Below are positions 1 through 64,000 of a stretch of DNA of 64,000 nucleotides, one piece after another (position 1 is the stretch's first letter; the number at the start of each line of letters is the position of its first letter). The DNA is from Escherichia phage VEcB, in the sequence record NC_052663.1, one strand, 5' to 3'. The notes below the pieces were generated by a model that made no database searches, had not been told where the DNA came from, and saw only the letters and a list, made by a program, of their open reading frames with translations. The translations under genes and the position numbers were made by a program.

Positions 1-268
1 CAGTAAAGAAATACCTAAGCATTTTGAAGAAGTGTTTAGAAATTATTTACTTCGTGGAAGGGGTTTAGCTGCCTTTGAACCTATTGCAAAAGTTTCACGA
101 GAATCTATTGCTAAAGCGATTGCTCTGCAACGTTATAGACCGTTATCTCCTGTGACTATCAAAATCCGTAGAGATAAAGGTAACTACTCTTCTCATATTC
201 TTATTGATACTGGACACTTAATTAACAGTATTGAATCAGAAATCAAGAAGGGTCGTTCTAAAAAATAA
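1..268 (+). CDS. 3' end of a virion morphogenesis gene, 5'-truncated by the window edge
   Basis: Frame of ORF 32..268 stays open back to nt 2, and the ORF-track start at 32 is GTG. Lies immediately upstream of the tail sheath module. Confidence 0.35.
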   Translation, partial: SKEIPKHFEEVFRNYLLRGRGLAAFEPIAKVSRESIAKAIALQRYRPLSPVTIKIRRDKGNYSSHILIDTGHLINSIESEIKKGRSKK

Positions 269-269
269 C

Positions 270-298
270 TTGCAATAAGTCTGTTTTTGATGTATACT
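270..298 (+). promoter_or_regulatory. sigma70-like promoter TTGCAA-N17-TATACT
   Basis: -35 at 270..275, 17 nt spacer, -10 at 293..298; followed by RBS AAAGGAG and ATG at 313. Confidence 0.4.
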
Positions 299-312
299 AA
301 AAAGGAGATACA

Positions 313-729
313 ATGCTATTAGACCAATTTACTCTCCTTGATCTAACAACGTATCAGGGTCGTAAAAGAACTTATGTTCAAGATCCTGATTCGCCAATTT
401 CCAATATGGGTAATACAGTAGCATACGAAGACTTTACAATAGAGGCTGCAAGTTTGCAACCAATATCAGGTAGAACACTTCAAGCACTGCCAGAAGGATA
501 CAGATCTAAGGCACAATATAGCTTCTGGACAAAAACAGAAATCAGAGGCATCCAGCAAGGATCAGATCAATTATCTGACCAAATACTAATAGATGGACAA
601 TGGTTTTCCATTTATTCTTTGAAAGACTGGACAAGAACATCTTTCTTAATACACACACATTGTGTTGCTATTCTAGATGACCAGAATAACACCTATTCAT
701 ATTCTGAGGAGGGTGGTAATTTTGGCTAA
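313..729 (+). CDS. hypothetical virion protein (head-tail joining region)
   Basis: 138 aa ORF, RBS AAGGAG 6 nt upstream of ATG; position in structural module. Confidence 0.4.
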   Translation: MLLDQFTLLDLTTYQGRKRTYVQDPDSPISNMGNTVAYEDFTIEAASLQPISGRTLQALPEGYRSKAQYSFWTKTEIRGIQQGSDQLSDQILIDGQWFSIYSLKDWTRTSFLIHTHCVAILDDQNNTYSYSEEGGNFG

Positions 730-1378
730 TATCTATGAACAAATTGAATTGTATGAAAATACGATATTATTAAATATCGCTAAGTTCTTACAAAGACTAG
801 TGGGGCTTCCGGTTTATGTTATGGATAAACCATTTGTTAAACCAACAACCCCATATCTGACATTACGTATTGTATCATCTGATGATTCAGGTGGTTGGTC
901 ACAAAAATATTCTTTTAGTGAAGATGCGTTTTCCTATCTAATGGACAATAAGTATGAAATAGAACTTATGGCTTTTAGAGGAAGACCCATGACACTTTTA
1001 AGTTATGTTCTTGCGGCACTTCGTGGTGCAGATGAATTAAAATACCAGTATCTTTATTCCAAAGGTATTAGCTTCTTATCTGCAACAAATGTTGCACAGG
1101 CTAACACTGTTCTGGATGGAGATAAAACTGAACAAAGAGCGAGAATATTTCTTACATTCAATACTACGATGGTTATTGAGGACTTAGTAACTACCGAAAT
1201 TGAAGCAATTAATATGAACATTCATTCGTTCAGAGATGATTACGATGATCCTACTCCAATAGATCTTCCTTTGGATAAGATTTACATTGTTGCTCACAGA
1301 AGTAAAACTTATTACTTTACGACGACTGATGATGGATCATTAATTAAGTATATCCCAACGGATAATTCATTGGAATAA
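677..1378 (+). CDS. hypothetical virion protein; start uncertain
   Basis: 233 aa ORF. The ATG at 677 overlaps the upstream gene by 53 nt; a TTG at 722 preceded by GAGGAGG (705..711) is an alternative start. Confidence 0.4.
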   Translation: MTRITPIHILRRVVILANIYEQIELYENTILLNIAKFLQRLVGLPVYVMDKPFVKPTTPYLTLRIVSSDDSGGWSQKYSFSEDAFSYLMDNKYEIELMAFRGRPMTLLSYVLAALRGADELKYQYLYSKGISFLSATNVAQANTVLDGDKTEQRARIFLTFNTTMVIEDLVTTEIEAINMNIHSFRDDYDDPTPIDLPLDKIYIVAHRSKTYYFTTTDDGSLIKYIPTDNSLE

Positions 1379-1398
1379 AGTTTCTAACAGGAGCATAA

Positions 1399-2805
1399 AT
1401 GGCAACTTTTCGTGATAAGGTAGTTTCCGTAACCCTTACCTACGGTGCTACTTCAATTAGTGAAACACAGTTTGATATCCCTCTAATTCTTACAGGGCAT
1501 AACGTTACTGGAAATCTTGTAGATTATTTCACTTCTTCAGACGCACTTCTGCAAGCAGGTTTTGGCACTGCCGATCCAGCTTATAAAATGGCAAAACTAC
1601 TATTTGACGGTCTGTTCGCACCAGAACAAGTTATCGTCGGTAAGCGTGATGTTTCTAAAACAACTCTAACTCCAGTAGTTGAAGATAGTGCAACTTACGT
1701 TATCACTATTAAAGCAAATTCAAAAAGCAAGGACTTCAAGTTTGTTGCCGATGATACTGCAACTGCTCAAGAGATTGTTGTTGGTTTAACAGAAATGATC
1801 AACGCAGACGCAGTGTATAAAGAATTTTTCACTGTGTCAAACGATGGTAGTGTTATCACTGTAACCCCAGTTGCAGGTAAATACGCTACTATGGATAGTT
1901 CAGGATTCACAACTAAAGTAGAATATGCAAATGATATCTTAGAAGATATTGCTAAAATTGCAGACTATGAAAACAGTTGGTTCTGGTTACTATCTGACTC
2001 TCACGCAGAACAAGATATTATCGATCTAGCAGGTTATGTAGAAGAGCATGATAAAGTGTATTTCTTCTCTACCTCGCAACCAGGTGTTCTAACTAAAGAA
2101 GAAGATAACATTCTAGAACGCTTAGGTGATATGGGCTACAATAACACTTGTATGGCATTGTGGATGACTAACGCTGATACAGTGTTCCCAGAGGCTGCTG
2201 TAGTTGGTTCTATCTGCTCTGCAACACCAGGTACTACTACCCTGCATGGTAAAACCCTTGTTGGTATCGAGATTGAAAAACTTGGTCAGACAGCAGAAAA
2301 CTTTATCGTTCAACAGAATGGTAATATTTACCGTAAAGAACACGGTGTTCTGTTCTACCGTGATGGTTTCATGGTTAGTGGTTTCTATGTTGACTATGTG
2401 GTACACGCTCTGTGGTTCAAAGCTCGCGTAGAAGAATCTCTGTTCGCTCTATTCAAACAGCAATCTATGCTTGGTAGTGGTGTTAGAGCAACTTCTGCTG
2501 GTCTTGCGTTGATTCGTCAGGCTGTTACTGCAAACCCAATCCAAGTAGGTATTAACAATGGTTCTATTGCCAATGAGGTAGTAACTTCAGAGGAAACAGG
2601 ACTTCTGGTAAGCCTTAAACCTACTATCTATATCCCATCTCGTGCAGATATGACTGATGCTCAAATCAATGCACGTTTGGTTGATGGTATGGTTATTGAA
2701 TACGTATATGCTGGATTCTTCCACTATGTTAAAGTGCAGGTAAACGTTCTGACGAACCGCACTGCAAATAGCCAGAATTCCAATAGCTCTACTGTATCTT
2801 CATAA
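1399..2805 (+). CDS. putative tail sheath protein
   Basis: 468 aa; RBS AGGAG 5 nt before ATG; followed by a strong terminator and a 159 aa tube-sized gene, chaperone-sized ORFs and the tape measure (sheath-tube-chaperone-TMP synteny of contractile tails). Confidence 0.55.
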   Translation: MATFRDKVVSVTLTYGATSISETQFDIPLILTGHNVTGNLVDYFTSSDALLQAGFGTADPAYKMAKLLFDGLFAPEQVIVGKRDVSKTTLTPVVEDSATYVITIKANSKSKDFKFVADDTATAQEIVVGLTEMINADAVYKEFFTVSNDGSVITVTPVAGKYATMDSSGFTTKVEYANDILEDIAKIADYENSWFWLLSDSHAEQDIIDLAGYVEEHDKVYFFSTSQPGVLTKEEDNILERLGDMGYNNTCMALWMTNADTVFPEAAVVGSICSATPGTTTLHGKTLVGIEIEKLGQTAENFIVQQNGNIYRKEHGVLFYRDGFMVSGFYVDYVVHALWFKARVEESLFALFKQQSMLGSGVRATSAGLALIRQAVTANPIQVGINNGSIANEVVTSEETGLLVSLKPTIYIPSRADMTDAQINARLVDGMVIEYVYAGFFHYVKVQVNVLTNRTANSQNSNSSTVSS

Positions 2806-2813
2806 TTAAAAGC

Positions 2814-2838
2814 AGCGGGGGAAACCCCCGCTTATATG
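2814..2838 (+). terminator. rho-independent terminator hairpin
   Basis: 8 bp GC-rich stem AGCGGGGG/CCCCCGCT with AAA loop, then a T-containing tail, directly after the sheath stop codon. Confidence 0.55.
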
Positions 2839-2864
2839 AAAAGTAGTATAAAAGGAGATCCACT

Positions 2865-3344
2865 TTGGATAAAATGCTTACTGGCGTAATGGCCTATGAT
2901 CCTTCTCAAGTAATCCTGTCTTTGGGTGGTTGGGAACCTTGGGGTTTCGCCGCAGATACCAAAATTGTTATTAACAAAACTAACGATATCATCAACCCAT
3001 ATTCAGGTACTGATGGTGACGTTTCCTTGGCTCTTAGTCGTAACCGTTTAGGTACGCTAACAATGTCACTGCAACGTACTTCCCCAGCAAACGAAGTTCT
3101 TGCTGCTTATGCACAAACGATGTATTCTACTCGTCAAGTAGCATTTAGCGTATATCTAGAAGACCCTCGCGGATATTATATCAGCACAATTGGTTGGATT
3201 CAAAGTCAACCGGACGACACTATTGGTGAAACTATTCAAGAAAACCAATGGGTAATTGGTCTTAAAGATGCAAGCCTACTTCGTTCTACTGTAGGTGTTG
3301 GTGTTAACGCACTTAACTCTATTAGTGCTCTAACTATTCAGTAA
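2865..3344 (+). CDS. putative tail tube protein
   Basis: 159 aa directly after sheath; TTG start 6 nt after AAGGAG; flanked by terminators on both sides. Confidence 0.5.
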   Translation: MDKMLTGVMAYDPSQVILSLGGWEPWGFAADTKIVINKTNDIINPYSGTDGDVSLALSRNRLGTLTMSLQRTSPANEVLAAYAQTMYSTRQVAFSVYLEDPRGYYISTIGWIQSQPDDTIGETIQENQWVIGLKDASLLRSTVGVGVNALNSISALTIQ

Positions 3345-3348
3345 CAAA

Positions 3349-3375
3349 AAGGGCAGAAATGCCCTTTATTTTTAA
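3349..3375 (+). terminator. rho-independent terminator
   Basis: 7 bp stem AAGGGCA/TGCCCTT, GAAA tetraloop, then TTATTTTT. Confidence 0.6.
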
Positions 3376-3387
3376 AGAGAGGAAATA

Positions 3388-3870
3388 ATGGAACAACAAA
3401 AAGATAATACTATTGCAAAATTTGCTCGTCCAGAAGTAATGGTTGAAATTGATCTGGATGAAGGACGCAGTGTAAAATTTAGAGTTCTCAAGTGGAGTCC
3501 AACTAAAGTTTTTGAAAGGATTCCAGAACTAGGTAGTGTACTAGCTGTTCCTATGACAATGTATAATACTGCTCTTATGTCAGCAGACGAAGATCTAGAA
3601 GCTCGTATTGCTATGGCACTGATCCAATTATTCAGTGGTCTGGAAGAAAAAAACTTAGCCGCATTCTTACGTAAAATTTTAGATGAAGTTTACACAGAAG
3701 CAGGTCATAGTGTTTCCGATAATTTTGATGAATTGTTTTTTGCTCACCCAGAATTAGTTGTTGACTTAGCTGCAAAAGTTCTTGAGGTGAACTATGCCCC
3801 TTTTTTCAAACGAGGTTTCGGAAAACTGTTGACCCAATTTCAAGGAATAGAGACTCTAGCGAAGAGTTAA
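3388..3870 (+). CDS. putative tail assembly chaperone
   Basis: 160 aa acidic protein between tube and tape measure; assignment by position only. Confidence 0.4.
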   Translation: MEQQKDNTIAKFARPEVMVEIDLDEGRSVKFRVLKWSPTKVFERIPELGSVLAVPMTMYNTALMSADEDLEARIAMALIQLFSGLEEKNLAAFLRKILDEVYTEAGHSVSDNFDELFFAHPELVVDLAAKVLEVNYAPFFKRGFGKLLTQFQGIETLAKS

Positions 3871-3917
3871 GTCCGGCAATTAAATCAGCAATTGAAATTG
3901 CCTCACAAACCCTTAGC

Positions 3918-4145
3918 TTGACATGGTATGAAGTAATTCTTTGTAAGGTAATTAAGAATACCTCCGAAACCTTGTCCTCGTTAGATAATTACGGTGTAGA
4001 TTATCTACTTAAAATTTATGAATATTTAACATTTGAAGACTATGTACAAGATCTTCACGTTAAAGATGCGGATATTAAACGTGGTCAACAGAGAACAATA
4101 AGAGAACTGGATACGGCTATGAAAAAATTAATTCCAGATTCATAA
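3918..4145 (+). CDS. hypothetical protein (possible second chaperone ORF)
   Basis: 75 aa ORF immediately upstream of the tape measure gene. Confidence 0.3.
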   Translation: MTWYEVILCKVIKNTSETLSSLDNYGVDYLLKIYEYLTFEDYVQDLHVKDADIKRGQQRTIRELDTAMKKLIPDS

Positions 4146-4164
4146 GTAATACGGAGGATTACCC

Positions 4165-6144
4165 TTGTTAGAAATTAACACTTCCAAGATTAAGAATACA
4201 GTAACGTTTACTGTAGATAAAGACAGTTTAAAAAATACTAAAGACGCAATTAAAAACCTTAAAACTTTTACAGAATCTATTGAACCATCTTTAAATATGA
4301 CTAAAATGCGTCGTCAGTTTAAAAGTATGGAAGAGTATGCTAAAAGAATAAGGCAGCAAATGTCAGGTCTTGGCGGCGGTAATCCTCCACCAATCCCACC
4401 AACCGGAGGTTCAAGTGGTGGTGGAAAAGGAGGAAGTGGTAGAGGTGGTTCTGGATCTTCTGGAGGACGTAAGACACCAGAGGAAAGAGCCGCAGAAGCC
4501 GCCGCTAAACGTGCAGCACTTGCTAATATGAAGCAAGACGATTTTAGTTTTAAAGCTATGCCTTTTACAAAAGCAGACAGCAGAATTCTAGAAAAATCTA
4601 AAAAGATTGTAGAAGAAACTGTTGAACTTTATCGTAAAGGTGTAATCACTAGCCAACAAATGAATAATACTTTGGCTAGACAGTTAGAAGAACTACGCAG
4701 ATCTCATAAAGAGAAGAATGCACAACTTCTTGATGAAGAGAGAGCTAGACGTAGAATTGCCCGTCTGCAAGAAGCAGAAGATAAAAGAAGACAGCGTGTT
4801 CGAGAAAGAGAAAGAAAGGAGTTCGAACGTCAGCAAAGGAGAGAAAAAGAAGCAAGACAGCGAGATAGACAACGTAAGCTATCTGGTGTAGGTAATGCTG
4901 CTATTGCTCTTAACCCTGCTATGTTTGGTGCTGCTCTTTTAGGTGCTGGTTTATATCAAGGTATAAGCAAAATAGCTGAAAGTATCACAACTGCGGCAGA
5001 ACGTATTAATATGGTTAGTAAAGGTGGTCAGAACGTACAGGTAAACCCTAATGCAATTTTAACAATGCGTACTTGGGGTGAGATGAACGGTGTAGACTCT
5101 GCCAGCATTATTAAAGCCATTGACAATATTAAAGACGTTCGTGAACGTTTAGGTAATACTGTACTCCACTCTGAATTTGATGAAAAATCAGGTAAATGGA
5201 AAGGTGGAGATAGTGGTATTAATGAAATCATGAACCAATTTGGTTGGTCGAAAGAAGATGTTGCTAAATTCCAGAACAGACCTTTAGACTTTGTTCAAGC
5301 ACTTGTTAATGAAGGTCAAAAAAGAGGAATGAACTCCGCGCAAATTGGTCGTTTGATGGAAAACCTTGGTGATGACTTAATGCACTACCAACGTATGTTT
5401 TTGGATAACGGTAAAGAGTACATGAAAGTCTTGGATATGTTAAAAAATTCAGGAGCAACTCTTAACGATGAAAACATCAAAGCAGCACAAGATTTTGTTA
5501 AGCTAAGAGCACAAATTAGTGCAGCAGGAGAAGGTTTTACCAATAACTTACTTATAGGATTTATGGATGGTTTAAAATCTGCACCAGATTTTGCAGAGAA
5601 TATGAAAACTTTCCAAGAAGCTGCTCGTGGTCTTGGTGAAATGTCTGGTAGTATTGTAAGTAGCCTTGCAAAAATTGCGAAATATTTCCTTGATTTTTCA
5701 AATAAGGTTGGGCCAAAAAACAATACTAAAGAAGCTGTAAGAGATTATTATAATGGTACGCAGTATGGGTACGATGCACAGGTTGGTGGTAATCCTTGGG
5801 CTTATTGGCCTATTGGAAGAGATCAACATAAACCTGAAAATCAACCTTTAGGTGACTTTGATAGTAGTTTCTTAACTAGTGCCTTAAACCCAAGTGCTTC
5901 TAGTATCGGTTACAATAGACCTGATTTAACAGCATCTATGCTAACACCACGCCAAGGTGTTCCAGTACCATTAAGTGTAGAGAATACGGTTGTTATCCCA
6001 GACAACGCATTCCAGATTAATGTTATTCCAGATGGCTATGGTTTTAGTAATTATCTAGATGCGACAATGAATACCAGTTTTAGTAACTTCTCACAAGGTT
6101 TAACTCTTCAGTTAAGCAGTGGACAATCTTCTACTGGTGGTTAA
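4165..6144 (+). CDS. tail tape measure protein
   Basis: 659 aa; TTG start 6 nt after RBS ACGGAGGA; Gly/Pro-rich linker, long Arg/Glu-rich coiled-coil segment, hydrophobic central segment; canonical position after tube and chaperones. Confidence 0.7.
   Translation: MLEINTSKIKNTVTFTVDKDSLKNTKDAIKNLKTFTESIEPSLNMTKMRRQFKSMEEYAKRIRQQMSGLGGGNPPPIPPTGGSSGGGKGGSGRGGSGSSGGRKTPEERAAEAAAKRAALANMKQDDFSFKAMPFTKADSRILEKSKKIVEETVELYRKGVITSQQMNNTLARQLEELRRSHKEKNAQLLDEERARRRIARLQEAEDKRRQRVRERERKEFERQQRREKEARQRDRQRKLSGVGNAAIALNPAMFGAALLGAGLYQGISKIAESITTAAERINMVSKGGQNVQVNPNAILTMRTWGEMNGVDSASIIKAIDNIKDVRERLGNTVLHSEFDEKSGKWKGGDSGINEIMNQFGWSKEDVAKFQNRPLDFVQALVNEGQKRGMNSAQIGRLMENLGDDLMHYQRMFLDNGKEYMKVLDMLKNSGATLNDENIKAAQDFVKLRAQISAAGEGFTNNLLIGFMDGLKSAPDFAENMKTFQEAARGLGEMSGSIVSSLAKIAKYFLDFSNKVGPKNNTKEAVRDYYNGTQYGYDAQVGGNPWAYWPIGRDQHKPENQPLGDFDSSFLTSALNPSASSIGYNRPDLTASMLTPRQGVPVPLSVENTVVIPDNAFQINVIPDGYGFSNYLDATMNTSFSNFSQGLTLQLSSGQSSTGG
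4366..4470 (+). repeat. low-complexity Gly/Ser/Pro-rich coding tract inside the tape measure gene
   Basis: Encodes GLGGGNPPPIPPTGGSSGGGKGGSGRGGSGSSGG. Confidence 0.6.
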
Positions 6145-6151
6145 TGCATAA

Positions 6152-6180
6152 AGCCTCGCTTCGGCGGGGCTTTTTATTTG
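6152..6180 (+). terminator. rho-independent terminator
   Basis: 8 bp stem (one G-U wobble) with TTCG tetraloop followed by TTTTTATTT. Confidence 0.65.
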
Positions 6181-6182
6181 TC

Positions 6183-6212
6183 TTGACAAAGAGTTGTTTT
6201 TCGTGATAAAAT
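6183..6212 (+). promoter_or_regulatory. sigma70-like promoter TTGACA-N18-TAAAAT with TG extended -10
   Basis: Consensus -35 TTGACA at 6183..6188; TGaTAAAAT at 6204..6212; sits between terminator and next gene. Confidence 0.45.
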
Positions 6213-6259
6213 GAGTGATAAGGGAGAATGTTTCTTATCACATTAAGAGGTAAAATTAT

Positions 6260-6970
6260 ATGGCAGCAAACACTCCAGAACAACACGTTCAAGCGGTTTA
6301 TAAAGCGGAACAAGATATAAATTCTACAAAAAACACAAATAACTCTGCCTCTACTGTGAAAGGGGAGAATGGTTTTTGTATTTTAGCAAGTGTTTACAAT
6401 AGTGCAAGTGATCAATATATTCAAAACTACCAAGCTATAGTTTTTGATGCTGTTCCAAATATCGGTGTAAAACGTCAAGCAGATGTAACTAGTTATCCTG
6501 TAGAAAATGGAGCTAATGTATCGGATCACGTTCAAGTTAAAAATAATACTTTCTCTTTATCAGGAATGATTACAGAGACACCTGTAAGATTAATGCGAGA
6601 TATGCTATATAGTGCTGGTGTTAACGGTACTCGTATCAGTCAAGCAATTACTTACTTAGATAAAATATTTGATGAAAGACAGCCTATCATTTTAATAACA
6701 GAACATAAGGTGTATGAGAATGTTATTTTGAAAGGCATATCATATGAATATCAAACAGAATATGCAATGCAATTTGACTTGGAATTTGAACAAGTAAGAT
6801 TAGTTTCTTACGGGGAAACAAATGCTATTGCACTTAAGACAAAACCAAATAAGAATACAGGTGTTAAAAACAAGAAAGGTACTAGTCCAGATGCTGATTT
6901 GGATGCAAGAACAGGGAAAGCAACTGGTACAGAACATCTTAGTGATCACAGTGCAGATGGTAAAAAATAA
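6260..6970 (+). CDS. hypothetical tail/baseplate protein
   Basis: 236 aa ORF immediately after tape measure, where baseplate assembly genes usually start. Confidence 0.35.
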   Translation: MAANTPEQHVQAVYKAEQDINSTKNTNNSASTVKGENGFCILASVYNSASDQYIQNYQAIVFDAVPNIGVKRQADVTSYPVENGANVSDHVQVKNNTFSLSGMITETPVRLMRDMLYSAGVNGTRISQAITYLDKIFDERQPIILITEHKVYENVILKGISYEYQTEYAMQFDLEFEQVRLVSYGETNAIALKTKPNKNTGVKNKKGTSPDADLDARTGKATGTEHLSDHSADGKK

Positions 6971-6981
6971 GGAGAAAATTT

Positions 6982-7401
6982 TTGGCTATTTCATCTTATT
7001 CAAAGATCAGTAGAAGCACATCTAATAGTGGCTACAATGCAGTATTTATTGATCGAAATTTAGGTTATTATTCTTGGTACTTACCTACAGAACAGTACCC
7101 AGACCAAACATATACAGTAACTCTCGATGGAGTAGATTATGATATACGTTTGAGATGGAATACAAGAGATCAAGCGTGGCAAATGCAATTAGGATTATCA
7201 GGAGACAATCCTAGTGTAACTTTTAAAGTAACCAATGGTTTAGATCTTCTAGAACCATATAAGTATATAGAATCTGTACCGGATGGTCAACTCTATTTGG
7301 TAGATACTGTTAAAATAAACGGTAGACCTAATTACTATGACACAGGTGTAGATAAAAGATTTGCTTTGGTTTATATCGACGCTCTTCCATATCAAGCATG
7401 A
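6982..7401 (+). CDS. hypothetical baseplate protein
   Basis: 139 aa ORF in baseplate gene run. Confidence 0.35.
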   Translation: MAISSYSKISRSTSNSGYNAVFIDRNLGYYSWYLPTEQYPDQTYTVTLDGVDYDIRLRWNTRDQAWQMQLGLSGDNPSVTFKVTNGLDLLEPYKYIESVPDGQLYLVDTVKINGRPNYYDTGVDKRFALVYIDALPYQA

Positions 7402-7416
7402 TAAAAGGAGTTTTAA

Positions 7417-8427
7417 ATGGCAGAAAAAAGAGATTATACAAAAGCTCCTGCACCCAATCTAAACAGAGCATACAAACTGTTAATAGGTACAGCTACTAAT
7501 ACTAAAGAAAAAAGGACAAAAAATTCCTCTTTCAAATCTACAGTAGACTTAGATACTAAACTAGGGGATGCTAAAAAATCAACCCCTAATTTGTATGTTA
7601 TTACGGAGCACCAAATATCTTTCACAATAAGAAAAGATAATAATAAAGATCCTAATCAAGCCGAGATAACTATTTATAACCTAAGTGATGATACTGTTAA
7701 TTATATTAACAAAGGTATTCGTAACAACTTGGCTGTTGCTTTAGCGGTAGGTTATGAAGGTCAAGAGTTAATTATGATCTTTAAGGGAACGGTGCAATGG
7801 GTGAGTGATACGTTTAACAATACAGACAGACGTACAGTGTTACATTGCCTGGATGGTGGTATTAACATCTCCGAAGCAAGGACAAGCCGAAGTTATCCGA
7901 AAGGTACAAAAGTAAGTAAAGTTGTTAAAGACCTAGTTAAAGATTTAGGTACTACAGAAGGTAATATTCACGTAGACACAGAGAAAACTTTATCATCTGC
8001 AACAGCTATGTGTGGTAACACATCACATTACTTAGAAAGTATCTGTAAAGGTATTGATCACAATGTGTCGATACAAGATGGATCTGTTTACGTGACACCA
8101 AGATCACAAATGTCTAGTGCAAGATGTGCATATATTAGTGCAGAAACAGGTTTAATTGGTAGTCCAGAACCTTTCCACAATGATATTAAACCGACACAAA
8201 AAGTAACCAAATCTTCTAAGAAAGCTAAAAAGCCTACCGATGGTGTTAAGTTCAGATGTGAAATGAACGGTGCTATCTTACCAGAAAAAACTGTTTGGCT
8301 CAAGAGCCATAACTATGATGGTGGTTTTAAGGTGGTGTCTGTTGTTCATACAGGAGATAGGGAAGGTAAAGACTGGACAACTGAAGTAGAGTCTGTATCT
8401 GTATCTGCAATTATTAAGAAGGGCTAG
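7417..8427 (+). CDS. putative baseplate hub-like protein
   Basis: 336 aa; directly upstream of the spike gene; RBS AAAGGAG. Confidence 0.4.
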   Translation: MAEKRDYTKAPAPNLNRAYKLLIGTATNTKEKRTKNSSFKSTVDLDTKLGDAKKSTPNLYVITEHQISFTIRKDNNKDPNQAEITIYNLSDDTVNYINKGIRNNLAVALAVGYEGQELIMIFKGTVQWVSDTFNNTDRRTVLHCLDGGINISEARTSRSYPKGTKVSKVVKDLVKDLGTTEGNIHVDTEKTLSSATAMCGNTSHYLESICKGIDHNVSIQDGSVYVTPRSQMSSARCAYISAETGLIGSPEPFHNDIKPTQKVTKSSKKAKKPTDGVKFRCEMNGAILPEKTVWLKSHNYDGGFKVVSVVHTGDREGKDWTTEVESVSVSAIIKKG

Positions 8428-8429
8428 AA

Positions 8430-9167
8430 ATGGATGCTTTAAATTTTGTAACAGCAATCCGTGGATTAATCAACGAGCAAGTTGCGGAAGTACATACATC
8501 TTTACCTGTAAGGGTAATTGGTGTAGATTATGGATCTAAGACAGTAACTTTAGAATCTATTGTAAAAAACACCAGATCTACTGAAGATGAAATAGATTAC
8601 CCAACATTCCACGATGTTCCTTTTATGGTAAATGGTGGTGGTACAGGTAGAATTTCATTTCCAATTAAAGCAGGAGATATTGGTGTTGTTGTCTTTTCGG
8701 AAAGAGATCCGTCGAATGCTTTCCAGACAGATGGAGATACAGCCAGCAGCGGGACGTTAATTCAACCTTGTGGTTTATATCCAGCCTGTTTTATTCCTAA
8801 GATAGCAACAGCTACAGATTCTTCAGAAGAAGTAGATTCTGAAAAAGTTGTTATCTCAAATAATAAGCAAACTTACGCTTCGTTTGATCCTAACGGTAAT
8901 ATATCTGTGTACAACACACAAGGTATGAAAATAGATATGACACCAAACAGTATCGTTCTTACTGATGCAGGAGGAGGAAAACTTACACTGCAAGGTGGGA
9001 CTATGACATATAAAGGTGGCACTGTAAATTTAAACGGTTTAACAATCACACCTGACGGTCGTATGAAAGATAGTGGTGGCATTGGTTTACACACACATAC
9101 ACACCCTGTGCGCGGTGTTGAAACTGGTGGTAGCACTGTTACTTCCGACAAACCAAATGGAGGTTAA
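8430..9167 (+). CDS. putative baseplate central spike (gpV / Mu gp45-like)
   Basis: 245 aa; N-terminal OB-like segment, Gly-rich beta-strand repeats and a C-terminal HTHTHP His cluster typical of spike tips; position before the wedge gene. Confidence 0.55.
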   Translation: MDALNFVTAIRGLINEQVAEVHTSLPVRVIGVDYGSKTVTLESIVKNTRSTEDEIDYPTFHDVPFMVNGGGTGRISFPIKAGDIGVVVFSERDPSNAFQTDGDTASSGTLIQPCGLYPACFIPKIATATDSSEEVDSEKVVISNNKQTYASFDPNGNISVYNTQGMKIDMTPNSIVLTDAGGGKLTLQGGTMTYKGGTVNLNGLTITPDGRMKDSGGIGLHTHTHPVRGVETGGSTVTSDKPNGG

Positions 9168-9170
9168 CAG

Positions 9171-9806
9171 ATGGGAATACCATTTGATTTAAAACTTGAT
9201 GGTTCTAACGATTTAATAATGGTGGATGGTGATTTAACACTAACCACAACTAAAAGTGAAATTGCAGCACAGACGCTTGGAATAACACTTAGAACTTTCC
9301 GTGGAGAATGGTTCCTCAATTCTAATTTTGGGGTTCCATATCTACAAGAGATTATTGGTGTTGCCAAGAAGAAAGAGATTGTTGATCGCATTTTCTTATC
9401 AACTATCGCAAGTAATGTTTATATAGATAATATTAATTCATACACGTCCTCTTATGATAGAGATGATAGGTATTACTCAATGAACGTTACTGTTACAGTT
9501 GGTGAACAAGTTGTTAGTGCGCTGTTCAGTACGCAGCCGTCTGAAGAATATATCTATCCAGAAGCTGGTGATGATAATGCAGCAATCACTTGTGAAGCAT
9601 TTGAAATTGTTGAATCTGCAAATAGACTCTATCGCTTTATTAACATTGTTGGTCTTCCTAGAGATACTTATTCTACTTGGTGGAATGAATGGTCTAACGA
9701 GGCATTGATTGAAAAATACCTTGTTAACGAAGCCAATAAAGGTCTTGCAACCAATTACAACTATGCTATAACAGCAACAATGGGAGCTACAAATAATAAT
9801 GGCTGA
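9171..9806 (+). CDS. putative baseplate wedge protein (gpW / gp25-like)
   Basis: 211 aa; N-terminal segment TLRTFRGEWFLNSNFGVPYLQEI resembles the gp25/GPW family motif as recalled; P2-like order V-W. Confidence 0.5.
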   Translation: MGIPFDLKLDGSNDLIMVDGDLTLTTTKSEIAAQTLGITLRTFRGEWFLNSNFGVPYLQEIIGVAKKKEIVDRIFLSTIASNVYIDNINSYTSSYDRDDRYYSMNVTVTVGEQVVSALFSTQPSEEYIYPEAGDDNAAITCEAFEIVESANRLYRFINIVGLPRDTYSTWWNEWSNEALIEKYLVNEANKGLATNYNYAITATMGATNNNG

Positions 9807-10272
9807 TTTAACTACAATCAAGGTGTCTGATCTACCTGTAACAACATCTGTTTCAGACACAGATTATTTTGTAACAGATCAATCAGGCATCACTAAGAAA
9901 ACATCATTACGTGTTCTTCTTGCGGGTGCTGGTGTTACACGAAATCGTCTTTCTGCAAGGGGTACTGTCACAAATACCCTAGCTTTAGATATTAGCACGG
10001 CAGAGTATTTCTCTGCCACTTTATCTAGTCCAACTTGCAGTATTTCATTTAGTAATGTTCCAGTTACAACTAACATTGTTCAAAACTTTACTCTATCTCT
10101 ACGTCAAGGTAGTGGAGCAAATAAAGTAACGTGGCCTCAATCTGTTAAATGGAGTTTTGGTCGCGCTCCTGTTTTGAGTTATAAACAGGGAGCTACAGAT
10201 ATTTTTGAATTTGTTAGTTATGATAATGGAGCTACCTGGATAGGTAGTTTAGTGATGGCAGGAGTGATTTAA
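9799..10272 (+). CDS. virion protein with fibre-type N-terminal anchor motif
   Basis: 157 aa; N-terminus (DLP..S..DYFVTDQ....K.T) resembles the N-terminus of the tailspike at 15325. Confidence 0.4.
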   Translation: MADLTTIKVSDLPVTTSVSDTDYFVTDQSGITKKTSLRVLLAGAGVTRNRLSARGTVTNTLALDISTAEYFSATLSSPTCSISFSNVPVTTNIVQNFTLSLRQGSGANKVTWPQSVKWSFGRAPVLSYKQGATDIFEFVSYDNGATWIGSLVMAGVI

Positions 10273-13148
10273 TGTCAAGAATTAAGCACAGAATTGACAA
10301 TGTTTTTCAACTGATCGATGGACATATTCAGTTCTTAGATCGTAATACAGGTTTAACTGTAGATCCTACAGTGCAACACTATGTATTAAACCCACAAAAC
10401 GTTCTAGCTAATAACAGACACTTTATAAACTGGACTGCTCAAGAAGGGCAACCAAACGGGGATGCTACAACAGAAGGTCAATCCGTGCTTATTCTTGGTT
10501 GCGCTTATGCATATCTAGCTTCCGGCGATACAAAGTATTTAGACTCTGCTAAAAAATATTGGCAAGCCTATATAGATTACTTCTTTGGTGGTCAACCTAT
10601 CCCAGATCCGCCAGCAAAGTATCGCCCTAACTGGATTATTAACGGTAAAGAACCACGTCTTGCACACTATCCTCTTACAGATGATGGCTACCCTACACAC
10701 GGAGGTTTTAAGGGTAGCTTAATGACGTGGACTAACGGTAGAACAGTTATTCCTCATGGTGCTCCACATTGGGGAGAATACCTTGACAAAGCATGGTTTG
10801 CTTTTAATGGTAATCTAGGATGGAACTCTGTAAACGCTACAGTATATGCTGTTAATGCAGATGGAACAACAGATTGGTCTAAGAATGGAGATCAATGGGA
10901 CGTTGATTGGATCATTGATCGTCTAGGACGTAAAGTTGATTGGGATGGAAATATCTTAGAAGAAGGTTTTCCAACATCTCAATACGGAACAGTTCAACTA
11001 AAAAATACTTCTGTAAACGGTACATATAAATTTAACTACGCGACTTGTAACCCTGTTGAACACGGTGGTTATTTAATGGAGCGTAACACTATGTGGCATA
11101 ACAGACCAGTTAACGTTCCGGTAGAAATGGGCTTTCAGGATAATGCGTCAGATGCCGAAACTTGGTGGTGTGATGCTAATTACCTGATGTACCAAATTAC
11201 AGGAGAAAGAAAATATTGGCTATGCTGGCAGTCTTCACTGTTAGTGTGTCAAGATTACTCAAACATTGATATGTTTGATAAATTTTTCCGTAAGTCTACA
11301 TATGCAACTATTCCGTTTACAGATGGCATCTCTTACGATTATTCATATCCATCTACAGCAATACCTAAATATTCAAGAGATACTTTAGGCTATATTGTTA
11401 TTAGACAAGATGTTGCTGCTCAAACAACATTAGAACAGCAAGCCATTTGGTTTAAAGTTGATCAGAACTCTAAGTTACGAGTCCAGTTTCAAGGTGTAGA
11501 TGACGCAGGACATGGTATTCTTTTCCGTCCAGAGTTGGAATTAAGTAAGACCAAAGATGAAAATAACACAGTAACTTACCGCTGTGGCTTACCACTAGGT
11601 ACAGCTAATATGACAAGCATGGATATTCCACTATCCAGCTTTATGAGAAGTACCCCTCCTAGTGGTGGAACATATATTATCGCAGATCCGCGAATTATTG
11701 TTGACTGGGGTGACAATACTGTGGTACAATATAAGTATGTAACAGGTATTGCTGGAACTAATAATGACCAGATTGTTACTGCATCAATGGATACGGATGG
11801 TGGTGTTACTGTTGGTTTTTGGTTAACTCCTACATCAAAAGCTAATGTTAAGTCTATTACATATAGAACATATGAAGATGACTTTAACATGACTATCACG
11901 GATGCTCAAGGTTGGAGATGGTGGGCTATGCTGCCTAAAACGCAAGGGGCATGGAGTACGAAGACTTTATCAGCCTCTGCTTTTAAGTTAAGTGCTTACC
12001 AGCCTAATCATCCAGAAACAGATCCTAAACCTTCAGCAATAAATCTTACTGCTGTAGATCAGGTAAATTTAGTTCTTGATACGGCTCCTGTCAATGGTTT
12101 AACAGGAACAATAGATTTCTATTGTATTAACGATGTACCTGAAAGATATTCGTCATCTTCTGGTGATGATTATACCATGTACTTCCGTATTACTGTACAG
12201 GCTTCAAGTCCTCATACTGCTAAGTTAGGTGATTGTACTATTATTGACTATAAGTTAAATAGTCTTAATTACACACCAGGAATAATTCCATTCTCTAATA
12301 TCAGTGACCCAAACACTGCATTATACGATGGATGGCGTGGTATTCCATACCCAGGATACCAGTATCCTTCCTTATACTGTTTCGCAGGTAGGGATATTGA
12401 TTGGACACGTTTAAACAACAGTATTGATTTCTTGTATGATGCTCAAATGTGGTTTTATAACACGTTTGATCCTGTGATGCCTGGGCCTATGGCACAAGCA
12501 TATGTGTGGGATCGTTGGGATGCAAGAAAATACGGTGAACCTAATACGTTTACAATGAAACACTGGAATGAAAAAGCGTGGGATGGTTATGAAGCTCGTG
12601 CATTCTACTGTGCTTGTCATGCTGTATACGAACTTGTACAAAGAGGAGAAACACCTCCTGAAAAACTAGTAACTGTTTGTAAAAATTGGATCAACTACCT
12701 TAAATGGTTCCAAGACAATAATGATGGAAGAACACCAACTATCTTTAATCCAGATGGTACAGTTCTTGCACCTATAGATGACTTTACTAGTCATATGTCT
12801 GCACTGTTTATGGCGGGTTGTTCAATCATGGGCTTGGCAGGTTATGATTCACAAATTCCAAACATTGGTATTGTAGCAGACAGATGTTTTGATCTGATTC
12901 AGCAAAACTATATTGTGCTTTCCCCTAACCATCCGATGAATGGTTCCTGGAGTGTTGCACCACGCCCAGATTCAGATAACGGAATGTTCTTTGGTTTCCA
13001 TGCTGGAGAACTATTACGTGGTTTTGGTTTATATGCCTTGTATCGTAAACTAAACCCTCAAAACGCTTTACCAATTTTGGATAATAGTAACATACCAACA
13101 CTAACTGTTCTAACTATGAATGATATTAGTGTTGATGTAACCAAATAA
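10272..13148 (+). CDS. large virion (baseplate/fibre-associated) protein
   Basis: 958 aa ORF; start overlaps the upstream stop (ATGTC/TAATG-type coupling); Trp/Tyr-rich. Confidence 0.4.
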   Translation: MSRIKHRIDNVFQLIDGHIQFLDRNTGLTVDPTVQHYVLNPQNVLANNRHFINWTAQEGQPNGDATTEGQSVLILGCAYAYLASGDTKYLDSAKKYWQAYIDYFFGGQPIPDPPAKYRPNWIINGKEPRLAHYPLTDDGYPTHGGFKGSLMTWTNGRTVIPHGAPHWGEYLDKAWFAFNGNLGWNSVNATVYAVNADGTTDWSKNGDQWDVDWIIDRLGRKVDWDGNILEEGFPTSQYGTVQLKNTSVNGTYKFNYATCNPVEHGGYLMERNTMWHNRPVNVPVEMGFQDNASDAETWWCDANYLMYQITGERKYWLCWQSSLLVCQDYSNIDMFDKFFRKSTYATIPFTDGISYDYSYPSTAIPKYSRDTLGYIVIRQDVAAQTTLEQQAIWFKVDQNSKLRVQFQGVDDAGHGILFRPELELSKTKDENNTVTYRCGLPLGTANMTSMDIPLSSFMRSTPPSGGTYIIADPRIIVDWGDNTVVQYKYVTGIAGTNNDQIVTASMDTDGGVTVGFWLTPTSKANVKSITYRTYEDDFNMTITDAQGWRWWAMLPKTQGAWSTKTLSASAFKLSAYQPNHPETDPKPSAINLTAVDQVNLVLDTAPVNGLTGTIDFYCINDVPERYSSSSGDDYTMYFRITVQASSPHTAKLGDCTIIDYKLNSLNYTPGIIPFSNISDPNTALYDGWRGIPYPGYQYPSLYCFAGRDIDWTRLNNSIDFLYDAQMWFYNTFDPVMPGPMAQAYVWDRWDARKYGEPNTFTMKHWNEKAWDGYEARAFYCACHAVYELVQRGETPPEKLVTVCKNWINYLKWFQDNNDGRTPTIFNPDGTVLAPIDDFTSHMSALFMAGCSIMGLAGYDSQIPNIGIVADRCFDLIQQNYIVLSPNHPMNGSWSVAPRPDSDNGMFFGFHAGELLRGFGLYALYRKLNPQNALPILDNSNIPTLTVLTMNDISVDVTK

Positions 13149-13156
13149 GGAAAATA

Positions 13157-15316
13157 ATGAAACAGGCTATTTTTACTGTAACTCGAAATACGAGAGTAAA
13201 TGCCAGTTCATTCAGCTATAAGACCGTCGATGGAACGGCGGTCGCTGGTAGAGATTATGTAGCTAAACAGGGAACAGTAACGTTCCCTTCTGATGCAGAT
13301 TCTGCTACTGTGGTGGTTGATGTATATGAACGTCCGGCAAACTCTTTAGATCTTTATTTTACTCTTGAGATTACTAGCATAAGTCAAAATAACATGATGA
13401 TCAATGAAGAAATTCGTTGTGTTATTACGACTAATCAATCGAATACAACCCCGCTAACTTGGCCTGTTGTGAAGTCTAGAATGTTTGATCCTAAGTTTTG
13501 GACAATAGATTCTCAATCAACAGAAAGTTGTTCTATTATCTCTAATGGTGATTCTTTCACGGCAAGAATGGTTAATAGGACAGTGGCTGGTCTTGCTGGG
13601 ATTATTTGGTCAACTTACGATAAATATGATCACAAAGGATTAGGCTACCAAGAACATTCTGATTTAAGTAAAGAAAAACTTTGGTTTAAAATGGAACTTA
13701 GTCAAGGTGTTCCTGGGTTAAAAGAAGAAAAATTAATGCCATCCTTAACAGTGACACTGAAGGATGAAACAGTTCATTATGTATCTCTAAACTTTTATGC
13801 AGAAGAAGTTTCAGAGGACGGTAAAACAGCAATAATCAAATTAGATTTCTCAAATTTAAAATCTGGGCCAGAAAATGATATTGTTGTTGACACTACACAG
13901 ATAGATAACATGTTCTTCTCCTTGATCTCCGCAAGGTATCAAGAAATTGAAGATGTTATACCTGTAGACAATATGGATCTTTCCTTTAAGTTTACCATAC
14001 TAGAGCCTGATACTGGTTACAGTATGATGAATATGGGTAATTTAAATGTTCCGGCGCACACCATAAGAATGTGTACATCTTATGATGATATGTATAACCT
14101 AACCCCAGAGCGAGTTATTTCTAACACCTATAGATTAGGTTATAGAGATATGATTAACCATTATAATGGTATGTCACACTATTATCAATTTAGTTGGGAT
14201 GCTGGATCTAATAAATGGGCTTTGAATAGAACAGAATATTTAAACCCAGCAACAGAAGCCTGGTTTGATAATTTCCACGCTAATGCAAAAGCTATGGGCT
14301 ACACAGTAATGAACTCCTTAAGTTTTGAACTTATGAGTACAGTGTGTCCTGTAGAATGGGTACAACATACTTGGAATGATGATCTGGCTGCTACAGGTTA
14401 TGAGCCACCAAGTTATGTTTTATCTCCTTCAATTGATGAAGGGATGAATTATTTACAAGGTGTAATAAATAAGATAGCTTCTATATCCGCTACCAATGAT
14501 CTTCCTGTTATTATTCAGGTTGGTGAACCGTGGTGGTGGTATAACACAGCTACCAATCTCCCGTGTATTTATGATTATGCAACCAAAGTTGCATTTAATA
14601 ATGAAACTGGATTATATGCACAAGATGTTGGTACAGTTAAGAATTATAAAACTGGTACACCATATGATGAATATTATGCATTCCTATCTAAAACATTAGG
14701 ACTGCGTGTTGCTAAATTTGCAACAGATACTAGATTAGCATATCCTGGAGCAAAAGTTACATTGTTACCATTTGTGCCATCCATTTTGGGTAATGGTATG
14801 ATGGAGTTTGTTAACTTCCCTAAAGATTATTATATCCCAGAAAACTTTGACTTTTATTGTTCAGAATGTTATGATTGGTTGTTGGAAGGTAAGATGGAAA
14901 GATCTTTCGACGCTATCACAATACCTAATGAGCAACTAGGTTTTAGTTACAATAAGATACATTATCTTGCAGGGTTTGTTCCAGATGCAACTCTAGCACC
15001 ATTATATGGCTTTGATCCTGAATCAAACTATAGAACATATTTGTGGAAAATGATTATAGGTAATATTGTATTGAATGATCAGAAGTTTGTTGGTTTATAT
15101 CAATACATATGGGCTTATCCACAAATAATGCATGATTCAATAACTGTTCTTAATTCAAAATCCCAAGTTTTTTATATGGGTAATGTGCCTTTGAATTGCT
15201 ATTTGCAAGATATCACTCTTAAACAGGTAAATGTTACGATTGCTACTATAAGCGGAATTACATTAGCCACTAAATCTGGAGAAGATTTAGTAACAACACA
15301 AAAATTTTATATATAG
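13157..15316 (+). CDS. virion protein with N-terminal Calx-beta-like domain
   Basis: 719 aa; N-terminal VDGTAVAGRDYVAKQGTVTFPSDADSATVVVDVYER matches the Calx-beta pattern. Confidence 0.45.
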   Translation: MKQAIFTVTRNTRVNASSFSYKTVDGTAVAGRDYVAKQGTVTFPSDADSATVVVDVYERPANSLDLYFTLEITSISQNNMMINEEIRCVITTNQSNTTPLTWPVVKSRMFDPKFWTIDSQSTESCSIISNGDSFTARMVNRTVAGLAGIIWSTYDKYDHKGLGYQEHSDLSKEKLWFKMELSQGVPGLKEEKLMPSLTVTLKDETVHYVSLNFYAEEVSEDGKTAIIKLDFSNLKSGPENDIVVDTTQIDNMFFSLISARYQEIEDVIPVDNMDLSFKFTILEPDTGYSMMNMGNLNVPAHTIRMCTSYDDMYNLTPERVISNTYRLGYRDMINHYNGMSHYYQFSWDAGSNKWALNRTEYLNPATEAWFDNFHANAKAMGYTVMNSLSFELMSTVCPVEWVQHTWNDDLAATGYEPPSYVLSPSIDEGMNYLQGVINKIASISATNDLPVIIQVGEPWWWYNTATNLPCIYDYATKVAFNNETGLYAQDVGTVKNYKTGTPYDEYYAFLSKTLGLRVAKFATDTRLAYPGAKVTLLPFVPSILGNGMMEFVNFPKDYYIPENFDFYCSECYDWLLEGKMERSFDAITIPNEQLGFSYNKIHYLAGFVPDATLAPLYGFDPESNYRTYLWKMIIGNIVLNDQKFVGLYQYIWAYPQIMHDSITVLNSKSQVFYMGNVPLNCYLQDITLKQVNVTIATISGITLATKSGEDLVTTQKFYI

Positions 15317-15324
15317 GAGTAAAA

Positions 15325-17574
15325 ATGTCAACTACAATTACTAATTTACCCGAAACATCAAAAGTTAATGGTTCTGATTACCTGGTTTTAGACCAACCTG
15401 ATAAGACTGTTAAAAGCACAGTTTCCAACTTTCTTACTGACACTGGGGTGGTTTTAGCCACCCAGCTAAAAGATGTTTCTGGAGCTACCAAGTATCCAGA
15501 ACTTCAGATTGCACGCTGGCGAGACGAGGGAGATATCAGAGGGTGGGGCACGGAAACGAACGGTGATGTTACCGAAGCAATCATTAAGGCGGTAGCGGCG
15601 ACAAGCGGCACTATCATTGTGCCTCCAGGCAATTATACGGCCACGCCAACCTTGGAGCAGGTTCCTTCTGTACTGAAATTGCTTTCACAAGCAGAGTTTC
15701 GAGGATCATTAGATATCAATCTCCCTGCGGGAACAGTTAACCTTTCTGAAAAAACGGTAATACGTTCGCAAAATGTCCATAACCTGTCTATCTCTGGGGT
15801 TAAATACTCGACATCCCTAACCGGTCTGGTAAGTGTTAGTGGCAGTCCAAAGGCATATCTGGTAACTATCTCTCTGGCAGATGCATCGAATGTTTCTGTC
15901 GGCGACGTGGTGATGATTCGCCACGACATCTCAGGAACTGGAGGGTATCACATTCACTGTGGTGGATGGGTTGTGGATGCGGTATCTGGTAATAATGTCA
16001 CCGTAAAAAATACCTGCCACCTTTCTGCATTCCCGACATCAACGATTACTAGTGGGTCGGTAGTCATTCTTAAAAGCATTCTGAAATACACTGGCTGTGA
16101 TGGTATTGTGGCAGCAGGCTCGGGATGCATTAAGACGATAAATGGTGTCGCTATTGTCGGTGATTATGATCTGGCAACAGGCTCTGGAACTATCGGGGCA
16201 CACGGCTTCTCCCTTACCACTCCAGACATAACCGTTGCTAGTCCAGACCCATCCAATGAAGTTTTTGATGCATCAGGCTGCATAGCTATTGGCCCTGATT
16301 TGGCGATTGTTGGGTTCGGTGAGCAGGGGTTTGTAGCGTCAGAGAGATCTGGTGTGGTTTCAAACTTTATATCTTCATGCTCTAACCGCAAGCGCGGTGT
16401 ATATTCTGAAGGCGCTCATATACGCGGTAAATTTATGCTTTGCTCAGGGAATGGTGAGGATGGGATTATTTCAGACATTGGTGGCGCAATTCAGGCTAAC
16501 GGTTCAGTTTGCTCAGGAAATGGACTTAACGGTTTTTGGTCATTCAACCACAGTCTCTTGAGTGCTCCTGGCGGGATTTCGTGTGGTAACTTCACGAATG
16601 GTGCGGAAGCGCGCGGACCAGGTGCATTAAATCTGCAAAATGGGAAGAGCTATTTAAACAGGCTAATTGGTGCAACCGCGTCAAATGGTGGGACGGTTAT
16701 TTTTACTGGCTCAACATCAACGCAGAATGGCACGGATGGACTGGTTGCAGTTTATGATGGTTTGATCTCTGCCGCCAATGCCAGCTCAGTGGGCAACGGA
16801 CGCTATGGGGTTGCCGTAACTCACGCAAAAATTGTGCTTACAGGCTCAGGAAGCGTAAGCGGAAATTCAACTGTAGATTTCATCGATCGCGGCGAGGGTA
16901 CTATAATTAAGCCGGATGGAACGATGCTGCCAAGAAAGGCTGCCCCGCAAAGCATCCTTTCTATTCGTAACGCCAATCTTTCCGGTGCTGATGTTACGGC
17001 ATCATCAATTGGTGATATTACCGTCTCGCAAAGAAACACATCCTCGGGTGCATTAACCCCCCTGTATGTATTCAAATCTGACGGAACCCAGCTTCCAGTC
17101 AATGACGCCACGCAGAACCTTGGCAGGGCAAGCAATCGCTACAATGTTGGTTTCTTCGCTGGCGGAACACAGTCAACTTCAGATGCCACACTTAAAGACC
17201 CTATCCGAGAGTTCAATCAGGCCGAACTCAATGCAGCAATGCGCATCTCGAAAATGTTTGGATTCTGGACGTGGCTTGATGATGACAATAAGCGTTTGCA
17301 TGCAGGGACTACGGTTCAAGCAGTGTTAGCTGTTCTGGAAGAGGAAGGTCTAGACTGGCGTAGCTATGGATTTATCTGTTTTGATGAGTGGGATGATGAA
17401 TATACCCCGGTAACCATTGAGGTAGATGGCGAAGTCGTTGAAACAGGGGAAATGAAATTAGTGCGTGAGGCTGGTTCTGTCTGGCAACTGCGCGATCAGG
17501 AATTTGACCGTTTCGTTATGCGTGGACTTTCTGAAAGGCTGAGTATTATAGAAAGTAAGCTGGATTTACTGTAA
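15325..17574 (+). CDS. tailspike with C-terminal intramolecular chaperone-like domain
   Basis: 749 aa; conserved AT-rich N-terminal anchor, then a GC-rich Gly/Ser-rich beta-helix-like body, then a C-terminal S-D..K / FGFWTWLDDD region resembling peptidase S74-type autoproteolytic chaperone domains (recalled pattern). Confidence 0.5.
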   Translation: MSTTITNLPETSKVNGSDYLVLDQPDKTVKSTVSNFLTDTGVVLATQLKDVSGATKYPELQIARWRDEGDIRGWGTETNGDVTEAIIKAVAATSGTIIVPPGNYTATPTLEQVPSVLKLLSQAEFRGSLDINLPAGTVNLSEKTVIRSQNVHNLSISGVKYSTSLTGLVSVSGSPKAYLVTISLADASNVSVGDVVMIRHDISGTGGYHIHCGGWVVDAVSGNNVTVKNTCHLSAFPTSTITSGSVVILKSILKYTGCDGIVAAGSGCIKTINGVAIVGDYDLATGSGTIGAHGFSLTTPDITVASPDPSNEVFDASGCIAIGPDLAIVGFGEQGFVASERSGVVSNFISSCSNRKRGVYSEGAHIRGKFMLCSGNGEDGIISDIGGAIQANGSVCSGNGLNGFWSFNHSLLSAPGGISCGNFTNGAEARGPGALNLQNGKSYLNRLIGATASNGGTVIFTGSTSTQNGTDGLVAVYDGLISAANASSVGNGRYGVAVTHAKIVLTGSGSVSGNSTVDFIDRGEGTIIKPDGTMLPRKAAPQSILSIRNANLSGADVTASSIGDITVSQRNTSSGALTPLYVFKSDGTQLPVNDATQNLGRASNRYNVGFFAGGTQSTSDATLKDPIREFNQAELNAAMRISKMFGFWTWLDDDNKRLHAGTTVQAVLAVLEEEGLDWRSYGFICFDEWDDEYTPVTIEVDGEVVETGEMKLVREAGSVWQLRDQEFDRFVMRGLSERLSIIESKLDLL

Positions 17575-17639
17575 TTAAGAGCCGCTATCTCCTACTATGA
17601 TGGCGGCAACCTTAAAATATTTAAGTGGGGAGCCACCTA

Positions 17640-17885
17640 ATGAGAAAATTTTTAATAGGTATGTTTTGTACATATCCTGATAATAAAGTCAGTTCTACTA
17701 AAGTTTGGAATGCTATTGGTATGATTGTTATGTCCAGTATGTTTATTTATTTGGGAATTGATAAAGAAATTCCTGAATGGATGGGCTGGGCTTTTGTTTT
17801 TATGATCACGCCATCCAGACTAATGAAGAATTTAATAGATTTACGTTGGGGCAGATCACCTGCCCCTGATAAGGAGGATAACTAA
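17640..17885 (+). CDS. small membrane protein with two predicted TM helices (holin-like topology)
   Basis: 81 aa from ATG 17640 (RBS GGGGAG 7 nt upstream; ORF track starts at GTG 17625); two hydrophobic segments. Confidence 0.3.
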   Translation: MRKFLIGMFCTYPDNKVSSTKVWNAIGMIVMSSMFIYLGIDKEIPEWMGWAFVFMITPSRLMKNLIDLRWGRSPAPDKEDN

Positions 17886-19372
17886 TGGCAGATTATGGTT
17901 TAACAGATGCTGGTTTTGTCATTCCAACGTTTGATGATATTCTAAATAATTATATGACAGCATTGAAAAACACTTTCGGTGCAGATACAGCTACATCTGA
18001 AGATACAGTCTTTGGTCAACTGTTTCGTATTATTGCATATACAGATTACACCCTTTGGGAAGGTATGCAAGGTGTTTACAATACCCAAACCTTAGATGGT
18101 GCAGAAGGTATTTACCTTGATGAAATTTTCTCTAAAAGGGGTTTTTATCGTAAAGCTGCTTCTGCTGGTAGTGGTTATGCTTATGTTAAATCTAACAATA
18201 AGGCAGCTTGGACTTATGAACTAAGCACAGATGTTTATTTTAATGCCGATAACGATTTAACATATTATGTCAGTGCACCGACAATGTTGAATGCTAAGAT
18301 TGGAGCATATACCATTTCTAAAGCAAACGCAACAGCTTCTGGTGAAACTTCTATTACTTTCTACATTCAAAGTGCTATTGATGGTGGTCTTAACAGTAAA
18401 ACACTAAGTCCTAGCAATACAAACTTTATTGTAGATCTCACGAATTTCATTAAAGCTAACGTATCAACAACAGATCGTGCTTTAGTATGGAATGATGCCA
18501 GTAATGTTTACATGGGTTATAATCCAGAAGATAATGTTAACCCAGTAGGTCTAGTAACACCAGTGAAATTTTACGCATCTATTGCAATAGGTACAAAATG
18601 GAGTGAAATTCCAGTTACGTGCTCAGACGTTGGTTATAATCCAGTAGGCACAGAAAGTATCACAGGTATTTCTTCAACGTTTACAGGCTTTTTAGATACA
18701 GGTAACTTCTATCCATTCTCTCCAGGTACAGATGTTGAAACAGATGCAGAATTCCGTTCTCGTTTCAATGATAATATGGATGAAGCTAATGCTGCTACTC
18801 GTGCTGCTATTGTTAAAGCTCTACTACTGACAGATGGTGTGACAAAGGTTAAGATTTATGATAACCCTACATTACACGATCAGGAACATGCTCCAGCTAT
18901 GACATTCCAGACTATTGTGTATGGTGGTACAGCAGAAGAAGTTGCACAGGTTATTTATAATACTAAGCCTATTAACACCTTAACCTATGGTACAACAGCA
19001 ATTACTATCGTAACAGAAGATGGCGGTCAAGAAGTAATTCGTTTTTCTCCTGGTGACAATGCTGAATATTCACTTAAACTAGTATATCAAACTGGCAATG
19101 GTAGTGTGTTAAGTACAACAGAAAGAGAAAATATTGTTTCTGCTCTTTCAAATCTACAGGCTTATTTTGAGCTAGGGTCAACAGTAACTAACGATCAGAT
19201 AAAAGGTGTAATTTATTCTGCACTTGCGTTCGGACGCTTGACTTCTCTCCGTGTTTATGTTAAACTTAATACTGAGGATGACAGTAAATATAATGAGGGA
19301 GATATCACTCCAGCGTACAATGTTGTACCATCCTTTGACCTTGATAATATTTCCTACGAGTACGGAGTCTAA
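17885..19372 (+). CDS. baseplate protein J-like (gpJ / gp6 family)
   Basis: 495 aa; N-terminal pattern typical of Baseplate_J proteins; followed by an I-like gene, fibre and fibre-assembly gene (P2 order J-I-H-G). Confidence 0.6.
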   Translation: MADYGLTDAGFVIPTFDDILNNYMTALKNTFGADTATSEDTVFGQLFRIIAYTDYTLWEGMQGVYNTQTLDGAEGIYLDEIFSKRGFYRKAASAGSGYAYVKSNNKAAWTYELSTDVYFNADNDLTYYVSAPTMLNAKIGAYTISKANATASGETSITFYIQSAIDGGLNSKTLSPSNTNFIVDLTNFIKANVSTTDRALVWNDASNVYMGYNPEDNVNPVGLVTPVKFYASIAIGTKWSEIPVTCSDVGYNPVGTESITGISSTFTGFLDTGNFYPFSPGTDVETDAEFRSRFNDNMDEANAATRAAIVKALLLTDGVTKVKIYDNPTLHDQEHAPAMTFQTIVYGGTAEEVAQVIYNTKPINTLTYGTTAITIVTEDGGQEVIRFSPGDNAEYSLKLVYQTGNGSVLSTTERENIVSALSNLQAYFELGSTVTNDQIKGVIYSALAFGRLTSLRVYVKLNTEDDSKYNEGDITPAYNVVPSFDLDNISYEYGV

Positions 19373-19374
19373 AA

Positions 19375-20004
19375 ATGGCAGTGAGTGTTGACCATGTGAC
19401 AACGTGGGATAGTATCAATGAAGATGTTAAAGACCTACTGATTGAAGATTTTAAATCTTCTCCGAACATTGTCAAACTACTCTATATCATTTCTAGCGAA
19501 AAACAAAAGATAGATCAGGCAATGATCTATCTTGCCAAACACCGCTTAATCTCTACTGCAACTGGTAAGTATTTAGATCTTATTGGTGAAGAGATGGGGA
19601 TGGAAAGAAATGGTGCTACAGATGAAGAGTATCGTACAATATTAAAAATCAGGGCTTATCGTGTTGCGTCTTCTGGTACGCGAGATGATATCATTGATAT
19701 GTTCGCTCGTTTTACAGGAACAGAAAAAGAAACGATTAATACATACGTTGGATTAAATAAAACATTCGACGTATTCTTTTATAATTTGTGTCTACAATCC
19801 GATCAGGCAGTAGCACAGTTACTTAACGTTTTCCCGATCCTAAGTAGTTATCGCTTAGGTGCGAAAGCGGGTGCAGCCTTTGGTTTCACTTCCTATTATG
19901 CCACAACTCCACCTCATGGTATAGGTGGTTTAGGTTCTCTTTACACAGAGGCTGAAGGAGATGATACAGGGCGAATGACTATGCTGATAGCTCAAATAGA
20001 ATAA
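19375..20004 (+). CDS. putative baseplate protein gpI-like
   Basis: 209 aa immediately downstream of the J-like gene. Confidence 0.4.
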   Translation: MAVSVDHVTTWDSINEDVKDLLIEDFKSSPNIVKLLYIISSEKQKIDQAMIYLAKHRLISTATGKYLDLIGEEMGMERNGATDEEYRTILKIRAYRVASSGTRDDIIDMFARFTGTEKETINTYVGLNKTFDVFFYNLCLQSDQAVAQLLNVFPILSSYRLGAKAGAAFGFTSYYATTPPHGIGGLGSLYTEAEGDDTGRMTMLIAQIE

Positions 20005-20017
20005 GGAGTTACTCTTA

Positions 20018-21001
20018 ATGGCAAAGCCACAATACTACCCTGACTGGGCGACACAAACAGTAACCCTCCCAGGAACGGGAAACACAAACAAGATTAGACC
20101 AAAAGAAACCATCCGTAATGTTGGTATGGACTTTGGTCAGATTATGACTTGTGAAGAAATGAACTGGATCTTAAACAATATTGGGTCTTGGATTCGCTAT
20201 ATGCAAGATGAATTCTTCCCAACATTGCCTACTACATATCTTCCTATAGTCGGTACTAAAATTACAATGGCAGGTGATGCTACAGGTGAAGTTACATGGA
20301 ATGGTAATGCTGCTGTAACATTATCTATTCAAGTCGTAGATAACAGCCATAATCACTTATCAGCTAACATTACAGACGCAACATCAAACCAAGTTGTAGG
20401 GAACGTCCTTGTTAAGCGTGATAATGGTGGTGCTATCTATGCAGGTGATATTTACACTTGTGGTACAGGTGCTACAGATCCTGCAACATTATTCTTTAGA
20501 AACTACAACGGACAAACAGTAGGTAATATGTCCTCTGAACCAGGTGCAGGTGGTCAACTCTATATTTATAGAATGAATCCATCAACTGGGGGAACATCTT
20601 GTGCAGTCCGTTTATATGATGCAGGTTATGTTTTAATAGACAATCCTCGTTCTAATTCTGGTCAAGATACTGGTAATGGTAATGCTCTTGTAAGATTAGA
20701 CTATCTTAACTCCAGACTAAACTCATTGCAAAGCACACTGCAAAATAATATTAACAACGTTAATAGTAACTTGCAAGGCCAAATTAATAGCATTAACAAT
20801 AGAGTTTCTTCTGTTGTGTCTGCTATCCGTCTTGGAACACGTATCCAAGCTGGTGTGTCTGAGTCTCGTTTCTATGCTGGTCACGTGATCACAGGTTGGG
20901 GTTTTGGTGACAAGAAAGAACTTCGTGGTGCTTGGTATTGGTCAGCCCCGCTACAATATTATATTAATGGTAGCTGGATAACAGTAACCAACGTTTCGTA
21001 A
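20018..21001 (+). CDS. tail fibre protein (gpH-like)
   Basis: 327 aa; Gly/Asn/Thr-rich, coiled segment, followed by a tail fibre assembly chaperone gene. Confidence 0.5.
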   Translation: MAKPQYYPDWATQTVTLPGTGNTNKIRPKETIRNVGMDFGQIMTCEEMNWILNNIGSWIRYMQDEFFPTLPTTYLPIVGTKITMAGDATGEVTWNGNAAVTLSIQVVDNSHNHLSANITDATSNQVVGNVLVKRDNGGAIYAGDIYTCGTGATDPATLFFRNYNGQTVGNMSSEPGAGGQLYIYRMNPSTGGTSCAVRLYDAGYVLIDNPRSNSGQDTGNGNALVRLDYLNSRLNSLQSTLQNNINNVNSNLQGQINSINNRVSSVVSAIRLGTRIQAGVSESRFYAGHVITGWGFGDKKELRGAWYWSAPLQYYINGSWITVTNVS

Positions 21002-21010
21002 GGAGAGTCT

Positions 21011-21562
21011 ATGAAAAAAGATGTTATTTTTACAGGTTTTGAATTGTATGAACCAGAATTAACAGAAGAAAATATTCTTTATCTTTCTGTTGGTGGTGGT
21101 TTTTTGCAAGACAAAGATGGTAACGACTGGTATCAGCTTCAAAAAACTTTGATGGTAGAATATCCCGACGCTTATTTTATTACCTTAGATGATAATAATA
21201 TTGTACGTGGTGCTACTAAAGATGTTACTACCTATTTCCCTGCCGGACAATCTATTTTAGTTACATATAATGTACCAGATAAAATAGAAGATGAAAGTAA
21301 CATTGGCTCTTGGCAATATGTTGAAGGTAAGTTTGTTCCTCACAATAATCTTGCTATTGAAGATGCTACTCTTAAGTTAGAAAAGGAGCTAACTTGGGCT
21401 ACGAATCAAGTGTCTGCGATTCAAGATTTAGAGGAATTACAAGGTTTATCTGAAGAACAAAAAGATTGGTTAGGAAAAGTTAAACTCTATCGTGCAACAT
21501 TAATTCAAATTAACGTTGAAGATGCACCTAATATAACTTGGCCTACAAGACCTAAGAAATAG
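21011..21562 (+). CDS. tail fibre assembly chaperone (Tfa / gpG-like)
   Basis: 183 aa; C-terminal motif WLGKVKLYRATLIQINVEDAPNITWPTRP matches the conserved C-terminus of tail fibre assembly proteins. Confidence 0.6.
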   Translation: MKKDVIFTGFELYEPELTEENILYLSVGGGFLQDKDGNDWYQLQKTLMVEYPDAYFITLDDNNIVRGATKDVTTYFPAGQSILVTYNVPDKIEDESNIGSWQYVEGKFVPHNNLAIEDATLKLEKELTWATNQVSAIQDLEELQGLSEEQKDWLGKVKLYRATLIQINVEDAPNITWPTRPKK

Positions 21563-21571
21563 GGGCAATGT

Positions 21572-21913
21572 ATGGAGCTAACAGAAGTATGGGATATCGC
21601 TAAAGAGGCGATTATCCCTCTTATTGGCGTAATCTGGGTGGTCTTCAAACAGAAGATAGATGATATGGCAAGTGATTTGGATAAAATGGAAGACAAATAC
21701 CGCGAACTAGAAAAGAAGTTGGTGTTTGTTGAATCCACTTATGCTACCAAAGCAGAACTTGCTCAAATGCTTAACCAGATCAACTCTACATTAATGGCAA
21801 ATAATACTGCCTTAGAACAGAAGATTGAAAAAATAATGGATTTAAAAAATGCTCCTGTTCAATTAATGCTAGAGGAGATTACAAAGCGCACACAAAGTAA
21901 GGACAAAAATTAA
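21572..21913 (+). CDS. hypothetical membrane-anchored coiled-coil protein
   Basis: 113 aa; one N-terminal hydrophobic helix followed by a charged coiled-coil. Confidence 0.3.
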   Translation: MELTEVWDIAKEAIIPLIGVIWVVFKQKIDDMASDLDKMEDKYRELEKKLVFVESTYATKAELAQMLNQINSTLMANNTALEQKIEKIMDLKNAPVQLMLEEITKRTQSKDKN

Positions 21914-24327
21914 TGGCGAATTTTCCAACATATCCTGCTACGACACTAGAACAAGGTGTTGATCTGGTTATATTCTCGTCTAACCAGATGCATGATGTTA
22001 TTAATGGAGATGCTACAGCAACTGTAGAAACCGAAACAGGTTTAATACCTACACTGCGTAAAGCACTTGTTGATAACTTCTTCTTTAAGAGTCCTGTTGC
22101 TTGGTCAGCAGGATCAACTGAAACTGTATTTAACCAGTTACGTTATTTTGAAAACGGTATCTTGAGTGGGTACTATTATGCCCCATCTGCCACTACTGCG
22201 AACCCTGTACCTATGCAGGGCACACCTGTAGGAGACAGTAACTGGACTCTGTACGCTCTTAAAACTGAACAGTTAGCTTCAGATGTGTATCCTTGGTATT
22301 TTAAAGGTGCTACAGGATATGAAACAGAAATCAGTCCTCCTTATATCTTTGATAATGCTATTGTCACCATTAACGGTGTAATTCAGATTCAAGGTGAAGC
22401 ATTTACTATCAGAGATAGTAAAATTATTCTGGCAGAACCATTAGGTTTAGATCCGTCTACTGGTCTACCTAACAAATTGTTTGCTTTTATTGGTAAAACA
22501 ACAGCCTCTACTTCTTACGTAGAGAAAAACCTTTTGTCATCTACCACTGGTGCAGCAATGGTTGGTCTTCCATCTGGAGGCAACCTGTTACAAGCTCAAT
22601 ACTTTGTAACGCCTGAGCAGTTTGGTGCAATTGGTGATGGAGTTACCGATGATACTCAAGCAATTTTAAAAACTATTACTTTCGCTAACACGAATAACAT
22701 TCAAGTACGTGCAGATAAGAATTATAGATTCACAAGCTCAATTGCTATGTCTGGTATTCGTTGGTATGGTGGTACATTCACTGGTAACGGTGGAACAATG
22801 ATTTCTACTGTGTCCTGTTGGATGGAAAACGTTCGCTTTGAAAAATGTTATGTTAAGATGTTAGGTGGTGATTGCCGATTCTATCGTAATATCTTCTCCA
22901 ACGCAACATCTACAGCAGCATTCTTAATGCAAGCAATGACAAGTGAAGGTACGTTGGACTTCAGTTACAACGAAATGTATGGTTGTAAATATGCGATCCT
23001 GCAACAAGGTACTGGAGAAGTAATGACCTATGGGCGTTACTCTAACAACTATATTCACGATATCAAAGGTGATGCTATTGAACTTAACGTAGTTCAAAAA
23101 CACTACACTGAAGGTTTGATTATCGAGAATAACCACATTGCTAACGTAGATGCTTCTGGACAAGGGGCAAACTGGGGTATTGGTATTGGTGTAGCAGGTA
23201 GTGGCCCATATGGTGTTGATGTTCCTGATTCACAATATGTACGTAATTTCAGTATCGTTGGGAATAGGGTTTACAATTGCCGTCAATGTTTACACGTTGA
23301 AATGGGTAAAAACTTCACAATACGTGATAATGAAGTTTATCCTAACACAGCAGTTTCAACAGGTACAGGTTTAACTACTTGTGGTGTTGCATTATACGGA
23401 TGCCAAGATTTTGAAGTTGATGGTTTAACTGGTTATCTGCTCAATGATCCTTCTGTTTCAACACGTATGGTCTTTATTGACTGGGGTGTTAACAGTGGAA
23501 GATATGCGGGGCCACCAATTAACTTTACAATTAAGAATTTGGATATTCCAGAATCTTCAATTGAGATTGCAACATCTGGATCAGATGCCTGGGAAAACTC
23601 TACAATTGTTAGTAATATCAATTGTAATGTTTTTAAATGGCGTGGGCTACCATCTAGCTCTACCTTTAATAATATTCGTTGCCGTAGTATTGACTTTATT
23701 GGTCAACACGGAAGCGGAGAAGGAAGTGGTGGCGGTTTCTATACTCGCAGCCAATTCACGTATATGAAGTGGGTAGGATGTACAGCACTTAGCGGAGATG
23801 AAACAACAGTTTCTTTTGCTAAAATCTACACTGATCGTTGCGATCAGGTTGGAAATAACTTTGGTGTTCCAACTGCTGTTGATGGTACAGGTCATCGTGG
23901 GCCAGTTTTAACTACTATTTCTGAACAATATTTTACAACTTATGATGAATTCCCAGGTGGGCGTGAATTCCCTACTGGAACAGTTATTCATTGTGCAAGC
24001 GGTAAAAAACATGTTGTTACAGTAGGTGGTGCTTTCTTTAGTGCCAACGAGAAAATAAAAGCAACTGTTACAGGTCAAACCTATCTACAGTCTAATGCTT
24101 TAAACTGGGCTAGTAATGGCTACGCTAAAGCAGCAGGTACTAAAATTGTTATTCCAGGTGCAGGTGCAAATGGCGGCGATCTTGTGACAACTATAGCACG
24201 TGCTACATATGTGACAAATAGTTTGTACACAATAGATATTGCAGATCCAATTGTAACACCTACAGCAGAGAATACACAAATCAAAGCTCTGAACCCTGTT
24301 ACTTTTGTTACTGTCAATAATGCTTAA
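21913..24327 (+). CDS. tailspike / polysaccharide depolymerase (pectate-lyase-fold beta-helix)
   Basis: 804 aa; contains QFGAIGDGVTDDTQAI, a hallmark of pectate-lyase-superfamily tailspikes; start coupled to upstream stop (TAATG). Confidence 0.65.
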   Translation: MANFPTYPATTLEQGVDLVIFSSNQMHDVINGDATATVETETGLIPTLRKALVDNFFFKSPVAWSAGSTETVFNQLRYFENGILSGYYYAPSATTANPVPMQGTPVGDSNWTLYALKTEQLASDVYPWYFKGATGYETEISPPYIFDNAIVTINGVIQIQGEAFTIRDSKIILAEPLGLDPSTGLPNKLFAFIGKTTASTSYVEKNLLSSTTGAAMVGLPSGGNLLQAQYFVTPEQFGAIGDGVTDDTQAILKTITFANTNNIQVRADKNYRFTSSIAMSGIRWYGGTFTGNGGTMISTVSCWMENVRFEKCYVKMLGGDCRFYRNIFSNATSTAAFLMQAMTSEGTLDFSYNEMYGCKYAILQQGTGEVMTYGRYSNNYIHDIKGDAIELNVVQKHYTEGLIIENNHIANVDASGQGANWGIGIGVAGSGPYGVDVPDSQYVRNFSIVGNRVYNCRQCLHVEMGKNFTIRDNEVYPNTAVSTGTGLTTCGVALYGCQDFEVDGLTGYLLNDPSVSTRMVFIDWGVNSGRYAGPPINFTIKNLDIPESSIEIATSGSDAWENSTIVSNINCNVFKWRGLPSSSTFNNIRCRSIDFIGQHGSGEGSGGGFYTRSQFTYMKWVGCTALSGDETTVSFAKIYTDRCDQVGNNFGVPTAVDGTGHRGPVLTTISEQYFTTYDEFPGGREFPTGTVIHCASGKKHVVTVGGAFFSANEKIKATVTGQTYLQSNALNWASNGYAKAAGTKIVIPGAGANGGDLVTTIARATYVTNSLYTIDIADPIVTPTAENTQIKALNPVTFVTVNNA

Positions 24328-24332
24328 TTAAA

Positions 24333-24355
24333 AAGGGGCGAAAGCCCCTTTATAA
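24333..24355 (+). terminator. rho-independent terminator
   Basis: Stem AAGGGGC/GCCCCTT with GAAA loop then TTT-A-rich tail, directly after the depolymerase stop. Confidence 0.5.
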
Positions 24356-24368
24356 AAGGAGTAGTAAA

Positions 24369-26330
24369 GTGATTTTAACACGTCCAAATAGTGCCATTGC
24401 AGACATGGTAGAGTCTCGCTATAGAAAGCGTAGAAGTTTTGCAAGTGGTTTTACCTTAAGAGATGCTCGTGAAGCATTGCTCTTTGAAACTGACGGTAAC
24501 TACTATCAGTGGAAAGGTTCTCTACCTAAAGTTGTACCTGCTAACTCTACTCCTACATCTACTGGAGGGATTTCAGATACAGCTTGGAAAAATGTGGGTA
24601 ATGCAGATGACATTGCTCAAATAGAATCAGAATTAGATGCTATTGAAGCTGAAATTGAAGATCTTAGAGAATCCATTCCAGAAGCTGGTAAATCAGCTTA
24701 CCAGATTGCCGTAGACAATGGTTTCCAAGGTGCTGAGACAGACTGGTTGGCTTCTTTAAAAGGTGATCCAGGTGCTCCATTAAAGCTGCTAGGGACGCTA
24801 TCTAATACCAACCAATTACCTACAACCGGAAACAATGCAGGAGATGCATGGATTGTAGGAGAAAATATGTATGCTTGGGATGGTACTGCTTGGAGAAAAG
24901 TAAACTCACAGGGGCCAGAAGGTAAATCAGCTTATCAAGTTTGGCTTGCAGCAGGAAACCAAGGTACAGAACTAGATTATCTTGCTTCAATTAAAGGTGA
25001 TAAAGGGGAACCTGGCCCAGAGGGGCCACAAGGTGTACCAGGTAACAATGCTAATGGTTTTGATTACCAAGGTGCAGCTAATTCCGTTTCAGATCTTCCT
25101 TCTGCATCTCCTGGAAACACATCTCAAGCATGGAGTATTGGTACATATCTATACGTGTCAAACGGTGTAGAATGGATCAATATGGGCGCTATAGTGGGGC
25201 CAAAAGGAGATAAAGGCGACAAAGGAGATAAGGGTAACACTGGTGATTCAGCTTATCAAGTCTGGTTAAACGCTGGTAACGTTGGTACTATTGACGAATA
25301 TATTGCCTCTCTGAAAGGAGAAAAAGGTGATAAGGGAGACAAGGGTGATCAAGGTGAGCAGGGTATACAAGGCTTGACGGGGCCAACTGGTGCAGGGTTG
25401 ACCATTATTGATATTCTGACTGACACTTCTGAACTACCACAAACTGGAGAAGATGGTGATGGTTATCTGATCAATAATGAACTTTGGGTTTGGTTGCAAG
25501 GAGCCACACAGTGGACAAATGTTGGTCGTTTAGCTGGTACTCCAATCACTGCAAAAGGACACGTTGCGTCTGCAAGTGCACTTCCTCCTACATCCAATTA
25601 CGGTGATGCTTATCTAACGGAAGACACAGGTCATCTTTACATTTACACCTATGATGAACAAACTCAAACTGCTGAATATGTAGATATGGGTAGTTTGAAA
25701 GGTGATAAGGGTGAGAAAGGTGACGCTGGTACTAACGGTACGGATGGTGCAACTTGGATTGTTAAAACAACAGATCCAATCTCTAGTGATGGTAAACAAG
25801 GTGATTATGCCTTTAATATCTCCACTGGCGAGGTGTTCTTAAAAACATCTGCAACTGTCTGGACTTCTCAAGGTACACTACCTAGCATCACAGATGCACC
25901 TAGTGACGGTAAGATCTATGCTCGTAAAGATGGAGCATGGGAAGAACTAACTAGTTCTGTAGATGGTCAAGATATAGTTCCAACAAAAGTAACAGCTAAT
26001 TTTATAGAGGTTACAGCATACACCAACAACTCTGTTATAGGTGACTGGACACCTCCAGGAACACATAACATGAATGTGTTGAATCTTACTGGTAACGCTA
26101 CTATAAAAGCATGGCCTGGTGTCGAAGATAGCACAAAACCTAAACCATTCTCTGCAATAGTTTATCTTATCCAAGATGCCACTGGAGGTCGTACTGTTAC
26201 TTTAGATCCATCTTACAAAGTAATTGGTTCTAGTGATATTAATACAGATCCTAACGGAGTAACAATACTACAACTAACATATTGTGGTGTTGGCAATTAC
26301 GTGGATGCTATTGTTGCTAAACGCACATAA
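24369..26330 (+). CDS. tail fibre protein with collagen-like GXY repeats
   Basis: 653 aa; GTG start after AAAGGAG; several Gly-X-Y runs (GDKGEPGPEGPQGVPG; GDKGDKGDKGNTGD; GEKGDKGDKGDQGEQGIQGLTGPTG) separated by a recurring approx. 30 aa motif (SAYQ.W...GN.GT..DY.AS.KG). Confidence 0.65.
   Translation: MILTRPNSAIADMVESRYRKRRSFASGFTLRDAREALLFETDGNYYQWKGSLPKVVPANSTPTSTGGISDTAWKNVGNADDIAQIESELDAIEAEIEDLRESIPEAGKSAYQIAVDNGFQGAETDWLASLKGDPGAPLKLLGTLSNTNQLPTTGNNAGDAWIVGENMYAWDGTAWRKVNSQGPEGKSAYQVWLAAGNQGTELDYLASIKGDKGEPGPEGPQGVPGNNANGFDYQGAANSVSDLPSASPGNTSQAWSIGTYLYVSNGVEWINMGAIVGPKGDKGDKGDKGNTGDSAYQVWLNAGNVGTIDEYIASLKGEKGDKGDKGDQGEQGIQGLTGPTGAGLTIIDILTDTSELPQTGEDGDGYLINNELWVWLQGATQWTNVGRLAGTPITAKGHVASASALPPTSNYGDAYLTEDTGHLYIYTYDEQTQTAEYVDMGSLKGDKGEKGDAGTNGTDGATWIVKTTDPISSDGKQGDYAFNISTGEVFLKTSATVWTSQGTLPSITDAPSDGKIYARKDGAWEELTSSVDGQDIVPTKVTANFIEVTAYTNNSVIGDWTPPGTHNMNVLNLTGNATIKAWPGVEDSTKPKPFSAIVYLIQDATGGRTVTLDPSYKVIGSSDINTDPNGVTILQLTYCGVGNYVDAIVAKRT
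24990..25750 (+). repeat. collagen-like GXY coding repeats interleaved with fibre repeat motif
   Basis: Repeated GAYAARGGNGAYAARGG-type codon periodicity visible in DNA (e.g. 25204..25245, 25318..25400, 25700..25745). Confidence 0.55.
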
Positions 26331-26333
26331 TCA

Positions 26334-26358
26334 AAGCCCCTTCGGGGGCTTATTATTT
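26334..26358 (+). terminator. rho-independent terminator
   Basis: 7 bp stem AAGCCCC/GGGGCTT with TTCG tetraloop followed by ATTATTT. Confidence 0.55.
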
Positions 26359-26369
26359 AAGGAGATTAA

Positions 26370-28256
26370 ATGTATCCTATTCCTTTATTTATGTCAACAA
26401 CATCAGCTTCAGTAGTAACAGCTACATCTATAACCACTTCCTCTATTGGTATTGCAATAGTTGGTAGTAAAAAGCAACTGACATACACAGTTTCACCGGA
26501 AGATGGTGCGTTATTTGATATAGCTTTTTCATCTTCAGATAATACCAAAATGGTTATAGATAATAGTGGTATGATGGAGTTTGTTGCCGAAGGTGGTTTT
26601 GATGCAATAATGACAGCTAAAAATAATTTAGGTGCTGTCTTAACTGATCAATCTGGTGGTTATGCTTCAGAATTAAGCGTGTACACTGAAAGTCTATCCG
26701 CTATGGATGTAGGCACTACTCAACAGTTGGTTGCTACAATCAGTCCAGAAGGTGCTAAAGACCTTCCAGATATGGTAATTACATACACCACAACAGATCC
26801 AGAAGTAGCTACTGTAAGCCCTACAGGATTAATAACTGCTCTTAAAGATGGCAATTGCCGTATAGGTTGTACTGCAACGTATCAAGGAACAGTTGTGGCC
26901 TCTGATAGTTCTTATTTAGGTGTTAATGCTATTCCTGTTATTTCTAATGTAACAGCCGTGGCAAACAGTTATGGAGACGTTCGTGTTGCTTGGGATGTAA
27001 CTGATCCACTAGACGGTGATACTTATACTGTAGAAGTATTAGATTTAAGTGATAATAGTGTTCAGTGGACTACAACAACCACGAATACTTACGCTTACTT
27101 TGATATCTCTGACTCTATTCCTCTTTATGGGTTTGCTCCAACATACCTTAAAATTAGCGTTAAGAGCACCAAAGCAGCAGCCGTTATCTTTAATAACTCA
27201 ATAGCTACAGATGATTCGTTCATTAAAGAAGTTATTGTCTTTGCTGGACAAGATAACGTAAATGCACACTTTACAGAATTATCTGGTGCAAATAAAGCAG
27301 TAATGAGTAGCACAACAACCCGTAATGCATATGCTACGCAACGTGGTTTAGCAAATGCTGAAGTTCTTCCGTTAAATACAGCTTCTGGATCATCAGCAGC
27401 AGATAAATATGCTGACGATAAAGCTGGAACAGGTACACCAGACAACTACTGGTATGATCTGGATAACACAGCAGATGGGCCATGCTTAACTAACTTTATC
27501 ACTAAAGTCACACCTTATGCAAGTAAGGTTAAAGCAATTATTTGGGGACAAGGTGAAAATGATGCTGTATCAGCATCTTCGACTGTTGCAGGTAGGTACA
27601 GTAACACTACACGTTACCATGATGCTACGATAGCTATCTTTGATAAGATGCGTACAATAGTTCCTGCTTCTCAAGCAAAAATTGTTTGGCAGATCCTAGG
27701 ACGTTCTTATTTATATGGTGTAGAAGTTAATGGTGTGGATTGGCAGAAGTACAGAAATGTACAAAGAACCATCTCTACAGCACGTGATGATGTTATCATT
27801 GGTTCTTGGGTAGATGGTGCTGAACGTTACAGTGGTTATGTTTATGAAGAAGGTATTGATGGTCGTATCCATTATATTTCTTCTGTATATCAAACAGCAG
27901 CTACAAAACTTGCTAAATCAGCAGCAGACGGTACAGATTTAACATCAACACCACCTGTTTGGGTTGATATGTCTGTTCCAACAGGAGGAGCCGCTGTAAG
28001 ACAAGCTAACCAAGATGCAATTATTTCTTGGGAACCAGCAGGATATACCAAACATTACTTCCGAAATGTAAACGTCCTCACAGCAGCAATTCTTACAGAA
28101 CAAACTCTTGATACTAACACTTACACATTTACTTATGCAGATCAGGTTGAACAATACGGGTTTGCAGCAGGTACAGCAGTGTTTGATGTTGCACACTATG
28201 ATGCTGATAATGACGTGTTATCACCTCTTGTCAGATTTACAGTCAATGTTACATAA
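26370..28256 (+). CDS. virion-associated protein with Big_2-like Ig domains and SGNH/SASA-type esterase domain
   Basis: 628 aa; two Big_2-like segments (e.g. VATISPEGAKDLPDMVITYTTTDPEVATVSPTGLITALKDGNCRIGCTA); esterase-like blocks VIVFAGQDNVNAHF and AIIWGQGENDA resembling sialate/carbohydrate O-acetylesterases. Confidence 0.5.
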   Translation: MYPIPLFMSTTSASVVTATSITTSSIGIAIVGSKKQLTYTVSPEDGALFDIAFSSSDNTKMVIDNSGMMEFVAEGGFDAIMTAKNNLGAVLTDQSGGYASELSVYTESLSAMDVGTTQQLVATISPEGAKDLPDMVITYTTTDPEVATVSPTGLITALKDGNCRIGCTATYQGTVVASDSSYLGVNAIPVISNVTAVANSYGDVRVAWDVTDPLDGDTYTVEVLDLSDNSVQWTTTTTNTYAYFDISDSIPLYGFAPTYLKISVKSTKAAAVIFNNSIATDDSFIKEVIVFAGQDNVNAHFTELSGANKAVMSSTTTRNAYATQRGLANAEVLPLNTASGSSAADKYADDKAGTGTPDNYWYDLDNTADGPCLTNFITKVTPYASKVKAIIWGQGENDAVSASSTVAGRYSNTTRYHDATIAIFDKMRTIVPASQAKIVWQILGRSYLYGVEVNGVDWQKYRNVQRTISTARDDVIIGSWVDGAERYSGYVYEEGIDGRIHYISSVYQTAATKLAKSAADGTDLTSTPPVWVDMSVPTGGAAVRQANQDAIISWEPAGYTKHYFRNVNVLTAAILTEQTLDTNTYTFTYADQVEQYGFAAGTAVFDVAHYDADNDVLSPLVRFTVNVT

Positions 28257-28289
28257 ACAAAAAGGAGCCAATAGGCTCCTTTTCTTTTA
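28257..28289. terminator. bidirectional rho-independent terminator at convergence of the two modules
   Basis: 7 bp stem AGGAGCC/GGCTCCT (loop AATA) flanked by A-rich 5' and T-rich 3' tracts, so it is a U-tract terminator on either strand; lies between convergent stops at 28256 and 28292. Confidence 0.65.
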
Positions 28290-28291
28290 TC

Positions 28292-28723
28292 TTAATCAGT
28301 GAAAATTACGCTCACATCTTCTTTAGAGAAGAGTTTATGATCTTCACCTTTTGTCTCAAGAGTTTCATACAGGTTAAGAAGTTCTGAAACATCTTTCTCT
28401 ACTAGTTTCTTCAATGTTGCAATTTTCTGTTTGCGATTTTTAATACGTTCAGCTACAACCTTACGTTGGTATCCGGCAGTACGATAACCTGAGAAAGTTA
28501 CACCAGTGAGACTTGCAGTTACAGGATCGTAATGACGTTCAATCTGAAATTTATTAAAAGGTACAGCGTCATCACGAATAATCTTACCGCCATTACTTAC
28601 TTGACGAAGACCAGTAACTTGTTCTAGTCGTGCCATAGAAATCTTTGGAGACAGACCAGAGTCCAGGTTCATACCGTTGTTAATCAGTGCTTTCAGGGTG
28701 ATTTTGCTGTTCAGTGTACTCAT
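28292..28723 (-). CDS. hypothetical protein
   Basis: 143 aa; ATG at 28723 with GGAGGA RBS 8 nt upstream; start overlaps the last 44 nt of the methyltransferase gene. Confidence 0.4.
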   Translation of the reverse strand: MSTLNSKITLKALINNGMNLDSGLSPKISMARLEQVTGLRQVSNGGKIIRDDAVPFNKFQIERHYDPVTASLTGVTFSGYRTAGYQRKVVAERIKNRKQKIATLKKLVEKDVSELLNLYETLETKGEDHKLFSKEDVSVIFTD

Positions 28724-29411
28724 TTAGTCGTTCCTCCGCTTGCTTAAAAATATTTACATCGGCTTCACAGCCTAAGTATTCTCTACCTGTTAAAAGTGCC
28801 GCAACTTGTGTTGTTGCACTCCCAGAGAAGAAGTCTAAGACTACATCTCCTTCGTTGGTGTGTATATTAATAAGGTCACAAAACAAAGTCAAGTGTTTTT
28901 GTGTTGGATGAAAACGATCTGCTCCTTGATAGATAGGATACTCAAACACACCCTTATGGTAGGAAGCATTGAAGGTTGGCTTCGAACCTTTAACACAAAC
29001 AATAGCCATCTCTTTAGCGTTACTAAGATAGTTAACACCACTGTTGATGGGTACAGGGTTTGTTTTAATCCATTCGATAGTACGGAACATACGAAAACCA
29101 AGCGGTTCAAGGATTTCACGTAGCTCCTGGATCTTCCAGATATCATACCAAACTATGCAAGTACCACCTTTTCTAAGCACCCTGTAGGCTTCTTTGAATA
29201 CTTCTTTAAAGTAAGGAATATCTACAACATCCCAATCACCAAAGTTGTAAGATACACGGAATCTATCCGTATCTTTTCCAGTAGGCTCTCCAGATTGAAA
29301 ATTTGTGTCACGAGAAATAGCATATGGTGGGTCAGTAAGAATCAAATCTACACTATTGCTTTCGAGGGTTTGCAGGTAGTTTAATGCGGTGTTGTTTACA
29401 AATTCGCTCAT
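28680..29411 (-). CDS. DNA methyltransferase, beta-class amino-methyltransferase (N6-adenine or N4-cytosine)
   Basis: 243 aa; catalytic motif IV LILTDPPY near the N-terminus and SAM-binding motif I FFSGSATT near the C-terminus (IV before I is beta-class order); RBS AAGGAG. Confidence 0.8.
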   Translation of the reverse strand: MSEFVNNTALNYLQTLESNSVDLILTDPPYAISRDTNFQSGEPTGKDTDRFRVSYNFGDWDVVDIPYFKEVFKEAYRVLRKGGTCIVWYDIWKIQELREILEPLGFRMFRTIEWIKTNPVPINSGVNYLSNAKEMAIVCVKGSKPTFNASYHKGVFEYPIYQGADRFHPTQKHLTLFCDLINIHTNEGDVVLDFFSGSATTQVAALLTGREYLGCEADVNIFKQAEERLNEYTEQQNHPESTD

Positions 29412-29420
29412 TATATCTCC

Positions 29421-29449
29421 TTCAAAGAAAAGGAGCCGTTAGGCTCCTT
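29421..29449 (-). terminator. rho-independent terminator (minus strand) downstream of the SSB-like gene
   Basis: 8 bp stem AGGAGCC/GGCTCCT, followed on the minus strand by TTCTTTG; sits between the SSB stop and the methyltransferase RBS. Confidence 0.5.
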
Positions 29450-29471
29450 ATATTCACACAATATTTAACTA

Positions 29472-30419
29472 TTAGAAACAGTGCAGGAAGTTTCGACCAT
29501 ACTGCAAACCAATAGGAGCAAATGGGATATCATCATCGAAATCTTGAACAACAGGTTCTGGTTCTTTCGGTGCTGGCTCTTTCTTCTCTACTTTTTTAGT
29601 TTCTTTCTTAACTTCTTGTACTGGGGTAGACATTCCACGGATAGCAGCAGCTACTTTATCAGACAAAGCAAGAACTTCACGAGCAGCTTCAATAATCTCT
29701 TCTGCCGTTACAGTTTTACCTGTATGATCACGACAAGCGTTAAGAATTGCGTGTCCAACTGAAGCACCAAGATCATAGTCAGTCACATCAACGCCACGAT
29801 CTTTAGCAATTTCTGCTTTCAGAGTAACAGTTGCAGATTGTACCACACCAGCCAAGTCGAAAGCATCACCTTTCACACCAGCACGTAGAAGCTCCAGAGC
29901 GCCATTTACAGCGTGTCCTGTTTCAATCCCTACAGTATCACGTTTTTTGTAGTTAGGTTTGCTACCTTCGTTATTAGATGGCTTATTTCCACCTTTTGAA
30001 GAAGATTGTGCTTGCTGAACACCTTCTGTTGAAAGAACAGTGATTTTACCTTTAGAGGAGTTGTAGTATGTTTTGCCATTCCATTCGGAAGGTTTAACAT
30101 CCATAGTTACTTCTACACCTTTTTCGATAGTAATCCACTTATCACCATCTTTAACTTGCAGGTTTTCATGTTCTGGGTGCAGTTTAACTTCACCTAGGCT
30201 AACCCAAACACCTTTATCATCAGCACCAGCACCTTTCTCTTTAATAAGCAGAGATGCTTTGTGAGTTGATTCAATTTTCTTATCTGGCTGACCTGCAACC
30301 TTAATATAAGAGACTTTCATTTCATCAAACTTATCCAGTTTGACATATTCAACGATACCTTCAGCCCAGAATGCTTCTTTTTTAGTACGACGGTCGATTT
30401 CAGAATTAATTACTGGCAT
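29472..30419 (-). CDS. putative single-stranded DNA-binding protein with SSB-type acidic C-terminal tip
   Basis: 315 aa; extreme C-terminus DFDDDIPF preceded by Lys/Glu/Pro-rich linker, as in bacterial SSB C-tails; N-terminal domain not obviously canonical OB-SSB. Confidence 0.5.
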   Translation of the reverse strand: MPVINSEIDRRTKKEAFWAEGIVEYVKLDKFDEMKVSYIKVAGQPDKKIESTHKASLLIKEKGAGADDKGVWVSLGEVKLHPEHENLQVKDGDKWITIEKGVEVTMDVKPSEWNGKTYYNSSKGKITVLSTEGVQQAQSSSKGGNKPSNNEGSKPNYKKRDTVGIETGHAVNGALELLRAGVKGDAFDLAGVVQSATVTLKAEIAKDRGVDVTDYDLGASVGHAILNACRDHTGKTVTAEEIIEAAREVLALSDKVAAAIRGMSTPVQEVKKETKKVEKKEPAPKEPEPVVQDFDDDIPFAPIGLQYGRNFLHCF

Positions 30420-30435
30420 AAATTCTCCTCTATAA

Positions 30436-30834
30436 TTACATTACTTTAACACAAAACTCTCGTAAAAGAGTAGCGTCAGTTTCTTCCAACAGGTATTTAC
30501 CAAGACCAATACCAAATCCTATTTCACCACTTTCGAAATGGAGGATTTGTATCTTTTCTCCACCAAGGTTAATTACTTTTGCTTTTCCAGGATTATCCAA
30601 AACATCTCGTATTGTATCCTGTAGTAACATAAGTTCACGTTTTGTGATAGTGGTTTCAGATATCTCTTTGTTTTCTACTCTCACTGTTAAACGATTGTAT
30701 CCACCAAAGAGACATAGTATTTGAATAAAAAAGGTATTATCTTGAGGTTCAACATCTTTTTTAGTTAGCTCAAGACGATTAGTTTCTCTACTATAGAACG
30801 TCTCGACTAAGATTTTAGAACGATTATCTGTCAT
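30436..30834 (-). CDS. hypothetical protein
   Basis: 132 aa ORF with ATG and GAGGA-like RBS. Confidence 0.35.
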   Translation of the reverse strand: MTDNRSKILVETFYSRETNRLELTKKDVEPQDNTFFIQILCLFGGYNRLTVRVENKEISETTITKRELMLLQDTIRDVLDNPGKAKVINLGGEKIQILHFESGEIGFGIGLGKYLLEETDATLLREFCVKVM

Positions 30835-30877
30835 TCAAGTCCTCATAATAACACATAATTATAATGTTTGTCAACAC

Positions 30878-31492
30878 TTAAATTTTAAATTCTTCGTTGT
30901 TAAATGAATCCAGTGTACGTACTTCTGGTTCTTTGGGAATGAAAACGTCTTTTACAAAGCGGAACATAGGGAAACGTTCTGCCATTTTACGGACGTGTGC
31001 TTCTTTACCTGTGTATCGGTGATTAATAGTACAAATATTAGTTTTCAGTGCAAATTCAAAATCTGGATGATATACATAATTTTGACCATCCCAGTAACAC
31101 AAGCAAATAGCTACATCAAAGTTCCATACGATTTCACTGCGTACACCTTCTTCCATGATCATAAAGTTAAACTTAAGATCTTTATAGTATGCTTCAAATA
31201 CCCATTTCAAATGTGGTAGTTCGGCATAAGTGTGTTCTGTTTGCTTAGTAATTTGTTTAACATTACGTGCACCAACACCCAACATCAAAAATTTCTCTAC
31301 TAATACAAGTGTATTGTGGTTAGGCATACGCAAGTAAATGTCAATATCTTGCGCAGGTTTCTCTAATCGCCAGTCACGTACAGCGCCGCCAGCTACAATT
31401 GCAAACGGATCTACCAGTTGGCACATACGTAATACTTCTAAAGCTCGTACTTTTTGATCTTCAATATTCATATTTTCTCCTATCGTGTCCAC
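30878..31492 (-). CDS. polymerase-beta-type nucleotidyltransferase, CCA-adding-enzyme-like head domain
   Basis: 204 aa; motif FAIVAGGAVRDWRLEKPAQDIDIYL (GG-x12-DxD) closely resembles the catalytic head of class II tRNA nucleotidyltransferases; no HD domain present. Confidence 0.5.
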   Translation of the reverse strand: MDTIGENMNIEDQKVRALEVLRMCQLVDPFAIVAGGAVRDWRLEKPAQDIDIYLRMPNHNTLVLVEKFLMLGVGARNVKQITKQTEHTYAELPHLKWVFEAYYKDLKFNFMIMEEGVRSEIVWNFDVAICLCYWDGQNYVYHPDFEFALKTNICTINHRYTGKEAHVRKMAERFPMFRFVKDVFIPKEPEVRTLDSFNNEEFKI

Positions 31493-32076
31493 TCTTTGTG
31501 TTGTTCTACATGCTCAAGCATTTCATTATATAGTGCTTTAAGATGTGGAACAACTCTTTCATCTTCAGTTTCAAAGAATTTTGTAAGCTGTTCTGCCTTA
31601 GCCTTCAACCAACAAAGATGCGCTTCAATTTCAGTATTAAAACGTCCCAGTGTTATAACACGTCCATCACGTTGAATATGGGCTTTATACTTTTTACGAT
31701 CTTTTTCGTAACTACATCCTACCATAGTCCCATGAGATCTTTTACTTACTCTATAAGCTAAGAACTTGTTAAGATCTCCTGTTACTAAAAGACAGGTATC
31801 GGGAGAGTAAACTCTCCCTCCTATAATATCTTTATCAAGTTCTAAGTTTTCCCAGTTATCCCAAGTTTGCAACCAAGAGTAGAAATTGGAGAACAGTTTC
31901 CATTCTTCACAAACCGTCACCCCATTATAACAAGGATCACGTTCTTGTTGACAAGGGGAGTAACACCTCCCCAACATAGCCATCCATTTCATATAATGCG
32001 GCGTTAGTTTCTTACTACCAGGTAGCGTACTCTCGCCTTCCAAATCATTAATACCTTCACCATATACGGTAAGCAT
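31480..32076 (-). CDS. HNH-family homing endonuclease (free-standing)
   Basis: 198 aa; YNGVTVCEEW...F..F..W pattern and Cys/His content typical of phage HNH endonucleases; located directly upstream of the DNA polymerase gene. Confidence 0.55.
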   Translation of the reverse strand: MLTVYGEGINDLEGESTLPGSKKLTPHYMKWMAMLGRCYSPCQQERDPCYNGVTVCEEWKLFSNFYSWLQTWDNWENLELDKDIIGGRVYSPDTCLLVTGDLNKFLAYRVSKRSHGTMVGCSYEKDRKKYKAHIQRDGRVITLGRFNTEIEAHLCWLKAKAEQLTKFFETEDERVVPHLKALYNEMLEHVEQHKEWTR

Positions 32077-32103
32077 AAAAACTCCTTTAAAATCAAAGAG
32101 ATG

Positions 32104-34683
32104 TCAGTGACAAGTTGACCATGAACTACCAACATCGTAACCAGCAGTGAGAGGTACATTAAGATTGTAATACTCACCAGCTTTATTAACAGCGATAGAT
32201 GCTAATTCTCCAGCACGACTGTAGGCTGTAAACCAACCACCTTTCGGAGATTCATGTACGTTAGCCCAAATCTTGCCAGTACGTTTCTCTTCCTCTTCTT
32301 TCCAGGCATTAACCTTATCCAAACATTCTTTATCAATTTTCTTTTGTTCTTCTGGATCATCAACTTGAGTCCAACCTAAAGATTCTTTAGAGAACCATTT
32401 AAAATGCACCAGATCACGAGTTACTTCAAGCTGTGCTTCATCGTGATATGCAATCATTTGTTGAACGAATGACTTATTTTTCCAGTCATCAACAAAAAAG
32501 TCAACAGCTAATCCTTCTTCTTCGATAAGATCGTCGTAGATAACCATTGCTCTTTTTGCACAAATAACACCACCACTCTGGAACAGAGAGTTAAGTATTG
32601 CGTGTGCAGATCGTGTAGGTACTTTCCTACCATCAATACCAAGAATGTATTTCTTACCTGTTTTAACCCAAAAATCATGCAGACGTTCTTTAAGAAGCGC
32701 AAGAGGTTTTGCAGCTTCCCAGAAAGCATCGTATACAAGCTGTCCTGTATACATATCACTACCTATAGTTTTTGCTACTTTTGCAGCTTGAGCACCATAA
32801 GTAATACCATACTTAACAGATTTAGCAGGGCTTCGTTCAAACTTACGACCAATAGTGTCAGAAATACGTCGAGCCATCATTGTATGAACATCATTAGGTT
32901 TTTCCAATAATAGAGCATTACAATATTCATGTGGTTCCTGCTCGTACCGCCAACAGTAGTGTGATTCTATTTTTGCCTCAAGAGAATCAAAGTCATAACC
33001 AATTTGGAAGTATTTTGGAACTTCTACACCAAATAAGTTACGCATTTCATATCCGTACAGAGATGTTACACGTGGGATATTTGCTACTAACCTATGTTTC
33101 ATACGAGACGTAGCTGCATCACACGTTGCAGCAGGAGTCGGTATACGACCATCAGCCCTTACTGCCGCCAGATAACCTTTATCGTAATCCTCTTCATCCT
33201 CTTCCCAATCAGCACCACCGCCTAGAATAGAGTTTCTACGATGTTTATACGTAAGATACTGCACAATCTGCGTAGCATAAGGAAACTTTTCACCTAGTGC
33301 TTCCAAGTTAGGACAAATATCCTTCTCTTGCCCTTTTGTAAAGGAAGGGTTAGTAAGCACCTTAACACCACGACCTTTAGCTTTAGCAATACGATCTCTT
33401 AGTTTCCATTCCAAAGTTTCTGGTGTGCACTCCAGATGATCACATCTATCCTGGCAGAAGTTAGATGCTAATGTTTGATCAACATAGTCACGAATAGCTT
33501 TCTCCATTTGTGCTTCATCTTTCTTAATCTTAGTGCCAGATTTAAGAGTGATATCTTTATCTTTATATTCAGATGGACTCCAACCTAAACCAACTAACCA
33601 ATTTTTAATATGTGTAGTGTCGTCTAAAGTAGCAGGTACTGTAGGATCACAAATAGGTTCTTCTGCTGGAATAGGCAGTTTAAACTCTTTACCTAATGCA
33701 AATAACCACCAACCATCTTCTTTTTGTACAAGTTCACCAGAATGTTTCTCTGCAAACTTTATCATGTTACTTGAAGGTTCACCATTCTTTTTAAACTGTA
33801 GTTTAGGTGGAATGAATGATTTCAAATAACCTTTAGTAGCAGGTTTAGGAGGTAGCACAGGTTCTGCCTCTAAACGACATGCTTCCATTCGAGCATCCAG
33901 ATCACGAATATTATCTTCTGCTTGCTTCATATTGAAAGCAAAGCCACGGTGCTCTTGACGTGTAATAATATCAGCTACACGTTGTTCTAAGTTAAATGGT
34001 TCAGACCACTTATTATAATCACCCCACTCTTCCATCAAATAACGGAACACTGCGGTGTTAGCTTTGTTATCGTAAATACAGTAATACAGCATATCTGCTG
34101 CAAATGTTTTAAATCTTTCAGTTTCAGGGATGTTTTTTCTAAAATCAATTTTAACATCCCCTCCAGCTTTCTTAGATAACTCTGCCAGACTATGACCACC
34201 GAAGCGATCAGGGTTTAGTGTCTTACTTAAGATCATAGTATCACAAATTTCAATGTTACTATTACCCCAAGTATTGTACTTAATACTGTAGTTGAGTTTA
34301 AAAAATAATTTAATTGCCAGTAAGTCAAAGTTAATGATGTTATGTCCAACTACTTTGGTAATTTTATAGTTTGAATTACCTTTAAATTTACCTGTTCCAT
34401 TTACAAAATCAGGAAAATCTTTAAGAGGGAAATGGGTATATTCTAAATGCTCATATTCCTCCAGTCGGTATTCATACTTTCCGTCAGTCTCAATATACGG
34501 ACGACCATCGAAAAGATATTTATCACCATCATGGAAAGCAATAATCTCTCCAGTATCATGACTTTCGCACACAATACAGTGCATTGCAAAACTATCTTTT
34601 AAACGATATGGACTTGCCAAGTAATCTACACTTTCGTCATTAAGCAAGTTGTTACTTTCAATGTCGAAAGTAAAAGCTCCCAT
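32104..34683 (-). CDS. DNA polymerase, family A (T7 gp5-like) with 3'-5' exonuclease domain
   Basis: 859 aa; Exo I FDIESNNL; motif A DFDSLEAKIESH; motif B RSPAKSVKYGITYG; motif C YHDE; RBS GGAGGG before ATG. Confidence 0.85.
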   Translation of the reverse strand: MGAFTFDIESNNLLNDESVDYLASPYRLKDSFAMHCIVCESHDTGEIIAFHDGDKYLFDGRPYIETDGKYEYRLEEYEHLEYTHFPLKDFPDFVNGTGKFKGNSNYKITKVVGHNIINFDLLAIKLFFKLNYSIKYNTWGNSNIEICDTMILSKTLNPDRFGGHSLAELSKKAGGDVKIDFRKNIPETERFKTFAADMLYYCIYDNKANTAVFRYLMEEWGDYNKWSEPFNLEQRVADIITRQEHRGFAFNMKQAEDNIRDLDARMEACRLEAEPVLPPKPATKGYLKSFIPPKLQFKKNGEPSSNMIKFAEKHSGELVQKEDGWWLFALGKEFKLPIPAEEPICDPTVPATLDDTTHIKNWLVGLGWSPSEYKDKDITLKSGTKIKKDEAQMEKAIRDYVDQTLASNFCQDRCDHLECTPETLEWKLRDRIAKAKGRGVKVLTNPSFTKGQEKDICPNLEALGEKFPYATQIVQYLTYKHRRNSILGGGADWEEDEEDYDKGYLAAVRADGRIPTPAATCDAATSRMKHRLVANIPRVTSLYGYEMRNLFGVEVPKYFQIGYDFDSLEAKIESHYCWRYEQEPHEYCNALLLEKPNDVHTMMARRISDTIGRKFERSPAKSVKYGITYGAQAAKVAKTIGSDMYTGQLVYDAFWEAAKPLALLKERLHDFWVKTGKKYILGIDGRKVPTRSAHAILNSLFQSGGVICAKRAMVIYDDLIEEEGLAVDFFVDDWKNKSFVQQMIAYHDEAQLEVTRDLVHFKWFSKESLGWTQVDDPEEQKKIDKECLDKVNAWKEEEEKRTGKIWANVHESPKGGWFTAYSRAGELASIAVNKAGEYYNLNVPLTAGYDVGSSWSTCH

Positions 34684-34751
34684 TCTCCCTCCTTAAAATA
34701 TTTCTAAAGTCTTAATTTGTTAATACTGTACCACAAATTAATTGTTTTGTA

Positions 34752-34769
34752 AAGGGGCTTTCGCCCCTT
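34752..34769. other. GC-rich hairpin in the intergenic region upstream of the polymerase gene
   Basis: Stem AAGGGGC/GCCCCTT with TTTC loop; the T-tract is on the plus-strand side, so strand of action is unclear. Confidence 0.3.
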
Positions 34770-34773
34770 CTTG

Positions 34774-35169
34774 TTATTTATTGTCAGCACTTAGTTGTAC
34801 TTTAATAAGGCAATTAGGGACACCATTGGTATTTCTCAAGCCTACACGTTCAATTTTAACAGTGCCTGTCAAACCATTAAAAGTGGAAACAATGTTATTA
34901 ATGTTTTCATCCTTACTAGCGATATCAAGAACAACTTTATCACTAACATTTTTCAGCATACGATCTACAAGCTCTCCCACAAAACCACTGGTAGTTTGAA
35001 TGAGAAGGTATAGGCAACCATCCTCAAACCACAAATGTTCACCATAAGCATAACCGTATGGTTCTAACTCCGATCCATCTTGAAATTTAAACTTAGCAAC
35101 AGTTTTCGTATAATCATACCCTAACGCAGAAGGGGATACCCCATAAAGGATATTTTCGTTGTCTTTCAT
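34774..35169 (-). CDS. hypothetical protein
   Basis: 131 aa from ATG 35169 (AAGGAG RBS 6 nt upstream); the ORF-track start at 35298 would overlap the primase-helicase gene by over 100 nt. Confidence 0.4.
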   Translation of the reverse strand: MKDNENILYGVSPSALGYDYTKTVAKFKFQDGSELEPYGYAYGEHLWFEDGCLYLLIQTTSGFVGELVDRMLKNVSDKVVLDIASKDENINNIVSTFNGLTGTVKIERVGLRNTNGVPNCLIKVQLSADNK

Positions 35170-35179
35170 ATTTCTCTCC

Positions 35180-36952
35180 TTAATAAGAACCATCAGGAAT
35201 ATTCTCTGGGTTACTTGTGTATTGATCGTAATCGTGAAGTGTAGCTGTTTTAATCTCATAGAAGAAACTACCTGCTGCACCAGTCTCTGAGAACTCACGG
35301 TTCTTTAGAATGTAGCAATATGTGCGGTTACGTTCCATAGGATCTTCAGCTTGTTTATCACGCTCCAGCGCAATTGTGATACCAGCACCTTTAGCAAGGA
35401 AGCTACTACCCATTGCATCATCTTCTACAATATGTTCATTACTATTGTTAGAAGACTTTTTAACGTGTGAAATTACAACAATGGTTATTGCATACTCTTT
35501 CATAATGCGTTTCAGCCACGTCGCAAGTTCCTCTTGTTGTGACACGTCCATACCAGAAAGCAAGTCAGAATAAGGGTCGATAACAAGAATGGTTACTCCG
35601 AAATAAATAATCATTTCCAGAACCTTCTCTTTAATCACATCTACGTTAGCTCCACGATCATCACAAACATAGAAACGTGGTGTTCCATCTTCTCGTTCGT
35701 AAAAATCACGAATCTTTTCTTCATTATCTTTTAAAATCTTTTCCTTCTCTTCTTTCGTTTTACGGTGAAGAGGGATATGCAAGAATGAAGACAGTAAGTT
35801 ACGAGAATACTTCTTATACGTTGCCTCCAAAGATAAAATACCAAGAGTATGTTCTGGGTGTGCAAGAATAATGTGTTTCGTAATCTCGTTAACCAACAGT
35901 GTCTTACCGATACTTGTTTTTGCAAGTATAACAGTAATTTCTTCTTCTACCAAGCCTCCACCTAACATATTCGAAGCAACACGCATGAATGGAGGAAGGG
36001 TGATCATTTTAGCTTCCAGGCATTCCAAGGCTGCTTCATATAGTACGTTAGAAGCGTAAACACCAGCAGGTGTGTACAGTTTAGCTTTGAAAAAGCGATC
36101 AATAAAATGATCAATTTTTCCTTCTACTAGTGCCTGGTTAGGATCTTTAACATCCGTTAGTTCCATCACGTAAACTTTATTACGTGGTAAGATTTTAACA
36201 CATTTCTCAACTGCTGCACGTCCAGCTTCATCATTATCCATACATAGAACAATCTTTTTAAATTGATCTAAGAATTTATAACGATGTTGAAGCTGCTTAT
36301 GCAGAGATGTTTCGCCACAAGTACCAGATACTACAGCAGGAACAGGATATTTACCACCCTTGTTATAATCTTTTAGCATCTGTGTTGCAGCCAGCATATC
36401 GTGTTCACCACCAACGATTAGAATAGTACCGCTGTGGTTACGATATTTAAACTCCCCAAAAAGATCACAATCCTTTCCTGTTTCACCGATAGGATGTGAG
36501 AAATCTTTTGGATCGATACGTTGTTTATACCCAGCAATATTGTAATCTTTAGTTGTAGGGTATAGTGTTGAAATTACTTCGCCAGTAGCTTCATCGTACA
36601 TATAACGTACACCGAAAGGCTTAGAGATATCTTCACGAATACCGCGATAACCTTTTGGATTAGTTCCAGTGCTGGCTTTTAGTTTATCATGTACTTCTGG
36701 ATTAAACTCACTACCCAAGATATCCTCCTCTTCAATTTCTTCGCCGTGTGCATTTAACCATTTTTGATCAGGGATAGTAAAGCCACAAGAAAAACAATGT
36801 GCGCCTCGATGGTCTTCATCGGCATCTAAGCCATATACCATCAAATTGTTTTGTGATCGATCACGCCCTCCTTTCATACAACGAGGACACCCAGTATGTC
36901 CTTCTTGACTTAGATCAATGTTATACCCATATTTATTTACAACATAAGACAC
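35180..36952 (-). CDS. bifunctional DNA primase-helicase (T7 gp4-like)
   Basis: 590 aa; GTG start with AGGAG RBS; N-terminal zinc ribbon CPRC...CFSC, central TOPRIM-like region, C-terminal helicase with Walker A AKTSIGKT. Confidence 0.8.
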   Translation of the reverse strand: MSYVVNKYGYNIDLSQEGHTGCPRCMKGGRDRSQNNLMVYGLDADEDHRGAHCFSCGFTIPDQKWLNAHGEEIEEEDILGSEFNPEVHDKLKASTGTNPKGYRGIREDISKPFGVRYMYDEATGEVISTLYPTTKDYNIAGYKQRIDPKDFSHPIGETGKDCDLFGEFKYRNHSGTILIVGGEHDMLAATQMLKDYNKGGKYPVPAVVSGTCGETSLHKQLQHRYKFLDQFKKIVLCMDNDEAGRAAVEKCVKILPRNKVYVMELTDVKDPNQALVEGKIDHFIDRFFKAKLYTPAGVYASNVLYEAALECLEAKMITLPPFMRVASNMLGGGLVEEEITVILAKTSIGKTLLVNEITKHIILAHPEHTLGILSLEATYKKYSRNLLSSFLHIPLHRKTKEEKEKILKDNEEKIRDFYEREDGTPRFYVCDDRGANVDVIKEKVLEMIIYFGVTILVIDPYSDLLSGMDVSQQEELATWLKRIMKEYAITIVVISHVKKSSNNSNEHIVEDDAMGSSFLAKGAGITIALERDKQAEDPMERNRTYCYILKNREFSETGAAGSFFYEIKTATLHDYDQYTSNPENIPDGSY

Positions 36953-36964
36953 AGGATTCTCCTA

Positions 36965-37234
36965 CTAAAATGATTCGTTTGTCTCCATAATATATTGCAT
37001 TTCCAAATCTTCCATATGTTTCTTAAATTGGTAAACAATTTCCGATGGGGAAATATCTATATCAAAAAGGTCTTTTGTACCAGAATAAAACCTAATACCA
37101 TCAACAATAAGACCACCATAATAATCCCAATCACTTTCTCGTGAGAAAGGGTTAGGTTCTTCATAATAGTAATCTACTTCAACAATAATAGGTTCTTTAT
37201 TATCTTGTTTATACTCAAAATCAAAAGTGTGCAT
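36965..37234 (-). CDS. hypothetical protein
   Basis: 89 aa acidic ORF. Confidence 0.3.
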   Translation of the reverse strand: MHTFDFEYKQDNKEPIIVEVDYYYEEPNPFSRESDWDYYGGLIVDGIRFYSGTKDLFDIDISPSEIVYQFKKHMEDLEMQYIMETNESF

Positions 37235-38178
37235 TATAAATCCTCGATAAGCAGTCTGCGGGTTTCATTTAAATCATCAATATTGTAGTTATCTCTTACA
37301 TACTTAGCAAGAGCCAATCCTTTCTCAATACAAACATCAGGGGATTCGATTAAGTATTCTACAATATCTTTCCACTCTTTAACTGAATCAGCAAAGAAGA
37401 TTAGATCTTTAAATTCTTCAGTATAATAGTTCTCTCGTGGCGAACAAACGAGTGGCAAACCTTTAGCACCAGCTTCAAGAATTTTTAAATTACTTTTGGC
37501 ATTATTAAAATGATTATTTACTAATGGAGCTATGGAGATTTGATGACCATCGTATGCTTCCATATAACACTCATAAGGACGAATACCTTCATAAACACAA
37601 TCTGGTTGAATATTTTCTTTAATTTGCAACCATTGAGCACTACTTAACTCTTCGTGATCTCTACGAAATCCACATAAAGTTAAATCTTTACCAAAATCAG
37701 GAAGAATTGCTAAATCATGTTTATGTGTTTCACTTCCCGCCCAAACCAGTGGACTTTTAGAATAACGATCTTTAGTAAGAACAAACTGTCCTTCATCAAA
37801 AGGTAGTCCGTTAGGCACAATATGTACATTATCATTGTATTGGCTTAATTCAACCTTTAATGCCGGAGTTGTTGTAGTTACAAGATCACTTCTTTCAAGG
37901 AACCATTTTAGGTCATCTCGGATTTGATTTTCAAATAATCCTTCAAGCATATGCCCTTCAGGAATAATTAAAGAATCATCCAGATCCATTACCAATTTAA
38001 ACCCAAGTTGTTTAAGAGCCAGGAAACCTGGCTTTCCACGTGTTGGTACTCCATTGAACACAAAAATATTATGCTTAGGATTAATGGTCAGTTTGCGTTT
38101 ATATGGCAAAATGATTCTATGAAAATCACATACACTATACTTTTCATTTCCGCGTGTGTCAAGAATAATATTAGGCAT
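37234..38178 (-). CDS. putative glycosyltransferase (GT-B-fold-like), paralog 1
   Basis: 314 aa; C-terminal motif KSNLKILEAGAKGLPLVCSP resembles the sugar-donor-binding signature of GT-B enzymes; clear paralog of the next gene. Confidence 0.5.
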   Translation of the reverse strand: MPNIILDTRGNEKYSVCDFHRIILPYKRKLTINPKHNIFVFNGVPTRGKPGFLALKQLGFKLVMDLDDSLIIPEGHMLEGLFENQIRDDLKWFLERSDLVTTTTPALKVELSQYNDNVHIVPNGLPFDEGQFVLTKDRYSKSPLVWAGSETHKHDLAILPDFGKDLTLCGFRRDHEELSSAQWLQIKENIQPDCVYEGIRPYECYMEAYDGHQISIAPLVNNHFNNAKSNLKILEAGAKGLPLVCSPRENYYTEEFKDLIFFADSVKEWKDIVEYLIESPDVCIEKGLALAKYVRDNYNIDDLNETRRLLIEDL

Positions 38179-38189
38179 ATAGCTCCTTA

Positions 38190-39164
38190 TTAAAGACTTT
38201 CAATAACTTGACGACGCAGTTCATTAGCATCTGCAAGATTATAATTAAGACGAACGTGTTCTGCAAGCATCATACCACGATCTTCTGTGTATCTAGGGTT
38301 CCTCATTAGCTTGACAACTTCATAATGCCAAGATGCTTTAGAGTCTGCATAGATAACAGCCTTTGCATCTACCGGATTGAAGTACGGCAGCACAGGAGAA
38401 CAGATAATAGGAAGACCCTTTGCACCTGCTTCCAAAATCTTCAAATTGCTTTTACAGTTGTTGAAGTCATTATCTACCAGAGGAGCAATTGCAATACTGT
38501 GACCGTCATACACAGACATATACTCACCTAAATTTTTAATAGCTGGTTTATACTGTGCATTTGGAATTTTACGTTTTACTTTAACCCACTCCGCAGTAGT
38601 TAGATACTGACTATTATTTCCAACAGGTGCAGAAGGATACACTTCATACCCTGCAATTGTCAATAGCGTATCATCAAATGTATTAGCTACAAGAGATAAA
38701 TCAGGTTCATGGCTTGCTCCTCCCGCCCAAATAATAGGCGTGTCAGAATAACGGTCTTTTGTCAAAGTAAATTGACCTTCGTCGTAAGGTAGTGCGTTTC
38801 TAATAACGACAACATTACGATTTAAATGACGAATTTTGTAAGCTAGGTATTCTGTTGTTACAGTAACCACATCTGCTAACTTAATCATCTCTACAATAGT
38901 CTTTGAGTGATTAGTAAATACGCCAGCCATATAATGTTCAGGATTAAGCGAATAAAAATCATCTAAATCAACAATAATCTTAACACCTTGTGCCTTCAGG
39001 CGTTTAACTTCGTCTGATCCACGAGAATACACTCTATTAAAAACTAAAACGTCTTTCTTAGGTTTAAACGTATTTCCAGCAAATGGCATTACAATACGAT
39101 GGTAATCACAACCACTGCCTAACTTATTATCACACTTAAGTACAGGAGTATTAGGATTTACCAT
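38190..39164 (-). CDS. putative glycosyltransferase (GT-B-fold-like), paralog 2
   Basis: Start set at ATG 39164 (GAGGAGG RBS; aligns with paralog 1 N-terminus MPNIIL/MVNPNT); shared motifs CD(F/Y)HRI, IAPLV(N/D)N.FNN.KSNLKILEAGAKGLP. Confidence 0.5.
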   Translation of the reverse strand: MVNPNTPVLKCDNKLGSGCDYHRIVMPFAGNTFKPKKDVLVFNRVYSRGSDEVKRLKAQGVKIIVDLDDFYSLNPEHYMAGVFTNHSKTIVEMIKLADVVTVTTEYLAYKIRHLNRNVVVIRNALPYDEGQFTLTKDRYSDTPIIWAGGASHEPDLSLVANTFDDTLLTIAGYEVYPSAPVGNNSQYLTTAEWVKVKRKIPNAQYKPAIKNLGEYMSVYDGHSIAIAPLVDNDFNNCKSNLKILEAGAKGLPIICSPVLPYFNPVDAKAVIYADSKASWHYEVVKLMRNPRYTEDRGMMLAEHVRLNYNLADANELRRQVIESL

Positions 39165-39837
39165 ATTTTTGAGCCTCCTCATAAGAGATAAAAGTTTTAC
39201 CATTGCGAAGATCCTCCAGGGATTGTTTATATTGTTCCCAGTTTACACCAATCCCCTGTTCTTTCTCTTCTTTTGACAGATTCGCAAAAGGTAAAGGATT
39301 GTCTCCAAATACATCATCAGGATGGATAAACGCCATAATTCGAATAGGACATGGTACGCCTTGAATACCTCGGTTCAAACCTGCCAGTGGGACGCGATGA
39401 ATCCACTCTGCATCTTCATACCCATAGCCGTGGGTGTATGAGCGGAAATAGCCAGCTTTCTCAATAACTGCACGGGAATACATACCAAACTGGCACATTC
39501 CTAGCTCCCAAATAACCACTTCCCCTTCAATACCTTTTACTTTATCTTTAAAGTATTCAGGCATACCAAAGAAATCCCAACCATTTTCCTTCGCCTGTTT
39601 TACAAAATATGTTTCCCAACCTTGAACAACAGGATAGCAATCATCATCAAAAATAAACCAGTAATCATATCCTTCATCATAAAACTTTTTCATCAGTTCA
39701 TTACGAGCATATGCAACACCTTTTCGTTCCCGATCATACTGTACAACAAAAGTAGCACTAGGATCAGTCACAAGATAATCTTTAAGAGGACGCTTACCTA
39801 CAGTAATAACACCAACACCAATTTTTGTATTTTCCAA
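39151..39837 (-). CDS. putative glycosyltransferase, GT-A fold (family-2-like)
   Basis: 228 aa; N-terminal GVGVITVGKRP nucleotide-binding start and acidic DDD motif FIFDDDCYP typical of GT-A glycosyltransferases. Confidence 0.55.
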   Translation of the reverse strand: MENTKIGVGVITVGKRPLKDYLVTDPSATFVVQYDRERKGVAYARNELMKKFYDEGYDYWFIFDDDCYPVVQGWETYFVKQAKENGWDFFGMPEYFKDKVKGIEGEVVIWELGMCQFGMYSRAVIEKAGYFRSYTHGYGYEDAEWIHRVPLAGLNRGIQGVPCPIRIMAFIHPDDVFGDNPLPFANLSKEEKEQGIGVNWEQYKQSLEDLRNGKTFISYEEAQKYGKS

Positions 39838-39846
39838 AATAACTCC

Positions 39847-40410
39847 TTAAATAATTTTATTCATGTCTTGACAATGTAAAAGGTGTGAAACAGCTTTTCT
39901 AGGATCATCATTACCTAAACGGTATGTGTGAAATAAATATAACCCACGTAGTAAACCTAGCCTTTTATTGTTAGCGTGCAATGCTTTAGAGAAAATTATA
40001 TCAAACTGTATTGATCTTTCCTCAAAAGGAATTTCATTCCACAGACTCTTACGAAAGAGAAGAAAGAATCCTGCTAAGATAGCATCTGTAGGTACTTCCT
40101 CTATTGAGTTTCCCCATTCTAGATGTGCTCTTTTTGCAATCTCAATGTGGTGTAATATATTCGGATCTTCACTTCTTTCATTATTAAATAATTGATATGT
40201 TGATCCCAATCTGTTACAAGATGCACCAAGAACATCAAAATCAGGATTTGAACGGACAATTGATTCCAGCCAAGCAGGTTGTTCTGGAAGAAGAAACATT
40301 GTATCAATGTCTCTTAGGCAAATCCAACTATCTTCTGGTAAGACACTTATTGTGTCATTGATACCTTTTCCAATATCTCCAGAAAGATAGGGAGTTATGT
40401 GAAATATCAT
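39847..40410 (-). CDS. hypothetical protein, possible GT-A-like glycosyltransferase
   Basis: 187 aa; ICLRDIDTMF DxD-like motif; adjacent to three glycosyltransferase genes. Confidence 0.35.
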   Translation of the reverse strand: MIFHITPYLSGDIGKGINDTISVLPEDSWICLRDIDTMFLLPEQPAWLESIVRSNPDFDVLGASCNRLGSTYQLFNNERSEDPNILHHIEIAKRAHLEWGNSIEEVPTDAILAGFFLLFRKSLWNEIPFEERSIQFDIIFSKALHANNKRLGLLRGLYLFHTYRLGNDDPRKAVSHLLHCQDMNKII

Positions 40411-40467
40411 ACTCCCTCCGTATTATTACTTTAGCATTTTTAGACTAAAAAGTCCAAATGGTTTTAC

Positions 40468-40662
40468 CTATTGATTACGTTTTGCGAGTTCCATTTGGAT
40501 AGCTAAACTGTGATCTCGTGCTTCCATATACTCTTTATATGTTTCATTAAGATGATCACGACAAACATCACGCAGTTTAATCAGCTTATCTGTAGGGATA
40601 CCACTAAGATCATCCCAAGATTTTACAACTTCACCAGTATCATTGATCCCAATGGTTTTCAT
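40468..40662 (-). CDS. hypothetical small protein
   Basis: 64 aa ORF. Confidence 0.3.
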   Translation of the reverse strand: MKTIGINDTGEVVKSWDDLSGIPTDKLIKLRDVCRDHLNETYKEYMEARDHSLAIQMELAKRNQ

Positions 40663-40918
40663 CTACAACCTCCTTAATTGCTACAGCACAGTTTTTGCAG
40701 ATACACTGCCCTTTACCTTTAGAAATCTGGATGTAAGGTTCATTTTCATTTTCGCCCTTACGTGAGTCATATATTACAGAATTGAAGCACACAACGCAAA
40801 TATTTTTTAAGATTGTATACTTATCAACTTTCTTTTTTGTTTTAAAGTTAACCTCAATAACATCAGCCATCAGTGTAACACTCCCAGTATGTTGTTTTGT
40901 GACATAACCATAGAACAT
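40640..40918 (-). CDS. hypothetical Cys-rich small protein (possible zinc ribbon)
   Basis: 92 aa with CVVCF and CICKNC Cys pairs. Confidence 0.3.
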   Translation of the reverse strand: MFYGYVTKQHTGSVTLMADVIEVNFKTKKKVDKYTILKNICVVCFNSVIYDSRKGENENEPYIQISKGKGQCICKNCAVAIKEVVDENHWDQ

Positions 40919-41148
40919 TCAACATTATCGTGACTACGTGAAAAACGTTCCCAAACATCTTCATCGACTCGTAAAGCTATACAAGGATAGACGTTATCAT
41001 TGATCATTTCAATTGAATAAACATCCATATTGTCTTCGTCTTCGATGAACATCATTGCAAACTGTTCTAAATGTTTCCTAATGTAATGTACATCCTCTTC
41101 TGTAAGACCAATAACAAGATAACTTGCAACGATAACGCCATCTTTCAT
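40870..41148 (-). CDS. hypothetical small protein
   Basis: 92 aa ORF. Confidence 0.3.
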   Translation of the reverse strand: MKDGVIVASYLVIGLTEEDVHYIRKHLEQFAMMFIEDEDNMDVYSIEMINDNVYPCIALRVDEDVWERFSRSHDNVECSMVMSQNNILGVLH

Positions 41149-41158
41149 CTATATCTCC

Positions 41159-41668
41159 TTAGCGATAGAATTGATGTTCTTTGTAGCGGTACACTAGAAC
41201 CATATCTTTTTCCCAGTGTGCTCTTATTGTAGATTTTTTAAAGTATAATGCTCCTTTTGTAATATCTAATGCAATTCGTAATTCTGGAAAATGCGTATCG
41301 AGATAAAGCAGACGTTCTGCTATAGCCTTAGCTTCCTTCCACTTATCACGTTCCATAACGTTGAATGTCTTTGTGTAAGAGAATTGTCCTTTTTGAAACA
41401 AAACTTCTTTTATAGTATCAGGGAAATATGAATCTCTAGCCCTATTTAATACTACATTACCAACAGCAGACATACCGCGCTTTCCTTGATTACGACTTTC
41501 TGCATAGATTGCACAAGCTAATAGATTTTCTTTACTATCACGCTTTGTACACTTGTGAACTACTTTAGCAGTTTTTACGTTTGCAGCTTCGGCTTGCGCC
41601 ACGACAGGTGTAAATGTAAAAGCAGTTAAGGATAGTAACGCAATTGCGACAAAGGTTTTTATTGACAA
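41159..41668 (-). CDS. secreted cell wall hydrolase, SleB-like (Hydrolase_2 family)
   Basis: 169 aa; TTG start 5 nt after AGGAGG; N-terminal signal peptide (AIALLSLTAFTFTPVVAQA); SleB-like core LLACAIYAESRNQGKRGMSAVGNVVLNRA...DTIKEVLFQKGQFS. Confidence 0.6.
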   Translation of the reverse strand: MSIKTFVAIALLSLTAFTFTPVVAQAEAANVKTAKVVHKCTKRDSKENLLACAIYAESRNQGKRGMSAVGNVVLNRARDSYFPDTIKEVLFQKGQFSYTKTFNVMERDKWKEAKAIAERLLYLDTHFPELRIALDITKGALYFKKSTIRAHWEKDMVLVYRYKEHQFYR

Positions 41669-41699
41669 ACTTGCCTCCTATTTTGTTAAACGAACTTTT

Positions 41700-41728
41700 A
41701 TTGTAACACAGAAGAGGCTGTTTTGCAA
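41700..41728 (-). promoter_or_regulatory. sigma70-like promoter TTGCAA-N17-TACAAT (minus strand)
   Basis: -35 at 41723..41728 and -10 at 41700..41705 read on the minus strand; about 25 nt upstream of the SleB-like gene RBS. Confidence 0.5.
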
Positions 41729-41731
41729 GTT

Positions 41732-41750
41732 GAGGGGGATTATCCCCCTC
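41732..41750 (-). other. GC-rich hairpin downstream of gene 41761..42363 (possible terminator or processing site)
   Basis: 8 bp stem GAGGGGGA/TCCCCCTC with 3 nt loop; no strong U-tract. Confidence 0.3.
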
Positions 41751-41760
41751 TTACACCCTG

Positions 41761-42363
41761 TTAGATGTTGTAGACCTTCGTATGAGTTACTACACCATCT
41801 TCTACAAAATCAATACGTTCTTGATCCGTAATTAGTGCAGACAATACTTTAAATTTAATTGTTACACGTTCAAAAGCTGGTTGACCATCTTTAAGATAAT
41901 TATGTTCAGTTGTTACTGTCTTGTTTACAAAATCAACTTTTGCTTTACCGTTTTCGCGCAAGTGGAATGTTTTTCCTGCTTTATACACAATTTCAACATT
42001 ACCTTCGAGAGTAATTCCTTCAAAAAGTTCACCCTCTTCTTCATTTTCTTCATTTTTGAACAGACGACGAAACTCTTCCATATCAAGATAAACAACATCT
42101 TCAGAATAACTATCAGTAAGGTATGTCTTACCATCCATTAACCCGAAATATTGCCAGATTGCCGAATAAACATCACTAGTTGATCCAAGGGTATCTCTGA
42201 GTTTAGTTCCACGGATTACTTCATAAACTTCAAAATTGAAACCAGACTGCAAAGCATTAAACAGTACATCACTAACTTCTAAAGCATAATCTTCATTGTT
42301 GTCAATATCCACAAGAAAATTACCGCTACGAATAAGTTTTTGACCTTCTAAAGTAATACCCAT
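41761..42363 (-). CDS. hypothetical protein
   Basis: 200 aa acidic ORF downstream of terD. Confidence 0.35.
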   Translation of the reverse strand: MGITLEGQKLIRSGNFLVDIDNNEDYALEVSDVLFNALQSGFNFEVYEVIRGTKLRDTLGSTSDVYSAIWQYFGLMDGKTYLTDSYSEDVVYLDMEEFRRLFKNEENEEEGELFEGITLEGNVEIVYKAGKTFHLRENGKAKVDFVNKTVTTEHNYLKDGQPAFERVTIKFKVLSALITDQERIDFVEDGVVTHTKVYNI

Positions 42364-42415
42364 TGTTTTCTCCTCTTCTATTTAAAATATGCGCCCCGAA
42401 GGGCGCTATGATTTA

Positions 42416-43012
42416 TTACTCGAACCAATCGTCGCCAGCGCCAAACGCTTTAACTACATCATAAATGTCAAGTCCAGCTTTACCTACACCATATGCTTTC
42501 AGTTTCCATTCGCTATCTTCCCGTACCAGGGAGGCAACGTGGCAAATGGTATTACCTGCAAGTTCTGGAGCCAAGAAGTCAAAATCCAGCAGTTCAACGT
42601 TACGTTCATCATCGAAGATTTTAAGGAAACCTTCGGTAGCGTGACCAAGGCGTTTCTTACCCGTTTCGTCATCAATAGTGATTACGAATGCAATTTCCTG
42701 TGCTTCAGCAGAGATATTACCCAGTGTAACATCAATCTGCTCCATCTGTCCTACACCATCACGAACATCTTCACCTGCAAAAGTAGAACGTTCAGGATCA
42801 AATTTCTGTGCGTAGCATACCAGGTGGCGAGGAGACAACAGTTCCGGCAGACCAGATGCATTGTGTCGGCAAATCAGAGCACTAACATCCAGATCCAGTT
42901 TTTCGTTAGATTTCCAAGAGAATTCCAGACGAATGCGTTTCAGTGCTGGTGCAATCTTTTTCAGAGAAACTTTTTCGCTAGAACCTTTTTTCAGGGAAAT
43001 TTTCTGAGTCAT
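42416..43012 (-). CDS. terD: TerD-family protein
   Basis: 198 aa; N-terminal SLKKGSSEKVSLKK, DLDVSALIC, IAFVITIDD and C-terminal SEWKLKAYGVGKAGL closely parallel conserved TerD blocks; AAGGAG RBS. Confidence 0.8.
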   Translation of the reverse strand: MTQKISLKKGSSEKVSLKKIAPALKRIRLEFSWKSNEKLDLDVSALICRHNASGLPELLSPRHLVCYAQKFDPERSTFAGEDVRDGVGQMEQIDVTLGNISAEAQEIAFVITIDDETGKKRLGHATEGFLKIFDDERNVELLDFDFLAPELAGNTICHVASLVREDSEWKLKAYGVGKAGLDIYDVVKAFGAGDDWFE

Positions 43013-43049
43013 AATTTATTATCTCCTTTGTTGTTAATTTACGTTATCT

Positions 43050-43077
43050 ATTTTACTAATCTTTTCTACAAAGTCAA
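43050..43077 (-). promoter_or_regulatory. sigma70-like promoter TTGACT-N16-TAAAAT (minus strand) upstream of terD
   Basis: -35 at 43072..43077, -10 at 43050..43055 (minus-strand reading). Confidence 0.45.
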
Positions 43078-43084
43078 GCGTTTT

Positions 43085-43879
43085 TTACGCTTTTGCTCCG
43101 AATTTTTTAACCCACTCGCCAAACTCTTCGGATAGCAGTTTATCGTAAAGTTCTTCGTCAGACAAGGACAAATCTGCAATACCGATAAAGTCAACGTTAT
43201 CGTATTCTTTTGCCAAGTCTTTCAGGAATTTAAAGTTTGCATTACCTACACCAACCATAAACCAGTAAACAGGAGTGTTGCGGTGTTTGTTCAGCAAACT
43301 ACGTACTGCTGAAGTATCCATGTTCTCCCCGTCAGTTTGGAAGAAAATCATTGCAGGAGTACGATCAACTTGTGCATCAGTATCTACAACCTGTTCTACA
43401 ACAGTACGTGTAACTTCTACAAGTTCTTTTTTACCAGTCAGTTTAGCAAGGAAACCCTTAGCCGGAACTTCTTCATACTCAACGACTTCGCGTGTAATAT
43501 TTTTCATAGGTACACTACCGAAGTATGTATCATAGATCTCTTGCATTACTGGAGCATAAGCTGTACCACCATTGATGCAAATGTTAGACATGCAAGAGCC
43601 GACATAATCATCATATACATCAGCCGTTGCAGGAGGCAGTTCAAAAGAAGAACTATTGAAAGCCCACATGTCAATCTGTGCATTATCATCAAACTTCATA
43701 CCAAACGGCAGCAGTTTACCTACAAAATCACTAACAGTGCCATCACGATATAGCTCACACATACTACCCGAAATATCTAAGGCGCTACCGACACGAAGAA
43801 CAACATCGTTAATCTTTTTCTTACGCAGAGATACAGTAAGAGTTTCTTGACGTTTTTTAAGACTGATTTTATTGGACAT
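43085..43879 (-). CDS. vWA-domain protein (TerF/TerY-like)
   Basis: 264 aa; TerD-like N-terminal SLKK..TLTVSLRKK start followed by vWA MIDAS motif DISGSM and downstream Thr/Asp metal-site residues. Confidence 0.55.
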   Translation of the reverse strand: MSNKISLKKRQETLTVSLRKKKINDVVLRVGSALDISGSMCELYRDGTVSDFVGKLLPFGMKFDDNAQIDMWAFNSSSFELPPATADVYDDYVGSCMSNICINGGTAYAPVMQEIYDTYFGSVPMKNITREVVEYEEVPAKGFLAKLTGKKELVEVTRTVVEQVVDTDAQVDRTPAMIFFQTDGENMDTSAVRSLLNKHRNTPVYWFMVGVGNANFKFLKDLAKEYDNVDFIGIADLSLSDEELYDKLLSEEFGEWVKKFGAKA

Positions 43880-43880
43880 A

Positions 43881-44150
43881 TTATTTCTCCTTTCTGACTG
43901 TAATGTTAGTAACTTCTAAATCCACTTCTACCACTTCTGTATCATATAAAATACAGTTAAGTTGACCTCTTTGTGAACCGTTCAGACACATTGCTTGGTT
44001 TGTATTAACCTTAATAAACACTAAGTTTCTGAACGTATCTAAACCAGCATCTTGATAGGCAACATAATATACAAATGTATCACCTGCGTCAAGTTCTCCA
44101 AAACATTTAGGTTCATCTGATTCGTCGTCTTTGATATTAAATTTAAGCAC
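43881..44150 (-). CDS. hypothetical small protein
   Basis: 89 aa ORF. Confidence 0.3.
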   Translation of the reverse strand: MLKFNIKDDESDEPKCFGELDAGDTFVYYVAYQDAGLDTFRNLVFIKVNTNQAMCLNGSQRGQLNCILYDTEVVEVDLEVTNITVRKEK

Positions 44151-44706
44151 TATCTTCTCCTTTACCTACTTTCAAGCCTAAATAGAAAGCCTCTCTAGTG
44201 ATTTTTTGCAACTCGTTTAAAGAGATAGTTACAACTAAATCATCTTCAATTTCTAGCTTTGAGTCTTCTTCTGTCTCAATGCAAGTATTATGCACTTTGT
44301 GGTAAGGATTGTCAACACGTTTAAATTTATTATTTTCAGTGCTGAAGAAGCAATCTGGATCTTCCTCCCCATCACCCCAACCCTGGTTAGGATCTTCTTC
44401 AGATCTTTCTGTTGGGATCTCGCCTGTAAAGTGCTCTTCTAATACCAGAGCAATCCCATCTCCAAGATCGGAAGAGAACATCAAATTACAAACTTCTTCC
44501 CAAGGCATAGACCACTTAAATCTTTTACGATTGCCATGTTTATCTTCTTCGTTAGAGAAAACACTACCATAACTATCATAATTCCCATACATCTCTTCGA
44601 CAACCTTACCACCTTTCAAAAGAAATAGGTAGCAAGGAGAGCCATCGAAAGAGGTAGAAAGAGCAGCATTACCAGACTCTTTGCACAAGAAACTAAAACA
44701 CCCCAT
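44143..44706 (-). CDS. hypothetical acidic protein
   Basis: 187 aa ORF, start coupled to upstream stop. Confidence 0.3.
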   Translation of the reverse strand: MGCFSFLCKESGNAALSTSFDGSPCYLFLLKGGKVVEEMYGNYDSYGSVFSNEEDKHGNRKRFKWSMPWEEVCNLMFSSDLGDGIALVLEEHFTGEIPTERSEEDPNQGWGDGEEDPDCFFSTENNKFKRVDNPYHKVHNTCIETEEDSKLEIEDDLVVTISLNELQKITREAFYLGLKVGKGEDSA

Positions 44707-44906
44707 TATACACCAGCCTTAAGATCAATTAAAGCCAAAGTTGTTTCAGAGTGTGTTTGCTCGTCTACAGGTGCAGTCATATGATAATACAAAAAATCTT
44801 CAGCATCATACCAATCTGATTCTTGACCTTGTTTCCAACCATCAATGAAAGCATCTTCCATAATGGTTTGCAATTCTTCACGAGTTAAGTGAATATCTTT
44901 ACTCAT
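44706..44906 (-). CDS. hypothetical small protein
   Basis: 66 aa ORF. Confidence 0.3.
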   Translation of the reverse strand: MSKDIHLTREELQTIMEDAFIDGWKQGQESDWYDAEDFLYYHMTAPVDEQTHSETTLALIDLKAGV

Positions 44907-45139
44907 TACACATTCTCCTCTTTTACCAATTCCATCGTTGAATTGTCAAAACCATCTTTAGAAGAATAGGTATAGACAGAACGTAGTTCTCGCAGGACAG
45001 TGAATACATTAGGATCATCTAACCAAGCATCCTGGAGGAGAACATAACGATCTTCATTGTCATACTGAACAGCAATCATAGAACCAGACAGTTTGTAAAT
45101 TTTAATATTCATAATATATTTCTCCTTAAAGTAGACCAC
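44906..45139 (-). CDS. hypothetical small protein
   Basis: 77 aa ORF. Confidence 0.3.
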   Translation of the reverse strand: MVYFKEKYIMNIKIYKLSGSMIAVQYDNEDRYVLLQDAWLDDPNVFTVLRELRSVYTYSSKDGFDNSTMELVKEENV

Positions 45140-46229
45140 GTTTAACAGTTTGAATCATACCATCTTCAAGAGATTGCACTTCTTGAATGTAATCAATACG
45201 AGCAGCACGGGCTTCAGTGTTGATTCGGTTAGTTTCTTCCAACATTTTAACTAAGTTTTCTTGATCGCGACGTAATGTTTCAATATCCAATACTTGACGA
45301 TTAGCAAGTTTTGTAGCTTCAATTTGGTTTTGTGCAGCCAGATCACTACCCATTGCAATAGCAGCATTAAATTCATTCAGTACATTGTTCTGTGTATCGG
45401 CTGCTTTCTTCTGGCGTAAACTTTCAATATACATAGAAAAGTTTGCAGAGTAAGCAGGAATAACATTATTCACAATATTACGGGCTGATCGCATCAAACT
45501 TGCAGATACTTTCTGCATACTTTGTACACGTGGCCCCATCTGAACACACAGTAAACGCAAGGCTTTCAGGTCTGCAATACGAATTTCAAGCAGATCCATA
45601 GTATCACGAGTACGTTGACGCTCTTCTACTTCATTTTCAGGTAGTGTATTAAGGCGAACTTCTTCTTTTTCATAAGTAGCTGTTAGAAGCTCTATATCCC
45701 TGTTTAAGCTAAGAGCATATTTTGCAATAGCCTCCTCTAAACGTTGCAGATATCGTAAAGAATCTTCTTCTTTTTTCAAATCTGTTTGGAGTGTCTTTAC
45801 CAAACCTTCAATACGGTTATTGATGGTGTCAAATTCTCCAAACAAATCTTCTTTCATACCTAAAACTTTCTTAACTAGTTTACCTAAACCTTTAGATTGT
45901 TTAATAGAGTTAGGATCAAGTTGCTTTGCTTGCTTAATAAGTGCAGTTAAACGTTCACTCATTTCATCTCCCTGAGATGAACGCTGGTGTTTAAGCACTT
46001 CAGCATTAAGGTTACGAAGAGTAAGTCCTGCATCAGCACCAACCTGTTCAATCTCTTCACGAGACATTGGAGGCAGCATTTGTACAGGGCGTGCAACAGC
46101 AGGGGCATATACAGGGCTTGCATCCATAGCACTTGGAGCAAACAAAGACTTACTTTTTTCTGTTGTTGCCGTGAATACACTCATTTCAGACGGTTTGCTT
46201 TTTACGGCACTGATAAAAGGACTGGACAT
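45126..46229 (-). CDS. telA: TelA-like (toxic anion resistance / KlaB family) protein
   Basis: 367 aa, largely alpha-helical coiled-coil protein of TelA size and composition; context with terD and terC; assignment by gestalt, not by a defined motif. Confidence 0.5.
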   Translation of the reverse strand: MSSPFISAVKSKPSEMSVFTATTEKSKSLFAPSAMDASPVYAPAVARPVQMLPPMSREEIEQVGADAGLTLRNLNAEVLKHQRSSQGDEMSERLTALIKQAKQLDPNSIKQSKGLGKLVKKVLGMKEDLFGEFDTINNRIEGLVKTLQTDLKKEEDSLRYLQRLEEAIAKYALSLNRDIELLTATYEKEEVRLNTLPENEVEERQRTRDTMDLLEIRIADLKALRLLCVQMGPRVQSMQKVSASLMRSARNIVNNVIPAYSANFSMYIESLRQKKAADTQNNVLNEFNAAIAMGSDLAAQNQIEATKLANRQVLDIETLRRDQENLVKMLEETNRINTEARAARIDYIQEVQSLEDGMIQTVKRGLL

Positions 46230-46297
46230 TCAATTTCCTCCATATTCTTTAGTAAATGGTGATACCTCTGTACCACCATAATAACACAAGTTAAGTA

Positions 46298-47149
46298 TTA
46301 AACAAACATATCTAAATAATTTGTAGTAATAAATGCTCCATCTGCTTCCAGATTAACATAACCCGTGGTATTAGCAGTTAAGAAATCTAGATCGAAGGAC
46401 TCTTTAACACCCCGTACCTCAACACGAGAGATATCGAATACAGGTAGTGTAACAGCCTCTTCGTGCAATACCGTACCTTTGTAGGTTGCCTTAATGATAA
46501 ACTTGATATTACCTGTTCCAGCATCATATAAAACACTTTCAAACCCTTTGAGAGTATATTTATCACCAGAAGTGAAGTGCAAAGTTGCTTTGTTTACAGT
46601 ACGTTTCTTACGAGGAGTTCCTTTCACACGTTTATGATCACTACGTTTTTTGTATTTAGGAATGAATACAAACGATACACTCTCAAGAAAGGTATCAACA
46701 TCAAGGATTTTAATATCCTCTGTTGCAGCAAATTTTGAAGTCGTTGCATCAAAATGCTTTTCCCTGCGATCATACATAAAGATATCAAACCGATCTTCTA
46801 AATCAAACAAATTATGTATTTTAATTTCAGAATGCTTGCGCATTGCAGCAACCTTGAACTCTTCAAAACGTGGGTGTTCTACAAGTTCTTCAAGTTTTAC
46901 ACCAAAGACAGTATATGGCTTCGAAGTCTTTTCTGGTGTTGGCATTACAGAAGCATAGTCCCCGATTGCGCTCTTAAAGCAAAATTGTTCTTGACCTGTA
47001 TTTTTACCAACGAATTTACAGTATTCATCATCGTGCATACTTTCCTTGGTAGTACCAACAAACTCAAAACCATCTTTATTCTTCTCAAGGATTTCTTGAT
47101 TAAAGATCCAACCTTCCAGGCGATATACTTTACCAACTTCTAGTTTCAT
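46298..47149 (-). CDS. hypothetical protein
   Basis: 283 aa ORF. Confidence 0.35.
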   Translation of the reverse strand: MKLEVGKVYRLEGWIFNQEILEKNKDGFEFVGTTKESMHDDEYCKFVGKNTGQEQFCFKSAIGDYASVMPTPEKTSKPYTVFGVKLEELVEHPRFEEFKVAAMRKHSEIKIHNLFDLEDRFDIFMYDRREKHFDATTSKFAATEDIKILDVDTFLESVSFVFIPKYKKRSDHKRVKGTPRKKRTVNKATLHFTSGDKYTLKGFESVLYDAGTGNIKFIIKATYKGTVLHEEAVTLPVFDISRVEVRGVKESFDLDFLTANTTGYVNLEADGAFITTNYLDMFV

Positions 47150-47184
47150 CTGTTTCTCCTTCTTATTTAATCTGTATTAAATTA

Positions 47185-47775
47185 TTAACGACGACGTGAG
47201 CTACTAAAACTACGTTTCGACGAAGAATAACTTTTCGAAGACTTACTATAAGAACTAATAGGGCTTGAGTAAGACTTACGAGCAGAGTAATCACTATTCA
47301 CTTTTGTTGTTGACGGGCGTGAATACGTTTGTACACTTTGCTGCTTAATTGTGTTTTGTTTAGTGGTTGTATATGTATTTCCTTGTTTATCATAAAAACT
47401 ATGCTTTTGTGTTGTATATGCTTTACTGTTAGTTGTAGGAGCAGCGTTGTTATTAATAATTGTTGTGCTGCTACCACCATCTCTATAACCGCCACCGCCA
47501 CTATTACCACTCAACATATGACCAAGAAGCATACCTGTAGCAAACTCACCTACACCAGAAGAACCACTGCCGCCTCCTTGCACAACAACTGTTGAAGGTT
47601 GTGCAGGTGCTGCTTGAACAACTTGAGGTGCAGGCTGATTTACATATTGTTCATCTACCATCTGATTTGGTGTTTGTTGGTAACGTTGATTTTGTACATT
47701 TTCAGAATCATCACAACCTACCAGCAATGCACTACCTAATACAACTGCAACAATAAAAGATTTAATGTTTTTCAT
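47185..47775 (-). CDS. lipoprotein (Gly- and Ser-rich), probable inner-membrane retention signal
   Basis: Start set at ATG 47775 (MKNIKSF; GAGAGGG RBS); signal peptide with lipobox LLVGC, Asp-Asp at +2/+3; Gly-rich and Ser/Tyr-rich C-terminal low complexity. Confidence 0.5.
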   Translation of the reverse strand: MKNIKSFIVAVVLGSALLVGCDDSENVQNQRYQQTPNQMVDEQYVNQPAPQVVQAAPAQPSTVVVQGGGSGSSGVGEFATGMLLGHMLSGNSGGGGYRDGGSSTTIINNNAAPTTNSKAYTTQKHSFYDKQGNTYTTTKQNTIKQQSVQTYSRPSTTKVNSDYSARKSYSSPISSYSKSSKSYSSSKRSFSSSRRR

Positions 47776-47968
47776 TTGTAACCCTCTCATTTAAAGTCTC
47801 AACACAATTTTTAAAATCCCTAGAGAAACAATACATCTGTTCTCCGTTCCTGTTGATAGTAATTGTATGGTTATCAATATATGTTGTCAAGATAAAAATC
47901 AAACAAAACAACCCTAGAGCAAAACAAATATTTTCAAACAGAATCCAAAGAACACGTAAAACCACCAT
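47762..47968 (-). CDS. hypothetical small membrane protein
   Basis: 68 aa with one hydrophobic helix. Confidence 0.3.
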   Translation of the reverse strand: MVVLRVLWILFENICFALGLFCLIFILTTYIDNHTITINRNGEQMYCFSRDFKNCVETLNERVTNEKH

Positions 47969-48019
47969 CAGATCACCTCAACAAAGCCCCCGAAGGGGCT
48001 TAATGAATTAAGCAACAGT

Positions 48020-48985
48020 CTAGTCTTCTTTTTCAGGGAAGATTAAACTTGCAATAACACCCAGCCCAAGAGTACCTAACACAATATACATACTGATCGT
48101 CGGATCAATGTGTGCTGGCAGGAAACTCACTTTTGCGTGCAGAGTTTCTGCAAACGGGTGATACATCAGTTTTACACCCACAAATACCAGGACTACGATA
48201 ACTGCTTTCTCCAGATGAACCAAATACTTCAGTGCAACACTAAGAACAAAGAACAGAGCACGTAAACCTAAGATTGCACAGAGCATCGAAGAGAACACCA
48301 GCAGAGGTTCTTGTGTCACCGCAATTACCGCTGGAACAGAGTCTACTGCAAAGATTACGTCAACCATTTCCATTACAAACACACAAACCAGAGCCGGAGT
48401 TGCTACACGAACACCATTTTTGATTGTGAAGAACTTCTCACCATCCATCTGATCAGATACAGGGAACAGCTTACGAACAATGCGAGTAGCCCAGTGTTTA
48501 GAGTAATCAACTTCTGCATCATTATCCCCAGCGAATACCATTTTAGCCGCACAGAAAAGGATGACAGCACCGAAGAAGATATTAACATACCAGCCCAAAC
48601 TCAACAAGTAAGTGCCTACTGCTACAAACACACCTCGGAAGACAATCGCACCTGCAATACCCCAAAGTAGAATTTTGTGCTGCAAGTGTGTGCTTTTAAT
48701 ACCAAAACTTGCGAAGACTGCCACAAATACTACTAAGTTATCTACAGAAAGAGATTTCTCCAACACATACCCACTCAAGAACAAGCTCGCAAAATCAGCA
48801 CCGTGTTGGAAGTATACAAAACCATAGTAGGCTAATGATACCCCAATCCAGAAAATTGACCAGCCAATTGCAGATTTAAATGAAATTTCTTTGTTTTCTC
48901 TGTGTCCAAAGAAGTCAATACAAATCGACAAGACTAAAATACCCACTAAAACAACCACATCAATAATTGGGAAACCCAGTTGCAT
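48020..48985 (-). CDS. terC: TerC-family integral membrane protein
   Basis: 321 aa polytopic membrane protein with the diagnostic EKSLSVDNLVVF motif; GAGGAG RBS. Confidence 0.8.
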   Translation of the reverse strand: MQLGFPIIDVVVLVGILVLSICIDFFGHRENKEISFKSAIGWSIFWIGVSLAYYGFVYFQHGADFASLFLSGYVLEKSLSVDNLVVFVAVFASFGIKSTHLQHKILLWGIAGAIVFRGVFVAVGTYLLSLGWYVNIFFGAVILFCAAKMVFAGDNDAEVDYSKHWATRIVRKLFPVSDQMDGEKFFTIKNGVRVATPALVCVFVMEMVDVIFAVDSVPAVIAVTQEPLLVFSSMLCAILGLRALFFVLSVALKYLVHLEKAVIVVLVFVGVKLMYHPFAETLHAKVSFLPAHIDPTISMYIVLGTLGLGVIASLIFPEKED

Positions 48986-49003
48986 TCTTTTCTCCTCTTT
49001 AAT

Positions 49004-49022
49004 GCGGAGGACAATCCTCCGC
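49004..49022 (-). other. GC-rich hairpin in the 5' leader of terC
   Basis: 8 bp stem GCGGAGGA/TCCTCCGC with 3 nt loop, located between the predicted -10 and the terC RBS. Confidence 0.35.
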
Positions 49023-49034
49023 TCTATGTCTTAT

Positions 49035-49062
49035 ACTATAAACTGTTTTTAAAGAAAGTCAA
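49035..49062 (-). promoter_or_regulatory. sigma70-like promoter TTGACT-N16-TATAGT (minus strand) upstream of terC
   Basis: -35 at 49057..49062, -10 at 49035..49040 (minus-strand reading). Confidence 0.4.
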
Positions 49063-49311
49063 CTAGTTCAGTTCTGTAATTTTAAGTTTATCTTCTTTGT
49101 TAATGATAGGGAAAGCTACAGCATCACCTACGTCATCAATAAAGCAAATAGCAAGACCACCTTCCACTTTGCTAATCTGACCATTAAAGGCGTGATACGG
49201 GGCAGGAACTTGATCTCCATCTTCAAGGAGAATAGCCTCGTAAACCTTGCCGATAGTACAATCACGAGTGTTTTTAAATTTTTCAAGCACTTCAACATTT
49301 ACTTTACGCAT
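49063..49311 (-). CDS. hypothetical small protein
   Basis: 82 aa ORF. Confidence 0.3.
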   Translation of the reverse strand: MRKVNVEVLEKFKNTRDCTIGKVYEAILLEDGDQVPAPYHAFNGQISKVEGGLAICFIDDVGDAVAFPIINKEDKLKITELN

Positions 49312-49325
49312 ATAAAGATCCTCTC

Positions 49326-49532
49326 TTATTTGTTAGATTGAAAGATACCACGAAGTACCGCAAGAATGAACGTCACACAGACTACACTCCAAAACGTTAC
49401 AGGAACATGATGCCAGTCTAAACCGATAATGTCAATCATATAGTTGTATGCTAAAAGCAGTAGCCAACTAGGGATTAACACAATCAAGAACACAACAATA
49501 AAACAACCTAATACTGCTAAAACACCTGCCAT
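49326..49532 (-). CDS. hypothetical small membrane protein
   Basis: 68 aa, almost entirely hydrophobic (two TM segments). Confidence 0.3.
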   Translation of the reverse strand: MAGVLAVLGCFIVVFLIVLIPSWLLLLAYNYMIDIIGLDWHHVPVTFWSVVCVTFILAVLRGIFQSNK

Positions 49533-49541
49533 ACTTTCTCC

Positions 49542-50258
49542 TTATTTCAGTTTGTAAACAATTACATTTAAACCTTTGTTCACTAGAGTTTCTTCGATCA
49601 TAAGTTTTACAATATTCCAAGAACCTCCAGCCAAACCACAACCAAGCATTGGTAAACCTACAATTTTACCGCCTGAAGATACAACATCGTCTCCCATACT
49701 ATCTAACGCATTGTAGATAGCTTCATAATTCAGGTCACGCTTACCTTCCTCACGACGACTATAACCATATTGTCCATATAAATTATAAATTGTCAAATTG
49801 TTTTCTGCATACTTAGTAAACGTACCTAATTTTTTATAATCACCACGTTTAGTGGCACAATCTGCTTTAAACGCACCAGGCCACTTGCTTTTAATTTTTG
49901 GTGCAATACCACTACCCATAGTGCAAAAACAGTTACAGCAGTGTGCTATAGCGTCTATATCGCCTCTCTCGGCTGCTGCTAAAAGATCACCGTACACCTC
50001 AATGATACCTGCTGGATAACTTGTTACAATTTCATCTTCCCAGTACATTTTCTCTACACCACCGATCAGTGCAAAGTTTTGTGTAATACGATCATCAATG
50101 TAATTAAGACCTGAGACATACACAGCGTATTCATCACGTGCTGTGATACCTTGTACACGAATTCTTAAGACACCATCTTTATCTGTTGCTACACGCCCAA
50201 AATCTTTTTCTGTAATATTGGTGATAGGATCTCCGAAAGTCATTACTTTATTAGACAT
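49542..50258 (-). CDS. macro-domain protein (ADP-ribose binding / processing)
   Basis: Start set at ATG 50258 (AAGGGGA RBS; 8 nt overlap with the PRTase stop); motifs AIAHCCNCFCTMGSGIA and IVGLPMLGCGLAGGSWNIV resemble the N-x6-G-G-G and G-x-G blocks of macro domains. Confidence 0.5.
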   Translation of the reverse strand: MSNKVMTFGDPITNITEKDFGRVATDKDGVLRIRVQGITARDEYAVYVSGLNYIDDRITQNFALIGGVEKMYWEDEIVTSYPAGIIEVYGDLLAAAERGDIDAIAHCCNCFCTMGSGIAPKIKSKWPGAFKADCATKRGDYKKLGTFTKYAENNLTIYNLYGQYGYSRREEGKRDLNYEAIYNALDSMGDDVVSSGGKIVGLPMLGCGLAGGSWNIVKLMIEETLVNKGLNVIVYKLK

Positions 50259-51108
50259 AATAATCCCCTTTAACATTAGGTTTGTTGATAATGTTGCTTT
50301 CAAAAAATTGACGTAGGAAATCAAAGTTCTCTTTGTATTTTTCAATGTTATTGTAACCTTCTGCAAGGCAACCAAAGAACAGTTGTTCTACATAATACAA
50401 AGGAAGTTGTGAAAGTGCAATTTTAAAGTCAACTTCGCTTTGACTCATTAGATACTTAATAGGACGAACCAAACATTTAGCATCAGCTTCTTGCTTAATC
50501 ATTTTAATAAAAGCTGCCAGATTATTGATATAGTTGAAGTTAAGTGCAGCTTCGGTGTTGGCTTCTGTACCTTCATACTTTGCAAAGTACAGGAAAAACG
50601 TATTGTTTTCAACACCTTCTTTGTCTAAAATTTCAATAAGTTTTTCTTCGTGTGTACCTGTAATATTAACATCATCAATGAAAATCAGATTTTTATCGCC
50701 CCAAAAATCACGATTGATAGAGAAAGTATCACCATCGATCAAAGCCTTACGATCTTCTTTGCTAAGAAATCCATAATCATTGATATAGCTTACTTTACGA
50801 TGAACGATATCCCACTCTACTGCTTTACCTCCTTTGATAGAGATTAGGTAGTTGAGGTGATCTACAAAATGTTCAGATAACACTGTAGCTGCATTTTTAA
50901 CATAGTTATACGGAGATGGAATAACAACAGAACTTTCATTTACCAGTCGTTCTTCATATTTAGAAAAGAAACTTTCAGCCAGAATGCGTCCCATTCTTTT
51001 TGCTGCCTGGTTACTACCAAACTTTAGTTTGGAATAATCTGCAATGTTAAATTTTGCTTCCTTCAGGTTAGTAAAAGTATTAGCAAAATGTTGAATTTGA
51101 TTACGCAT
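50251..51108 (-). CDS. phosphoribosyltransferase (type I PRTase fold)
   Basis: 285 aa; PRPP-binding motif NLIFIDDVNITGTHEEKL; start overlaps the HAD gene stop. Confidence 0.6.
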   Translation of the reverse strand: MRNQIQHFANTFTNLKEAKFNIADYSKLKFGSNQAAKRMGRILAESFFSKYEERLVNESSVVIPSPYNYVKNAATVLSEHFVDHLNYLISIKGGKAVEWDIVHRKVSYINDYGFLSKEDRKALIDGDTFSINRDFWGDKNLIFIDDVNITGTHEEKLIEILDKEGVENNTFFLYFAKYEGTEANTEAALNFNYINNLAAFIKMIKQEADAKCLVRPIKYLMSQSEVDFKIALSQLPLYYVEQLFFGCLAEGYNNIEKYKENFDFLRQFFESNIINKPNVKGDYYV

Positions 51109-51775
51109 TAATAAGTTCCTCTTTTTTAAGTTTAGCCAACAAGTCTTCTGGATTAATAATATGACAGAACTTCATCCCTATGTCAACAGCTTTTCCATCA
51201 TAAATCAAACTATCTCCAACGTGTAAAATCTCCTCTGGTGCGAGATCAAACGTCACCATTTCATCAAAAGAGAGTTTAAAAAACCTAGGATCTGGTTTAC
51301 ACAAGCAAAACTCGTCAGAAAAATGCATAAAGTCGAATGGTAATTTTGTTAAGCCAGAATATACAGCTAAGAAACTACCTGGTACAAAATTAGTATTGCT
51401 CTTAATACTCAAAGAGTAGGTTGAACTTAACTCTTCCAACTTCTTGCAAAGTTCAGGATTCAATGTTGGAGGATGTTTTATAAACATTGCTAAACAGTCT
51501 CTTTTTAACCCATCCACTTTATCAAGATCAATGTTCAAACGAGTAGAAAGTGTTACCCAAGCATCCTTAGACGTTCCACAAATGCCTTTTTCTGCTTTTA
51601 AATCCAAGAGAGTTTTTACCTCTTTATATACGGTAGCTGCTTCTACCTCAGAACAAGAGGCATACTCGGCAATAACCTTGTTGCGCTCTTCTGCATACAA
51701 AGGGTTAGCAGTAATAAGAGTATTCCATACATCAAAAGAAATATGCTTAACAGTCATTTTTAATCCTCCGTCCAA
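51101..51775 (-). CDS. HAD-superfamily hydrolase (phosphatase-like)
   Basis: 224 aa; motif I ISFDVWNTL near the N-terminus and motif IV HVGDSLIYDGKA near the C-terminus. Confidence 0.55.
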   Translation of the reverse strand: MDGGLKMTVKHISFDVWNTLITANPLYAEERNKVIAEYASCSEVEAATVYKEVKTLLDLKAEKGICGTSKDAWVTLSTRLNIDLDKVDGLKRDCLAMFIKHPPTLNPELCKKLEELSSTYSLSIKSNTNFVPGSFLAVYSGLTKLPFDFMHFSDEFCLCKPDPRFFKLSFDEMVTFDLAPEEILHVGDSLIYDGKAVDIGMKFCHIINPEDLLAKLKKEELINA

Positions 51776-51927
51776 AAGAATATCATCTGCTTAATTTTAT
51801 TGATCTCTTGATGTAGTAACTTTCCAGCATGTGATTGATCTTTAATATTGACAGCAAGAATTTCAAGCTCCGTTAGTTTTTCCTGGATAGCTTTATATTC
51901 ATCATCTGTAAGCATTTTCTTCCCCCT

Positions 51928-52131
51928 TTAGAATGGTAATCTTTGTATGTCACTTATCCCCACACCAAGAAGTCTAGCAATATCCTTATCTAAAAGCAAC
52001 TCTTTTTGTTCTAAAATGTTAATCAGATCTCCTAATACTTCTTTAATGTCACGATCATTTTTAGCAACGTGACCACCTGCCGTATCAACTTTATCTTTAA
52101 AAACAAAGTAATGATCCATAATACCCTCCAT
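51928..52131 (-). CDS. hypothetical small protein
   Basis: 67 aa ORF. Confidence 0.3.
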   Translation of the reverse strand: MEGIMDHYFVFKDKVDTAGGHVAKNDRDIKEVLGDLINILEQKELLLDKDIARLLGVGISDIQRLPF

Positions 52132-52165
52132 ATAAATAAAGGAGGCTTTCGCCTCCTTTTATCAC

Positions 52166-53326
52166 TTAGTAAGAACGACCACCAAACACATACTCTGTGT
52201 AGTTTTTACGTTCTTTGTTTTTAATAACAACTTCAATGTTGTTACCTTTATCATCGGTGAACACAAAGTGATAACCGTCACCACCCATTGTACGGATGTG
52301 TTTTTCATCATACGTCAGCAAGATACGGTCTACACCCCAGTAGTAGTCACCTTCTTCATCTTTGTCTTCTACTGTAACGACCCCTTCCATTTCAGGAAGA
52401 TGTTCTTCTCCTAGCTTATGGTCTACAGCTACAACATAACGATTACCGCTAAACAAACCCTGTGCTGTCATACCGTCAATATCGGTATCTGCCGAAACAT
52501 CTCCTGTACGATCTACACCGTTGACTTTCAGAAGTTTAACTTCTTTTGCAGCATAGCGGTGTTCAGTAATACTGATACCCATTAATGCAAGTGCATCAGA
52601 GAATTTGTCATTAGGGTAACGGTTAAGTTCTTCTACTAATGACTGAACAATATCAAAGTTCAAGTCCACGGACAGATTATAAAGCGTTTCAAAATCTGGT
52701 AAAAAGGCTTTGTTCTCCAGATTTTTAGCCAGATAATCATCCATAGTAGCTTTAGGTAGTTTCTTATAGCTAAAACTGTAGAAAATACGGCTAGGACGAT
52801 TACGCAAAAATTCTGATACATAACCATCATTTTTAGTCAATACAAACAGCTTGTCATAACCACCAACACCATCCAGCAGGGTAAGCAAACCATCTTGTGC
52901 ATCTTTTTCAGCATACAGTTTATCAAATTCATCGATCATAATCATCACAGGTTGTGTGATTTTAGACATAAAGTTGATAAAGCCTTCACCATTAAAAGCA
53001 CTACCGATAGAAATAGTAGGAATACCCATTTCACGAAGAGCAGAAGACAGCATTTTAGCTTGCAAAGTTTTACCGCTACCTTTCGTACCCTCAAGGAGAA
53101 CACCTGTGTTTTTACCTTTGCGGCTAAGGAACGTCTTGATAATACGTTCTGATTTATCATCAGTATCACCGTATGTTACTGAAGGGACTTCCATATCGTT
53201 TTTAGGATACAGGAAGAACTCGCCACTTTGAGTAACACCTACACCAAAAGTTCCTGCTGGAATTTCTTCAATATCTGTACCAGACTTCTGACGCAGGAAG
53301 ATTTGATTGCCGAATACTGTAAACAT
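52166..53326 (-). CDS. AAA-family ATPase
   Basis: 386 aa; Walker A GTKGSGKT, Walker B VMIMIDEFD, sensor-1-like LFVLTKND. Confidence 0.5.
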   Translation of the reverse strand: MFTVFGNQIFLRQKSGTDIEEIPAGTFGVGVTQSGEFFLYPKNDMEVPSVTYGDTDDKSERIIKTFLSRKGKNTGVLLEGTKGSGKTLQAKMLSSALREMGIPTISIGSAFNGEGFINFMSKITQPVMIMIDEFDKLYAEKDAQDGLLTLLDGVGGYDKLFVLTKNDGYVSEFLRNRPSRIFYSFSYKKLPKATMDDYLAKNLENKAFLPDFETLYNLSVDLNFDIVQSLVEELNRYPNDKFSDALALMGISITEHRYAAKEVKLLKVNGVDRTGDVSADTDIDGMTAQGLFSGNRYVVAVDHKLGEEHLPEMEGVVTVEDKDEEGDYYWGVDRILLTYDEKHIRTMGGDGYHFVFTDDKGNNIEVVIKNKERKNYTEYVFGGRSY

Positions 53327-53346
53327 AGTTTTCTCCTCTATTTAAT

Positions 53347-53817
53347 TTAGTCAGATTCCCAAATGTTGTCTTTCTTAACCCACATTCGTTGATTATCTGA
53401 ACCTCTATAACGTTTCGTTGTTGGTTGAGTCATATCATACTTACCATCTATTACTATGTCAACCAGTTTTTTAATTTTCTCTGGAATTTCTTCAAAAAGA
53501 TATCCTGTATATAAGACAATATCTTTTTTGTTTCCAAAACAATCTCTTACCTTCTCAAGAACATACTCTACAGTGTCAATGTTCTCTTTGTCAAGAGGTT
53601 CACCACCTAAAACTGTTAATCCTTTAATGAAAGGTCGAGATAAATCTTCCAAGATAAGATCTAATGTTTCAGTAGTGAACTCTTGTCCGTAGTTATACGA
53701 CCAGGCTTTCTGGTTGAAGCAGCCACGGCAACCGTGGCTACAACCGCTCACCCACAAAGAGCATCTTACACCGTCACCGTTGAGCATGTCAACAGGTTCA
53801 TATCCGGCGTAATTCAA
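53347..53817 (-). CDS. nrdG: anaerobic ribonucleoside-triphosphate reductase activating protein (radical SAM)
   Basis: 156 aa; radical-SAM cluster motif CSHGCRGC near the N-terminus; directly downstream of and coupled to nrdD (ATGA overlap). Confidence 0.8.
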   Translation of the reverse strand: MNYAGYEPVDMLNGDGVRCSLWVSGCSHGCRGCFNQKAWSYNYGQEFTTETLDLILEDLSRPFIKGLTVLGGEPLDKENIDTVEYVLEKVRDCFGNKKDIVLYTGYLFEEIPEKIKKLVDIVIDGKYDMTQPTTKRYRGSDNQRMWVKKDNIWESD

Positions 53818-54755
53818 AAATGTTTCTCCCTTTCTAATACTTCTTGCATTTTACCTTTATTATAAGGGCGAGAGTTAGGGGCAGAAAGGTATCCTGACAC
53901 TCTTCTGATCACAGATATGGATTCTTCTTCATGATTACCGCAACTTGGACACTCGAAGCCTTTAGCCGTTGCTTTAAATTCACCATGAAAACCACATTTG
54001 AAACACTGATCTACAGGTTGGTTCACGCCAAAATAAGGAATTTTGTTGTAGGCATAATCTACAAGAGTTTCCAGTGCTTGCAAGTTATTTTTAAGGTTTG
54101 GTGTTTCTACATAACCTATGTTCCCACCATTACTAATTTGTGCAAAACCTTCCTCATAATCCCACTTTTGGAACGGGGTAGTGTGCATCCACACAGGTTG
54201 ATGGAAAGAGTTTGTCAAGTAGTCACGATCAATAGAACCAGGATAGCGATCATTTAATGCTTTGGCAAATTTATAGCACAAGGATTCTGCTGGTGTTCCA
54301 TACAAACTAAAAGCTAAACCAGAACGTTCTTTAAATGTGCCACAGATATCCTTCATATATTGAAGGATGTTTTTACCCATTGCTTTTGGATTGGTGTTAC
54401 CTGGGTATAAAATCTCCATAGCTTCTGCTAAACCTACATAACCGATACTAATAGAGGCATAACCACCTTCGAATAGTTTACCAATCTCTTCATTAGCTTC
54501 TAGTCGAGCTAAAGCCCCTTCCATAAACAATGTAGGGTTTTGAGATGCTTTGGTATGTCTAATACGGTTAACACGTAGCATATGTGCCTTATACGCCATC
54601 TCCATATGTTGTTCCAACAGTTCAGTAAATAAGATGCCCTTTTCACGGGACTCTGCTGCAATGATAGGTAAGTTTAAAGAAACTACGCCTAAGTTGAAAC
54701 GACCATCATATTTTTCACCTTGCTCTGTTGCATAGTATGACAAGAAACTTCTACA
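53814..54755 (-). CDS. nrdD: anaerobic ribonucleoside-triphosphate reductase, exon 2 (C-terminal part)
   Basis: Contains the C-terminal zinc ribbon CFKCG...CPSCG and glycyl-radical motif RRVSGYL; the frame upstream of Cys codon 54753..54755 has no ATG/RBS and continues the exon 1 frame after an approx. 770 nt insertion. Confidence 0.65.
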   Translation of the reverse strand, partial: CRSFLSYYATEQGEKYDGRFNLGVVSLNLPIIAAESREKGILFTELLEQHMEMAYKAHMLRVNRIRHTKASQNPTLFMEGALARLEANEEIGKLFEGGYASISIGYVGLAEAMEILYPGNTNPKAMGKNILQYMKDICGTFKERSGLAFSLYGTPAESLCYKFAKALNDRYPGSIDRDYLTNSFHQPVWMHTTPFQKWDYEEGFAQISNGGNIGYVETPNLKNNLQALETLVDYAYNKIPYFGVNQPVDQCFKCGFHGEFKATAKGFECPSCGNHEEESISVIRRVSGYLSAPNSRPYNKGKMQEVLEREKHF

Positions 54756-55525
54756 CATTATGTTCAAAGTGGCTCGCAAGGCCACTCCCGCACCATTACG
54801 TGCTGCTGCATGTCACCATGCAGATCAGACTATATCTTCATGCTTAAAGCATGTCTACCATTTGGGGTGTCATAGGCTTACACCCTACGCTGCTACATTC
54901 ATCACAGCTAGTCGTTAGGCATTTCGTAACAGAACTCATAATCATAATTATTTGGTGCTCCGCGCTTTAAGATTGCAGATATTCTTTTTCTGTCCAACCC
55001 TAAAGCGTCAGCACAACATCTCAGACTTTTAAAGTAAAAAACTTCACCAGTAGCCTTATGAGTAGCTTTTACACTGTGACACCTTGTGTAGAAAGCATAA
55101 CAGTTATTATCGTAACCCTCTTGCGTGTTGTCTGGACAAGATCCCCACTCAAGATTGTATACACTGTTGTCTTTCCTATTGTCACCTTTATGCTTCACAT
55201 AAGGTAAATTGTCTGGATTGGGTAAAAACGCTTCAGCTACAAGTCTGTGCACCCGAAAGCAAACAGTTTTCTTGTTTTTACGTATTCTGACAAGTTGGTA
55301 TCCTGTGTTTATTTCTTCCCACGAGCGAAGGATTCTTTCATCCTTATACCTGGTACAATAAACATTTCCAAGCTCGTCAATTTCATACCCTTCAAAATCA
55401 CGAATTTGTTTTCTCATATCAGTACCCCCCTTCTTCTGTGTTGGGAGTTCTGTTACGTTTAGCACGGGATTGTCTCGTTGAGAGTTCCCCCGTTTAGGCA
55501 GATTTTACATGAGCAGTTATAGTTT
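54756..55525 (-). mobile_element. putative group I intron interrupting nrdD, carrying an HNH homing endonuclease ORF
   Basis: An approx. 770 nt insertion separates two halves of one NrdD reading frame. Proposed 5' splice site follows a U (exon GGU) and the proposed last intron nt is G. Internal ORF is in a different frame with its own RBS. Boundaries inferred from recalled NrdD conservation around SMG/CRSFLS, not from a folded intron model. Confidence 0.5.
54908..55417 (-). CDS. HNH homing endonuclease (intron-encoded)
   Basis: Start set at ATG 55417 (AAGAAGGGGGG RBS); N-terminal FEGYEIDELGNVY (NUMOD4-like) and HNH region VHRLVAEAF..H.....N.....N. Confidence 0.6.
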   Translation of the reverse strand: MRKQIRDFEGYEIDELGNVYCTRYKDERILRSWEEINTGYQLVRIRKNKKTVCFRVHRLVAEAFLPNPDNLPYVKHKGDNRKDNSVYNLEWGSCPDNTQEGYDNNCYAFYTRCHSVKATHKATGEVFYFKSLRCCADALGLDRKRISAILKRGAPNNYDYEFCYEMPND

Positions 55526-56383
55526 ACCCATGCTTGTGACGCGACCATCTGAAGATCCTGTAACTTCTTTGTTTAAAGGTACAGAGATAAAATCAGGATA
55601 AATGCGTTCAGCACAACACTCCATTGCCAGTTGCTTCAAATCATAATTTGGATCGCCAGCTTTCATGTTAACACCATCTTCCAAGAAGAAGATAACTTTA
55701 GGAAACACAGGAGTTACCCTATCTTTTCCTAATCCTTGTTTGTGCACCATTAGGTAGTTTTTAGTGATCATTCTACCAAAAGCAGAGGTATCCAAACCTA
55801 AACTAATTGTTATAAAAGGTGACTGACCATTTACACTCATTAGGGTGTTCACCTGGTAGATTAAAGTTTGCATTGCATCATAGACCTGTTTATCTACCAT
55901 ACGCATAGCAATATCATAATCGCCAACATCGGCATATATTTTATTAAAACTTGCTTTAACGTATTGACTAAGCCCAGTATCAACATGTGCACAAGTTTGT
56001 CCACCATATTGGCTAGAAGCTACTGCTTGAATAATTTGAGTTAGGACAGTAGTTGCTACACCAATAGATTTTGGTTTTTCAATATGTGCATTACCAATAC
56101 GGAAACCGTTCTCAAGCATATCTTGGTAATTTACCAGGCAACAATTAGTTAAAGGTGAGAGTAAATAATCTAAATCGTGGATGTGACCATACCCACTTTT
56201 ATGCCATTCTGCTAAATCTTCAGGCAAAATATGGGTCATTGCCATGTGCTTGCTTAGGATACCTGCTAGTAAATCTCGGTGAGTATTAACAATCATTGCA
56301 GGTTTGTTTGCATTTTCACGAGTAAATTCTTCGGATGTTTGTTCGAGGAATCCGATTACATCCTCATATAGTTTTTGGGTCAT
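55526..56383 (-). CDS. nrdD: anaerobic ribonucleoside-triphosphate reductase, exon 1 (N-terminal part)
   Basis: Start set at ATG 56383 (GGAGGA RBS); conserved NrdD blocks HIHDLDY, LTNCCLV, PKSIGVAT, SQYGGQT, NGQSPF, DPNYDLKQLAMEC; the ORF runs on 2 codons into the intron before a stop. Confidence 0.65.
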
Positions 56384-56392
56384 TAATCCTCC

Positions 56393-56425
56393 GTGGAAAA
56401 TAAAAGCCAGCATTAAGCTGGCTTT
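56393..56425 (-). terminator. rho-independent terminator (minus strand) between gene 56473..57423 and nrdD
   Basis: 9 bp stem AAAGCCAGC/GCTGGCTTT followed on the minus strand by TATTTTCC. Confidence 0.5.
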
Positions 56426-56472
56426 AGGGTGGATCTTTATTTTAAATCTTTTTCGTAAGATTGTCCTTGATC

Positions 56473-57423
56473 TTAGTCAAGGTTTTTGGTAATACGTGTA
56501 CAACCGTCAGAAGTCAAACCGTCAACTTGAGTTTCCCAAGTGCCATGAATATTTCGGAACAATGTTGTTACACCTTTTGGTTCATTAATAATGATTGCCA
56601 TAACAAGTTTAGGATCGATAACAGACATAATCTTTTCCTCAATACCCTCTGTAATAACATTATTACGCACAATATTAATTACATCTTCTTGTACAGTAAG
56701 AGTGCTTACGTTCTTAAGAGTATATACCTGCTGCGTAGTGTAAATGATACGAACATAGCTTACAGAACGAGTAGGCACAGGTTTACGCGGTCGGCGAAAA
56801 CGTGGTTTTGGTGAAGATTCAGTCTTACTTTCATTTTTTGAATAATACTCCTCAAACAGTTTAGTAAATGTTTTTACATCAACTACAAACCGATCTTTCC
56901 TATATGGAGAATACTTATGTGCACCATTAATTCCACTGTTTTCATCAAAGAAAGTAATATTTTCTTCAGTTGAATATGTTAGATAATGGTCTGCATCTTT
57001 CCAATGTGGTTGTGGACAATGCGGATTACAAACGGAAAGCAGATAACTAATATCTTCTTCCGTTGCACTAGTATCCAGGAAACATGTATTATGCACAGAC
57101 AGTTCTACTTTTTCAACCATATCCTTTTCTTTATCCTCTTTGGCAAGATACTCAGTACGAATAATATCCAGAAAATCTTTAGGTGTTACTTCCATAAATG
57201 TATATTCAGGGTGAAGTTCCATATATTCAAATCCACAACCATCTAATTGCTGTAGGAAGTTAGGATAGAAGAACAAGTCATTAACACTATGAATCAGATC
57301 ATTGATTTCTGCTTCAGATGTGTAACCAAAACTCTTGTGAATTGCTTCATTAAGAATATGCAGGATACCCATCTCTTCTGCTGCTTTTTTAACTTCCAGT
57401 TTATTAGCGTAAAATGCAATCAT
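56473..57423 (-). CDS. hypothetical protein
   Basis: 316 aa ORF. Confidence 0.35.
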   Translation of the reverse strand: MIAFYANKLEVKKAAEEMGILHILNEAIHKSFGYTSEAEINDLIHSVNDLFFYPNFLQQLDGCGFEYMELHPEYTFMEVTPKDFLDIIRTEYLAKEDKEKDMVEKVELSVHNTCFLDTSATEEDISYLLSVCNPHCPQPHWKDADHYLTYSTEENITFFDENSGINGAHKYSPYRKDRFVVDVKTFTKLFEEYYSKNESKTESSPKPRFRRPRKPVPTRSVSYVRIIYTTQQVYTLKNVSTLTVQEDVINIVRNNVITEGIEEKIMSVIDPKLVMAIIINEPKGVTTLFRNIHGTWETQVDGLTSDGCTRITKNLD

Positions 57424-57440
57424 TATGTTCTCCTTCTAAA

Positions 57441-57875
57441 TTAGTTTAAAATTTCTTTGGCAATGGTAGAAGCAAGTTTTCCATCATATTGATTAGGATA
57501 CTCTGCTTTAAGGTGTTTCATCATATCTGGCATTTTCTTGCCTGTCAAGGCAAATTCTTCAGCAATCGCTCGAAGGTCATCTTCAGATAGCATTTCTGGT
57601 AAATATTTTTCCAGAGTGGTGATATCACGCATAGCTCGCTCACATTTGCTAATGGAAGCATTAACTTTCTTAAGTGAGTCTAGCTCCTCTTTAGCGTGTG
57701 CAATACCAATCTTAACAATGTTAATCATAATATCATCTTCTGATTTATTTAGATTTGCCTTTTGAGTACGAGCAAGGTCAAACTCACCAATAATATTAGT
57801 TAACAAAGCAAAAGCACCTTTATCGGTTGTACGTGCTAAGATACGATCTGCTTTCATTTGTGTCACAATAGACAT
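57441..57875 (-). CDS. GatB/YqeY-domain protein
   Basis: 144 aa helical protein whose length and pattern (KYLPEMLSEDDLRAIAEEFALTGKKMPDMMKHLKAEYPNQYDGKLASTIAKEIL) match the YqeY/GatB C-terminal domain family. Confidence 0.45.
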   Translation of the reverse strand: MSIVTQMKADRILARTTDKGAFALLTNIIGEFDLARTQKANLNKSEDDIMINIVKIGIAHAKEELDSLKKVNASISKCERAMRDITTLEKYLPEMLSEDDLRAIAEEFALTGKKMPDMMKHLKAEYPNQYDGKLASTIAKEILN

Positions 57876-57887
57876 TCTATTCTCCTC

Positions 57888-58460
57888 TTATTTGCTAATG
57901 CTTTGAATCTTATTTACAACACGGTTTATTGCCAGTGAAGCCCTAGGCTCCGCAATACCTGTTGCATAGATATAAGGATGACCTTTTGGAGACTCCCTCA
58001 TACCGAATGAACCTAATTCTAAACCATATTCATCCTCTACGTCAACCCCAATATTAGTGGGTACTAAATATGTTTTAACTCCATAGTAAGTAGAGAAGAA
58101 ACAGCGCATAGAGTTAGCATACTCTTCAATTGTAGCATCAGGGTAGAACTCAATCAACTCCAATTTCAAGAAAATATTGAAATGAGTGTCATCTAAATTT
58201 TCTTCTGTACGGTAACATGGTGTTAGTGCCATATAAGGATTACCTGCTGCAAATTCAAAACCATCCTTCTCCATTTGCAGGAAAGATTGTTCTGCACTGG
58301 CTACATAGTATTTACCGTTAGGATGCCCTAATGGGCGATCCTCTTTATTTTCTGGTAGTGTGTACGCCAGTATATCAGCATCCACGAGATATGGAACTTC
58401 CAACATTTGTGCAAACCGACCATAGTAATCAATAGCTTGAGCTATTACTTCAACATTCAT
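57888..58460 (-). CDS. hypothetical protein
   Basis: 190 aa ORF; start coupled to the upstream stop. Confidence 0.35.
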   Translation of the reverse strand: MNVEVIAQAIDYYGRFAQMLEVPYLVDADILAYTLPENKEDRPLGHPNGKYYVASAEQSFLQMEKDGFEFAAGNPYMALTPCYRTEENLDDTHFNIFLKLELIEFYPDATIEEYANSMRCFFSTYYGVKTYLVPTNIGVDVEDEYGLELGSFGMRESPKGHPYIYATGIAEPRASLAINRVVNKIQSISK

Positions 58461-58708
58461 GAGCGACCTCCATTGCGGAATGCACGTTTAGTAATGTTCG
58501 ACATAGTGATCAAATCTTGAAGCGTCATATCAGGAAAATGCTGTTCAAGAACACCTTCAACAGCGCCTACAATATCTGATAACTCAATAAGTTGCATCAG
58601 CTTGCAATCTTGATCAATAGCATCCTGAAGTTCATAAAGCTCTTCCTGAATTTTAGCAATAGAACCATATTCCTCTTTGCTAATCTCCTTCAAATGATAC
58701 CCTGCCAC
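58457..58708 (-). CDS. small all-alpha protein, possibly MazG-like nucleotide pyrophosphohydrolase
   Basis: 83 aa with acidic EE...E...EL.D pattern reminiscent of the MazG/HisE fold; weak. Confidence 0.3.
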   Translation of the reverse strand: MAGYHLKEISKEEYGSIAKIQEELYELQDAIDQDCKLMQLIELSDIVGAVEGVLEQHFPDMTLQDLITMSNITKRAFRNGGRS

Positions 58709-58718
58709 TTTAACCCCC

Positions 58719-61493
58719 TTAGTTTACCAGTTTATTTATATCTGGTAAAAGATTTATTTCACCTAAAAAATCACCTTCACCTTCCTCTAACCAACTCTCA
58801 TATGCTTGTGCATGATTATAGTTACCATCAAAAGAATCTGCAACAAATTTTTCTACAGCTTTTCGAGATGTGCCAGCGCCAAATACACCAAGTTTAATAC
58901 CATTGATCGGTAAAGTGGTGCTTGTTGGTACTTTCTCTGTTGCAACACGGTTGATATCTATAATCTCCTGTACGGTTGTGTTCCATTGTAAGCATTTAAC
59001 ACAACGGGTATGCGCTACATACAGTAGGTTTCGCTCTGCCTCTTCCAGTCCTACCCATTCACCAGTCTTTTTATCATAGTTGGAAGGAAAATCATTAGCA
59101 ACAATAACCTGATCCCACTCCAAACCTTTAGACTTGTGTGCTGTAGTAAGTGTGACTTTTGCTGTAGGAGAATTTCTGTGCGTTCTAAGTGTATGTGCTA
59201 TGGTGTTCGCCTTACCAGAAACTACGATGTTTAACAAGCGTTTAGCATCTGGATCAGCCTCTGCACACTCAACAAATTCATCCCAGTCTGCGTAAGGTAA
59301 TACAGTTTCATGTTTTACTTTCTCAATATCTCCTCTCCGAAGAGCATTAACACTATCTACCATAGAGATAAAATCCCTGGTATCTACGTTAATAATAATT
59401 TCTTCCCCATCTGCAATACGATCCATTGCCTCCATAAGCAAGGTTAAATTCTTGCGAAAGATGATAGTGTAAGGTTTTGTATAGTCTACAACATCTGATT
59501 TGTAGCTACCTACTACAGTATCAAAGCCTTTACCAACCAAAGGATGACGCAAAGGTTCTTTATCGCTTAAAATCATATTGGCAATGTTTGCCACTTTGGG
59601 GCCAAAACGGAAGCAAGCAGTTAATGGAAGCTCTGCCCCATACTTAGCTGTTTCAATCATCATATTAGAGCTACCTCTAAATTGATAAATGCAGTTGTGG
59701 CTAAGAATTTCATTGCCAAAGAAGTTAGCAGTATCCTCTACTTCAATATCATAATAGATACCCTCACTATCTACAATGTCCACAATCTCTTCTGCCGTTA
59801 CAGTATCACCATCTTTTACCAACACAGACATGCCTTTAAACAAACCCGCTGCCGGAATTAAGTTATATTTGGCACTGTTCACAGAGGACATGCATTCTTT
59901 TAAAGATGCAAACGGAACTATTTCAAGGATCTTTTGTGCAAAACTCAATGCTTCACGATAAGAATTGAAATATTTACGTACACGGTAACGACCTTCCAAT
60001 TTAGCAGCACTTACGCTTACACCTGCTTTAATCAGTGAAGAATAGATCGGCATTTCACTTTCTGTCCACTCAAAACTAACTTGTGTTCCTTTACAACCTT
60101 GTGCTCGCAAAGTCACTGTTAGCATTTTTCTTTCATCTACTGCACAATTGATGCTGTGCCAGTGTGGATAAGCAAAATGATAATCTTTATCCTCTAAAAG
60201 TTTAAAACCATTTTGTCCGAATTGTTCAAAGATGTTATTGATCCTTTCTTGATTAATGCCGCGTGAACTTGCTTCAAATACACAAGTAGGAATGCCATAT
60301 TGTAAACTGTATGCCATTTCTTTTTCCATAGCAGCTTCACGGTTTTCAACAATATCCAACACCCATAATTTCTGTGCTTTTTCAGAACGTGTACGTTGCC
60401 CCAGTTTAGAAAAACCTTCTTTATCATCGAATTTGTTAGTGATCCCTACTCGGAAACCTAAATCTTTCCTCCACATTAGGTATACCACCATCTGATCATC
60501 TTTCAGAACATAGGATGAAGCCCAAATACGATGGTTATGTGTCATATCTAAAGTTTTACCTGTGGCAGTAATAATATTCCTACCTTTTGTACGTGTAGAT
60601 AAAGTCTTATTTGTTACTTTTCTAAATGTAATTTTACCATTAGAATAAGACTCTACCTTATCACCGATTTGTAGGTCTTTCATTGTAACCTGACCATTCT
60701 CGGTATTAAGTACCGTGTTTTCCGACACACATTGGAATTCATCGCCCACTACCACAATTTGTTTTGCAGATTTAGCATTTCGCAGAATAGACAAGAATGC
60801 AGGGTTAACATCCTGGAATTCATCACCAAAAATAATGTCATAACCAAGGTCAGCACCTGATAATTCAAACAATTTTACATAGGTGTCATGCGTCATCAAA
60901 GTATCTGTGTTAGGATCGATGCGCTCTCGCCACAATTGTTTTGCATACTTAACCACTTCTGTAATTAGTTTGTGTTCGTTAATACCTTTTCTTTTAATAT
61001 CTGCAAGATGTACACTAGGAAAATGTTTACGGCTGATAAAAGGATCATCCGAAAATTCAAACTTACCTACGGTTTGCTTGATCATTAAACCGATCATAGC
61101 ACGAGTTAAAAGTGTTTTACCTCGTTTATCAATAAGATTATTAATCTTAAATTTCTTTGCTATCTCGCTACCTGTACCTGCAACGTTAACATACTGTCCT
61201 TCTGGTCGTGACAGTTTTGCGCGTAAACGATGATCCAGGAATTGATAGCAAATAGAATGCAATGTACGGCATTCTACATTTAGTGGCATCTTACGTCGTG
61301 CTTCTTCTGCCATGCTTTTATTGAAAGCTAAGTAAAGAATGCGATCTTCTGTACTGTTAGCCAGCAAATAAAGTGTTGACGTTTTGCCTGATCCAGATTT
61401 AGCTTGGATAGTTAAAAAGCGATGGTCTGGAAAAGCCTCCTTAATAGCTGTTTGCTCTTCTGTTGGAGTGAAGCTCAACTCTTTCTTAGCCAT
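58719..61493 (-). CDS. UvrD/Rep-like superfamily 1 DNA helicase interrupted by an intein
   Basis: Start set at ATG 61493 (AGAGAGG RBS). Walker A AKSGSGKT, motif II IIFGDEFQDVN, motif III VVVGDEFQ-[intein]-CIYQFRGS, C-terminal motif VAHTRC. Confidence 0.75.
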   Translation of the reverse strand: MAKKELSFTPTEEQTAIKEAFPDHRFLTIQAKSGSGKTSTLYLLANSTEDRILYLAFNKSMAEEARRKMPLNVECRTLHSICYQFLDHRLRAKLSRPEGQYVNVAGTGSEIAKKFKINNLIDKRGKTLLTRAMIGLMIKQTVGKFEFSDDPFISRKHFPSVHLADIKRKGINEHKLITEVVKYAKQLWRERIDPNTDTLMTHDTYVKLFELSGADLGYDIIFGDEFQDVNPAFLSILRNAKSAKQIVVVGDEFQCVSENTVLNTENGQVTMKDLQIGDKVESYSNGKITFRKVTNKTLSTRTKGRNIITATGKTLDMTHNHRIWASSYVLKDDQMVVYLMWRKDLGFRVGITNKFDDKEGFSKLGQRTRSEKAQKLWVLDIVENREAAMEKEMAYSLQYGIPTCVFEASSRGINQERINNIFEQFGQNGFKLLEDKDYHFAYPHWHSINCAVDERKMLTVTLRAQGCKGTQVSFEWTESEMPIYSSLIKAGVSVSAAKLEGRYRVRKYFNSYREALSFAQKILEIVPFASLKECMSSVNSAKYNLIPAAGLFKGMSVLVKDGDTVTAEEIVDIVDSEGIYYDIEVEDTANFFGNEILSHNCIYQFRGSSNMMIETAKYGAELPLTACFRFGPKVANIANMILSDKEPLRHPLVGKGFDTVVGSYKSDVVDYTKPYTIIFRKNLTLLMEAMDRIADGEEIIINVDTRDFISMVDSVNALRRGDIEKVKHETVLPYADWDEFVECAEADPDAKRLLNIVVSGKANTIAHTLRTHRNSPTAKVTLTTAHKSKGLEWDQVIVANDFPSNYDKKTGEWVGLEEAERNLLYVAHTRCVKCLQWNTTVQEIIDINRVATEKVPTSTTLPINGIKLGVFGAGTSRKAVEKFVADSFDGNYNHAQAYESWLEEGEGDFLGEINLLPDINKLVN
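59694..60731 (-). mobile_element. intein (346 aa) inserted in helicase motif III
   Basis: Begins with Cys (CVSENTVLNTENG), has a block-B TxxH motif (LDMTHNHRIW), ends with SHN followed by extein Cys. Removing it restores GDEFQCIYQFRG; size suggests an embedded endonuclease domain. Confidence 0.7.
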
Positions 61494-61494
61494 T

Positions 61495-61971
61495 TCAACC
61501 TCTCTTAATTTGTTTAACAAGCATAGGAACAAAATCTCGTTTTAAAATTTGTTCAATAATATGATCAGGTAGCTGTTGGAAATTATAATTAAAAGCTACT
61601 GTCTCACCTTTAGGTGTTTCTACCCGCACATATAACATGTTACGAAGTTTATCCACTTGTGCTGTATATTCTAAACCATGTAATTGATGCATTGCAAACA
61701 TCAAATCATCAGTTTCAGTTTGGAATCTATCATTTGCTTGCATTAAGGATAAGGTAAAAGGTAGATTTTCCCTAAGAGCCACCTTCTTAGGAACTAGTGA
61801 AGGAAAATACTCACCAATAACTTCCTGTGTAAGCTGGATACACTCTTTTTCAAGTTGGTTTTGTTCCTTAAGTTCACAAACACTTTTTTGTAAAGTGTTA
61901 ACCTCTTTTTGCAAAGCTGCTAGTTGAGCACTTAACTTTCTTTTTTGATTACGACCAAAACGTTTAGACAT
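61495..61971 (-). CDS. hypothetical coiled-coil protein
   Basis: 158 aa ORF with basic N-terminus and leucine-zipper-like segment. Confidence 0.35.
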   Translation of the reverse strand: MSKRFGRNQKRKLSAQLAALQKEVNTLQKSVCELKEQNQLEKECIQLTQEVIGEYFPSLVPKKVALRENLPFTLSLMQANDRFQTETDDLMFAMHQLHGLEYTAQVDKLRNMLYVRVETPKGETVAFNYNFQQLPDHIIEQILKRDFVPMLVKQIKRG

Positions 61972-61979
61972 ATTTCCCC

Positions 61980-62495
61980 CTAGTAAAACCCTTTAACAAT
62001 CTGTATTAACTCGGCACAACGGTTGACCAACTTTTCCTCATACAATACACGTTGTGGCATATGTTGTATAATATACTCCATTTGCTCATGCCATGTCCAC
62101 TTTTCTTTTTTGTCTGGGATAACATCACTAGCACGAGAATTATCTTTTAATGTTTGTATAATCCAATTGCTTGGAAAGTGCTCTCCACCTTTCTTAAATG
62201 GTTTATAGTGGCCTAGAGTAAATTGAGAATCTCCTGTTAGAGCACCCAATTTATTTAGATGAATAATCAAACTACGAAACACGTAGTATTCATAGATGTT
62301 ATCCACCGTATAGCAAGCATAATATTTCAAGATGCCCTTATCTCGCGGATACTTACCAACATCCAGATTGCACCAGTTGACATTTTCTGGATCATAGTGG
62401 TGTTCCTTAAGCCATATTTCTCTTTCATCAAAGTCTGGATATATTACCGCCCTGCTTACAGAGTCAACAAGTGGAGATTGAGCATCAAAAAACAT
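61980..62495 (-). CDS. hypothetical protein
   Basis: 171 aa ORF. Confidence 0.35.
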   Translation of the reverse strand: MFFDAQSPLVDSVSRAVIYPDFDEREIWLKEHHYDPENVNWCNLDVGKYPRDKGILKYYACYTVDNIYEYYVFRSLIIHLNKLGALTGDSQFTLGHYKPFKKGGEHFPSNWIIQTLKDNSRASDVIPDKKEKWTWHEQMEYIIQHMPQRVLYEEKLVNRCAELIQIVKGFY

Positions 62496-62516
62496 TATAT
62501 TTTCCTTATTGGTTTG

Positions 62517-62882
62517 TTAAACGTTTTCTAAATCTTTTAAGGCATTACCCAACGTTAGAACAATAACATCGTTTGCTGCCTCTTCCCCATTGATATTGGT
62601 GAAATTTGGTGTGACAAAAGTAACCATATAAAACTCGTCTACCTGGAAGACAGCAATAACACCATCCATCTTAACATCTTGACGAAAGGAAAAACCAATC
62701 ATCTTCTCTTGCAAAGGCATATCCCCTTCCTTCATTACCGCTAGGGAGTTTTCAGGAATGTTATATTTATCTGCTCCGATGTAGATGTACGTAATGTTAT
62801 CTTTATCGTGATGATACAGGGTTGCTTTTTCCATATCTAAACCTGACAGATCAAATACGTTAATTTCTTGTGTAGTCTTCAT
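62517..62882 (-). CDS. hypothetical protein
   Basis: Start set at ATG 62882 (GGGAGGA RBS 5 nt upstream); the longer ORF-track start would overlap the upstream gene by 98 nt. Confidence 0.35.
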   Translation of the reverse strand: MKTTQEINVFDLSGLDMEKATLYHHDKDNITYIYIGADKYNIPENSLAVMKEGDMPLQEKMIGFSFRQDVKMDGVIAVFQVDEFYMVTFVTPNFTNINGEEAANDVIVLTLGNALKDLENV

Positions 62883-63246
62883 AAATATCCTCCCAAATCC
62901 AATAATCATCTGTGTAAGTAGGATGCCTTTTATCCCACTCTGTTCTAGCCCAAGCAACCGCTGCTACCAACACATCACCATGACAAGGTTGAGGTGCGCA
63001 GAAGCAAACTAAGTCTTTCCCTTCTAATTCTAACAAATCCTCAAGAGTGATTTTACCACAACGAATTTGTTCCCACAACCACTCTTTATATCTTTGTATA
63101 GTTGATCCTCGTGGTTCATCATCCTTTAACTTAAAAGGATTTGCAAACTTTGAGGCTTTTAACCCCATATGAGGCATAGCTCTGCCAATGTACACTGCAC
63201 CTTCAGGTATTACTTTACCTAAGTGGTAAAAATTTAATACTTTCAT
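62860..63246 (-). CDS. hypothetical protein with DUF4326-like Cys/His motif
   Basis: Contains GKDLVCFCAPQPCHGDVL; start at ATG 63246 is uncertain (weak RBS; ORF-track start is TTG 63270). Confidence 0.35.
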   Translation of the reverse strand: MKVLNFYHLGKVIPEGAVYIGRAMPHMGLKASKFANPFKLKDDEPRGSTIQRYKEWLWEQIRCGKITLEDLLELEGKDLVCFCAPQPCHGDVLVAAVAWARTEWDKRHPTYTDDYWIWEDIYEDYTRN

Positions 63247-63247
63247 A

Positions 63248-63598
63248 TTAACCCAAACACATCTGTGCAATCAAGCCCTGTATAAATTTATTAGCTTCTT
63301 TACTGTCGTAATCAGTCTCTTCTGGATATCCATCTTCATCGTACACAACTGTACCTTCAATATACCCTGCCTCAATTAAGGCGCGGATCATATCAAATTG
63401 CCGGCATGAGTTACCAAATGGACGTTTACCATTAAAACACTCTTCTTCTCTCCATAACGTAGAGAGTAGTTGTCGGAAATATTCCCGTACAGTGACAGTA
63501 CCAAGATCTGAATCCTCAAACATAACATCCAAGGCATCAGGATTGCTTTTCTCTACATAAGGAATATATTTAACACCATTAATAGTTACATCAAGCAT
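63248..63598 (-). CDS. hypothetical protein
   Basis: 116 aa acidic ORF. Confidence 0.3.
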   Translation of the reverse strand: MLDVTINGVKYIPYVEKSNPDALDVMFEDSDLGTVTVREYFRQLLSTLWREEECFNGKRPFGNSCRQFDMIRALIEAGYIEGTVVYDEDGYPEETDYDSKEANKFIQGLIAQMCLG

Positions 63599-63961
63599 TT
63601 ATTTCTCCTTATCATCATATTCTAGGAACATATCTGCACGATATGCTTTACGCTCTTCAAACTTAGCAGGATCTACAACAATAAGCAATACAAGGTTAAC
63701 ATCTAAATACTTTTTAACAAATAGAAATAAATCTTTTCCACAGTTAAAACCTACACCAGTATAGGCATCCCCATATTGATCTACTGATTTAATCTTCTTA
63801 CTAACCGTACATTCTATGCTATTCTTTTCTTCTTGGTATAAGGCTTTTCCACCCCAATATGTAAAGAATTTAGTACCGTCAGCACCAAGTTTAAAACCTT
63901 CTGTTGCATGTCCAGCAAATGAAAGTAAACATAACCAAGTAATCATCAGGTACTTTAGCAT
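63599..63961 (-). CDS. hypothetical secreted protein
   Basis: Start set at ATG 63961; N-terminal signal-peptide-like segment MLKYLMITWLCLLSFAGHA. Confidence 0.3.
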   Translation of the reverse strand: MLKYLMITWLCLLSFAGHATEGFKLGADGTKFFTYWGGKALYQEEKNSIECTVSKKIKSVDQYGDAYTGVGFNCGKDLFLFVKKYLDVNLVLLIVVDPAKFEERKAYRADMFLEYDDKEK

Positions 63962-64000
63962 TTTAACCACCCAATTGCAAATGTTTAGAAAGAACAATAT

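Follow-up and report, generated by a model that had tools for sequence, protein, structure and literature searches.

A phi92-like multivalent adsorption apparatus carrying a different tailspike in the endosialidase slot

The phi92-like phages are the textbook case of many glycan-directed spikes being carried by one phage, and are of practical interest both as enzyme sources and in phage therapy. In the literature that followed the description of the multivalent ('Swiss army knife') adsorption apparatus of phi92 (Schwarzer et al. 2012, J Virol 86:10384), gp141, gp142, gp143, gp150 and gp151 are regarded as tail fibres or spikes and gp147 as a short fibre, and outer-core glucose of the LPS has been proposed as the common terminal receptor. 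Analysis of phi92 by cryo-EM (PMC13450770) identified gp138 as a trimeric spike resembling that of P2, gp139 as the sheath initiator and gp145/gp146 as the wedge. Three fibre sets were found per wedge; fibres I and III attach at gp145, fibre III being gp147, whereas fibre II, to which no protein was assigned, joins the base of fibre I and not the baseplate. The same study places gp139, gp145, gp146 and gp147 and infers gp143; gp140, listed as a fibre-like AF3 candidate, was not placeable, nor were gp150 and gp151, and gp141 and gp142 were left out of consideration. Regarding the hosts, a very broad lysis range has been reported for phi92-like phages, but narrow plaque host ranges occur among Justusliebigviruses that share this fibre set; many fibres alone do not guarantee a productive broad host range.

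The locus described here belongs to a stretch of 64,000 nucleotides (hereafter the window), in which ORF analysis revealed an unbroken run of 13 plus-strand genes from 9799, where the gp140 ortholog starts, to 28256, where the last fibre gene stops (Table 1). This region is 98.8% identical in nucleotide sequence to Justusliebigvirus VEcB over 100% of its length, VEcB being colinear with window positions 1-32957 (98.9%), and 98% identical to phage phi92 with the exception of one gene; at least 80% of the region was covered in 50 records of the nucleotide comparison. A colinear gp138-gp153 gene set with high identity to Justusliebigvirus members was present, its order being that of phi92, and the proteins encoded between 313 and 28256 showed 96-100% amino acid identity to phi92 gp128-gp153, except for gp148 (81%) and the gp143 slot. 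Therefore, the region is the published adsorption apparatus of phi92, with a different tailspike swapped in for the endosialidase, and the heading under which the initial annotation had placed it, a multivalent adsorption apparatus, fits the published description. The cluster is thus real but already well described, and no new principle is added by the window. The window lacks a 245-codon DNA polymerase gene insertion found in the compared VEcB and phi92, and represents a distinct isolate. The proteins are predicted virion components; in the relative rV5, several fibre orthologs were detected by proteomics.

Table 1. Coordinates in the window of the features of the adsorption region.
Feature	Coordinates	Strand	Basis
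gp138 ortholog, central baseplate spike, P2 V-like	8430..9167	+	99.2% amino acid identity to phi92; Pfam
gp139 ortholog, sheath initiator, W/gp25-like	9171..9806	+	99.5% identity to phi92 gp139
gp140 ortholog, small fibre-like protein, 157 aa	9799..10272	+	100% identity to phi92 gp140; PHROG 9017 'tail fiber protein'
gp141 ortholog, conserved tail protein, 958 aa, largest in the block	10272..13148	+	99.9% identity to phi92 gp141
gp142 ortholog, Calx-beta, NCTSP_N and TIM barrel	13157..15316	+	Pfam and PDB matches
Slot tailspike, 749 aa, replaces phi92 endosialidase gp143	15325..17574	+	Anchor, beta-helix, S74 chaperone
Horizontally exchanged cassette (predicted): receptor-binding domain, chaperone, downstream spacer	15549..17644	+	Breakpoints, foreign base composition
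gp144 ortholog, small predicted membrane protein, non-fibre	17640..17885	+	PHROG 1322 'membrane protein'
gp145 ortholog, J-like baseplate wedge	17885..19372	+	Pfam Baseplate_J; 99.6% identity to phi92
gp146 ortholog, second wedge protein, P2 I position	19375..20004	+	100% identity to phi92
gp147 ortholog, short tail fibre, P2 H / Mu S-like	20018..21001	+	98.5% identity to phi92
gp148 ortholog, tail fibre assembly chaperone, P2 G / Tfa-like	21011..21562	+	Pfam Caudo_TAP
gp149 ortholog, small protein	21572..21913	+	99% identity to phi92; sole PHROG 15210
gp150 ortholog, colanic-acid-degrading tailspike (colanidase)	21913..24327	+	99.4% identity to phi92 gp150
gp151 ortholog, collagen-like fibre	24369..26330	+	Pfam; 97.4% identity to phi92
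Intact gp152+gp153 gene, 628 aa	26370..28256	+	Big_2, SASA-family domain, C-terminal beta-sandwich
Bidirectional terminator-like hairpin closing the fibre block	28260..28283	.	Stem of 10-11 pairs

We consider it highly probable that the block encodes the receptor-recognition functions of a phi92-like myophage of E. coli (Justusliebigvirus), in which a P2-type core is combined with co-expressed glycan-directed fibres and spikes and with an exchangeable slot. The core would comprise the spike gp138, the sheath initiator gp139, the wedge proteins gp145 and gp146, the short fibre gp147 and its chaperone gp148. When compared with the annotation of P2, the order spike, sheath initiator, wedge J, wedge I, fibre and fibre chaperone was found, so that these six genes follow the P2 order V-W-J-I-H-G as functional equivalents. 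Pairwise sequence comparison with P2 detected the H and G equivalents and no match for those of V, W, J and I. The window differs from P2 in having five genes, gp140-gp144 (8.1 kb), between the W and J equivalents, and four further fibre-cluster genes after that of G. Thus, the earlier suggestion that the block 9799-17885 splits a W-like/J-like pair is borne out by the gene order of P2 and by the cryo-EM assignments of gp139 and gp145/gp146.

Concerning the individual core proteins, the gp138 ortholog, a context gene directly upstream of the 9799-28256 block, shows the N-terminal and beta-helical trimerisation domains of its spike family in Pfam, the gp139 ortholog matches PHROG 120 'baseplate wedge subunit' (E 8.6e-22) and the gp146 ortholog PHROG 4056 'baseplate protein'. 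The gpH-like fibre with a Tfa chaperone that had been proposed was confirmed by phmmer matches of the gp147 ortholog to P2 H (E 1.5e-6) and of the gp148 ortholog to P2 G (E 1.9e-12), together with the Caudo_TAP domain of the latter, which is 99.5% identical to its PaulScherrer counterpart and only 81% to that of phi92. The terminal receptor of gp147 would be the LPS core. The block also holds two small non-fibre genes, those of gp144 and gp149; the gp144 ortholog is 96-99% identical to phi92 gp144 and PaulScherrer bas60_0029, and its ORF mechanically begins at GTG 17625, ATG 17640 being the likelier start. In the hairpin that follows the last gene, T runs are found after the stem on both strands.

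Two of the remaining proteins follow their phi92 counterparts closely. A depolymerase had been predicted from the gp150 gene, in agreement with the identity of its product to the phi92 colanidase; residues 180-804 match PDB 6e0v/6e0w 'Bacteriophage Phi92 gp150', the protein is homologous to WcaM, and its pectate-lyase fold is presumed from what is known of gp150. Enzymatic activity of phi92 gp150 is reported in the literature. The collagen-like fibre recognised initially is likewise supported, in this case by a Pfam Collagen match and by Gly-X-Y DNA repeats at 25203-25357 and 25698-25723; the gp151 ortholog also matches Tail_spike_N (E 3.6e-21) and, weakly, Fibritin_C. In its layout, an N-terminal docking domain of the TSP1/gp66 type precedes short collagen-like stretches, with a knob at the C-terminus.

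The last gene of the block is a single intact ORF in the window, whereas phi92 lacks about 211 bp at window positions 26960-27177, a deletion that splits the gene into gp152 and gp153. Being broken in phi92, the gene is therefore dispensable, at least in the laboratory. Its product shows one Pfam Big_2 match (aa 112-170), Ig-like beta domains in the model over approximately residues 20-280, and matches to PHROG 15324 and to N4 gp65 (E 2e-25), being related to parts of the latter. The direct match to SASA (PF03629) was sub-threshold (E 0.005, 16.9 bits vs. a cutoff of 24.8); SASA was matched by 16 of the 28 remote homologs of the domain (best E 1e-12), and it is solely by this transitive homology that the central domain is predicted to belong to the SASA branch of the SGNH hydrolases. 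In its SASA block the nucleophile Ser is replaced by Asp (GQDN vs. GQSN), GQDN being found in all Justusliebigvirus copies, GGDN in a group 42-46% identical and GQSN in most remote homologs. For this domain, the AF2 model has pLDDT values of 30-70, a low confidence that precludes any reading of the active-site geometry. As regards the Big_2/SGNH esterase proposed in the initial annotation, Big_2 is thus confirmed by Pfam and the SGNH fold supported by the above homology, but the putative esterase lacks the canonical nucleophile.

The loss of this Ser would also fit an Ig-like decoration protein of the tail or capsid, peripheral to adsorption and no baseplate fibre, a possible but doubtful identity for this product; the matches of its Big_2 region to the PHROGs 'major tail protein' and 'structural protein with Ig domain', the lambda V-like fold mentioned in the phi92 annotation and the fact that phi92 still infects with the gene disrupted point in the same direction. 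However, the gene sits at the end of the fibre operon, its product has two regions in common with the receptor-binding N4 sheath protein gp65, and most relatives carry an extra variable C-terminal domain of 311 aa, typical of receptor binders. The preferred reading is that the protein would have a role in adsorption.

The Calx-beta domain noticed initially in the gp142 ortholog was confirmed (Pfam, aa 4-80, E 1.7e-9), and was accompanied by NCTSP_N and TIM-barrel_NCTSP domains (E 8.5e-82 for the latter) and by PDB matches to N4 Gp64 (E 2.6e-28) and to the N4 sheath protein gp65 (E 3.3e-11). At aa 338 a GMSHY motif was found, which is described in the literature as an NGR-specific feature with phi92 Gp142 as example, and phi92-like phages have been reported to need wecB and nfrB. 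Thus, gp142 can be assigned the role of binder of the NGR surface glycan, via a domain common to N4 sheath proteins. With respect to the gp64/gp65 sheath heterodimer of N4 (PDB 9lc0, 9yf4), involved in NGR/NfrA recognition, gp142 has the NCTSP_N piece of gp65, a TIM barrel of gp64 type and GMSHY, and both groups of phages rely on NGR synthesis genes. In contrast, the N4 sheath lies round a podovirus tail, whereas in the window two separate proteins of a contractile-tail baseplate carry the modules, and the SASA-like motif is GQDN in the window protein and GESQ in N4 gp65.

The gp140 and gp141 genes had been left out of the initial annotation. The gp141 ortholog gave no match in Pfam, NCBIfam or PDB; homologs with 44-57% identity over the full length were found in myo-, sipho- and podophage contexts, the hosts including Enterobacteriaceae, Pseudomonas, Gluconobacter and marine bacteria, and in the podophage protein P0306 gp141-like and gp142-like parts form one polypeptide. 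A weak hint of GH76 was obtained, and the conservation pattern is enzyme-like. Regarding gp140, an identity of 37-39% links its residues 9-46 to residues 5-42 in both the slot protein and phi92 gp143. Both proteins rather resemble adaptors, scaffolds or conserved enzyme modules, gp140 probably being an adaptor and gp141 probably a scaffold or arm carrying gp142, which would dock on it. A more tentative and rather doubtful extension, put forward mainly because P0306 joins the two parts, is that a recognition unit resembling the N4 sheath is built on a myovirus baseplate from gp141, gp142 and the gp152/153 protein. If so, the proximal arm of fibre I or fibre II, left unassigned in the cryo-EM maps of phi92, would correspond to gp141, the Calx-beta domain would dock gp142 onto gp141, and the SASA-like domain, its catalytic Ser lost, would be a lectin for NGR or NfrA.

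These data bear on the initial count of at least five distinct fibre or spike proteins, which agrees with that of the literature but has to be set against the three fibre sets resolved by cryo-EM, so that not all the listed proteins are proven independent receptor binders. It is unlikely that seven or eight proteins each bind a receptor independently from their own attachment site, with a host range equal to the union of their specificities, even though their modules differ (TIM barrel, beta-helices, collagen-like fibre, SASA-like domain) and members of the genus have been described as lysing a broad range of hosts. Each wedge shows only three fibre sets, with fibre II on the base of fibre I; gp141 is conserved across diverse hosts, unlike strain-specific binders, and is fused elsewhere to a gp142-like part; and gp140 has the anchor motif of the slot spike. 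The number of fibre sets, the conservation of gp141, the gp141/gp142 fusion and the gp140 motif suggest instead that the apparatus is a branched, hierarchical assembly with adaptors.

The greatest difference from phi92 lies in the gp143 slot, where the 918-aa endosialidase (K1/K92) is replaced in the window by a predicted beta-helix spike. This protein consists of an N-terminal anchor (aa 1 to ~75), a predicted right-handed beta-helix (aa ~95-590) and an S74 chaperone (aa ~620-749); only residues 1-123 (66%) and the chaperone (34%) align with phi92 gp143, and no endosialidase Pfam domains were found in it. The AF2 monomer model (pLDDT 84.5) shows the beta-helix with confidence over residues 95-590, and its best fold matches are phage tailspike depolymerases, with low TM-scores. 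The C-terminal chaperone matches Pfam PF13884 Peptidase_S74 (aa 619-676) and the T5 pb1 chaperone (E 4e-27), with fold matches to 3gw6, 3gud and 4uw8. A Ser619/Lys624 dyad is located at the putative autocleavage site, STS619-DATLK624 aligning with 'TADARLK' of T5 pb1 in 4uw8, and S619 is kept in at least 90% of 35 homologs; the crystallised pb1 construct reportedly has Ala at the Ser position. The chaperone is thus predicted to be a self-cleaving intramolecular one.

The tailspike gene had been singled out as GC-rich, and so it is (47.2% vs. 37.9% in the window), its GC3 reaching 0.41 compared to 0.21-0.27 in the adjoining genes. The breakpoints of the cassette fall at 15548/17645 against phi92 and at 15474/17640 against PaulScherrer, and its GC content is 47.6%. 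Nearly identical copies (99.3-99.6% in nucleotide sequence) are shared by Justusliebigvirus VEcB, the OZ 'alia' records and Phapecoctavirus 536P1 (OZ035773, OZ035770, OZ035728), the value for 536P1 being 99.3%; Sashavirus 536P12 follows with 86.5% and E. coli prophages with 86-89%, two of them in strains labelled O6:H16. In other phages the receptor-binding domain also follows anchors of the P22 and TSP1 types, many different alleles occur behind one 54-aa anchor in the gp143 slot, and according to the literature this slot is empty or different in other Justusliebigvirus members. These comparisons argue for horizontal acquisition of the cassette. From its presence in 536P1, 536P12 and the O6:H16 prophages we infer that the spike would most probably target the O6 O-antigen, a probable specificity common to four phage lineages.

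A capsule such as K15 is a rather improbable target in place of the O6 O-antigen. S74-chaperone spikes do include capsule depolymerases such as the endosialidases, strain 536, the host of 536P1 and 536P12, is K15-encapsulated, and a 2023 tailspike survey suggested a K-antigen target for the VEcB spike on the grounds that prophages of O6, O11 and O153 strains have related spikes. However, the literature attributes resistance to 536_P1 on strain 536 to LPS mutations and K15 overproduction, and K15 could not be shown there as the receptor. The closest prophage copies include O6:H16 strains, whereas the O11 and O153 relatives are merely 62-66% identical and could differ in specificity. Several homologs lie behind P22-type head-binding anchors, and the O-antigen is the classical target of P22-like tailspikes.

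That the host range is actively switched, through inversion of a fibre segment of the kind known from Mu and P1 or by a diversity-generating retroelement, is so improbable as to be effectively refuted for the block, in which no suitable inverted or direct repeats of the Mu G, P1 C or retroelement kind were found, no long inverted repeats flank the fibre genes (longest arms 32 nt, 78% complementarity) and no ORF of the block or of the sequence directly flanking it shows a recombinase or reverse transcriptase, the fibres being described in the literature as co-expressed. Of the broad or switchable host range suggested initially, the first term is thus consistent with the lysis range of phi92-like phages, but the second fails for want of inversion elements. 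Variation is that of one slot exchanged over evolutionary time.

In the proposed receptor-recognition cluster, the outer glycan layers would be cleared or bound by the spikes: gp142 would bind the NGR surface glycan, gp150 would cleave colanic acid, the exchangeable slot would bring a strain-specific depolymerase spike, the collagen-like gp151 would dock by its TSP1/gp66-type N-terminal domain and the gp152/153 protein would bring Ig-like and SASA-like domains. In this way, the short fibre gp147 would reach and contact the LPS core, leading to contraction. Orthology, domain content, cassette boundaries and distribution come from the sequence comparisons, and the positions of gp139, gp145, gp146 and gp147, the enzymology of gp150 and the NGR dependence were shown on near-identical proteins elsewhere.

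The window thus represents a further member of the genus, with a known alternative allele in one hot-swappable slot. Its value is modest and lies in the cassette boundaries, the probable O6 specificity, an intact copy of gp152/153 and the clue of the P0306 fusion, which hints at the assembly of still-unassigned fibres. Beyond P2 and N4, comparison can be made with the branched complexes of the Ackermannviridae phage CBA120 (TSP1-4) and of G7C (gp63.1/gp66). Their carrier proteins are others, no XD-type adaptor domains being detected by Pfam in the block, and the apparatus of the window attaches to a P2-like wedge. Nevertheless, their docking domain PF18668 is also present on gp151 and on many alleles of the slot, and in both cases receptor-binding domains are exchanged behind conserved anchors.

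The cluster at 9799-28256 comprises 13 ORFs, all on the plus strand and continuous, with nearly no intergenic space, and the run ends at a bidirectional terminator-like hairpin. When the region was compared by megablast with phage records, 136 of them were matched, the top match being Justusliebigvirus VEcB (98.8% identity, 100% of the query), with phi92 showing 98.0% identity over 87%. Comparison of every translated ORF between 313 and 28256 with the annotated phi92 proteins recovered gp128-gp153 in conserved order with 96-100% amino acid identity, the exceptions being the ORF at the position of gp143 and gp148. Therefore, the window belongs to a phi92-like phage and the cluster corresponds to its gp140-gp153 genes, which are numbered here after their phi92 orthologues. 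The initial annotation had described a multivalent adsorption apparatus in this region, an observation that was confirmed, with an interpretation that is essentially the one published for phi92. Its gene inventory was incomplete, as it lacked gp140 and the largest gene of the block, gp141, and did not count two small non-fibre genes, gp144 (a membrane-protein PHROG) and gp149. A scan for promoters and terminators gave no enrichment over shuffles, and hairpins located downstream of gp151 and of the last gene were its sole noteworthy results.

Table. Coordinates of features in the cluster and its flank
Feature	Coordinates	Strand	Remarks
gp142	13157-15316	plus	Calx-beta protein
Slot spike	15325-17574	plus	at the position of phi92 gp143 (endosialidase)
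gp148	21011-21562	plus	chaperone
Last fibre gene	26370-28256	plus	intact gp152+gp153
Bidirectional terminator-like hairpin	28260-28283		end of the 13-ORF run; minus-strand genes beyond
198-aa ORF	31480-32076	minus	mostly within the 519-bp stretch
519-bp stretch	31555-32073		in the window and VEcB
Family A DNA polymerase gene	32104-34683	minus	859 codons in the window

The gene order V-W-J-I-H-G of phage P2 has its equivalents in gp138, gp139, gp145, gp146, gp147 and gp148, and gp140-gp144 sit between gp139 and gp145, so that the proposed insertion of a block between the W-like and J-like genes was corroborated. The gpH-like fibre and its Tfa chaperone were also recovered, with direct matches of gp147 and gp148 to P2 H and P2 G and a further match to Caudo_TAP. 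For V, W, J and I, the equivalences are based on family profiles together with the cryo-EM study of phi92, in which gp139 is the sheath initiator and gp145/gp146 form the wedge (PMC13450770), since pairwise phmmer searches against these four P2 proteins gave nothing significant. The baseplate section of this study is internally inconsistent on the wedge stoichiometry, with one gp145 and two gp146 conformers in the text and gp145-i, gp145-o and gp146 in the figure legend.

The main difference to phi92 lies in the slot spike, which had been pointed out as a GC-rich tailspike and showed indeed 47.2% GC compared to a window mean of 37.9%, and a GC3 of 0.41 vs. 0.21-0.27 in its neighbours. Nucleotide identity to phi92 breaks off at 15548 and returns at 17645 (15474 and 17640, respectively, when compared to the related phage PaulScherrer), the exchanged unit being a cassette of ~2.1 kb that includes the spike gene beyond its first ~50-75 codons and a short spacer before gp144. 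The encoded protein (749 aa) keeps the genus-specific N-terminal anchor. Around 40 protein clusters have in common only this anchor (the first ~54 residues, 93-96% identity), and the bodies behind it differ widely, with endosialidases, Beta_helix, Pectate_lyase_3 and GDSL-type domains among them; slot variation within the genus, including even an empty slot, has been published already. The remainder of the slot spike is 62-92% identical to spikes with P22 head-binding or TSP1/gp66 N-terminal anchors. A confident AF2 model built with 35 homologues (mean pLDDT 84.5) predicts a right-handed beta-helix at residues ~95-590 followed by a chaperone domain, its nearest folds being phage capsule/O-antigen depolymerases and intramolecular chaperone structures, none of them close. 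Ser619/Lys624 aligns with the region of the autocleavage dyad of the T5 pb1 chaperone, and Ser619 is nearly invariant. A second, smaller allelic difference within the block is, on sequence comparison, that of the chaperone gp148, which is 81% identical to its phi92 counterpart and 99.5% to that of PaulScherrer, unlike gp147, which is 98-99% identical to both.

The cassette is 99.3-99.6% identical in VEcB, two 'alia' records and Phapecoctavirus 536P1, and 86.5% identical in Sashavirus 536P12. It was also detected in E. coli prophages of 18 complete genomes (86-89% identity), two of them labelled O6:H16, and in FORC_031 it corresponds to a prophage tail fibre gene that adjoins the lysis cassette. 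The '536' in the names 536P1 and 536P12 is read here as strain 536, an O6:K15 strain, on which both phages would have been isolated. Phage 536_P1 has been described as therapeutic for strain 536, which is K15-encapsulated; resistance to the phage arose in this strain via LPS mutations or overproduction of K15, and a receptor role of K15 could not be demonstrated there. Given the presence of the cassette in 536P1, 536P12 and the O6:H16 prophages, the resistance through LPS mutations and the negative result for K15 as receptor, the slot cassette probably targets the O6 O-antigen. A capsule as the target of the slot spike, suggested by a 2023 survey that had already discussed the VEcB spike, is a live alternative to this O6 specificity.

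Regarding gp142, the Calx-beta domain assigned initially was found at residues 4-80, and the larger part of the protein corresponds to NCTSP_N plus TIM-barrel_NCTSP (E 8.5e-82). Residues 358-608 match N4 Gp64 (E 2.6e-28) and residues 272-344 match the N4 'non-contractile tail sheath' protein, named elsewhere as gp65. The motif GMSHY is present at residue 338, and a 2026 preprint considers it an NGR-specific feature, with phi92 Gp142 as the example; the NGR synthesis genes wecB and nfrB are required by phi92-like phages on K-12. The N4 sheath has actually two relatives in the cluster, gp142 and the last fibre gene, the latter matching N4 gp65 in two regions other than that of gp142.

As a single sequence, gp141 (958 aa) had no match in Pfam, NCBIfam or PDB, and a weak hint of GH76, obtained only from a 22-sequence profile, was not taken as an assignment. 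Full-length homologues (44-57% identity) were detected in phages and prophages whose hosts are Enterobacter, Pseudomonas, Stenotrophomonas, Gluconobacter and marine bacteria, with ~130 invariant columns in the alignment, and their context goes beyond myophages. Siphophage-like Enterobacter prophages (L007, L008 9001-11823) also carry them; these prophages have head genes of the lambda type and a Phage_Tail_Tip protein, and the homologue lies between the downstream tail genes and a large ORF whose sole match, a faint one, is to a tail-tube family. In an SU10-like podophage contig (Logan SRR10874396, L006 6691-11364), the gp141-like gene comes after the adaptor gene and encodes a single 1557-aa protein that is gp141-like at residues 13-955 and, at residues 963-1538, 51% identical to gp142 residues 103-677, with its NCTSP/TIM-barrel. 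Their fusion points to gp141 and gp142 acting as a single unit, and the absence of Calx-beta from it suggests that this domain could be the docking piece of gp142. Neither protein was considered in the 2026 cryo-EM hunt for fibre II and the fibre I arm (PMC13450770), and their candidacy for either is a lead, not a result.

The assignments of a depolymerase and of a collagen-like fibre held for gp150, which shares 99.4% identity with the colanidase of phi92 (crystal structure 6e0v) and has WcaM homology, and for gp151, with a Collagen Pfam match, Gly-X-Y DNA repeats and an N-terminal domain of the TSP1/gp66 type. The Big_2/SGNH esterase proposed for the last fibre gene was upheld only in part. 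Big_2 is present, and the central domain (residues 278-540) had 76 homologues among 1.84 billion representative proteins. As the AF2 model of the 628-aa protein was poor in this domain (pLDDT 30-70), transitive Pfam evidence was used: 16 of the 28 homologues scanned matched SASA, the sialate-O-acetylesterase branch of the SGNH fold, which makes the fold call reasonable. The family consensus is GQSN ... GGS ... WxQGExD ... DxxH, whereas the window protein and all Justusliebigvirus copies have GQDN and a group at 42-46% identity has GGDN; N4 gp65 retains the Ser that is replaced by Asp here. This replacement makes a canonical serine esterase doubtful, and a binding role would be at least as likely.

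The same gene is a single 628-aa ORF in the window. In phi92, ~211 bp are missing inside it (window 26960-27177 vs. 27666-27672 in the phi92 locus L001), hence the separate gp152 and gp153 ORFs there. Most relatives have a form of 939 aa, with 938 bp extra right at the position of the window's stop codon (28253-28259 vs. 21371-22308 in the PaulScherrer locus L002). These add a C-terminal domain of 311 aa that shows moderate allelic variation, so that the protein exists in a short (628 aa) and a long (939 aa) form; this extra domain of PaulScherrer had no Pfam match.

Outside the cluster, the polymerase gene of phi92 and VEcB carries 245 additional codons (735 bp), inserted in frame inside the polymerase domain; this insertion is lacking in the window (junction near 32955) and resembles an intein or some comparable mobile element. 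In phi92, 23 bp stand in place of the 519-bp stretch, and the 198-aa ORF had no match in Pfam or NCBIfam.

The broad or switchable host range proposed initially agrees in its first part with the broad lysis host range documented for the genus, although narrow plaque host ranges are also on record for members sharing this fibre set. An active switch was rejected after inverted repeats and a recombinase had been sought in the block; variation arises through cassette exchange. The phi92-type adsorption cluster being already known, the interest left lies in the cassette with its probable specificity for O6, in the Ser-to-Asp change of the SASA-like domain and in where gp141, gp142, gp150, gp151 and gp152/153 sit on the particle. 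As to the mechanism, the published phi92 picture is the best supported: several co-expressed spikes would bind or degrade outer glycans, with NGR handled via gp142, colanic acid via gp150 and a strain-specific polysaccharide via the slot spike. Next, gp147, the short fibre, would reach the LPS core and, by rearranging together with the wedge, set off contraction.

What the first reader, a model, noticed from the sequence alone, without database searches (positions are those of the whole stretch)
15480..17574. Abrupt GC-rich segment inside tailspike gene 15325..17574 (mosaic receptor-binding domain)
The first approx. 150 nt of the gene are AT-rich like the rest of the genome, but from about 15480 to the stop the coding sequence is visibly GC-richer by eye (roughly half GC versus under 40 percent elsewhere; not computed). 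The conserved N-terminal anchor is followed by a Gly/Ser-rich enzymatic body and a C-terminal chaperone-like region. This is the signature of a horizontally acquired host-range module.
Basis: seen in the sequence. Interest (0 to 1): 0.5.

Follow-up and report, generated by a model that had tools for sequence, protein, structure and literature searches.

The report
Swapped tailspike module, probably K15 capsule-specific
The GC-rich stretch is real: it is a receptor-binding cassette swapped by recombination into one tailspike gene of a phi92-like E. coli phage, an ordinary kind of mosaicism, and it most likely encodes an enzyme that cuts the K15 capsule, a specificity I found no report of for any phage.

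Summary
Window GC is 0.379, but 15481-17574 is 0.479, the only long GC-rich run in the 64 kb. About 40% of the excess comes from Gly/Ser/Ala-rich protein composition and about 60% from codon choice (GC3 0.416 against 0.245 expected).

The ORF 15325-17574 sits in the slot of phi92 gp143. Most relatives share only its first 150-231 nt. A 99.2% identical copy lies in phage 536_P1, a different genus whose flanks are only about 75% identical. The body also occurs in a 56-kb Sashavirus (86.5%) and in E. coli prophages (82-89%), each time behind a different N-terminal anchor.

Among 5,426 complete E. coli genomes, prophage copies track the K15 capsule locus better than O6 O-antigen. In published data, loss-of-function K15-locus mutations make strain 536 resistant to 536_P1.

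Verdict: a textbook mosaic tailspike. The near-identical VEcB gene is already catalogued as a horizontally exchanged receptor-binding protein with no receptor assigned. The K15 assignment is new but inferred, not shown.

The parts
15315..15319 (+). Ribosome-binding site AGGAG, 5 nt upstream of the ATG
   Evidence: Read directly from the sequence. The same motif is annotated upstream of phi92 gene 143.
15325..17574 (+). Tailspike gene (749 aa) in the slot of phi92 gp143, between homologs of gp142 and gp144
   Evidence: ORF list. Synteny with phi92, phAPEC8, alia, PaulScherrer and ETEC-TG.
15325..15474 (+). Particle-anchor module, aa 1-50, with native composition (GC 0.373)
   Evidence: 98% nt identity to dozens of Justusliebigvirus and Phapecoctavirus genomes whose genes diverge completely afterwards. 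94-100% aa identity in proteins with unrelated bodies.
15475..15561 (+). Junction linker, aa 51-79 (...YPELQIARWRDEGDIRGWG...), GC about 0.55; the 5' recombination zone
   Evidence: Breakpoints of different relatives cluster here: alia at about nt 135-140, PaulScherrer type at about nt 150-160, phi92/phAPEC8 at nt 224-231, and Sashavirus homology starts at nt 238 (alignment A1). The peptide matches an unrelated solved tail spike, 9vvr residues 212-260. This position corresponds to the conserved end-of-anchor DNA motif reported in PMC10408124.
15562..17139 (+). Receptor-binding/enzymatic body, aa 80-605, GC 0.482; right-handed beta-helix with a 23-residue Asn ladder (N376...N514)
17140..17178 (+). 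Stem segment, aa 606-618 (YNVGFFAGGTQST), ending at the predicted cleavage site
   Evidence: 100% identical in homologs P0003-P0009. It aligns with the residues just before the annotated cleavage site of phi92 EndoN92.
17179..17571 (+). C-terminal intramolecular chaperone domain (Peptidase_S74), aa 619-749; predicted nucleophile Ser619 (17179-17181) and Lys624 (17194-17196)
   Evidence: Pfam PF13884; PDB sequence matches 4uw8, 7y5s, 6eu4, 3gud; Foldseek matches 4uw8, 3gw6, 3gud; S/D/K conserved in 46 of 47 homologs. It exchanges independently of the body (ETEC-TG and P0034: CTD 90-97% identical, body 31-59%).
17575..17639 (+). Intergenic spacer that travels with the cassette; contains an imperfect hairpin (17581-17588 / 17600-17607)
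   Evidence: Nearly identical (one substitution and one 1-nt indel in ETEC-TG) in the window, 536_P1 and ETEC-TG, but unrelated in phi92, phAPEC8, alia and PaulScherrer, which rejoin only at the next ATG (alignment A2). It did not pass the terminator scan on the + strand.
17640..17885 (+). Downstream membrane-protein gene (phi92 gp144 homolog). Its first ~65 nt are the 3' recombination arm
   Evidence: Identity to 536_P1 is 100% up to about 17700 and falls to about 80% beyond. Conserved ATG at 17640 with GGGGAG at 17627-17632.

Best explanation
The gene is a three-module tailspike of a phi92-like myovirus. A 50-residue N-terminal anchor, native to the phage, plugs the spike into the baseplate slot that holds the endosialidase in phi92. 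After a conserved linker comes a foreign cassette of about 2.1 kb. It encodes a trimeric right-handed beta-helix that binds and most likely cleaves a host surface polysaccharide, followed by a C-terminal intramolecular chaperone. That chaperone is predicted to help the spike fold and then cut itself off between Thr618 and Ser619. The cassette entered by homologous recombination, using the conserved end of the anchor and linker on one side and the start of the next gene on the other. It has moved recently between two phage genera and, over a longer time, among myoviruses, a Sashavirus and temperate phages. It keeps its own GC of about 0.47-0.48 in every genome it sits in, which is why it stands out in this 38% GC genome. 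The most likely substrate is the E. coli K15 capsule (GlcNAc-Kdo repeat), so the module would let the phage adsorb to and penetrate K15-encapsulated strains such as UPEC 536 and O6:K15:H16 ETEC. What is shown: the composition shift, the breakpoints, the module distribution, the fold, the S74 motifs and the co-occurrence with K15. What is inferred: trimerisation, catalysis, self-cleavage and the K15 substrate.
For: Composition.

Slot and synteny.

Breakpoints: relatives share only nt 1-150 or 1-231 (alignments A1/A2).

Recent inter-genus swap: identity to Phapecoctavirus 536_P1 is at least 97% from about 15244 to about 17700, against about 75% in the flanks.

The body sits behind other anchors: Sashavirus 536P12 (86.5% nt, 87.6% aa) and prophages (82-89% nt). 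Homologs carry PF18668, PF09008 or other N-termini of 158-207 aa while the body is 83-93% identical.

The body's GC is about 0.47-0.48 in all backgrounds: Sashavirus flanks 0.37-0.46, prophage flanks 0.49-0.54. Another cassette in the same slot (PaulScherrer) is also GC-rich, whereas phi92's endosialidase is not.

Chaperone.

K15: of 5,426 genomes, 63 carry a K15-specific gene and 154 carry O6 wzy. Carriers of the spike-body family are 18/31 among K15+O6+, 4/32 among K15+O6-, 1/123 among K15-O6+ and 1/5240 among K15-O6-. The K15 effect within O6-negative genomes has p = 6e-9. The K15+O6- carriers come from human, pig, pangolin and chicken, and carry three different alleles. The K15 locus and the prophage lie 0.5-3 Mb apart.

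Published genetics: 536_P1 (OZ035728.1, gene 99.2% identical) is resisted by strain 536 clones with frameshift, nonsense and deletion mutations in K15 synthesis and export genes, and adsorption is lost (PMC11495123).

Published serogroups: PMC10408124 found VEcB-RBP relatives in prophages of O6, O11 and O153 strains and itself suggested a shared K antigen.
Against: No enzymatic or binding assay exists for this protein or for any homolog that I found.

The co-occurrence counts were derived indirectly, from the number of BLAST 'places' per genome with chimeric queries. Many K15+O6+ carriers belong to one clonal ETEC lineage.

There are two exceptions: E70 (module present, no K15 fragment) and LR-27.

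An 86%-identical body occurs in a Leclercia sp. protein (P0008).

The authors of PMC11495123 saw a thicker K15-reactive layer in their K15-locus mutants, could not complement them, and concluded that the capsule masks the receptor rather than being it. 77% of the resistance mutations were in LPS core genes.

The phage carries several other fibres and spikes, so phenotypes of whole phages cannot be attributed to this one protein.

The catalytic residues are not identified. The fold alone does not distinguish a hydrolase from a lyase or a pure binder.
Confidence: 0.6

Rival explanations
1. The architecture and history are the same, but the substrate is the O6 O-antigen. The spike would be an O6-specific endoglycosidase like the P22, Sf6 or HK620 tailspikes, and the K15 association would be a by-product of the O6:K15 clones.
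For: 15 of the 16 chromosomes with the closest prophage copies carry O6 wzy, and two are labelled O6:H16. Phages 536_P1 and 536P12 are named after strain 536, which carries O6 wzy/wzx; 536_P1 was amplified on it. 536_P1 needs intact LPS, since waa, galU and heptose mutants are resistant and can be complemented. Within K15+ genomes, carriers are more frequent among O6+ (18/31 vs 4/32). The closest prophage relative reported in PMC10408124 is in an O6 strain.
Against: Only 1 of 123 O6+ K15- genomes carries the family, and that one belongs to the K15 ETEC lineage. By contrast 4 of 32 K15+ O6- genomes from four host species carry it. The LPS mutations reported are in core and heptose genes, not O-antigen-specific genes, and the term 'O-antigen' does not occur in the main text of that paper. 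Relatives occur in O11 and O153 hosts.
Confidence: 0.2
2. The cassette is a host-range module, but it targets some other glycan (for example another capsule-like polymer, or an enterobacterial polysaccharide shared with Leclercia), or it only binds without cleaving.
Against: Polar and acidic residues are strongly conserved in homologs down to about 31% identity (E333, E362, E378, D379, D384, R357, Y360, K369), as expected for an active site. Most of the top structural neighbours are polysaccharide-active enzymes and phage depolymerases. The K15 co-occurrence would be left unexplained.
Confidence: 0.15
3. There was no horizontal transfer. The GC rise would merely reflect the Gly/Ala/Ser-rich composition of a beta-helix protein that evolved in place.
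For: Amino-acid composition alone raises the expected GC from 0.377 to 0.418.
Against: Observed GC is 0.480 and GC3 is 0.416 against 0.245 expected. Homology breakpoints are sharp. Near-identical copies lie in genomes whose flanks are only about 75% identical. The body occurs in unrelated phages and prophages.
Confidence: 0.02
4. The junctions are an assembly chimera in this one genome.
For: None beyond how abrupt the shift is.
Against: The same junctions, in frame, occur in four independent records (OZ035773, OZ035770, OZ035799, OZ035728) and, with a diverged body, in OR786310. The ORF is intact, with conserved motifs across all three modules.
Confidence: 0.01

Closest known systems
phi92 gp143 (EndoN92 endosialidase tailspike precursor)
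   Same: Same genomic slot between the gp142 and gp144 homologs. Same N-terminal region: aa 1-75 differ at 5 positions. Same C-terminal self-cleaving chaperone, with the annotated cleavage site T756|S757 aligning to T618|S619 here.
   Different: The body is unrelated: there are no endosialidase Pfam domains and identity is 14-18% in the alignment. phi92's cassette has native GC (0.36-0.40), whereas this one is 0.48. The substrate is polysialic acid there and probably K15 here.
VEcB RBP (YP_009987349.1), subtype 'X7' in Virol J 2023 (PMC10408124)
   Same: Essentially the same gene (99.5% nt to the VEcB record OZ035773). It is already listed among receptor-binding proteins identified through horizontal-transfer events, with conserved DNA motifs before and after the receptor-binding domain.
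   Different: That study assigned no receptor. It did not note the GC shift, the 536_P1 and Sashavirus copies or the K15 co-occurrence, and only speculated about a K antigen.
Intramolecular chaperone domains of K1F endosialidase (3gw6), T5 L-shaped tail fibre pb1 (4uw8) and phi29 gp12 (3gud)
   Same: Sequence and fold match. The Ser-Lys dyad motif (S-D-x-x-x-K) is conserved.
   Different: Here it is attached to a different body. Cleavage has not been demonstrated.
Beta-helix capsule and O-antigen depolymerase tailspikes (CBA120 TSP2/3, Klebsiella K1 lyase, K64-1 S2-4, AP22 gp54, HK620/P22-type spikes)
   Same: Right-handed parallel beta-helix body, modular anchor-plus-enzyme design, and exchange between phage types.
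   Different: Only 9-14% sequence identity, and no PDB sequence homolog for aa 90-573. The chemistry (hydrolase or lyase) is unknown. K15 specificity is not in the published list of E. coli capsule depolymerases in PMC12488582.

Membership tests
Peptidase_S74 / intramolecular chaperone of tail spikes and fibres (PF13884) | Profile match above the curated cut-off | tested here: met
   33.7 bits against a cut-off of 22, aa 619-676, covering the full profile 1-58.
Peptidase_S74 / intramolecular chaperone of tail spikes and fibres (PF13884) | Catalytic Ser-Lys dyad at the start of the domain (S-D-x-x-x-K) | tested here: met
   S619, D620 and K624 are present and conserved in 46 of 47 homologs that have the domain. 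They align with phi92's annotated cleavage Ser757 and with the Ala at the equivalent position of T5 pb1 in 4uw8.
Peptidase_S74 / intramolecular chaperone of tail spikes and fibres (PF13884) | Chaperone-domain fold | tested here: met
   Foldseek matches to 4uw8 (E 3e-11), 3gw6 (E 1e-6) and 3gud (TM 0.76 normalised by target length).
Peptidase_S74 / intramolecular chaperone of tail spikes and fibres (PF13884) | Autoproteolytic release of the domain after trimer assembly | not testable with these tools
   Needs SDS-PAGE or mass spectrometry of recombinant protein or virions, with S619A and K624A controls.
Right-handed parallel beta-helix polysaccharide depolymerase tailspikes | Beta-helix fold of the central domain | tested here: met
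Right-handed parallel beta-helix polysaccharide depolymerase tailspikes | Identifiable catalytic acid residues in a substrate groove | tested here: inconclusive
   A conserved cluster exists (E333, E362, E378, D379, D384), but no trimer model, ligand or mutational data are available.
Right-handed parallel beta-helix polysaccharide depolymerase tailspikes | Depolymerising activity on the host polysaccharide | not testable with these tools
   Needs halo assays and product analysis.
Tailspikes of the gp143 slot of Stephanstirmvirinae (phi92-like phages) | Position between the gp142 and gp144 homologs, plus the shared N-terminal anchor | tested here: met
   Synteny. Anchor aa 1-50 is 94-100% identical to slot proteins with other bodies.
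Endosialidases (GH58; PF12217/PF12218/PF12219) | Endosialidase beta-propeller and beta-barrel domains | tested here: not met
   No such Pfam hits in this protein, whereas phAPEC8-type slot proteins have them. Body identity to them is 14-18%.
K15 capsule-specific depolymerase (no family defined yet) | Association of the spike with K15-encapsulated hosts | tested here: met
   22 of 24 carrier genomes are K15+, against 63 of 5,426 overall. The association holds within O6-negative genomes. Loss-of-function K15-locus mutations protect strain 536 from 536_P1.
K15 capsule-specific depolymerase (no family defined yet) | Cleavage of the K15 polysaccharide | not testable with these tools
   No assay was possible. 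No published K15 depolymerase was found.

The most novel reading that the evidence does not exclude
This cassette is the first identified K15-capsule depolymerase, and the K15 capsule is a required primary receptor of the therapeutic model phage 536_P1 and of this phage. The published K15-locus resistance mutations would then act by removing or altering the spike's substrate rather than by 'overproducing a masking capsule'. The module would be a portable K15 host-range cartridge shared by myoviruses, a Sashavirus and temperate phages.
Probability: 0.45. Interest if true: 0.55.

Novelty: new member of a known kind. Interest (0 to 1): 0.35.

Why it matters
The mosaic itself is textbook. Phi92-like phages carry several exchangeable spikes, and the near-identical VEcB gene is already listed in the literature as a horizontally exchanged receptor-binding protein.

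What is useful is the receptor assignment. K15 is a capsule type of extra-intestinal pathogenic E. coli (strain 536) and of the O6:K15:H16 ETEC clone. I found no K15 depolymerase in the literature I could search.

If the assignment holds, the protein is a ready candidate for a K15-typing or decapsulating reagent. It would also explain the host range of 536_P1, a phage used in pneumonia therapy models, and prompt a re-reading of its published resistance data.

The case also shows that a GC step inside a tail gene marks a swapped cassette reliably, but that roughly 40% of such a step can be protein composition.

Tried and rejected
I used the alignment tool and the alignment files instead.

2. 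I first favoured O6 O-antigen as the receptor. I demoted it after a paper on the K15 capsule showed that FORC_031 carries K15 and the K15/O6 contingency test favoured K15.

3. Terminator scan: there is no + strand intrinsic terminator after the gene, only an imperfect hairpin. I could not confirm here the 'motif three / terminator' of PMC10408124, because its consensus is only shown in a figure.

4. PDB sequence search: no homolog for the body (aa 90-573), only for the linker and the C-terminal domain.

5. Pfam and PHROGs give no enzymatic family for the body.

6. Literature dead ends: Korf 2019 does not mention VEcB. Schwarzer 2012 (phi92 structure) is not held. No paper mentions 536_P12. The Guelin-collection preprint and the 2026 capsule-typing paper say nothing about K15 phages or depolymerases.

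7. Assembly artefact and composition-only explanations were rejected (see the rival explanations).
Full report
**Observation.** The window as a whole has GC 0.3785. In 300-nt windows the mean is 0.379 (sd 0.035), and in 2-kb windows the sd is 0.020. From about 15450 to 17500 GC stays at 0.44-0.51. The interval 15481-17574 is 0.479, and the richest 2-kb window (0.484) lies about 5 sd above the mean. No other run above 0.45 longer than about 350 nt exists in the 64 kb. Maximum-likelihood change points are 15436 and 17543. The ORF 15325..17574 (749 aa) is intact, with an AGGAG site at 15315-15319. Its first 150 nt have GC 0.373, like the rest of the genome.

**How much of the shift is foreign DNA.** I recoded the body's amino-acid sequence with the codon usage of the other 49 long ORFs of the window. 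The expected values are GC 0.418 and GC3 0.245; the observed values are 0.480 and 0.416. So about 40% of the excess over the genomic 0.377 follows from a Gly/Ser/Ala-rich protein (Gly 12.5% vs 7.2%, Ser 10.5% vs 6.4%). About 60% is synonymous codon choice that does not fit this genome. The only ORF with a larger GC3 excess (42389..43135, + strand) lies among minus-strand genes and is probably spurious.

**Genomic context.** The window is a phi92-like myovirus of the genus Justusliebigvirus. It is 99.3% identical to OZ035773 (VEcB) over 13000-19500. The gene occupies the slot of phi92 gp143, the endosialidase tailspike precursor. Upstream is the gp142 homolog (a TIM-barrel 'non-contractile tail sheath' protein) and downstream is the small gp144 membrane protein, followed by a baseplate J-like protein.

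**Breakpoints.** Of 127 phage records matching 13000-19500, only four cover the gene body. Most Justusliebigvirus genomes share only nt 1-150 of the gene, at 98% identity. The endosialidase-bearing phages (phi92, phAPEC8, ESCO5) share nt 1-224 or 1-231, at 90-94%. Alignment of the 5' junction shows the relatives peeling off one after another inside the stretch that encodes ...KDVSGATKYPELQIARWRDEGDIRGWG. Homology to the 56-kb Sashavirus 536P12 begins immediately after it, at gene nt 238.

At the 3' end, the window, 536_P1 and ETEC-TG are almost identical through the stop codon, the 65-nt spacer and the first ~65 nt of the next gene. All the other relatives rejoin only at that gene's ATG, at 17640.

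Sliding identity to Phapecoctavirus 536_P1 is about 0.75 across the gp142 gene. It rises to at least 0.97 from about 15244 to about 17700, and then falls back to about 0.8. This is the footprint of a recent exchange of about 2.5 kb between two genera, by recombination in conserved arms.

**Three modules, not two.** ETEC-TG has the same anchor, and the region from about 17140 to the stop, which covers the C-terminal domain, is highly similar (73-100% identity in 100-nt windows). Its central body, however, is only 59% identical at the amino-acid level. Across 69 homologs:
- The closest bodies (83-93% identical) sit behind unrelated N-termini of 158-207 residues (PF18668 TSP1/gp66-type, PF09008 P22 head-binding type, or others).
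- P0034 has this protein's anchor (100%) and C-terminal domain (90%) but a 31%-identical body.
- P0010 has a 75%-identical body with a 57%-identical C-terminal domain.

Anchor, body and chaperone therefore exchange independently.

**Composition across backgrounds.** The body keeps GC of about 0.47-0.48 wherever it sits:
- In this 0.38 myovirus.
- In Sashavirus 536P12, where the flanks are 0.37-0.46.
- In the E. coli prophage, where the gene is 0.466 and neighbouring phage genes are 0.49-0.54.

In the same slot, the PaulScherrer cassette is also GC-rich (0.46-0.48), while phi92's endosialidase is not (0.36-0.40). The GC step thus marks particular travelling cassettes, not the slot itself. The ultimate donor remains unknown.

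**Protein structure.** Pfam finds only Peptidase_S74, at aa 619-676. The PDB sequence search finds the C-terminal ~175 residues (T5 pb1 4uw8, E 4e-27; also 7y5s, 6eu4, 3gud) and the linker (9vvr), but nothing for aa 90-573.

The sequence itself shows an asparagine ladder with an exact 23-residue period (N376, 399, 422, 445, 468, 491, 514). It also shows a cluster of residues conserved in homologs down to 31% identity (E333, Q334, R357, Y360, E362, K369, E378, D379, D384). These are candidates for an active site.

The phi92 record annotates cleavage between T756 and S757. This aligns with T618|S619 here, followed by D620 and K624. S, D and K are conserved in 46 of 47 homologs that have the domain. 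The inferred mature spike is aa 1-618, with a 131-residue domain released.

**What it binds.** The body occurs at 82-89% nt identity in 16 of 5,426 complete E. coli genomes. There it is the tail-fibre gene of a prophage beside yfgI, next to a holin/GH19 lysis cassette, and in eight of these genomes only the 3' two-thirds of the body matches, consistent with the IS100 split annotated in M9682-C1. Alleles at 77% and 69% occur in other prophages; in PK12 the context is P22-like (Arc/Ant genes upstream).

Two carrier strains are labelled O6:H16, and phages 536_P1 and 536P12 are named after strain 536, which carries O6 wzy/wzx and the K15 locus and is O6:K15:H31; 536_P1 was amplified on it. So I first suspected the O6 antigen. 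A paper on the K15 capsule then showed that FORC_031, one of the carriers, has the K15 locus. O6 and K15 were therefore confounded.

To separate them I built chimeric BLAST queries and counted matching places per genome:
- body + O6 wzy from strain 536;
- body + a K15 region-2 gene from strain 536;
- K15 fragment + O6 wzy.

The result: 63 genomes are K15+, 154 are O6+ and 31 are both. Carriers of the body family are:

| Genome class | Carriers |
|---|---|
| K15+ O6+ | 18 of 31 |
| K15+ O6- | 4 of 32 |
| K15- O6+ | 1 of 123 |
| K15- O6- | 1 of 5,240 |

The four K15+ O6- carriers are 2016C04-116 (human), PK12 (pig), M172-1 (pangolin) and GPEC859 (chicken), with three different alleles. The single K15- O6+ carrier is E70. 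It carries the same IS100-split allele as the O6:H16 ETEC carriers, so it probably belongs to that lineage. The K15 effect within O6-negative genomes has p = 6e-9, and the O6 effect within K15-negative genomes has p = 0.045. The capsule locus and the prophage lie 0.5-3 Mb apart, so physical linkage does not explain the association.

Independent published evidence points the same way:
- PMC10408124 found relatives of the VEcB RBP in prophages of O6, O11 and O153 strains. It left the protein without a serogroup (subtype X7) and suggested a shared K antigen.
- PMC11495123 selected 536_P1-resistant clones of strain 536. Of the mutations, 77% were in LPS core or heptose genes and 18% were in the K15 locus. 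Its supplement lists the K15-locus mutations as an 8.5-kb deletion [ECP_3009]-[kpsE], kpsD G32*, 1-bp deletions in ECP_3027, 3029, 3031 and 3033, a 353-bp deletion in ECP_3035, and W281R in ECP_3034.

That is a loss-of-function spectrum, as expected when a capsule is a required receptor. The authors, however, observed a thicker antiserum-reactive layer, could not complement the mutants, and proposed masking by overproduction.

K15 is a GlcNAc-Kdo disaccharide polymer with partial O-acetylation. It is not on the list of E. coli capsules with known phage depolymerases in PMC12488582.

**Caveats on the K15 assignment.**
- The counts rest on place counts rather than on direct typing.
- Many K15+O6+ carriers are clonal.
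- Two carriers lack the K15 fragment.
- A Leclercia protein has an 86%-identical body.
- These phages carry several other spikes and fibres, so whole-phage phenotypes cannot be attributed to this one protein.

I put K15 at about 0.6, O6 at about 0.2, and another glycan or pure binding at about 0.15.

**Comparison with what is known.** The architecture is that of phi92 gp143 and of other modular tailspikes: a phage-specific anchor, an exchangeable beta-helix enzyme and an S74 chaperone. The protein passes the tests for S74 membership (profile, dyad, fold) and for the beta-helix fold. It fails the tests for the endosialidase family. The near-identical VEcB gene is already published as a horizontally exchanged receptor-binding protein, with conserved DNA motifs on either side of its receptor-binding domain. 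The linker mapped here lies where that paper places its end-of-anchor motif.

**Verdict.** The feature is an ordinary mosaic tailspike: a new member of a known kind. The modest added value is a specific, testable receptor assignment (K15 capsule), plus a possible re-reading of published 536_P1 resistance data. Interest 0.35.

Noticed in passing
L005 4715-4864 (phage alia) and L007 4754-5059 (PaulScherrer); the corresponding place in the window is 17575-17639: In relatives that carry other cassettes, a short annotated ORF ('tail fibers protein', 'tailspike protein') lies between the slot gene and the gp144 homolog. A stretch upstream of gp144 is conserved between alia and PaulScherrer. These look like leftovers of earlier cassettes. 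The window has only a 65-nt spacer there.
   Followed up: partly
L009 2827-3453 and 5971-7386 (E. coli O6:H16 M9682-C1): The prophage copy of the spike is split by an IS100 insertion (istA/istB) in M9682-C1. The seven other chromosomes with this allele match only from the same point of the body onwards, so they probably carry the same split. That prophage's spike is inactivated there.
   Followed up: partly
window 17625-17642: The mechanical ORF call starts the downstream gene at GTG 17625. However, conservation in all relatives begins at ATG 17640, which is preceded by GGGGAG (17627-17632). The true start is most likely 17640.
   Followed up: yes
window 42389-43135 (+): This ORF has GC3 0.573 but GC1 0.355 and lies among minus-strand genes. 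It is probably a spurious antisense ORF rather than a second foreign gene.
   Followed up: no
L007 3600-4500 versus L001 3326-6082: The unrelated cassette in the same slot of phage PaulScherrer (Bas60) is also GC-rich (0.46-0.48), whereas phi92's endosialidase cassette has native GC (0.36-0.40). GC steps therefore differ from cassette to cassette.
   Followed up: partly
L004 4001-6253 (phage ETEC-TG) and protein P0034: These genes keep the same anchor and nearly the same C-terminal chaperone as the window gene, but their central bodies are 59% and 31% identical respectively. The body can be replaced on its own between two conserved ends of the same gene.
   Followed up: yes
Protein P0008 (Leclercia sp. 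EC_58): A tail fibre/spike protein from a different enterobacterial genus has a body 86% identical to this one. It is unexplained if the spike is strictly specific for E. coli K15. A 2026 capsule-typing paper notes that K15 KpsC and KpsS may originate outside E. coli.
   Followed up: no
window 15304-15331 (- strand): A sigma-70-like promoter match (11 of 12 positions) lies on the opposite strand across the start codon. Only one such site was found in this region, where shuffled sequences give about five, so it is probably chance.
   Followed up: no
window 4301, 19801, 25101-25351, 42601: Isolated 300-nt windows with GC above 0.45 occur elsewhere, some within other tail and baseplate genes. None forms a long run.
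   Followed up: no

Follow-up and report, generated by a model that had tools for sequence, protein, structure and literature searches.

The best described relatives of the locus considered here are restriction–modification (R-M) pairs directed at CATG. NlaIII is an HNH Type IIP enzyme (PMC2441816), and the Pfam family PF05315 (ICEA) is the family of NlaIII and IceA1 (PMC5714182). In Helicobacter pylori, hpyIM is CATG-specific, and the iceA1/hpyIM pair mirrors the NlaIII system (PMC4202330, PMC13340068). We have compared with these systems a pair of overlapping genes of a lytic phage, in which the place of the endonuclease appears to be taken by a derivative devoid of the nuclease domain.

The window, that is, the whole stretch of 64,000 nucleotides that was analysed, belongs to a phi92-like Justusliebigvirus and is 98–99% identical to phi92-like phages. 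The two genes are named here after their phi92 orthologues, gp155 and gp154 (Table 1). In the database records, gp155 is annotated as an orphan methylase or as a "putative site-specific" one, and gp154 is a hypothetical protein in all of them. The preliminary description took the methylase gene for the first one after the convergent terminator. In the minus-strand replication block it turned out to be second to last, and the 143-aa ORF closes the block. In phi92-like phages, gp154 ends the replication module, which includes the DNA polymerase, a nucleotidyltransferase, and the SSB-like gp156. The stem motif of the hairpin upstream of gp155 occurs twice in 64 kb, flanking the cassette on each side (0.01 occurrences expected). 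A search for a promoter between this hairpin and gp155 revealed none. An insertion in the cassette was suspected from a 930-bp length difference in some relatives; the difference sits in the tail gene.

Table 1. Features of the gp155–gp154 cassette, with positions in the window
Feature	Position	Strand	Basis or remark
Beta-class DNA methyltransferase, phi92 gp155 orthologue, 243 aa	28680..29411	minus	ORF list
gp155 start ATG and stop TAA	29411-29409 (ATG); 28682-28680 (TAA)	minus	Read from the sequence
Catalytic motif IV DPPY, gp155 residues 27-30	29322..29333	minus	Invariant in 15 homologues
SAM-binding motif I DFFSGSATT, gp155 residues 193-201	28809..28835	minus	D193, F195, G197, S198, T200, T201 invariant
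RBS of gp155, AAGGAG	29417..29422	minus	Sequence; annotated as RBS in phi92
Terminator-like hairpin GGAGCC-N4-GGCTCC with T run	29430..29449	minus	Between gp156 and gp155
gp154 orthologue, 143 aa	28292..28723	minus	Start ATG 28723-28721
RBS of gp154, GGAGGA	28732..28737	minus	Sequence; annotated in phi92
Dual-coding stretch, 44 nt	28680..28723	minus	gp155 residues ~230-243; gp154 codons 1-14 in full and part of codon 15
Winged-helix-like domain, gp154 residues 13-83	28475..28687	minus	Homology to the N-domain of IceA/NlaIII endonucleases
Long helix, gp154 residues 83-125	28349..28477	minus	AF2 secondary structure; replaces the HNH/zinc nuclease domain
Bidirectional intrinsic terminator, common to the convergent tail gene	28259..28284	.	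11-pair stem, T runs on both strands

The gp155 protein matches the Pfam profile PF01555 (N6_N4_Mtase) from end to end (positions 1–221 of 221, E 1.9e-30, 106.9 bits at a cut-off of 26.7) and phrog_67 at E 2.5e-56. Motif IV (DPPY, residues 27–30) is N-terminal to the FSGS of motif I (residues 195–198), and therefore gp155 has the beta-class permutation. Judging by its motifs, gp155 is intact and compact, and it is a beta-class amino-methyltransferase, as had been recognized in the preliminary description. Its best solved relative is the H. pylori enzyme 5HEK/5HFJ (E 1e-28), which we take to be M1.HpyAVI; the reported target of M1.HpyAVI is GAGG-like. The DPPY motif and the closest solved relatives (the adenine-specific 5HEK and CcrM) point to N6-adenine methylation, and N4-cytosine enzymes match weakly too (8S9M). 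A GAGG specificity, considered by analogy with the H. pylori structure, was rejected: the GAGG/CCTC counts in the window are unremarkable.

Among 80 bacterial loci, 13 have a methylase of the gp155 type directly adjoining an intact IceA-type endonuclease, often with an overlap, and among 80 viral loci, 12 do (the best 80 loci of the genome-contig scan for IceA-type endonucleases include neither Helicobacter nor Neisseria). The methylases that adjoin intact IceA/NlaIII-type endonucleases are 45–55% identical to gp155. Many IceA-type endonucleases are paired with a methylase of another family, so the link between the gp155 and IceA families is not one-to-one. The relatives of gp155 form about 4700 clusters, and most of the viral homologues have no gp154-type partner. 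The predicted product of gp155 is probably C(m6A)TG; we infer the CATG specificity of gp155 and gp154 from gene association and from site depletion. A literature search found no published methylomes of phi92-like phages. It is possible that gp155 shields the phage DNA against host restriction. In published phenotyping, phi92-like phages stood out for their exceptional sensitivity to the restriction systems assayed (PMC8594841), in line with a specificity as narrow as CATG.

The preliminary description reported that the methylase gene overlaps a 143-aa ORF by 44 nt and that this ORF has a strong RBS inside the methylase coding sequence. We found both ORFs and their common stretch as described, and gp154 is read in the +1 frame relative to gp155. 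The GGAGGA sequence is 8 nt upstream of the gp154 ATG, within the gp155 codons for AEER, and its equivalent in the related locus L003 is AAGGAGAG. The true start of gp154 is judged to be the upstream ATG (28723). The alternative start M18 (28672) has no Shine-Dalgarno sequence; in an alignment, residues 1–17 fall on the N-terminal helix conserved among 28 homologues, and four of four orthologues at only 55–66% identity start at the homologous ATG. Synonymous divergence in the first 15 codons of gp154 is 0.38–0.53 in five of six pairs and 0.73 in the sixth, versus 0.64–0.82 in the rest of the gene. The C-terminal tail of gp155 within the overlap is variable and not conserved in an alignment of 15 homologues. 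The overlap recurs in relatives with lengths of 4, 8, 20, 29, 41, 44, and 71 nt. Since the length varies between 4 and 71 nt, 44 nt as a conserved feature was ruled out, and the overlap would be no special device, only tight operon packing inherited from an M-then-R arrangement.

Direct searches with gp154 against Pfam, NCBIfam, PADLOC, and PDB sequences gave no match, a word-indexed protein search found only 4 clusters, and the match to phrog_20244 (E 4e-83) leads to a family of unknown function. In total, the gp154 family comprises about 32 clusters with intact ORFs of 125–143 aa, down to 26% identity. A profile search of 1.8 billion proteins with gp154 matched, at E 1.4e-5, a 206-aa protein (P0031) that combines a gp154-like N-terminus with an HNH/Cys4 C-terminus. 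Some gp155 homologues have a neighbour that matches the gp154 profile, and these neighbours belong to Pfam ICEA (E 3e-25 to 2e-36). Using hhalign, we aligned gp154 residues 13–83 with IceA-type endonucleases at a probability of 97.6% (E 4.6e-12), and in the reciprocal search the IceA HMM matched gp154 at E 1.4e-9. The signature N44-G45...R50-x-D52 is invariant or nearly so in the gp154 family, and the endonucleases share its N, G, and R without exception. Because the N-G...R-x-D residues are invariant both in the endonuclease N-domain and in gp154, gp154 probably still recognises CATG, which makes it a candidate reader of this site.

The nuclease part of these enzymes is absent. Neither the C-terminal HNH motif (D-H-K...N) of these His-Me finger enzymes nor their two CxxC zinc sites are found in gp154 or any of the 29 family members; it follows that gp154 is not an endonuclease of the NlaIII/IceA1 type. 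None of the 29 members matches Pfam ICEA even at E up to 1, and the C-terminal half of the IceA profile has no match anywhere in the 64-kb window. A split restriction enzyme with its HNH half encoded elsewhere was also considered and rejected after no match was found in the window or in the whole genome of Pseudoalteromonas phage J2-1. Thus the comparison gives good support to gp154 as a nuclease-less derivative of an HNH restriction endonuclease of the NlaIII/IceA1 family, with the N-terminal domain kept. The AF2 model of gp154 has a pLDDT of 94.9 with 29 sequences (54 with 5 sequences), and the predicted fold resembles a winged helix, not Xre. In this model the long helix is probably dimerising. 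The winged-helix replication terminator protein RTP combines a winged helix with a long dimerising helix, and the architecture of gp154 can be likened to it. Homology of RTP to gp154 is not demonstrated: the Foldseek match of the gp154 model to RTP is weak and non-significant (rank 28). With synonymous sites saturated, dN/dS of gp154 is about 0.10–0.22, and the gene is under purifying selection.

The gp154 gene was found in three settings. In the first, it accompanies a beta-class methylase in at least four unrelated neighbourhoods, including the replication module, PhoH, and DHFR/ThyA/RNR. In the second, its partner is an unrelated NPPF methylase (phrog_799, E 1e-28 to 1e-32), with an overlap of 4–25 nt. 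In the third, gp154 is alone, in L011-13 and in phage J2-1, whose loci or genomes have zero CATG; this class consists of two independent lineages, and the methylase absence at L011-13 was read from about 8 kb around the gene. L011-13 keep gp154 at the replication-module position. The lone gene of L011 has its own promoter (TTGACG-17-TAATAT), a sign that the host polymerase may express it early. When further gp154-only genomes were sought in viral-contig and metagenome-contig collections and among proteins, few new long contigs appeared. By these gene contexts, the methylase–gp154 pair moves between phages as a unit. Because the two genes stay together in genomic surroundings that are otherwise unrelated, we regard gp155 and gp154 as functionally linked. 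HNH genes near some of the gp154 loci look like homing endonucleases.

We also determined the frequency of CATG. In the window it occurs 91 times versus 227 expected (ratio 0.40, z -11.3) and is the most depleted of the 256 tetramers; the ratio is 0.85 in the control phage rV5 and 0.75 in E. coli K-12. Among the 19 gp154-bearing loci examined, CATG ranks first in 12 and second in 3 more. Two loci with a methylase and gp154 are near normal (L015, 0.70; L018, 0.86). Each of L011-13 has 0 CATG versus 25–26 expected, and phage J2-1 has none in its entire genome of 142,204 bp, where 348 would be expected. The ratio is 0.38–0.42 in viral contigs with a gp155-type methylase and a full IceA-type endonuclease and 0.57 (pooled) around gp155 homologues with neither gp154 nor IceA as a neighbour. 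Phage J2-1 has eliminated CCGG too. The depletion near orphan gp155 homologues and the CCGG loss in J2-1 mean that site loss could reflect host restriction pressure and not phage-borne activity. The depletion of CATG goes unmentioned in the preliminary description.

We propose that gp154 plays the part of the 'R' in R-M logic without a nuclease of its own, acting on unmethylated CATG in non-phage DNA while the phage is exempt. We put the probability of this reading at about 0.45. In such a mechanism, gp154 would bind unmethylated CATG on the DNA of the host or of a competing phage. It might then harm or silence the bound DNA, either by forming a roadblock or through another factor recruited via its C-terminal helix and tail. 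The phage DNA would escape either through methylation of its CATG sites by the adjacent enzyme or through the lack of such sites in the genome. Analogies are provided by T4 Alc for modification-sensing host shutoff, where a phage factor tells host from phage DNA by modification, and by RTP for a DNA roadblock. A Type II R-M system consists of a methylase and an active endonuclease of the same specificity, and here the partner has no recognisable nuclease domain. As read from its genes, the cassette follows R-M logic and is not a canonical R-M system. It is a more tentative idea that gp154-type proteins in general form a 'nuclease-free restriction' module, in which lytic phages turn a methylation-sensitive CATG reader, derived from a restriction enzyme, on the DNA of the host or of rivals, through roadblock or effector recruitment, and self-immunity is ensured by a linked adenine methylase of any class or by purging of CATG.

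Among the alternatives, the one that survives best, although we regard it as unlikely, is that gp155 is an ordinary orphan methylase and gp154 is a small DNA-binding protein exapted for a role unrelated to CATG or methylation, for example, as a replication or transcription factor. Their linkage would then be a historical leftover. The position of gp154 at the end of the replication module, kept by L011-13 without a methylase, agrees with this, as do the long helix and the conserved C-terminal tail, which are new and not found in the endonucleases. Such a role fits poorly with the movement of the pair as a unit into unrelated neighbourhoods, with the swapping of the methylase partner for the non-homologous NPPF enzyme, and with the invariance of the putative base-contacting residues common to the endonucleases. 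The total absence of CATG in the methylase-less carriers would also have to be a coincidence.

It is rather improbable that the two genes form an anti-restriction pair. According to this explanation, NlaIII-type CATG endonucleases occur in the hosts of these phages, gp155 protects the phage DNA, and gp154, a fragment captured from the host enzyme, neutralises that enzyme as a dominant negative or by occupying CATG; the depletion would be ordinary avoidance of host restriction sites. IceA-type endonucleases are indeed widespread in bacteria (319 matches in one scan), and m6A blocks NlaIII (PMC6191088). The depletion around orphan gp155 homologues without gp154 (0.57) and the elimination by J2-1 of CCGG, a site unrelated to gp154, can also be understood in this way. 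However, gp154 would be redundant in every configuration observed, as it always occurs with a methylase or in a CATG-free genome, and it would be made only after DNA entry, too late for the incoming DNA. Carriers of a protective methylase would not need depletion to 0.27–0.47, and there is no strong depletion of CATG in rV5, a related coliphage, or in E. coli.

The preliminary description suggested that the overlapping partner could be a specificity or regulatory subunit. We consider it very doubtful that gp154 is such an accessory, whether it were to target a methylase whose own target-recognition domain is minimal or to regulate methylase expression in the manner of a controller protein. The tight conservation of the overlapping pair, the compactness of gp155 (its closest solved relative, 5HEK/5HFJ, has 232–240 residues), and the predicted DNA-binding-like fold of gp154 would suit it, and in H. 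pylori the iceA alleles correlate with hpyIM transcription (PMC13340068). At the same time, gp154 is retained where no methylase adjoins it and the genome contains no CATG to be methylated, and its pairing with a methylase of a different class speaks against a specific protein–protein fit. Most viral homologues among the gp155 relatives manage with no such partner. No Xre-type HTH or controller-protein family was matched by gp154, and its gene is downstream of the methylase gene. The homology of gp154 is to the N-domain of the NlaIII/IceA1 endonucleases and not to a methylase subunit. Finally, although mutations or truncations affect the majority of H. pylori iceA1 genes (PMC13340068), the idea that gp154 is a non-functional, decaying fragment of a restriction gene can practically be discarded in view of the intact ORFs in about 32 clusters, dN/dS of 0.1–0.2 with saturated synonymous sites, the strong RBS, the promoter in L011, and the confident predicted fold.

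The identification of gp154 as a disarmed NlaIII/IceA-type endonuclease gives a testable specificity (CATG) to the methylase of therapeutically used broad-host-range coliphages. It may also explain why CATG is the most depleted tetramer here and is absent entirely from the methylase-less relatives. The cassette is a possible example of the viral repurposing of R-M genes. If gp154 acts on unmethylated CATG, it would be a sequence- and methylation-specific DNA reader, a potential tool, and a new means of phage self/host discrimination. If the module reading is true, the offensive or host-takeover systems of phages would gain a new category, built from disarmed R-M. Should gp154 have no action on CATG, two genes will still have been cleanly re-annotated, with the warning that phage methylases labelled "orphan" may not deserve that name.

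The cassette resembles NlaIII of Neisseria lactamica and IceA1-HpyI of H. pylori in that gp154 has the endonuclease N-terminal domain, an adenine methylase adjoins it, and CATG is under selection. In contrast to NlaIII and IceA1, gp154 has no HNH/zinc domain, is below the Pfam ICEA threshold, and has, as new features, a long helix and a conserved tail. In the H. pylori iceA1/hpyIM system the R gene is often degenerate too (PMC13340068), but there frameshifts are sporadic, whereas gp154 is a conserved, selected family in lytic phages. The 5HEK/5HFJ enzyme (deposited as 'DpnA') is similar to gp155 in length (232–240 aa) and motif order and aligns with it over the full length, although the relationship is only moderate. 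The chlorovirus PBCV-1 likewise has a CATG adenine methylase (M.CviAII) that is expressed early and lies next to an 'R' gene (PMC7248222). However, R.CviAII is classed apart from NlaIII (PMC2441816) and is a real nuclease, which the phi92-type partner is not. Like the orphan anti-restriction methyltransferases of phages, gp155 is a methylase without a nuclease in a lytic phage; unlike them, it keeps a conserved, selected derivative of what appears to be its cognate endonuclease.

The window comes from a phi92-like myovirus (Justusliebigvirus); more than 50 sequenced phages share 98-99.3% identity with it over region 27800-30000. Among them is phi92 itself, in which the two genes studied correspond to gp155 ("methyltransferase") and gp154 ("hypothetical"). 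They are the last two genes of a minus-strand block that converges on the tail genes and also contains DNA polymerase I, a nucleotidyltransferase, gp157 and gp156. The 64 kb hold just two copies of the stem GGAGCC-N4-GGCTCC (0.01 expected), at 28264..28279 and 29432..29447, one on each side of the methylase-gp154 pair. The same two terminators enclose gp154 and gp154's own promoter in the locus of a methylase-less relative (L011), which suggests that a one-gene unit was there first and either gained or lost the methylase.

Features of the methylase-gp154 locus and its neighbours in the window
Feature	Position	Strand	Remark
gp155 orthologue, 243 aa	28680..29411	-	ORF
gp154 orthologue, 143 aa	28292..28723	-	ORF
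gp154 ribosome-binding site GGAGGA	28737-28732	-	8 nt 5' of gp154 ATG
Bidirectional terminator	28259-28284	both	meeting point of minus-strand block and tail genes
Hairpin, stem GGAGCC-N4-GGCTCC	29430-29449	-	directly upstream of methylase; same stem as in terminator
gp156, 315 aa	29472..30419	-	phrog_4477, no Pfam match
gp158 nucleotidyltransferase	30878..31492	-	
Ig-like (Big_2) tail protein, 628 aa	26370..28256	+	one ORF

Some neighbouring annotations vary. Relatives of gp156 are called a single-stranded DNA-binding protein or hypothetical, and gp158 homologues in L003 and L005 (two loci with homologues of the pair) show weak matches to PF26128 (Gad2). The Ig-like tail protein is length-variable (942 aa in phage Nernie). 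Its place in phi92 is taken by two genes, gp152 (202 aa) and gp153 (295 aa; marked 'no RBS, weak statistics' in the phi92 annotation); these may be mis-annotated or frameshifted. Four records with 98.3% identity to the phi92-like region (MG065639, MG065645, MG065656 and MG065689) are labelled 'Campylobacter phage'. Their host, C. jejuni, looks doubtful, and contamination or mislabelling may be the cause.

gp155 matches PF01555 well above threshold and carries DPPY ahead of FSGS, the beta-class order. This agrees with the preliminary description of an amino-methyltransferase with motif IV before motif I. The closest solved structure is that of a compact adenine methylase from H. pylori (5HEK/5HFJ, E 1e-28), and about 4700 relatives, mostly of 231-245 aa, were found at E < 1e-20. 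The conserved core extends to about residue 231; the final ~12 residues, coded in the overlap with gp154, differ in sequence and length. Distant homologues (~47% identity) in L051-L080, IMG/VR contigs mostly of sample 3300045988, occur in arrays where three PF01555-type methylase genes stand in tandem, with no IceA or gp154 neighbour.

The 44-nt gene overlap and the GGAGGA site inside the methylase sequence, both described previously, were confirmed in the sequence. The N-terminal 17 residues of gp154 are part of a helix kept throughout the family, and all orthologues at 55-66% identity have a homologous ATG start. Counted from this ATG, the overlap is 44 nt in L004 and 71 nt in L003 and L005 (the gene caller had chosen later starts); further relatives overlap by 4, 8, 20, 29 or 41 nt. 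Synonymous divergence is reduced in the first 15 gp154 codons in 5/6 pairs, as expected for dual coding. The overlap is real, and it is not special. L004, a divergent relative, also has an HNH homing-endonuclease-like ORF at 269..740 (...CAVCGAHNVVAHHKDYDKPLEVNWLCPKHHEAWH...), inserted between gp156 and the methylase.

Standard libraries gave no match to gp154. When 1.8 billion representatives were searched exhaustively with a profile, gp154 proved to belong to a small family, about 32 clusters with lengths of 100-143 aa. At E 1.4e-5 the search also matched P0031, a 206-aa protein whose N-terminus (DLEDLTGLKIVGNGCKIRDDGS) resembles gp154 (RLEQVTGLRQVSNGGKIIRDDAV) and whose C-terminus bears DHKHG...N...CxxC...CxGCYWYDP. 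We then ran the profile on the neighbours of gp155 homologues in 80 viral loci. In 12 of them it matched the gene right next to the methylase, on one side or the other, and these neighbours (190-250 aa) belong to Pfam PF05315 ICEA (E 3e-25 to 2e-36). NlaIII and H. pylori IceA1 are members of this His-Me-finger family (PMC5714182, PMC2441816). Aligned profile to profile with these ICEA endonucleases, the gp154 family matches them over residues 13-83 of gp154 (probability 97.6%, E 4.6e-12), and the reverse search with the IceA HMM found gp154 at E 1.4e-9. An N-G...R-x-D signature is (nearly) invariant in the gp154 family, and its N, G and R are invariant in the endonucleases. The homology ends at the nuclease-domain boundary, after which the AF2 model (29 sequences, pLDDT 94.9) has a 43-residue helix and a short terminal helix. 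Structural searches returned only weakly scoring winged-helix DNA-binding domains and one "ICEA1" viral protein, and no HNH half is present elsewhere in the 64-kb window. We conclude, with a probability of about 85%, that gp154, which lacks the nuclease domain, derives from an NlaIII/IceA1-family endonuclease. The idea of a dead fragment is contradicted by dN/dS of 0.10-0.22 (synonymous sites saturated). The C-terminal tail (28292..28330; family alignment A2) conserves (L/I)(F/Y)(S/N/D)xxD(V/L/I) after the long helix. The endonucleases lack this motif; it may be a peptide that docks a partner.

CATG is the cleavage site of NlaIII, which m6A blocks (PMC6191088); hpyIM, the neighbour of iceA1, encodes a methylase with CATG specificity (PMC4202330, PMC13340068). 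A gp155-type methylase with 45-55% identity to gp155 directly adjoins the endonuclease in 13 of the best 80 bacterial IceA-type loci (in 12 it immediately precedes the endonuclease gene on the same strand, often with an overlap, and in 1 it is convergent); the rest have another methylase family. Depletion in the window, a signal independent of the endonuclease homology, is stronger for CATG than for any other of the 256 tetranucleotides (91 observed vs 227 expected, ratio 0.40, z -11.3), compared with ratios of 0.85 in the related coliphage rV5 and 0.75 in E. coli K-12. CATG ranks first in depletion in 12 and second in 3 more of the 19 gp154-bearing loci examined; two loci with methylase and gp154 have near-normal CATG content. 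The cassette is probably CATG-specific. The restriction panel applied to phi92-like phages reportedly comprised EcoRI, EcoRV, EcoKI, EcoP1I and others, with no CATG-recognising enzyme. If so, the high sensitivity of these phages to the systems tested (PMC8594841) fits a methylase of narrow CATG specificity and counts against a broad one.

gp154 occurs in three configurations. In (a) it accompanies the beta-class methylase. Because this pair lies in differing neighbourhoods (the phi92-type replication module; beside PhoH in L016; between DHFR/ThyA and ribonucleotide reductase in L017 and L018), it moves as a unit. In (b) a divergent gp154 subfamily follows a non-homologous methylase (178-190 aa, NPPF motif, phrog_799 at E 1e-28 to 1e-32), with overlaps of 4-25 nt. 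In (c), represented by two independent lineages, gp154 stands alone. In L011-13 it lies immediately after gp156 with its own TTGACG-17-TAATAT promoter, between the same two terminators, and each 8.4-kb locus contains 0 CATG vs 25-26 expected. In Pseudoalteromonas phage J2-1 (MF988720.1) it is close to ThyA/DHFR/RNR, and the complete 142-kb genome has 0 CATG vs 348 expected. J2-1 also has an HNH gene, two genes upstream of its gp154 homologue.

Some of the CATG loss probably comes from host restriction pressure, because J2-1 has also been wholly purged of CCGG (0 vs 95 expected); CATG is depleted around orphan gp155 homologues as well (ratio 0.57). The specificity or regulatory subunit proposed in the preliminary description is hard to reconcile with a partner methylase of a different type in (b) and none in (c), and a cassette derived from restriction-modification replaces it. 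In none of the three configurations would the phage need an anti-restriction decoy. Partner exchange and CATG absence without a methylase are as expected if gp154 activity must spare the phage's own DNA. Given this restriction-modification-like pattern, we favour gp154 as a putative nuclease-less, methylation-sensitive CATG reader whose target would be non-phage DNA, harmed perhaps by a roadblock or a recruited effector. Such R-like action on foreign DNA is possible, and we put it forward tentatively.

The gp154 cassette and its link to CATG-free genomes are worth an experiment. gp155 is an ordinary further methylase of a known family; that link and the conserved, disarmed endonuclease partner are what is new here.
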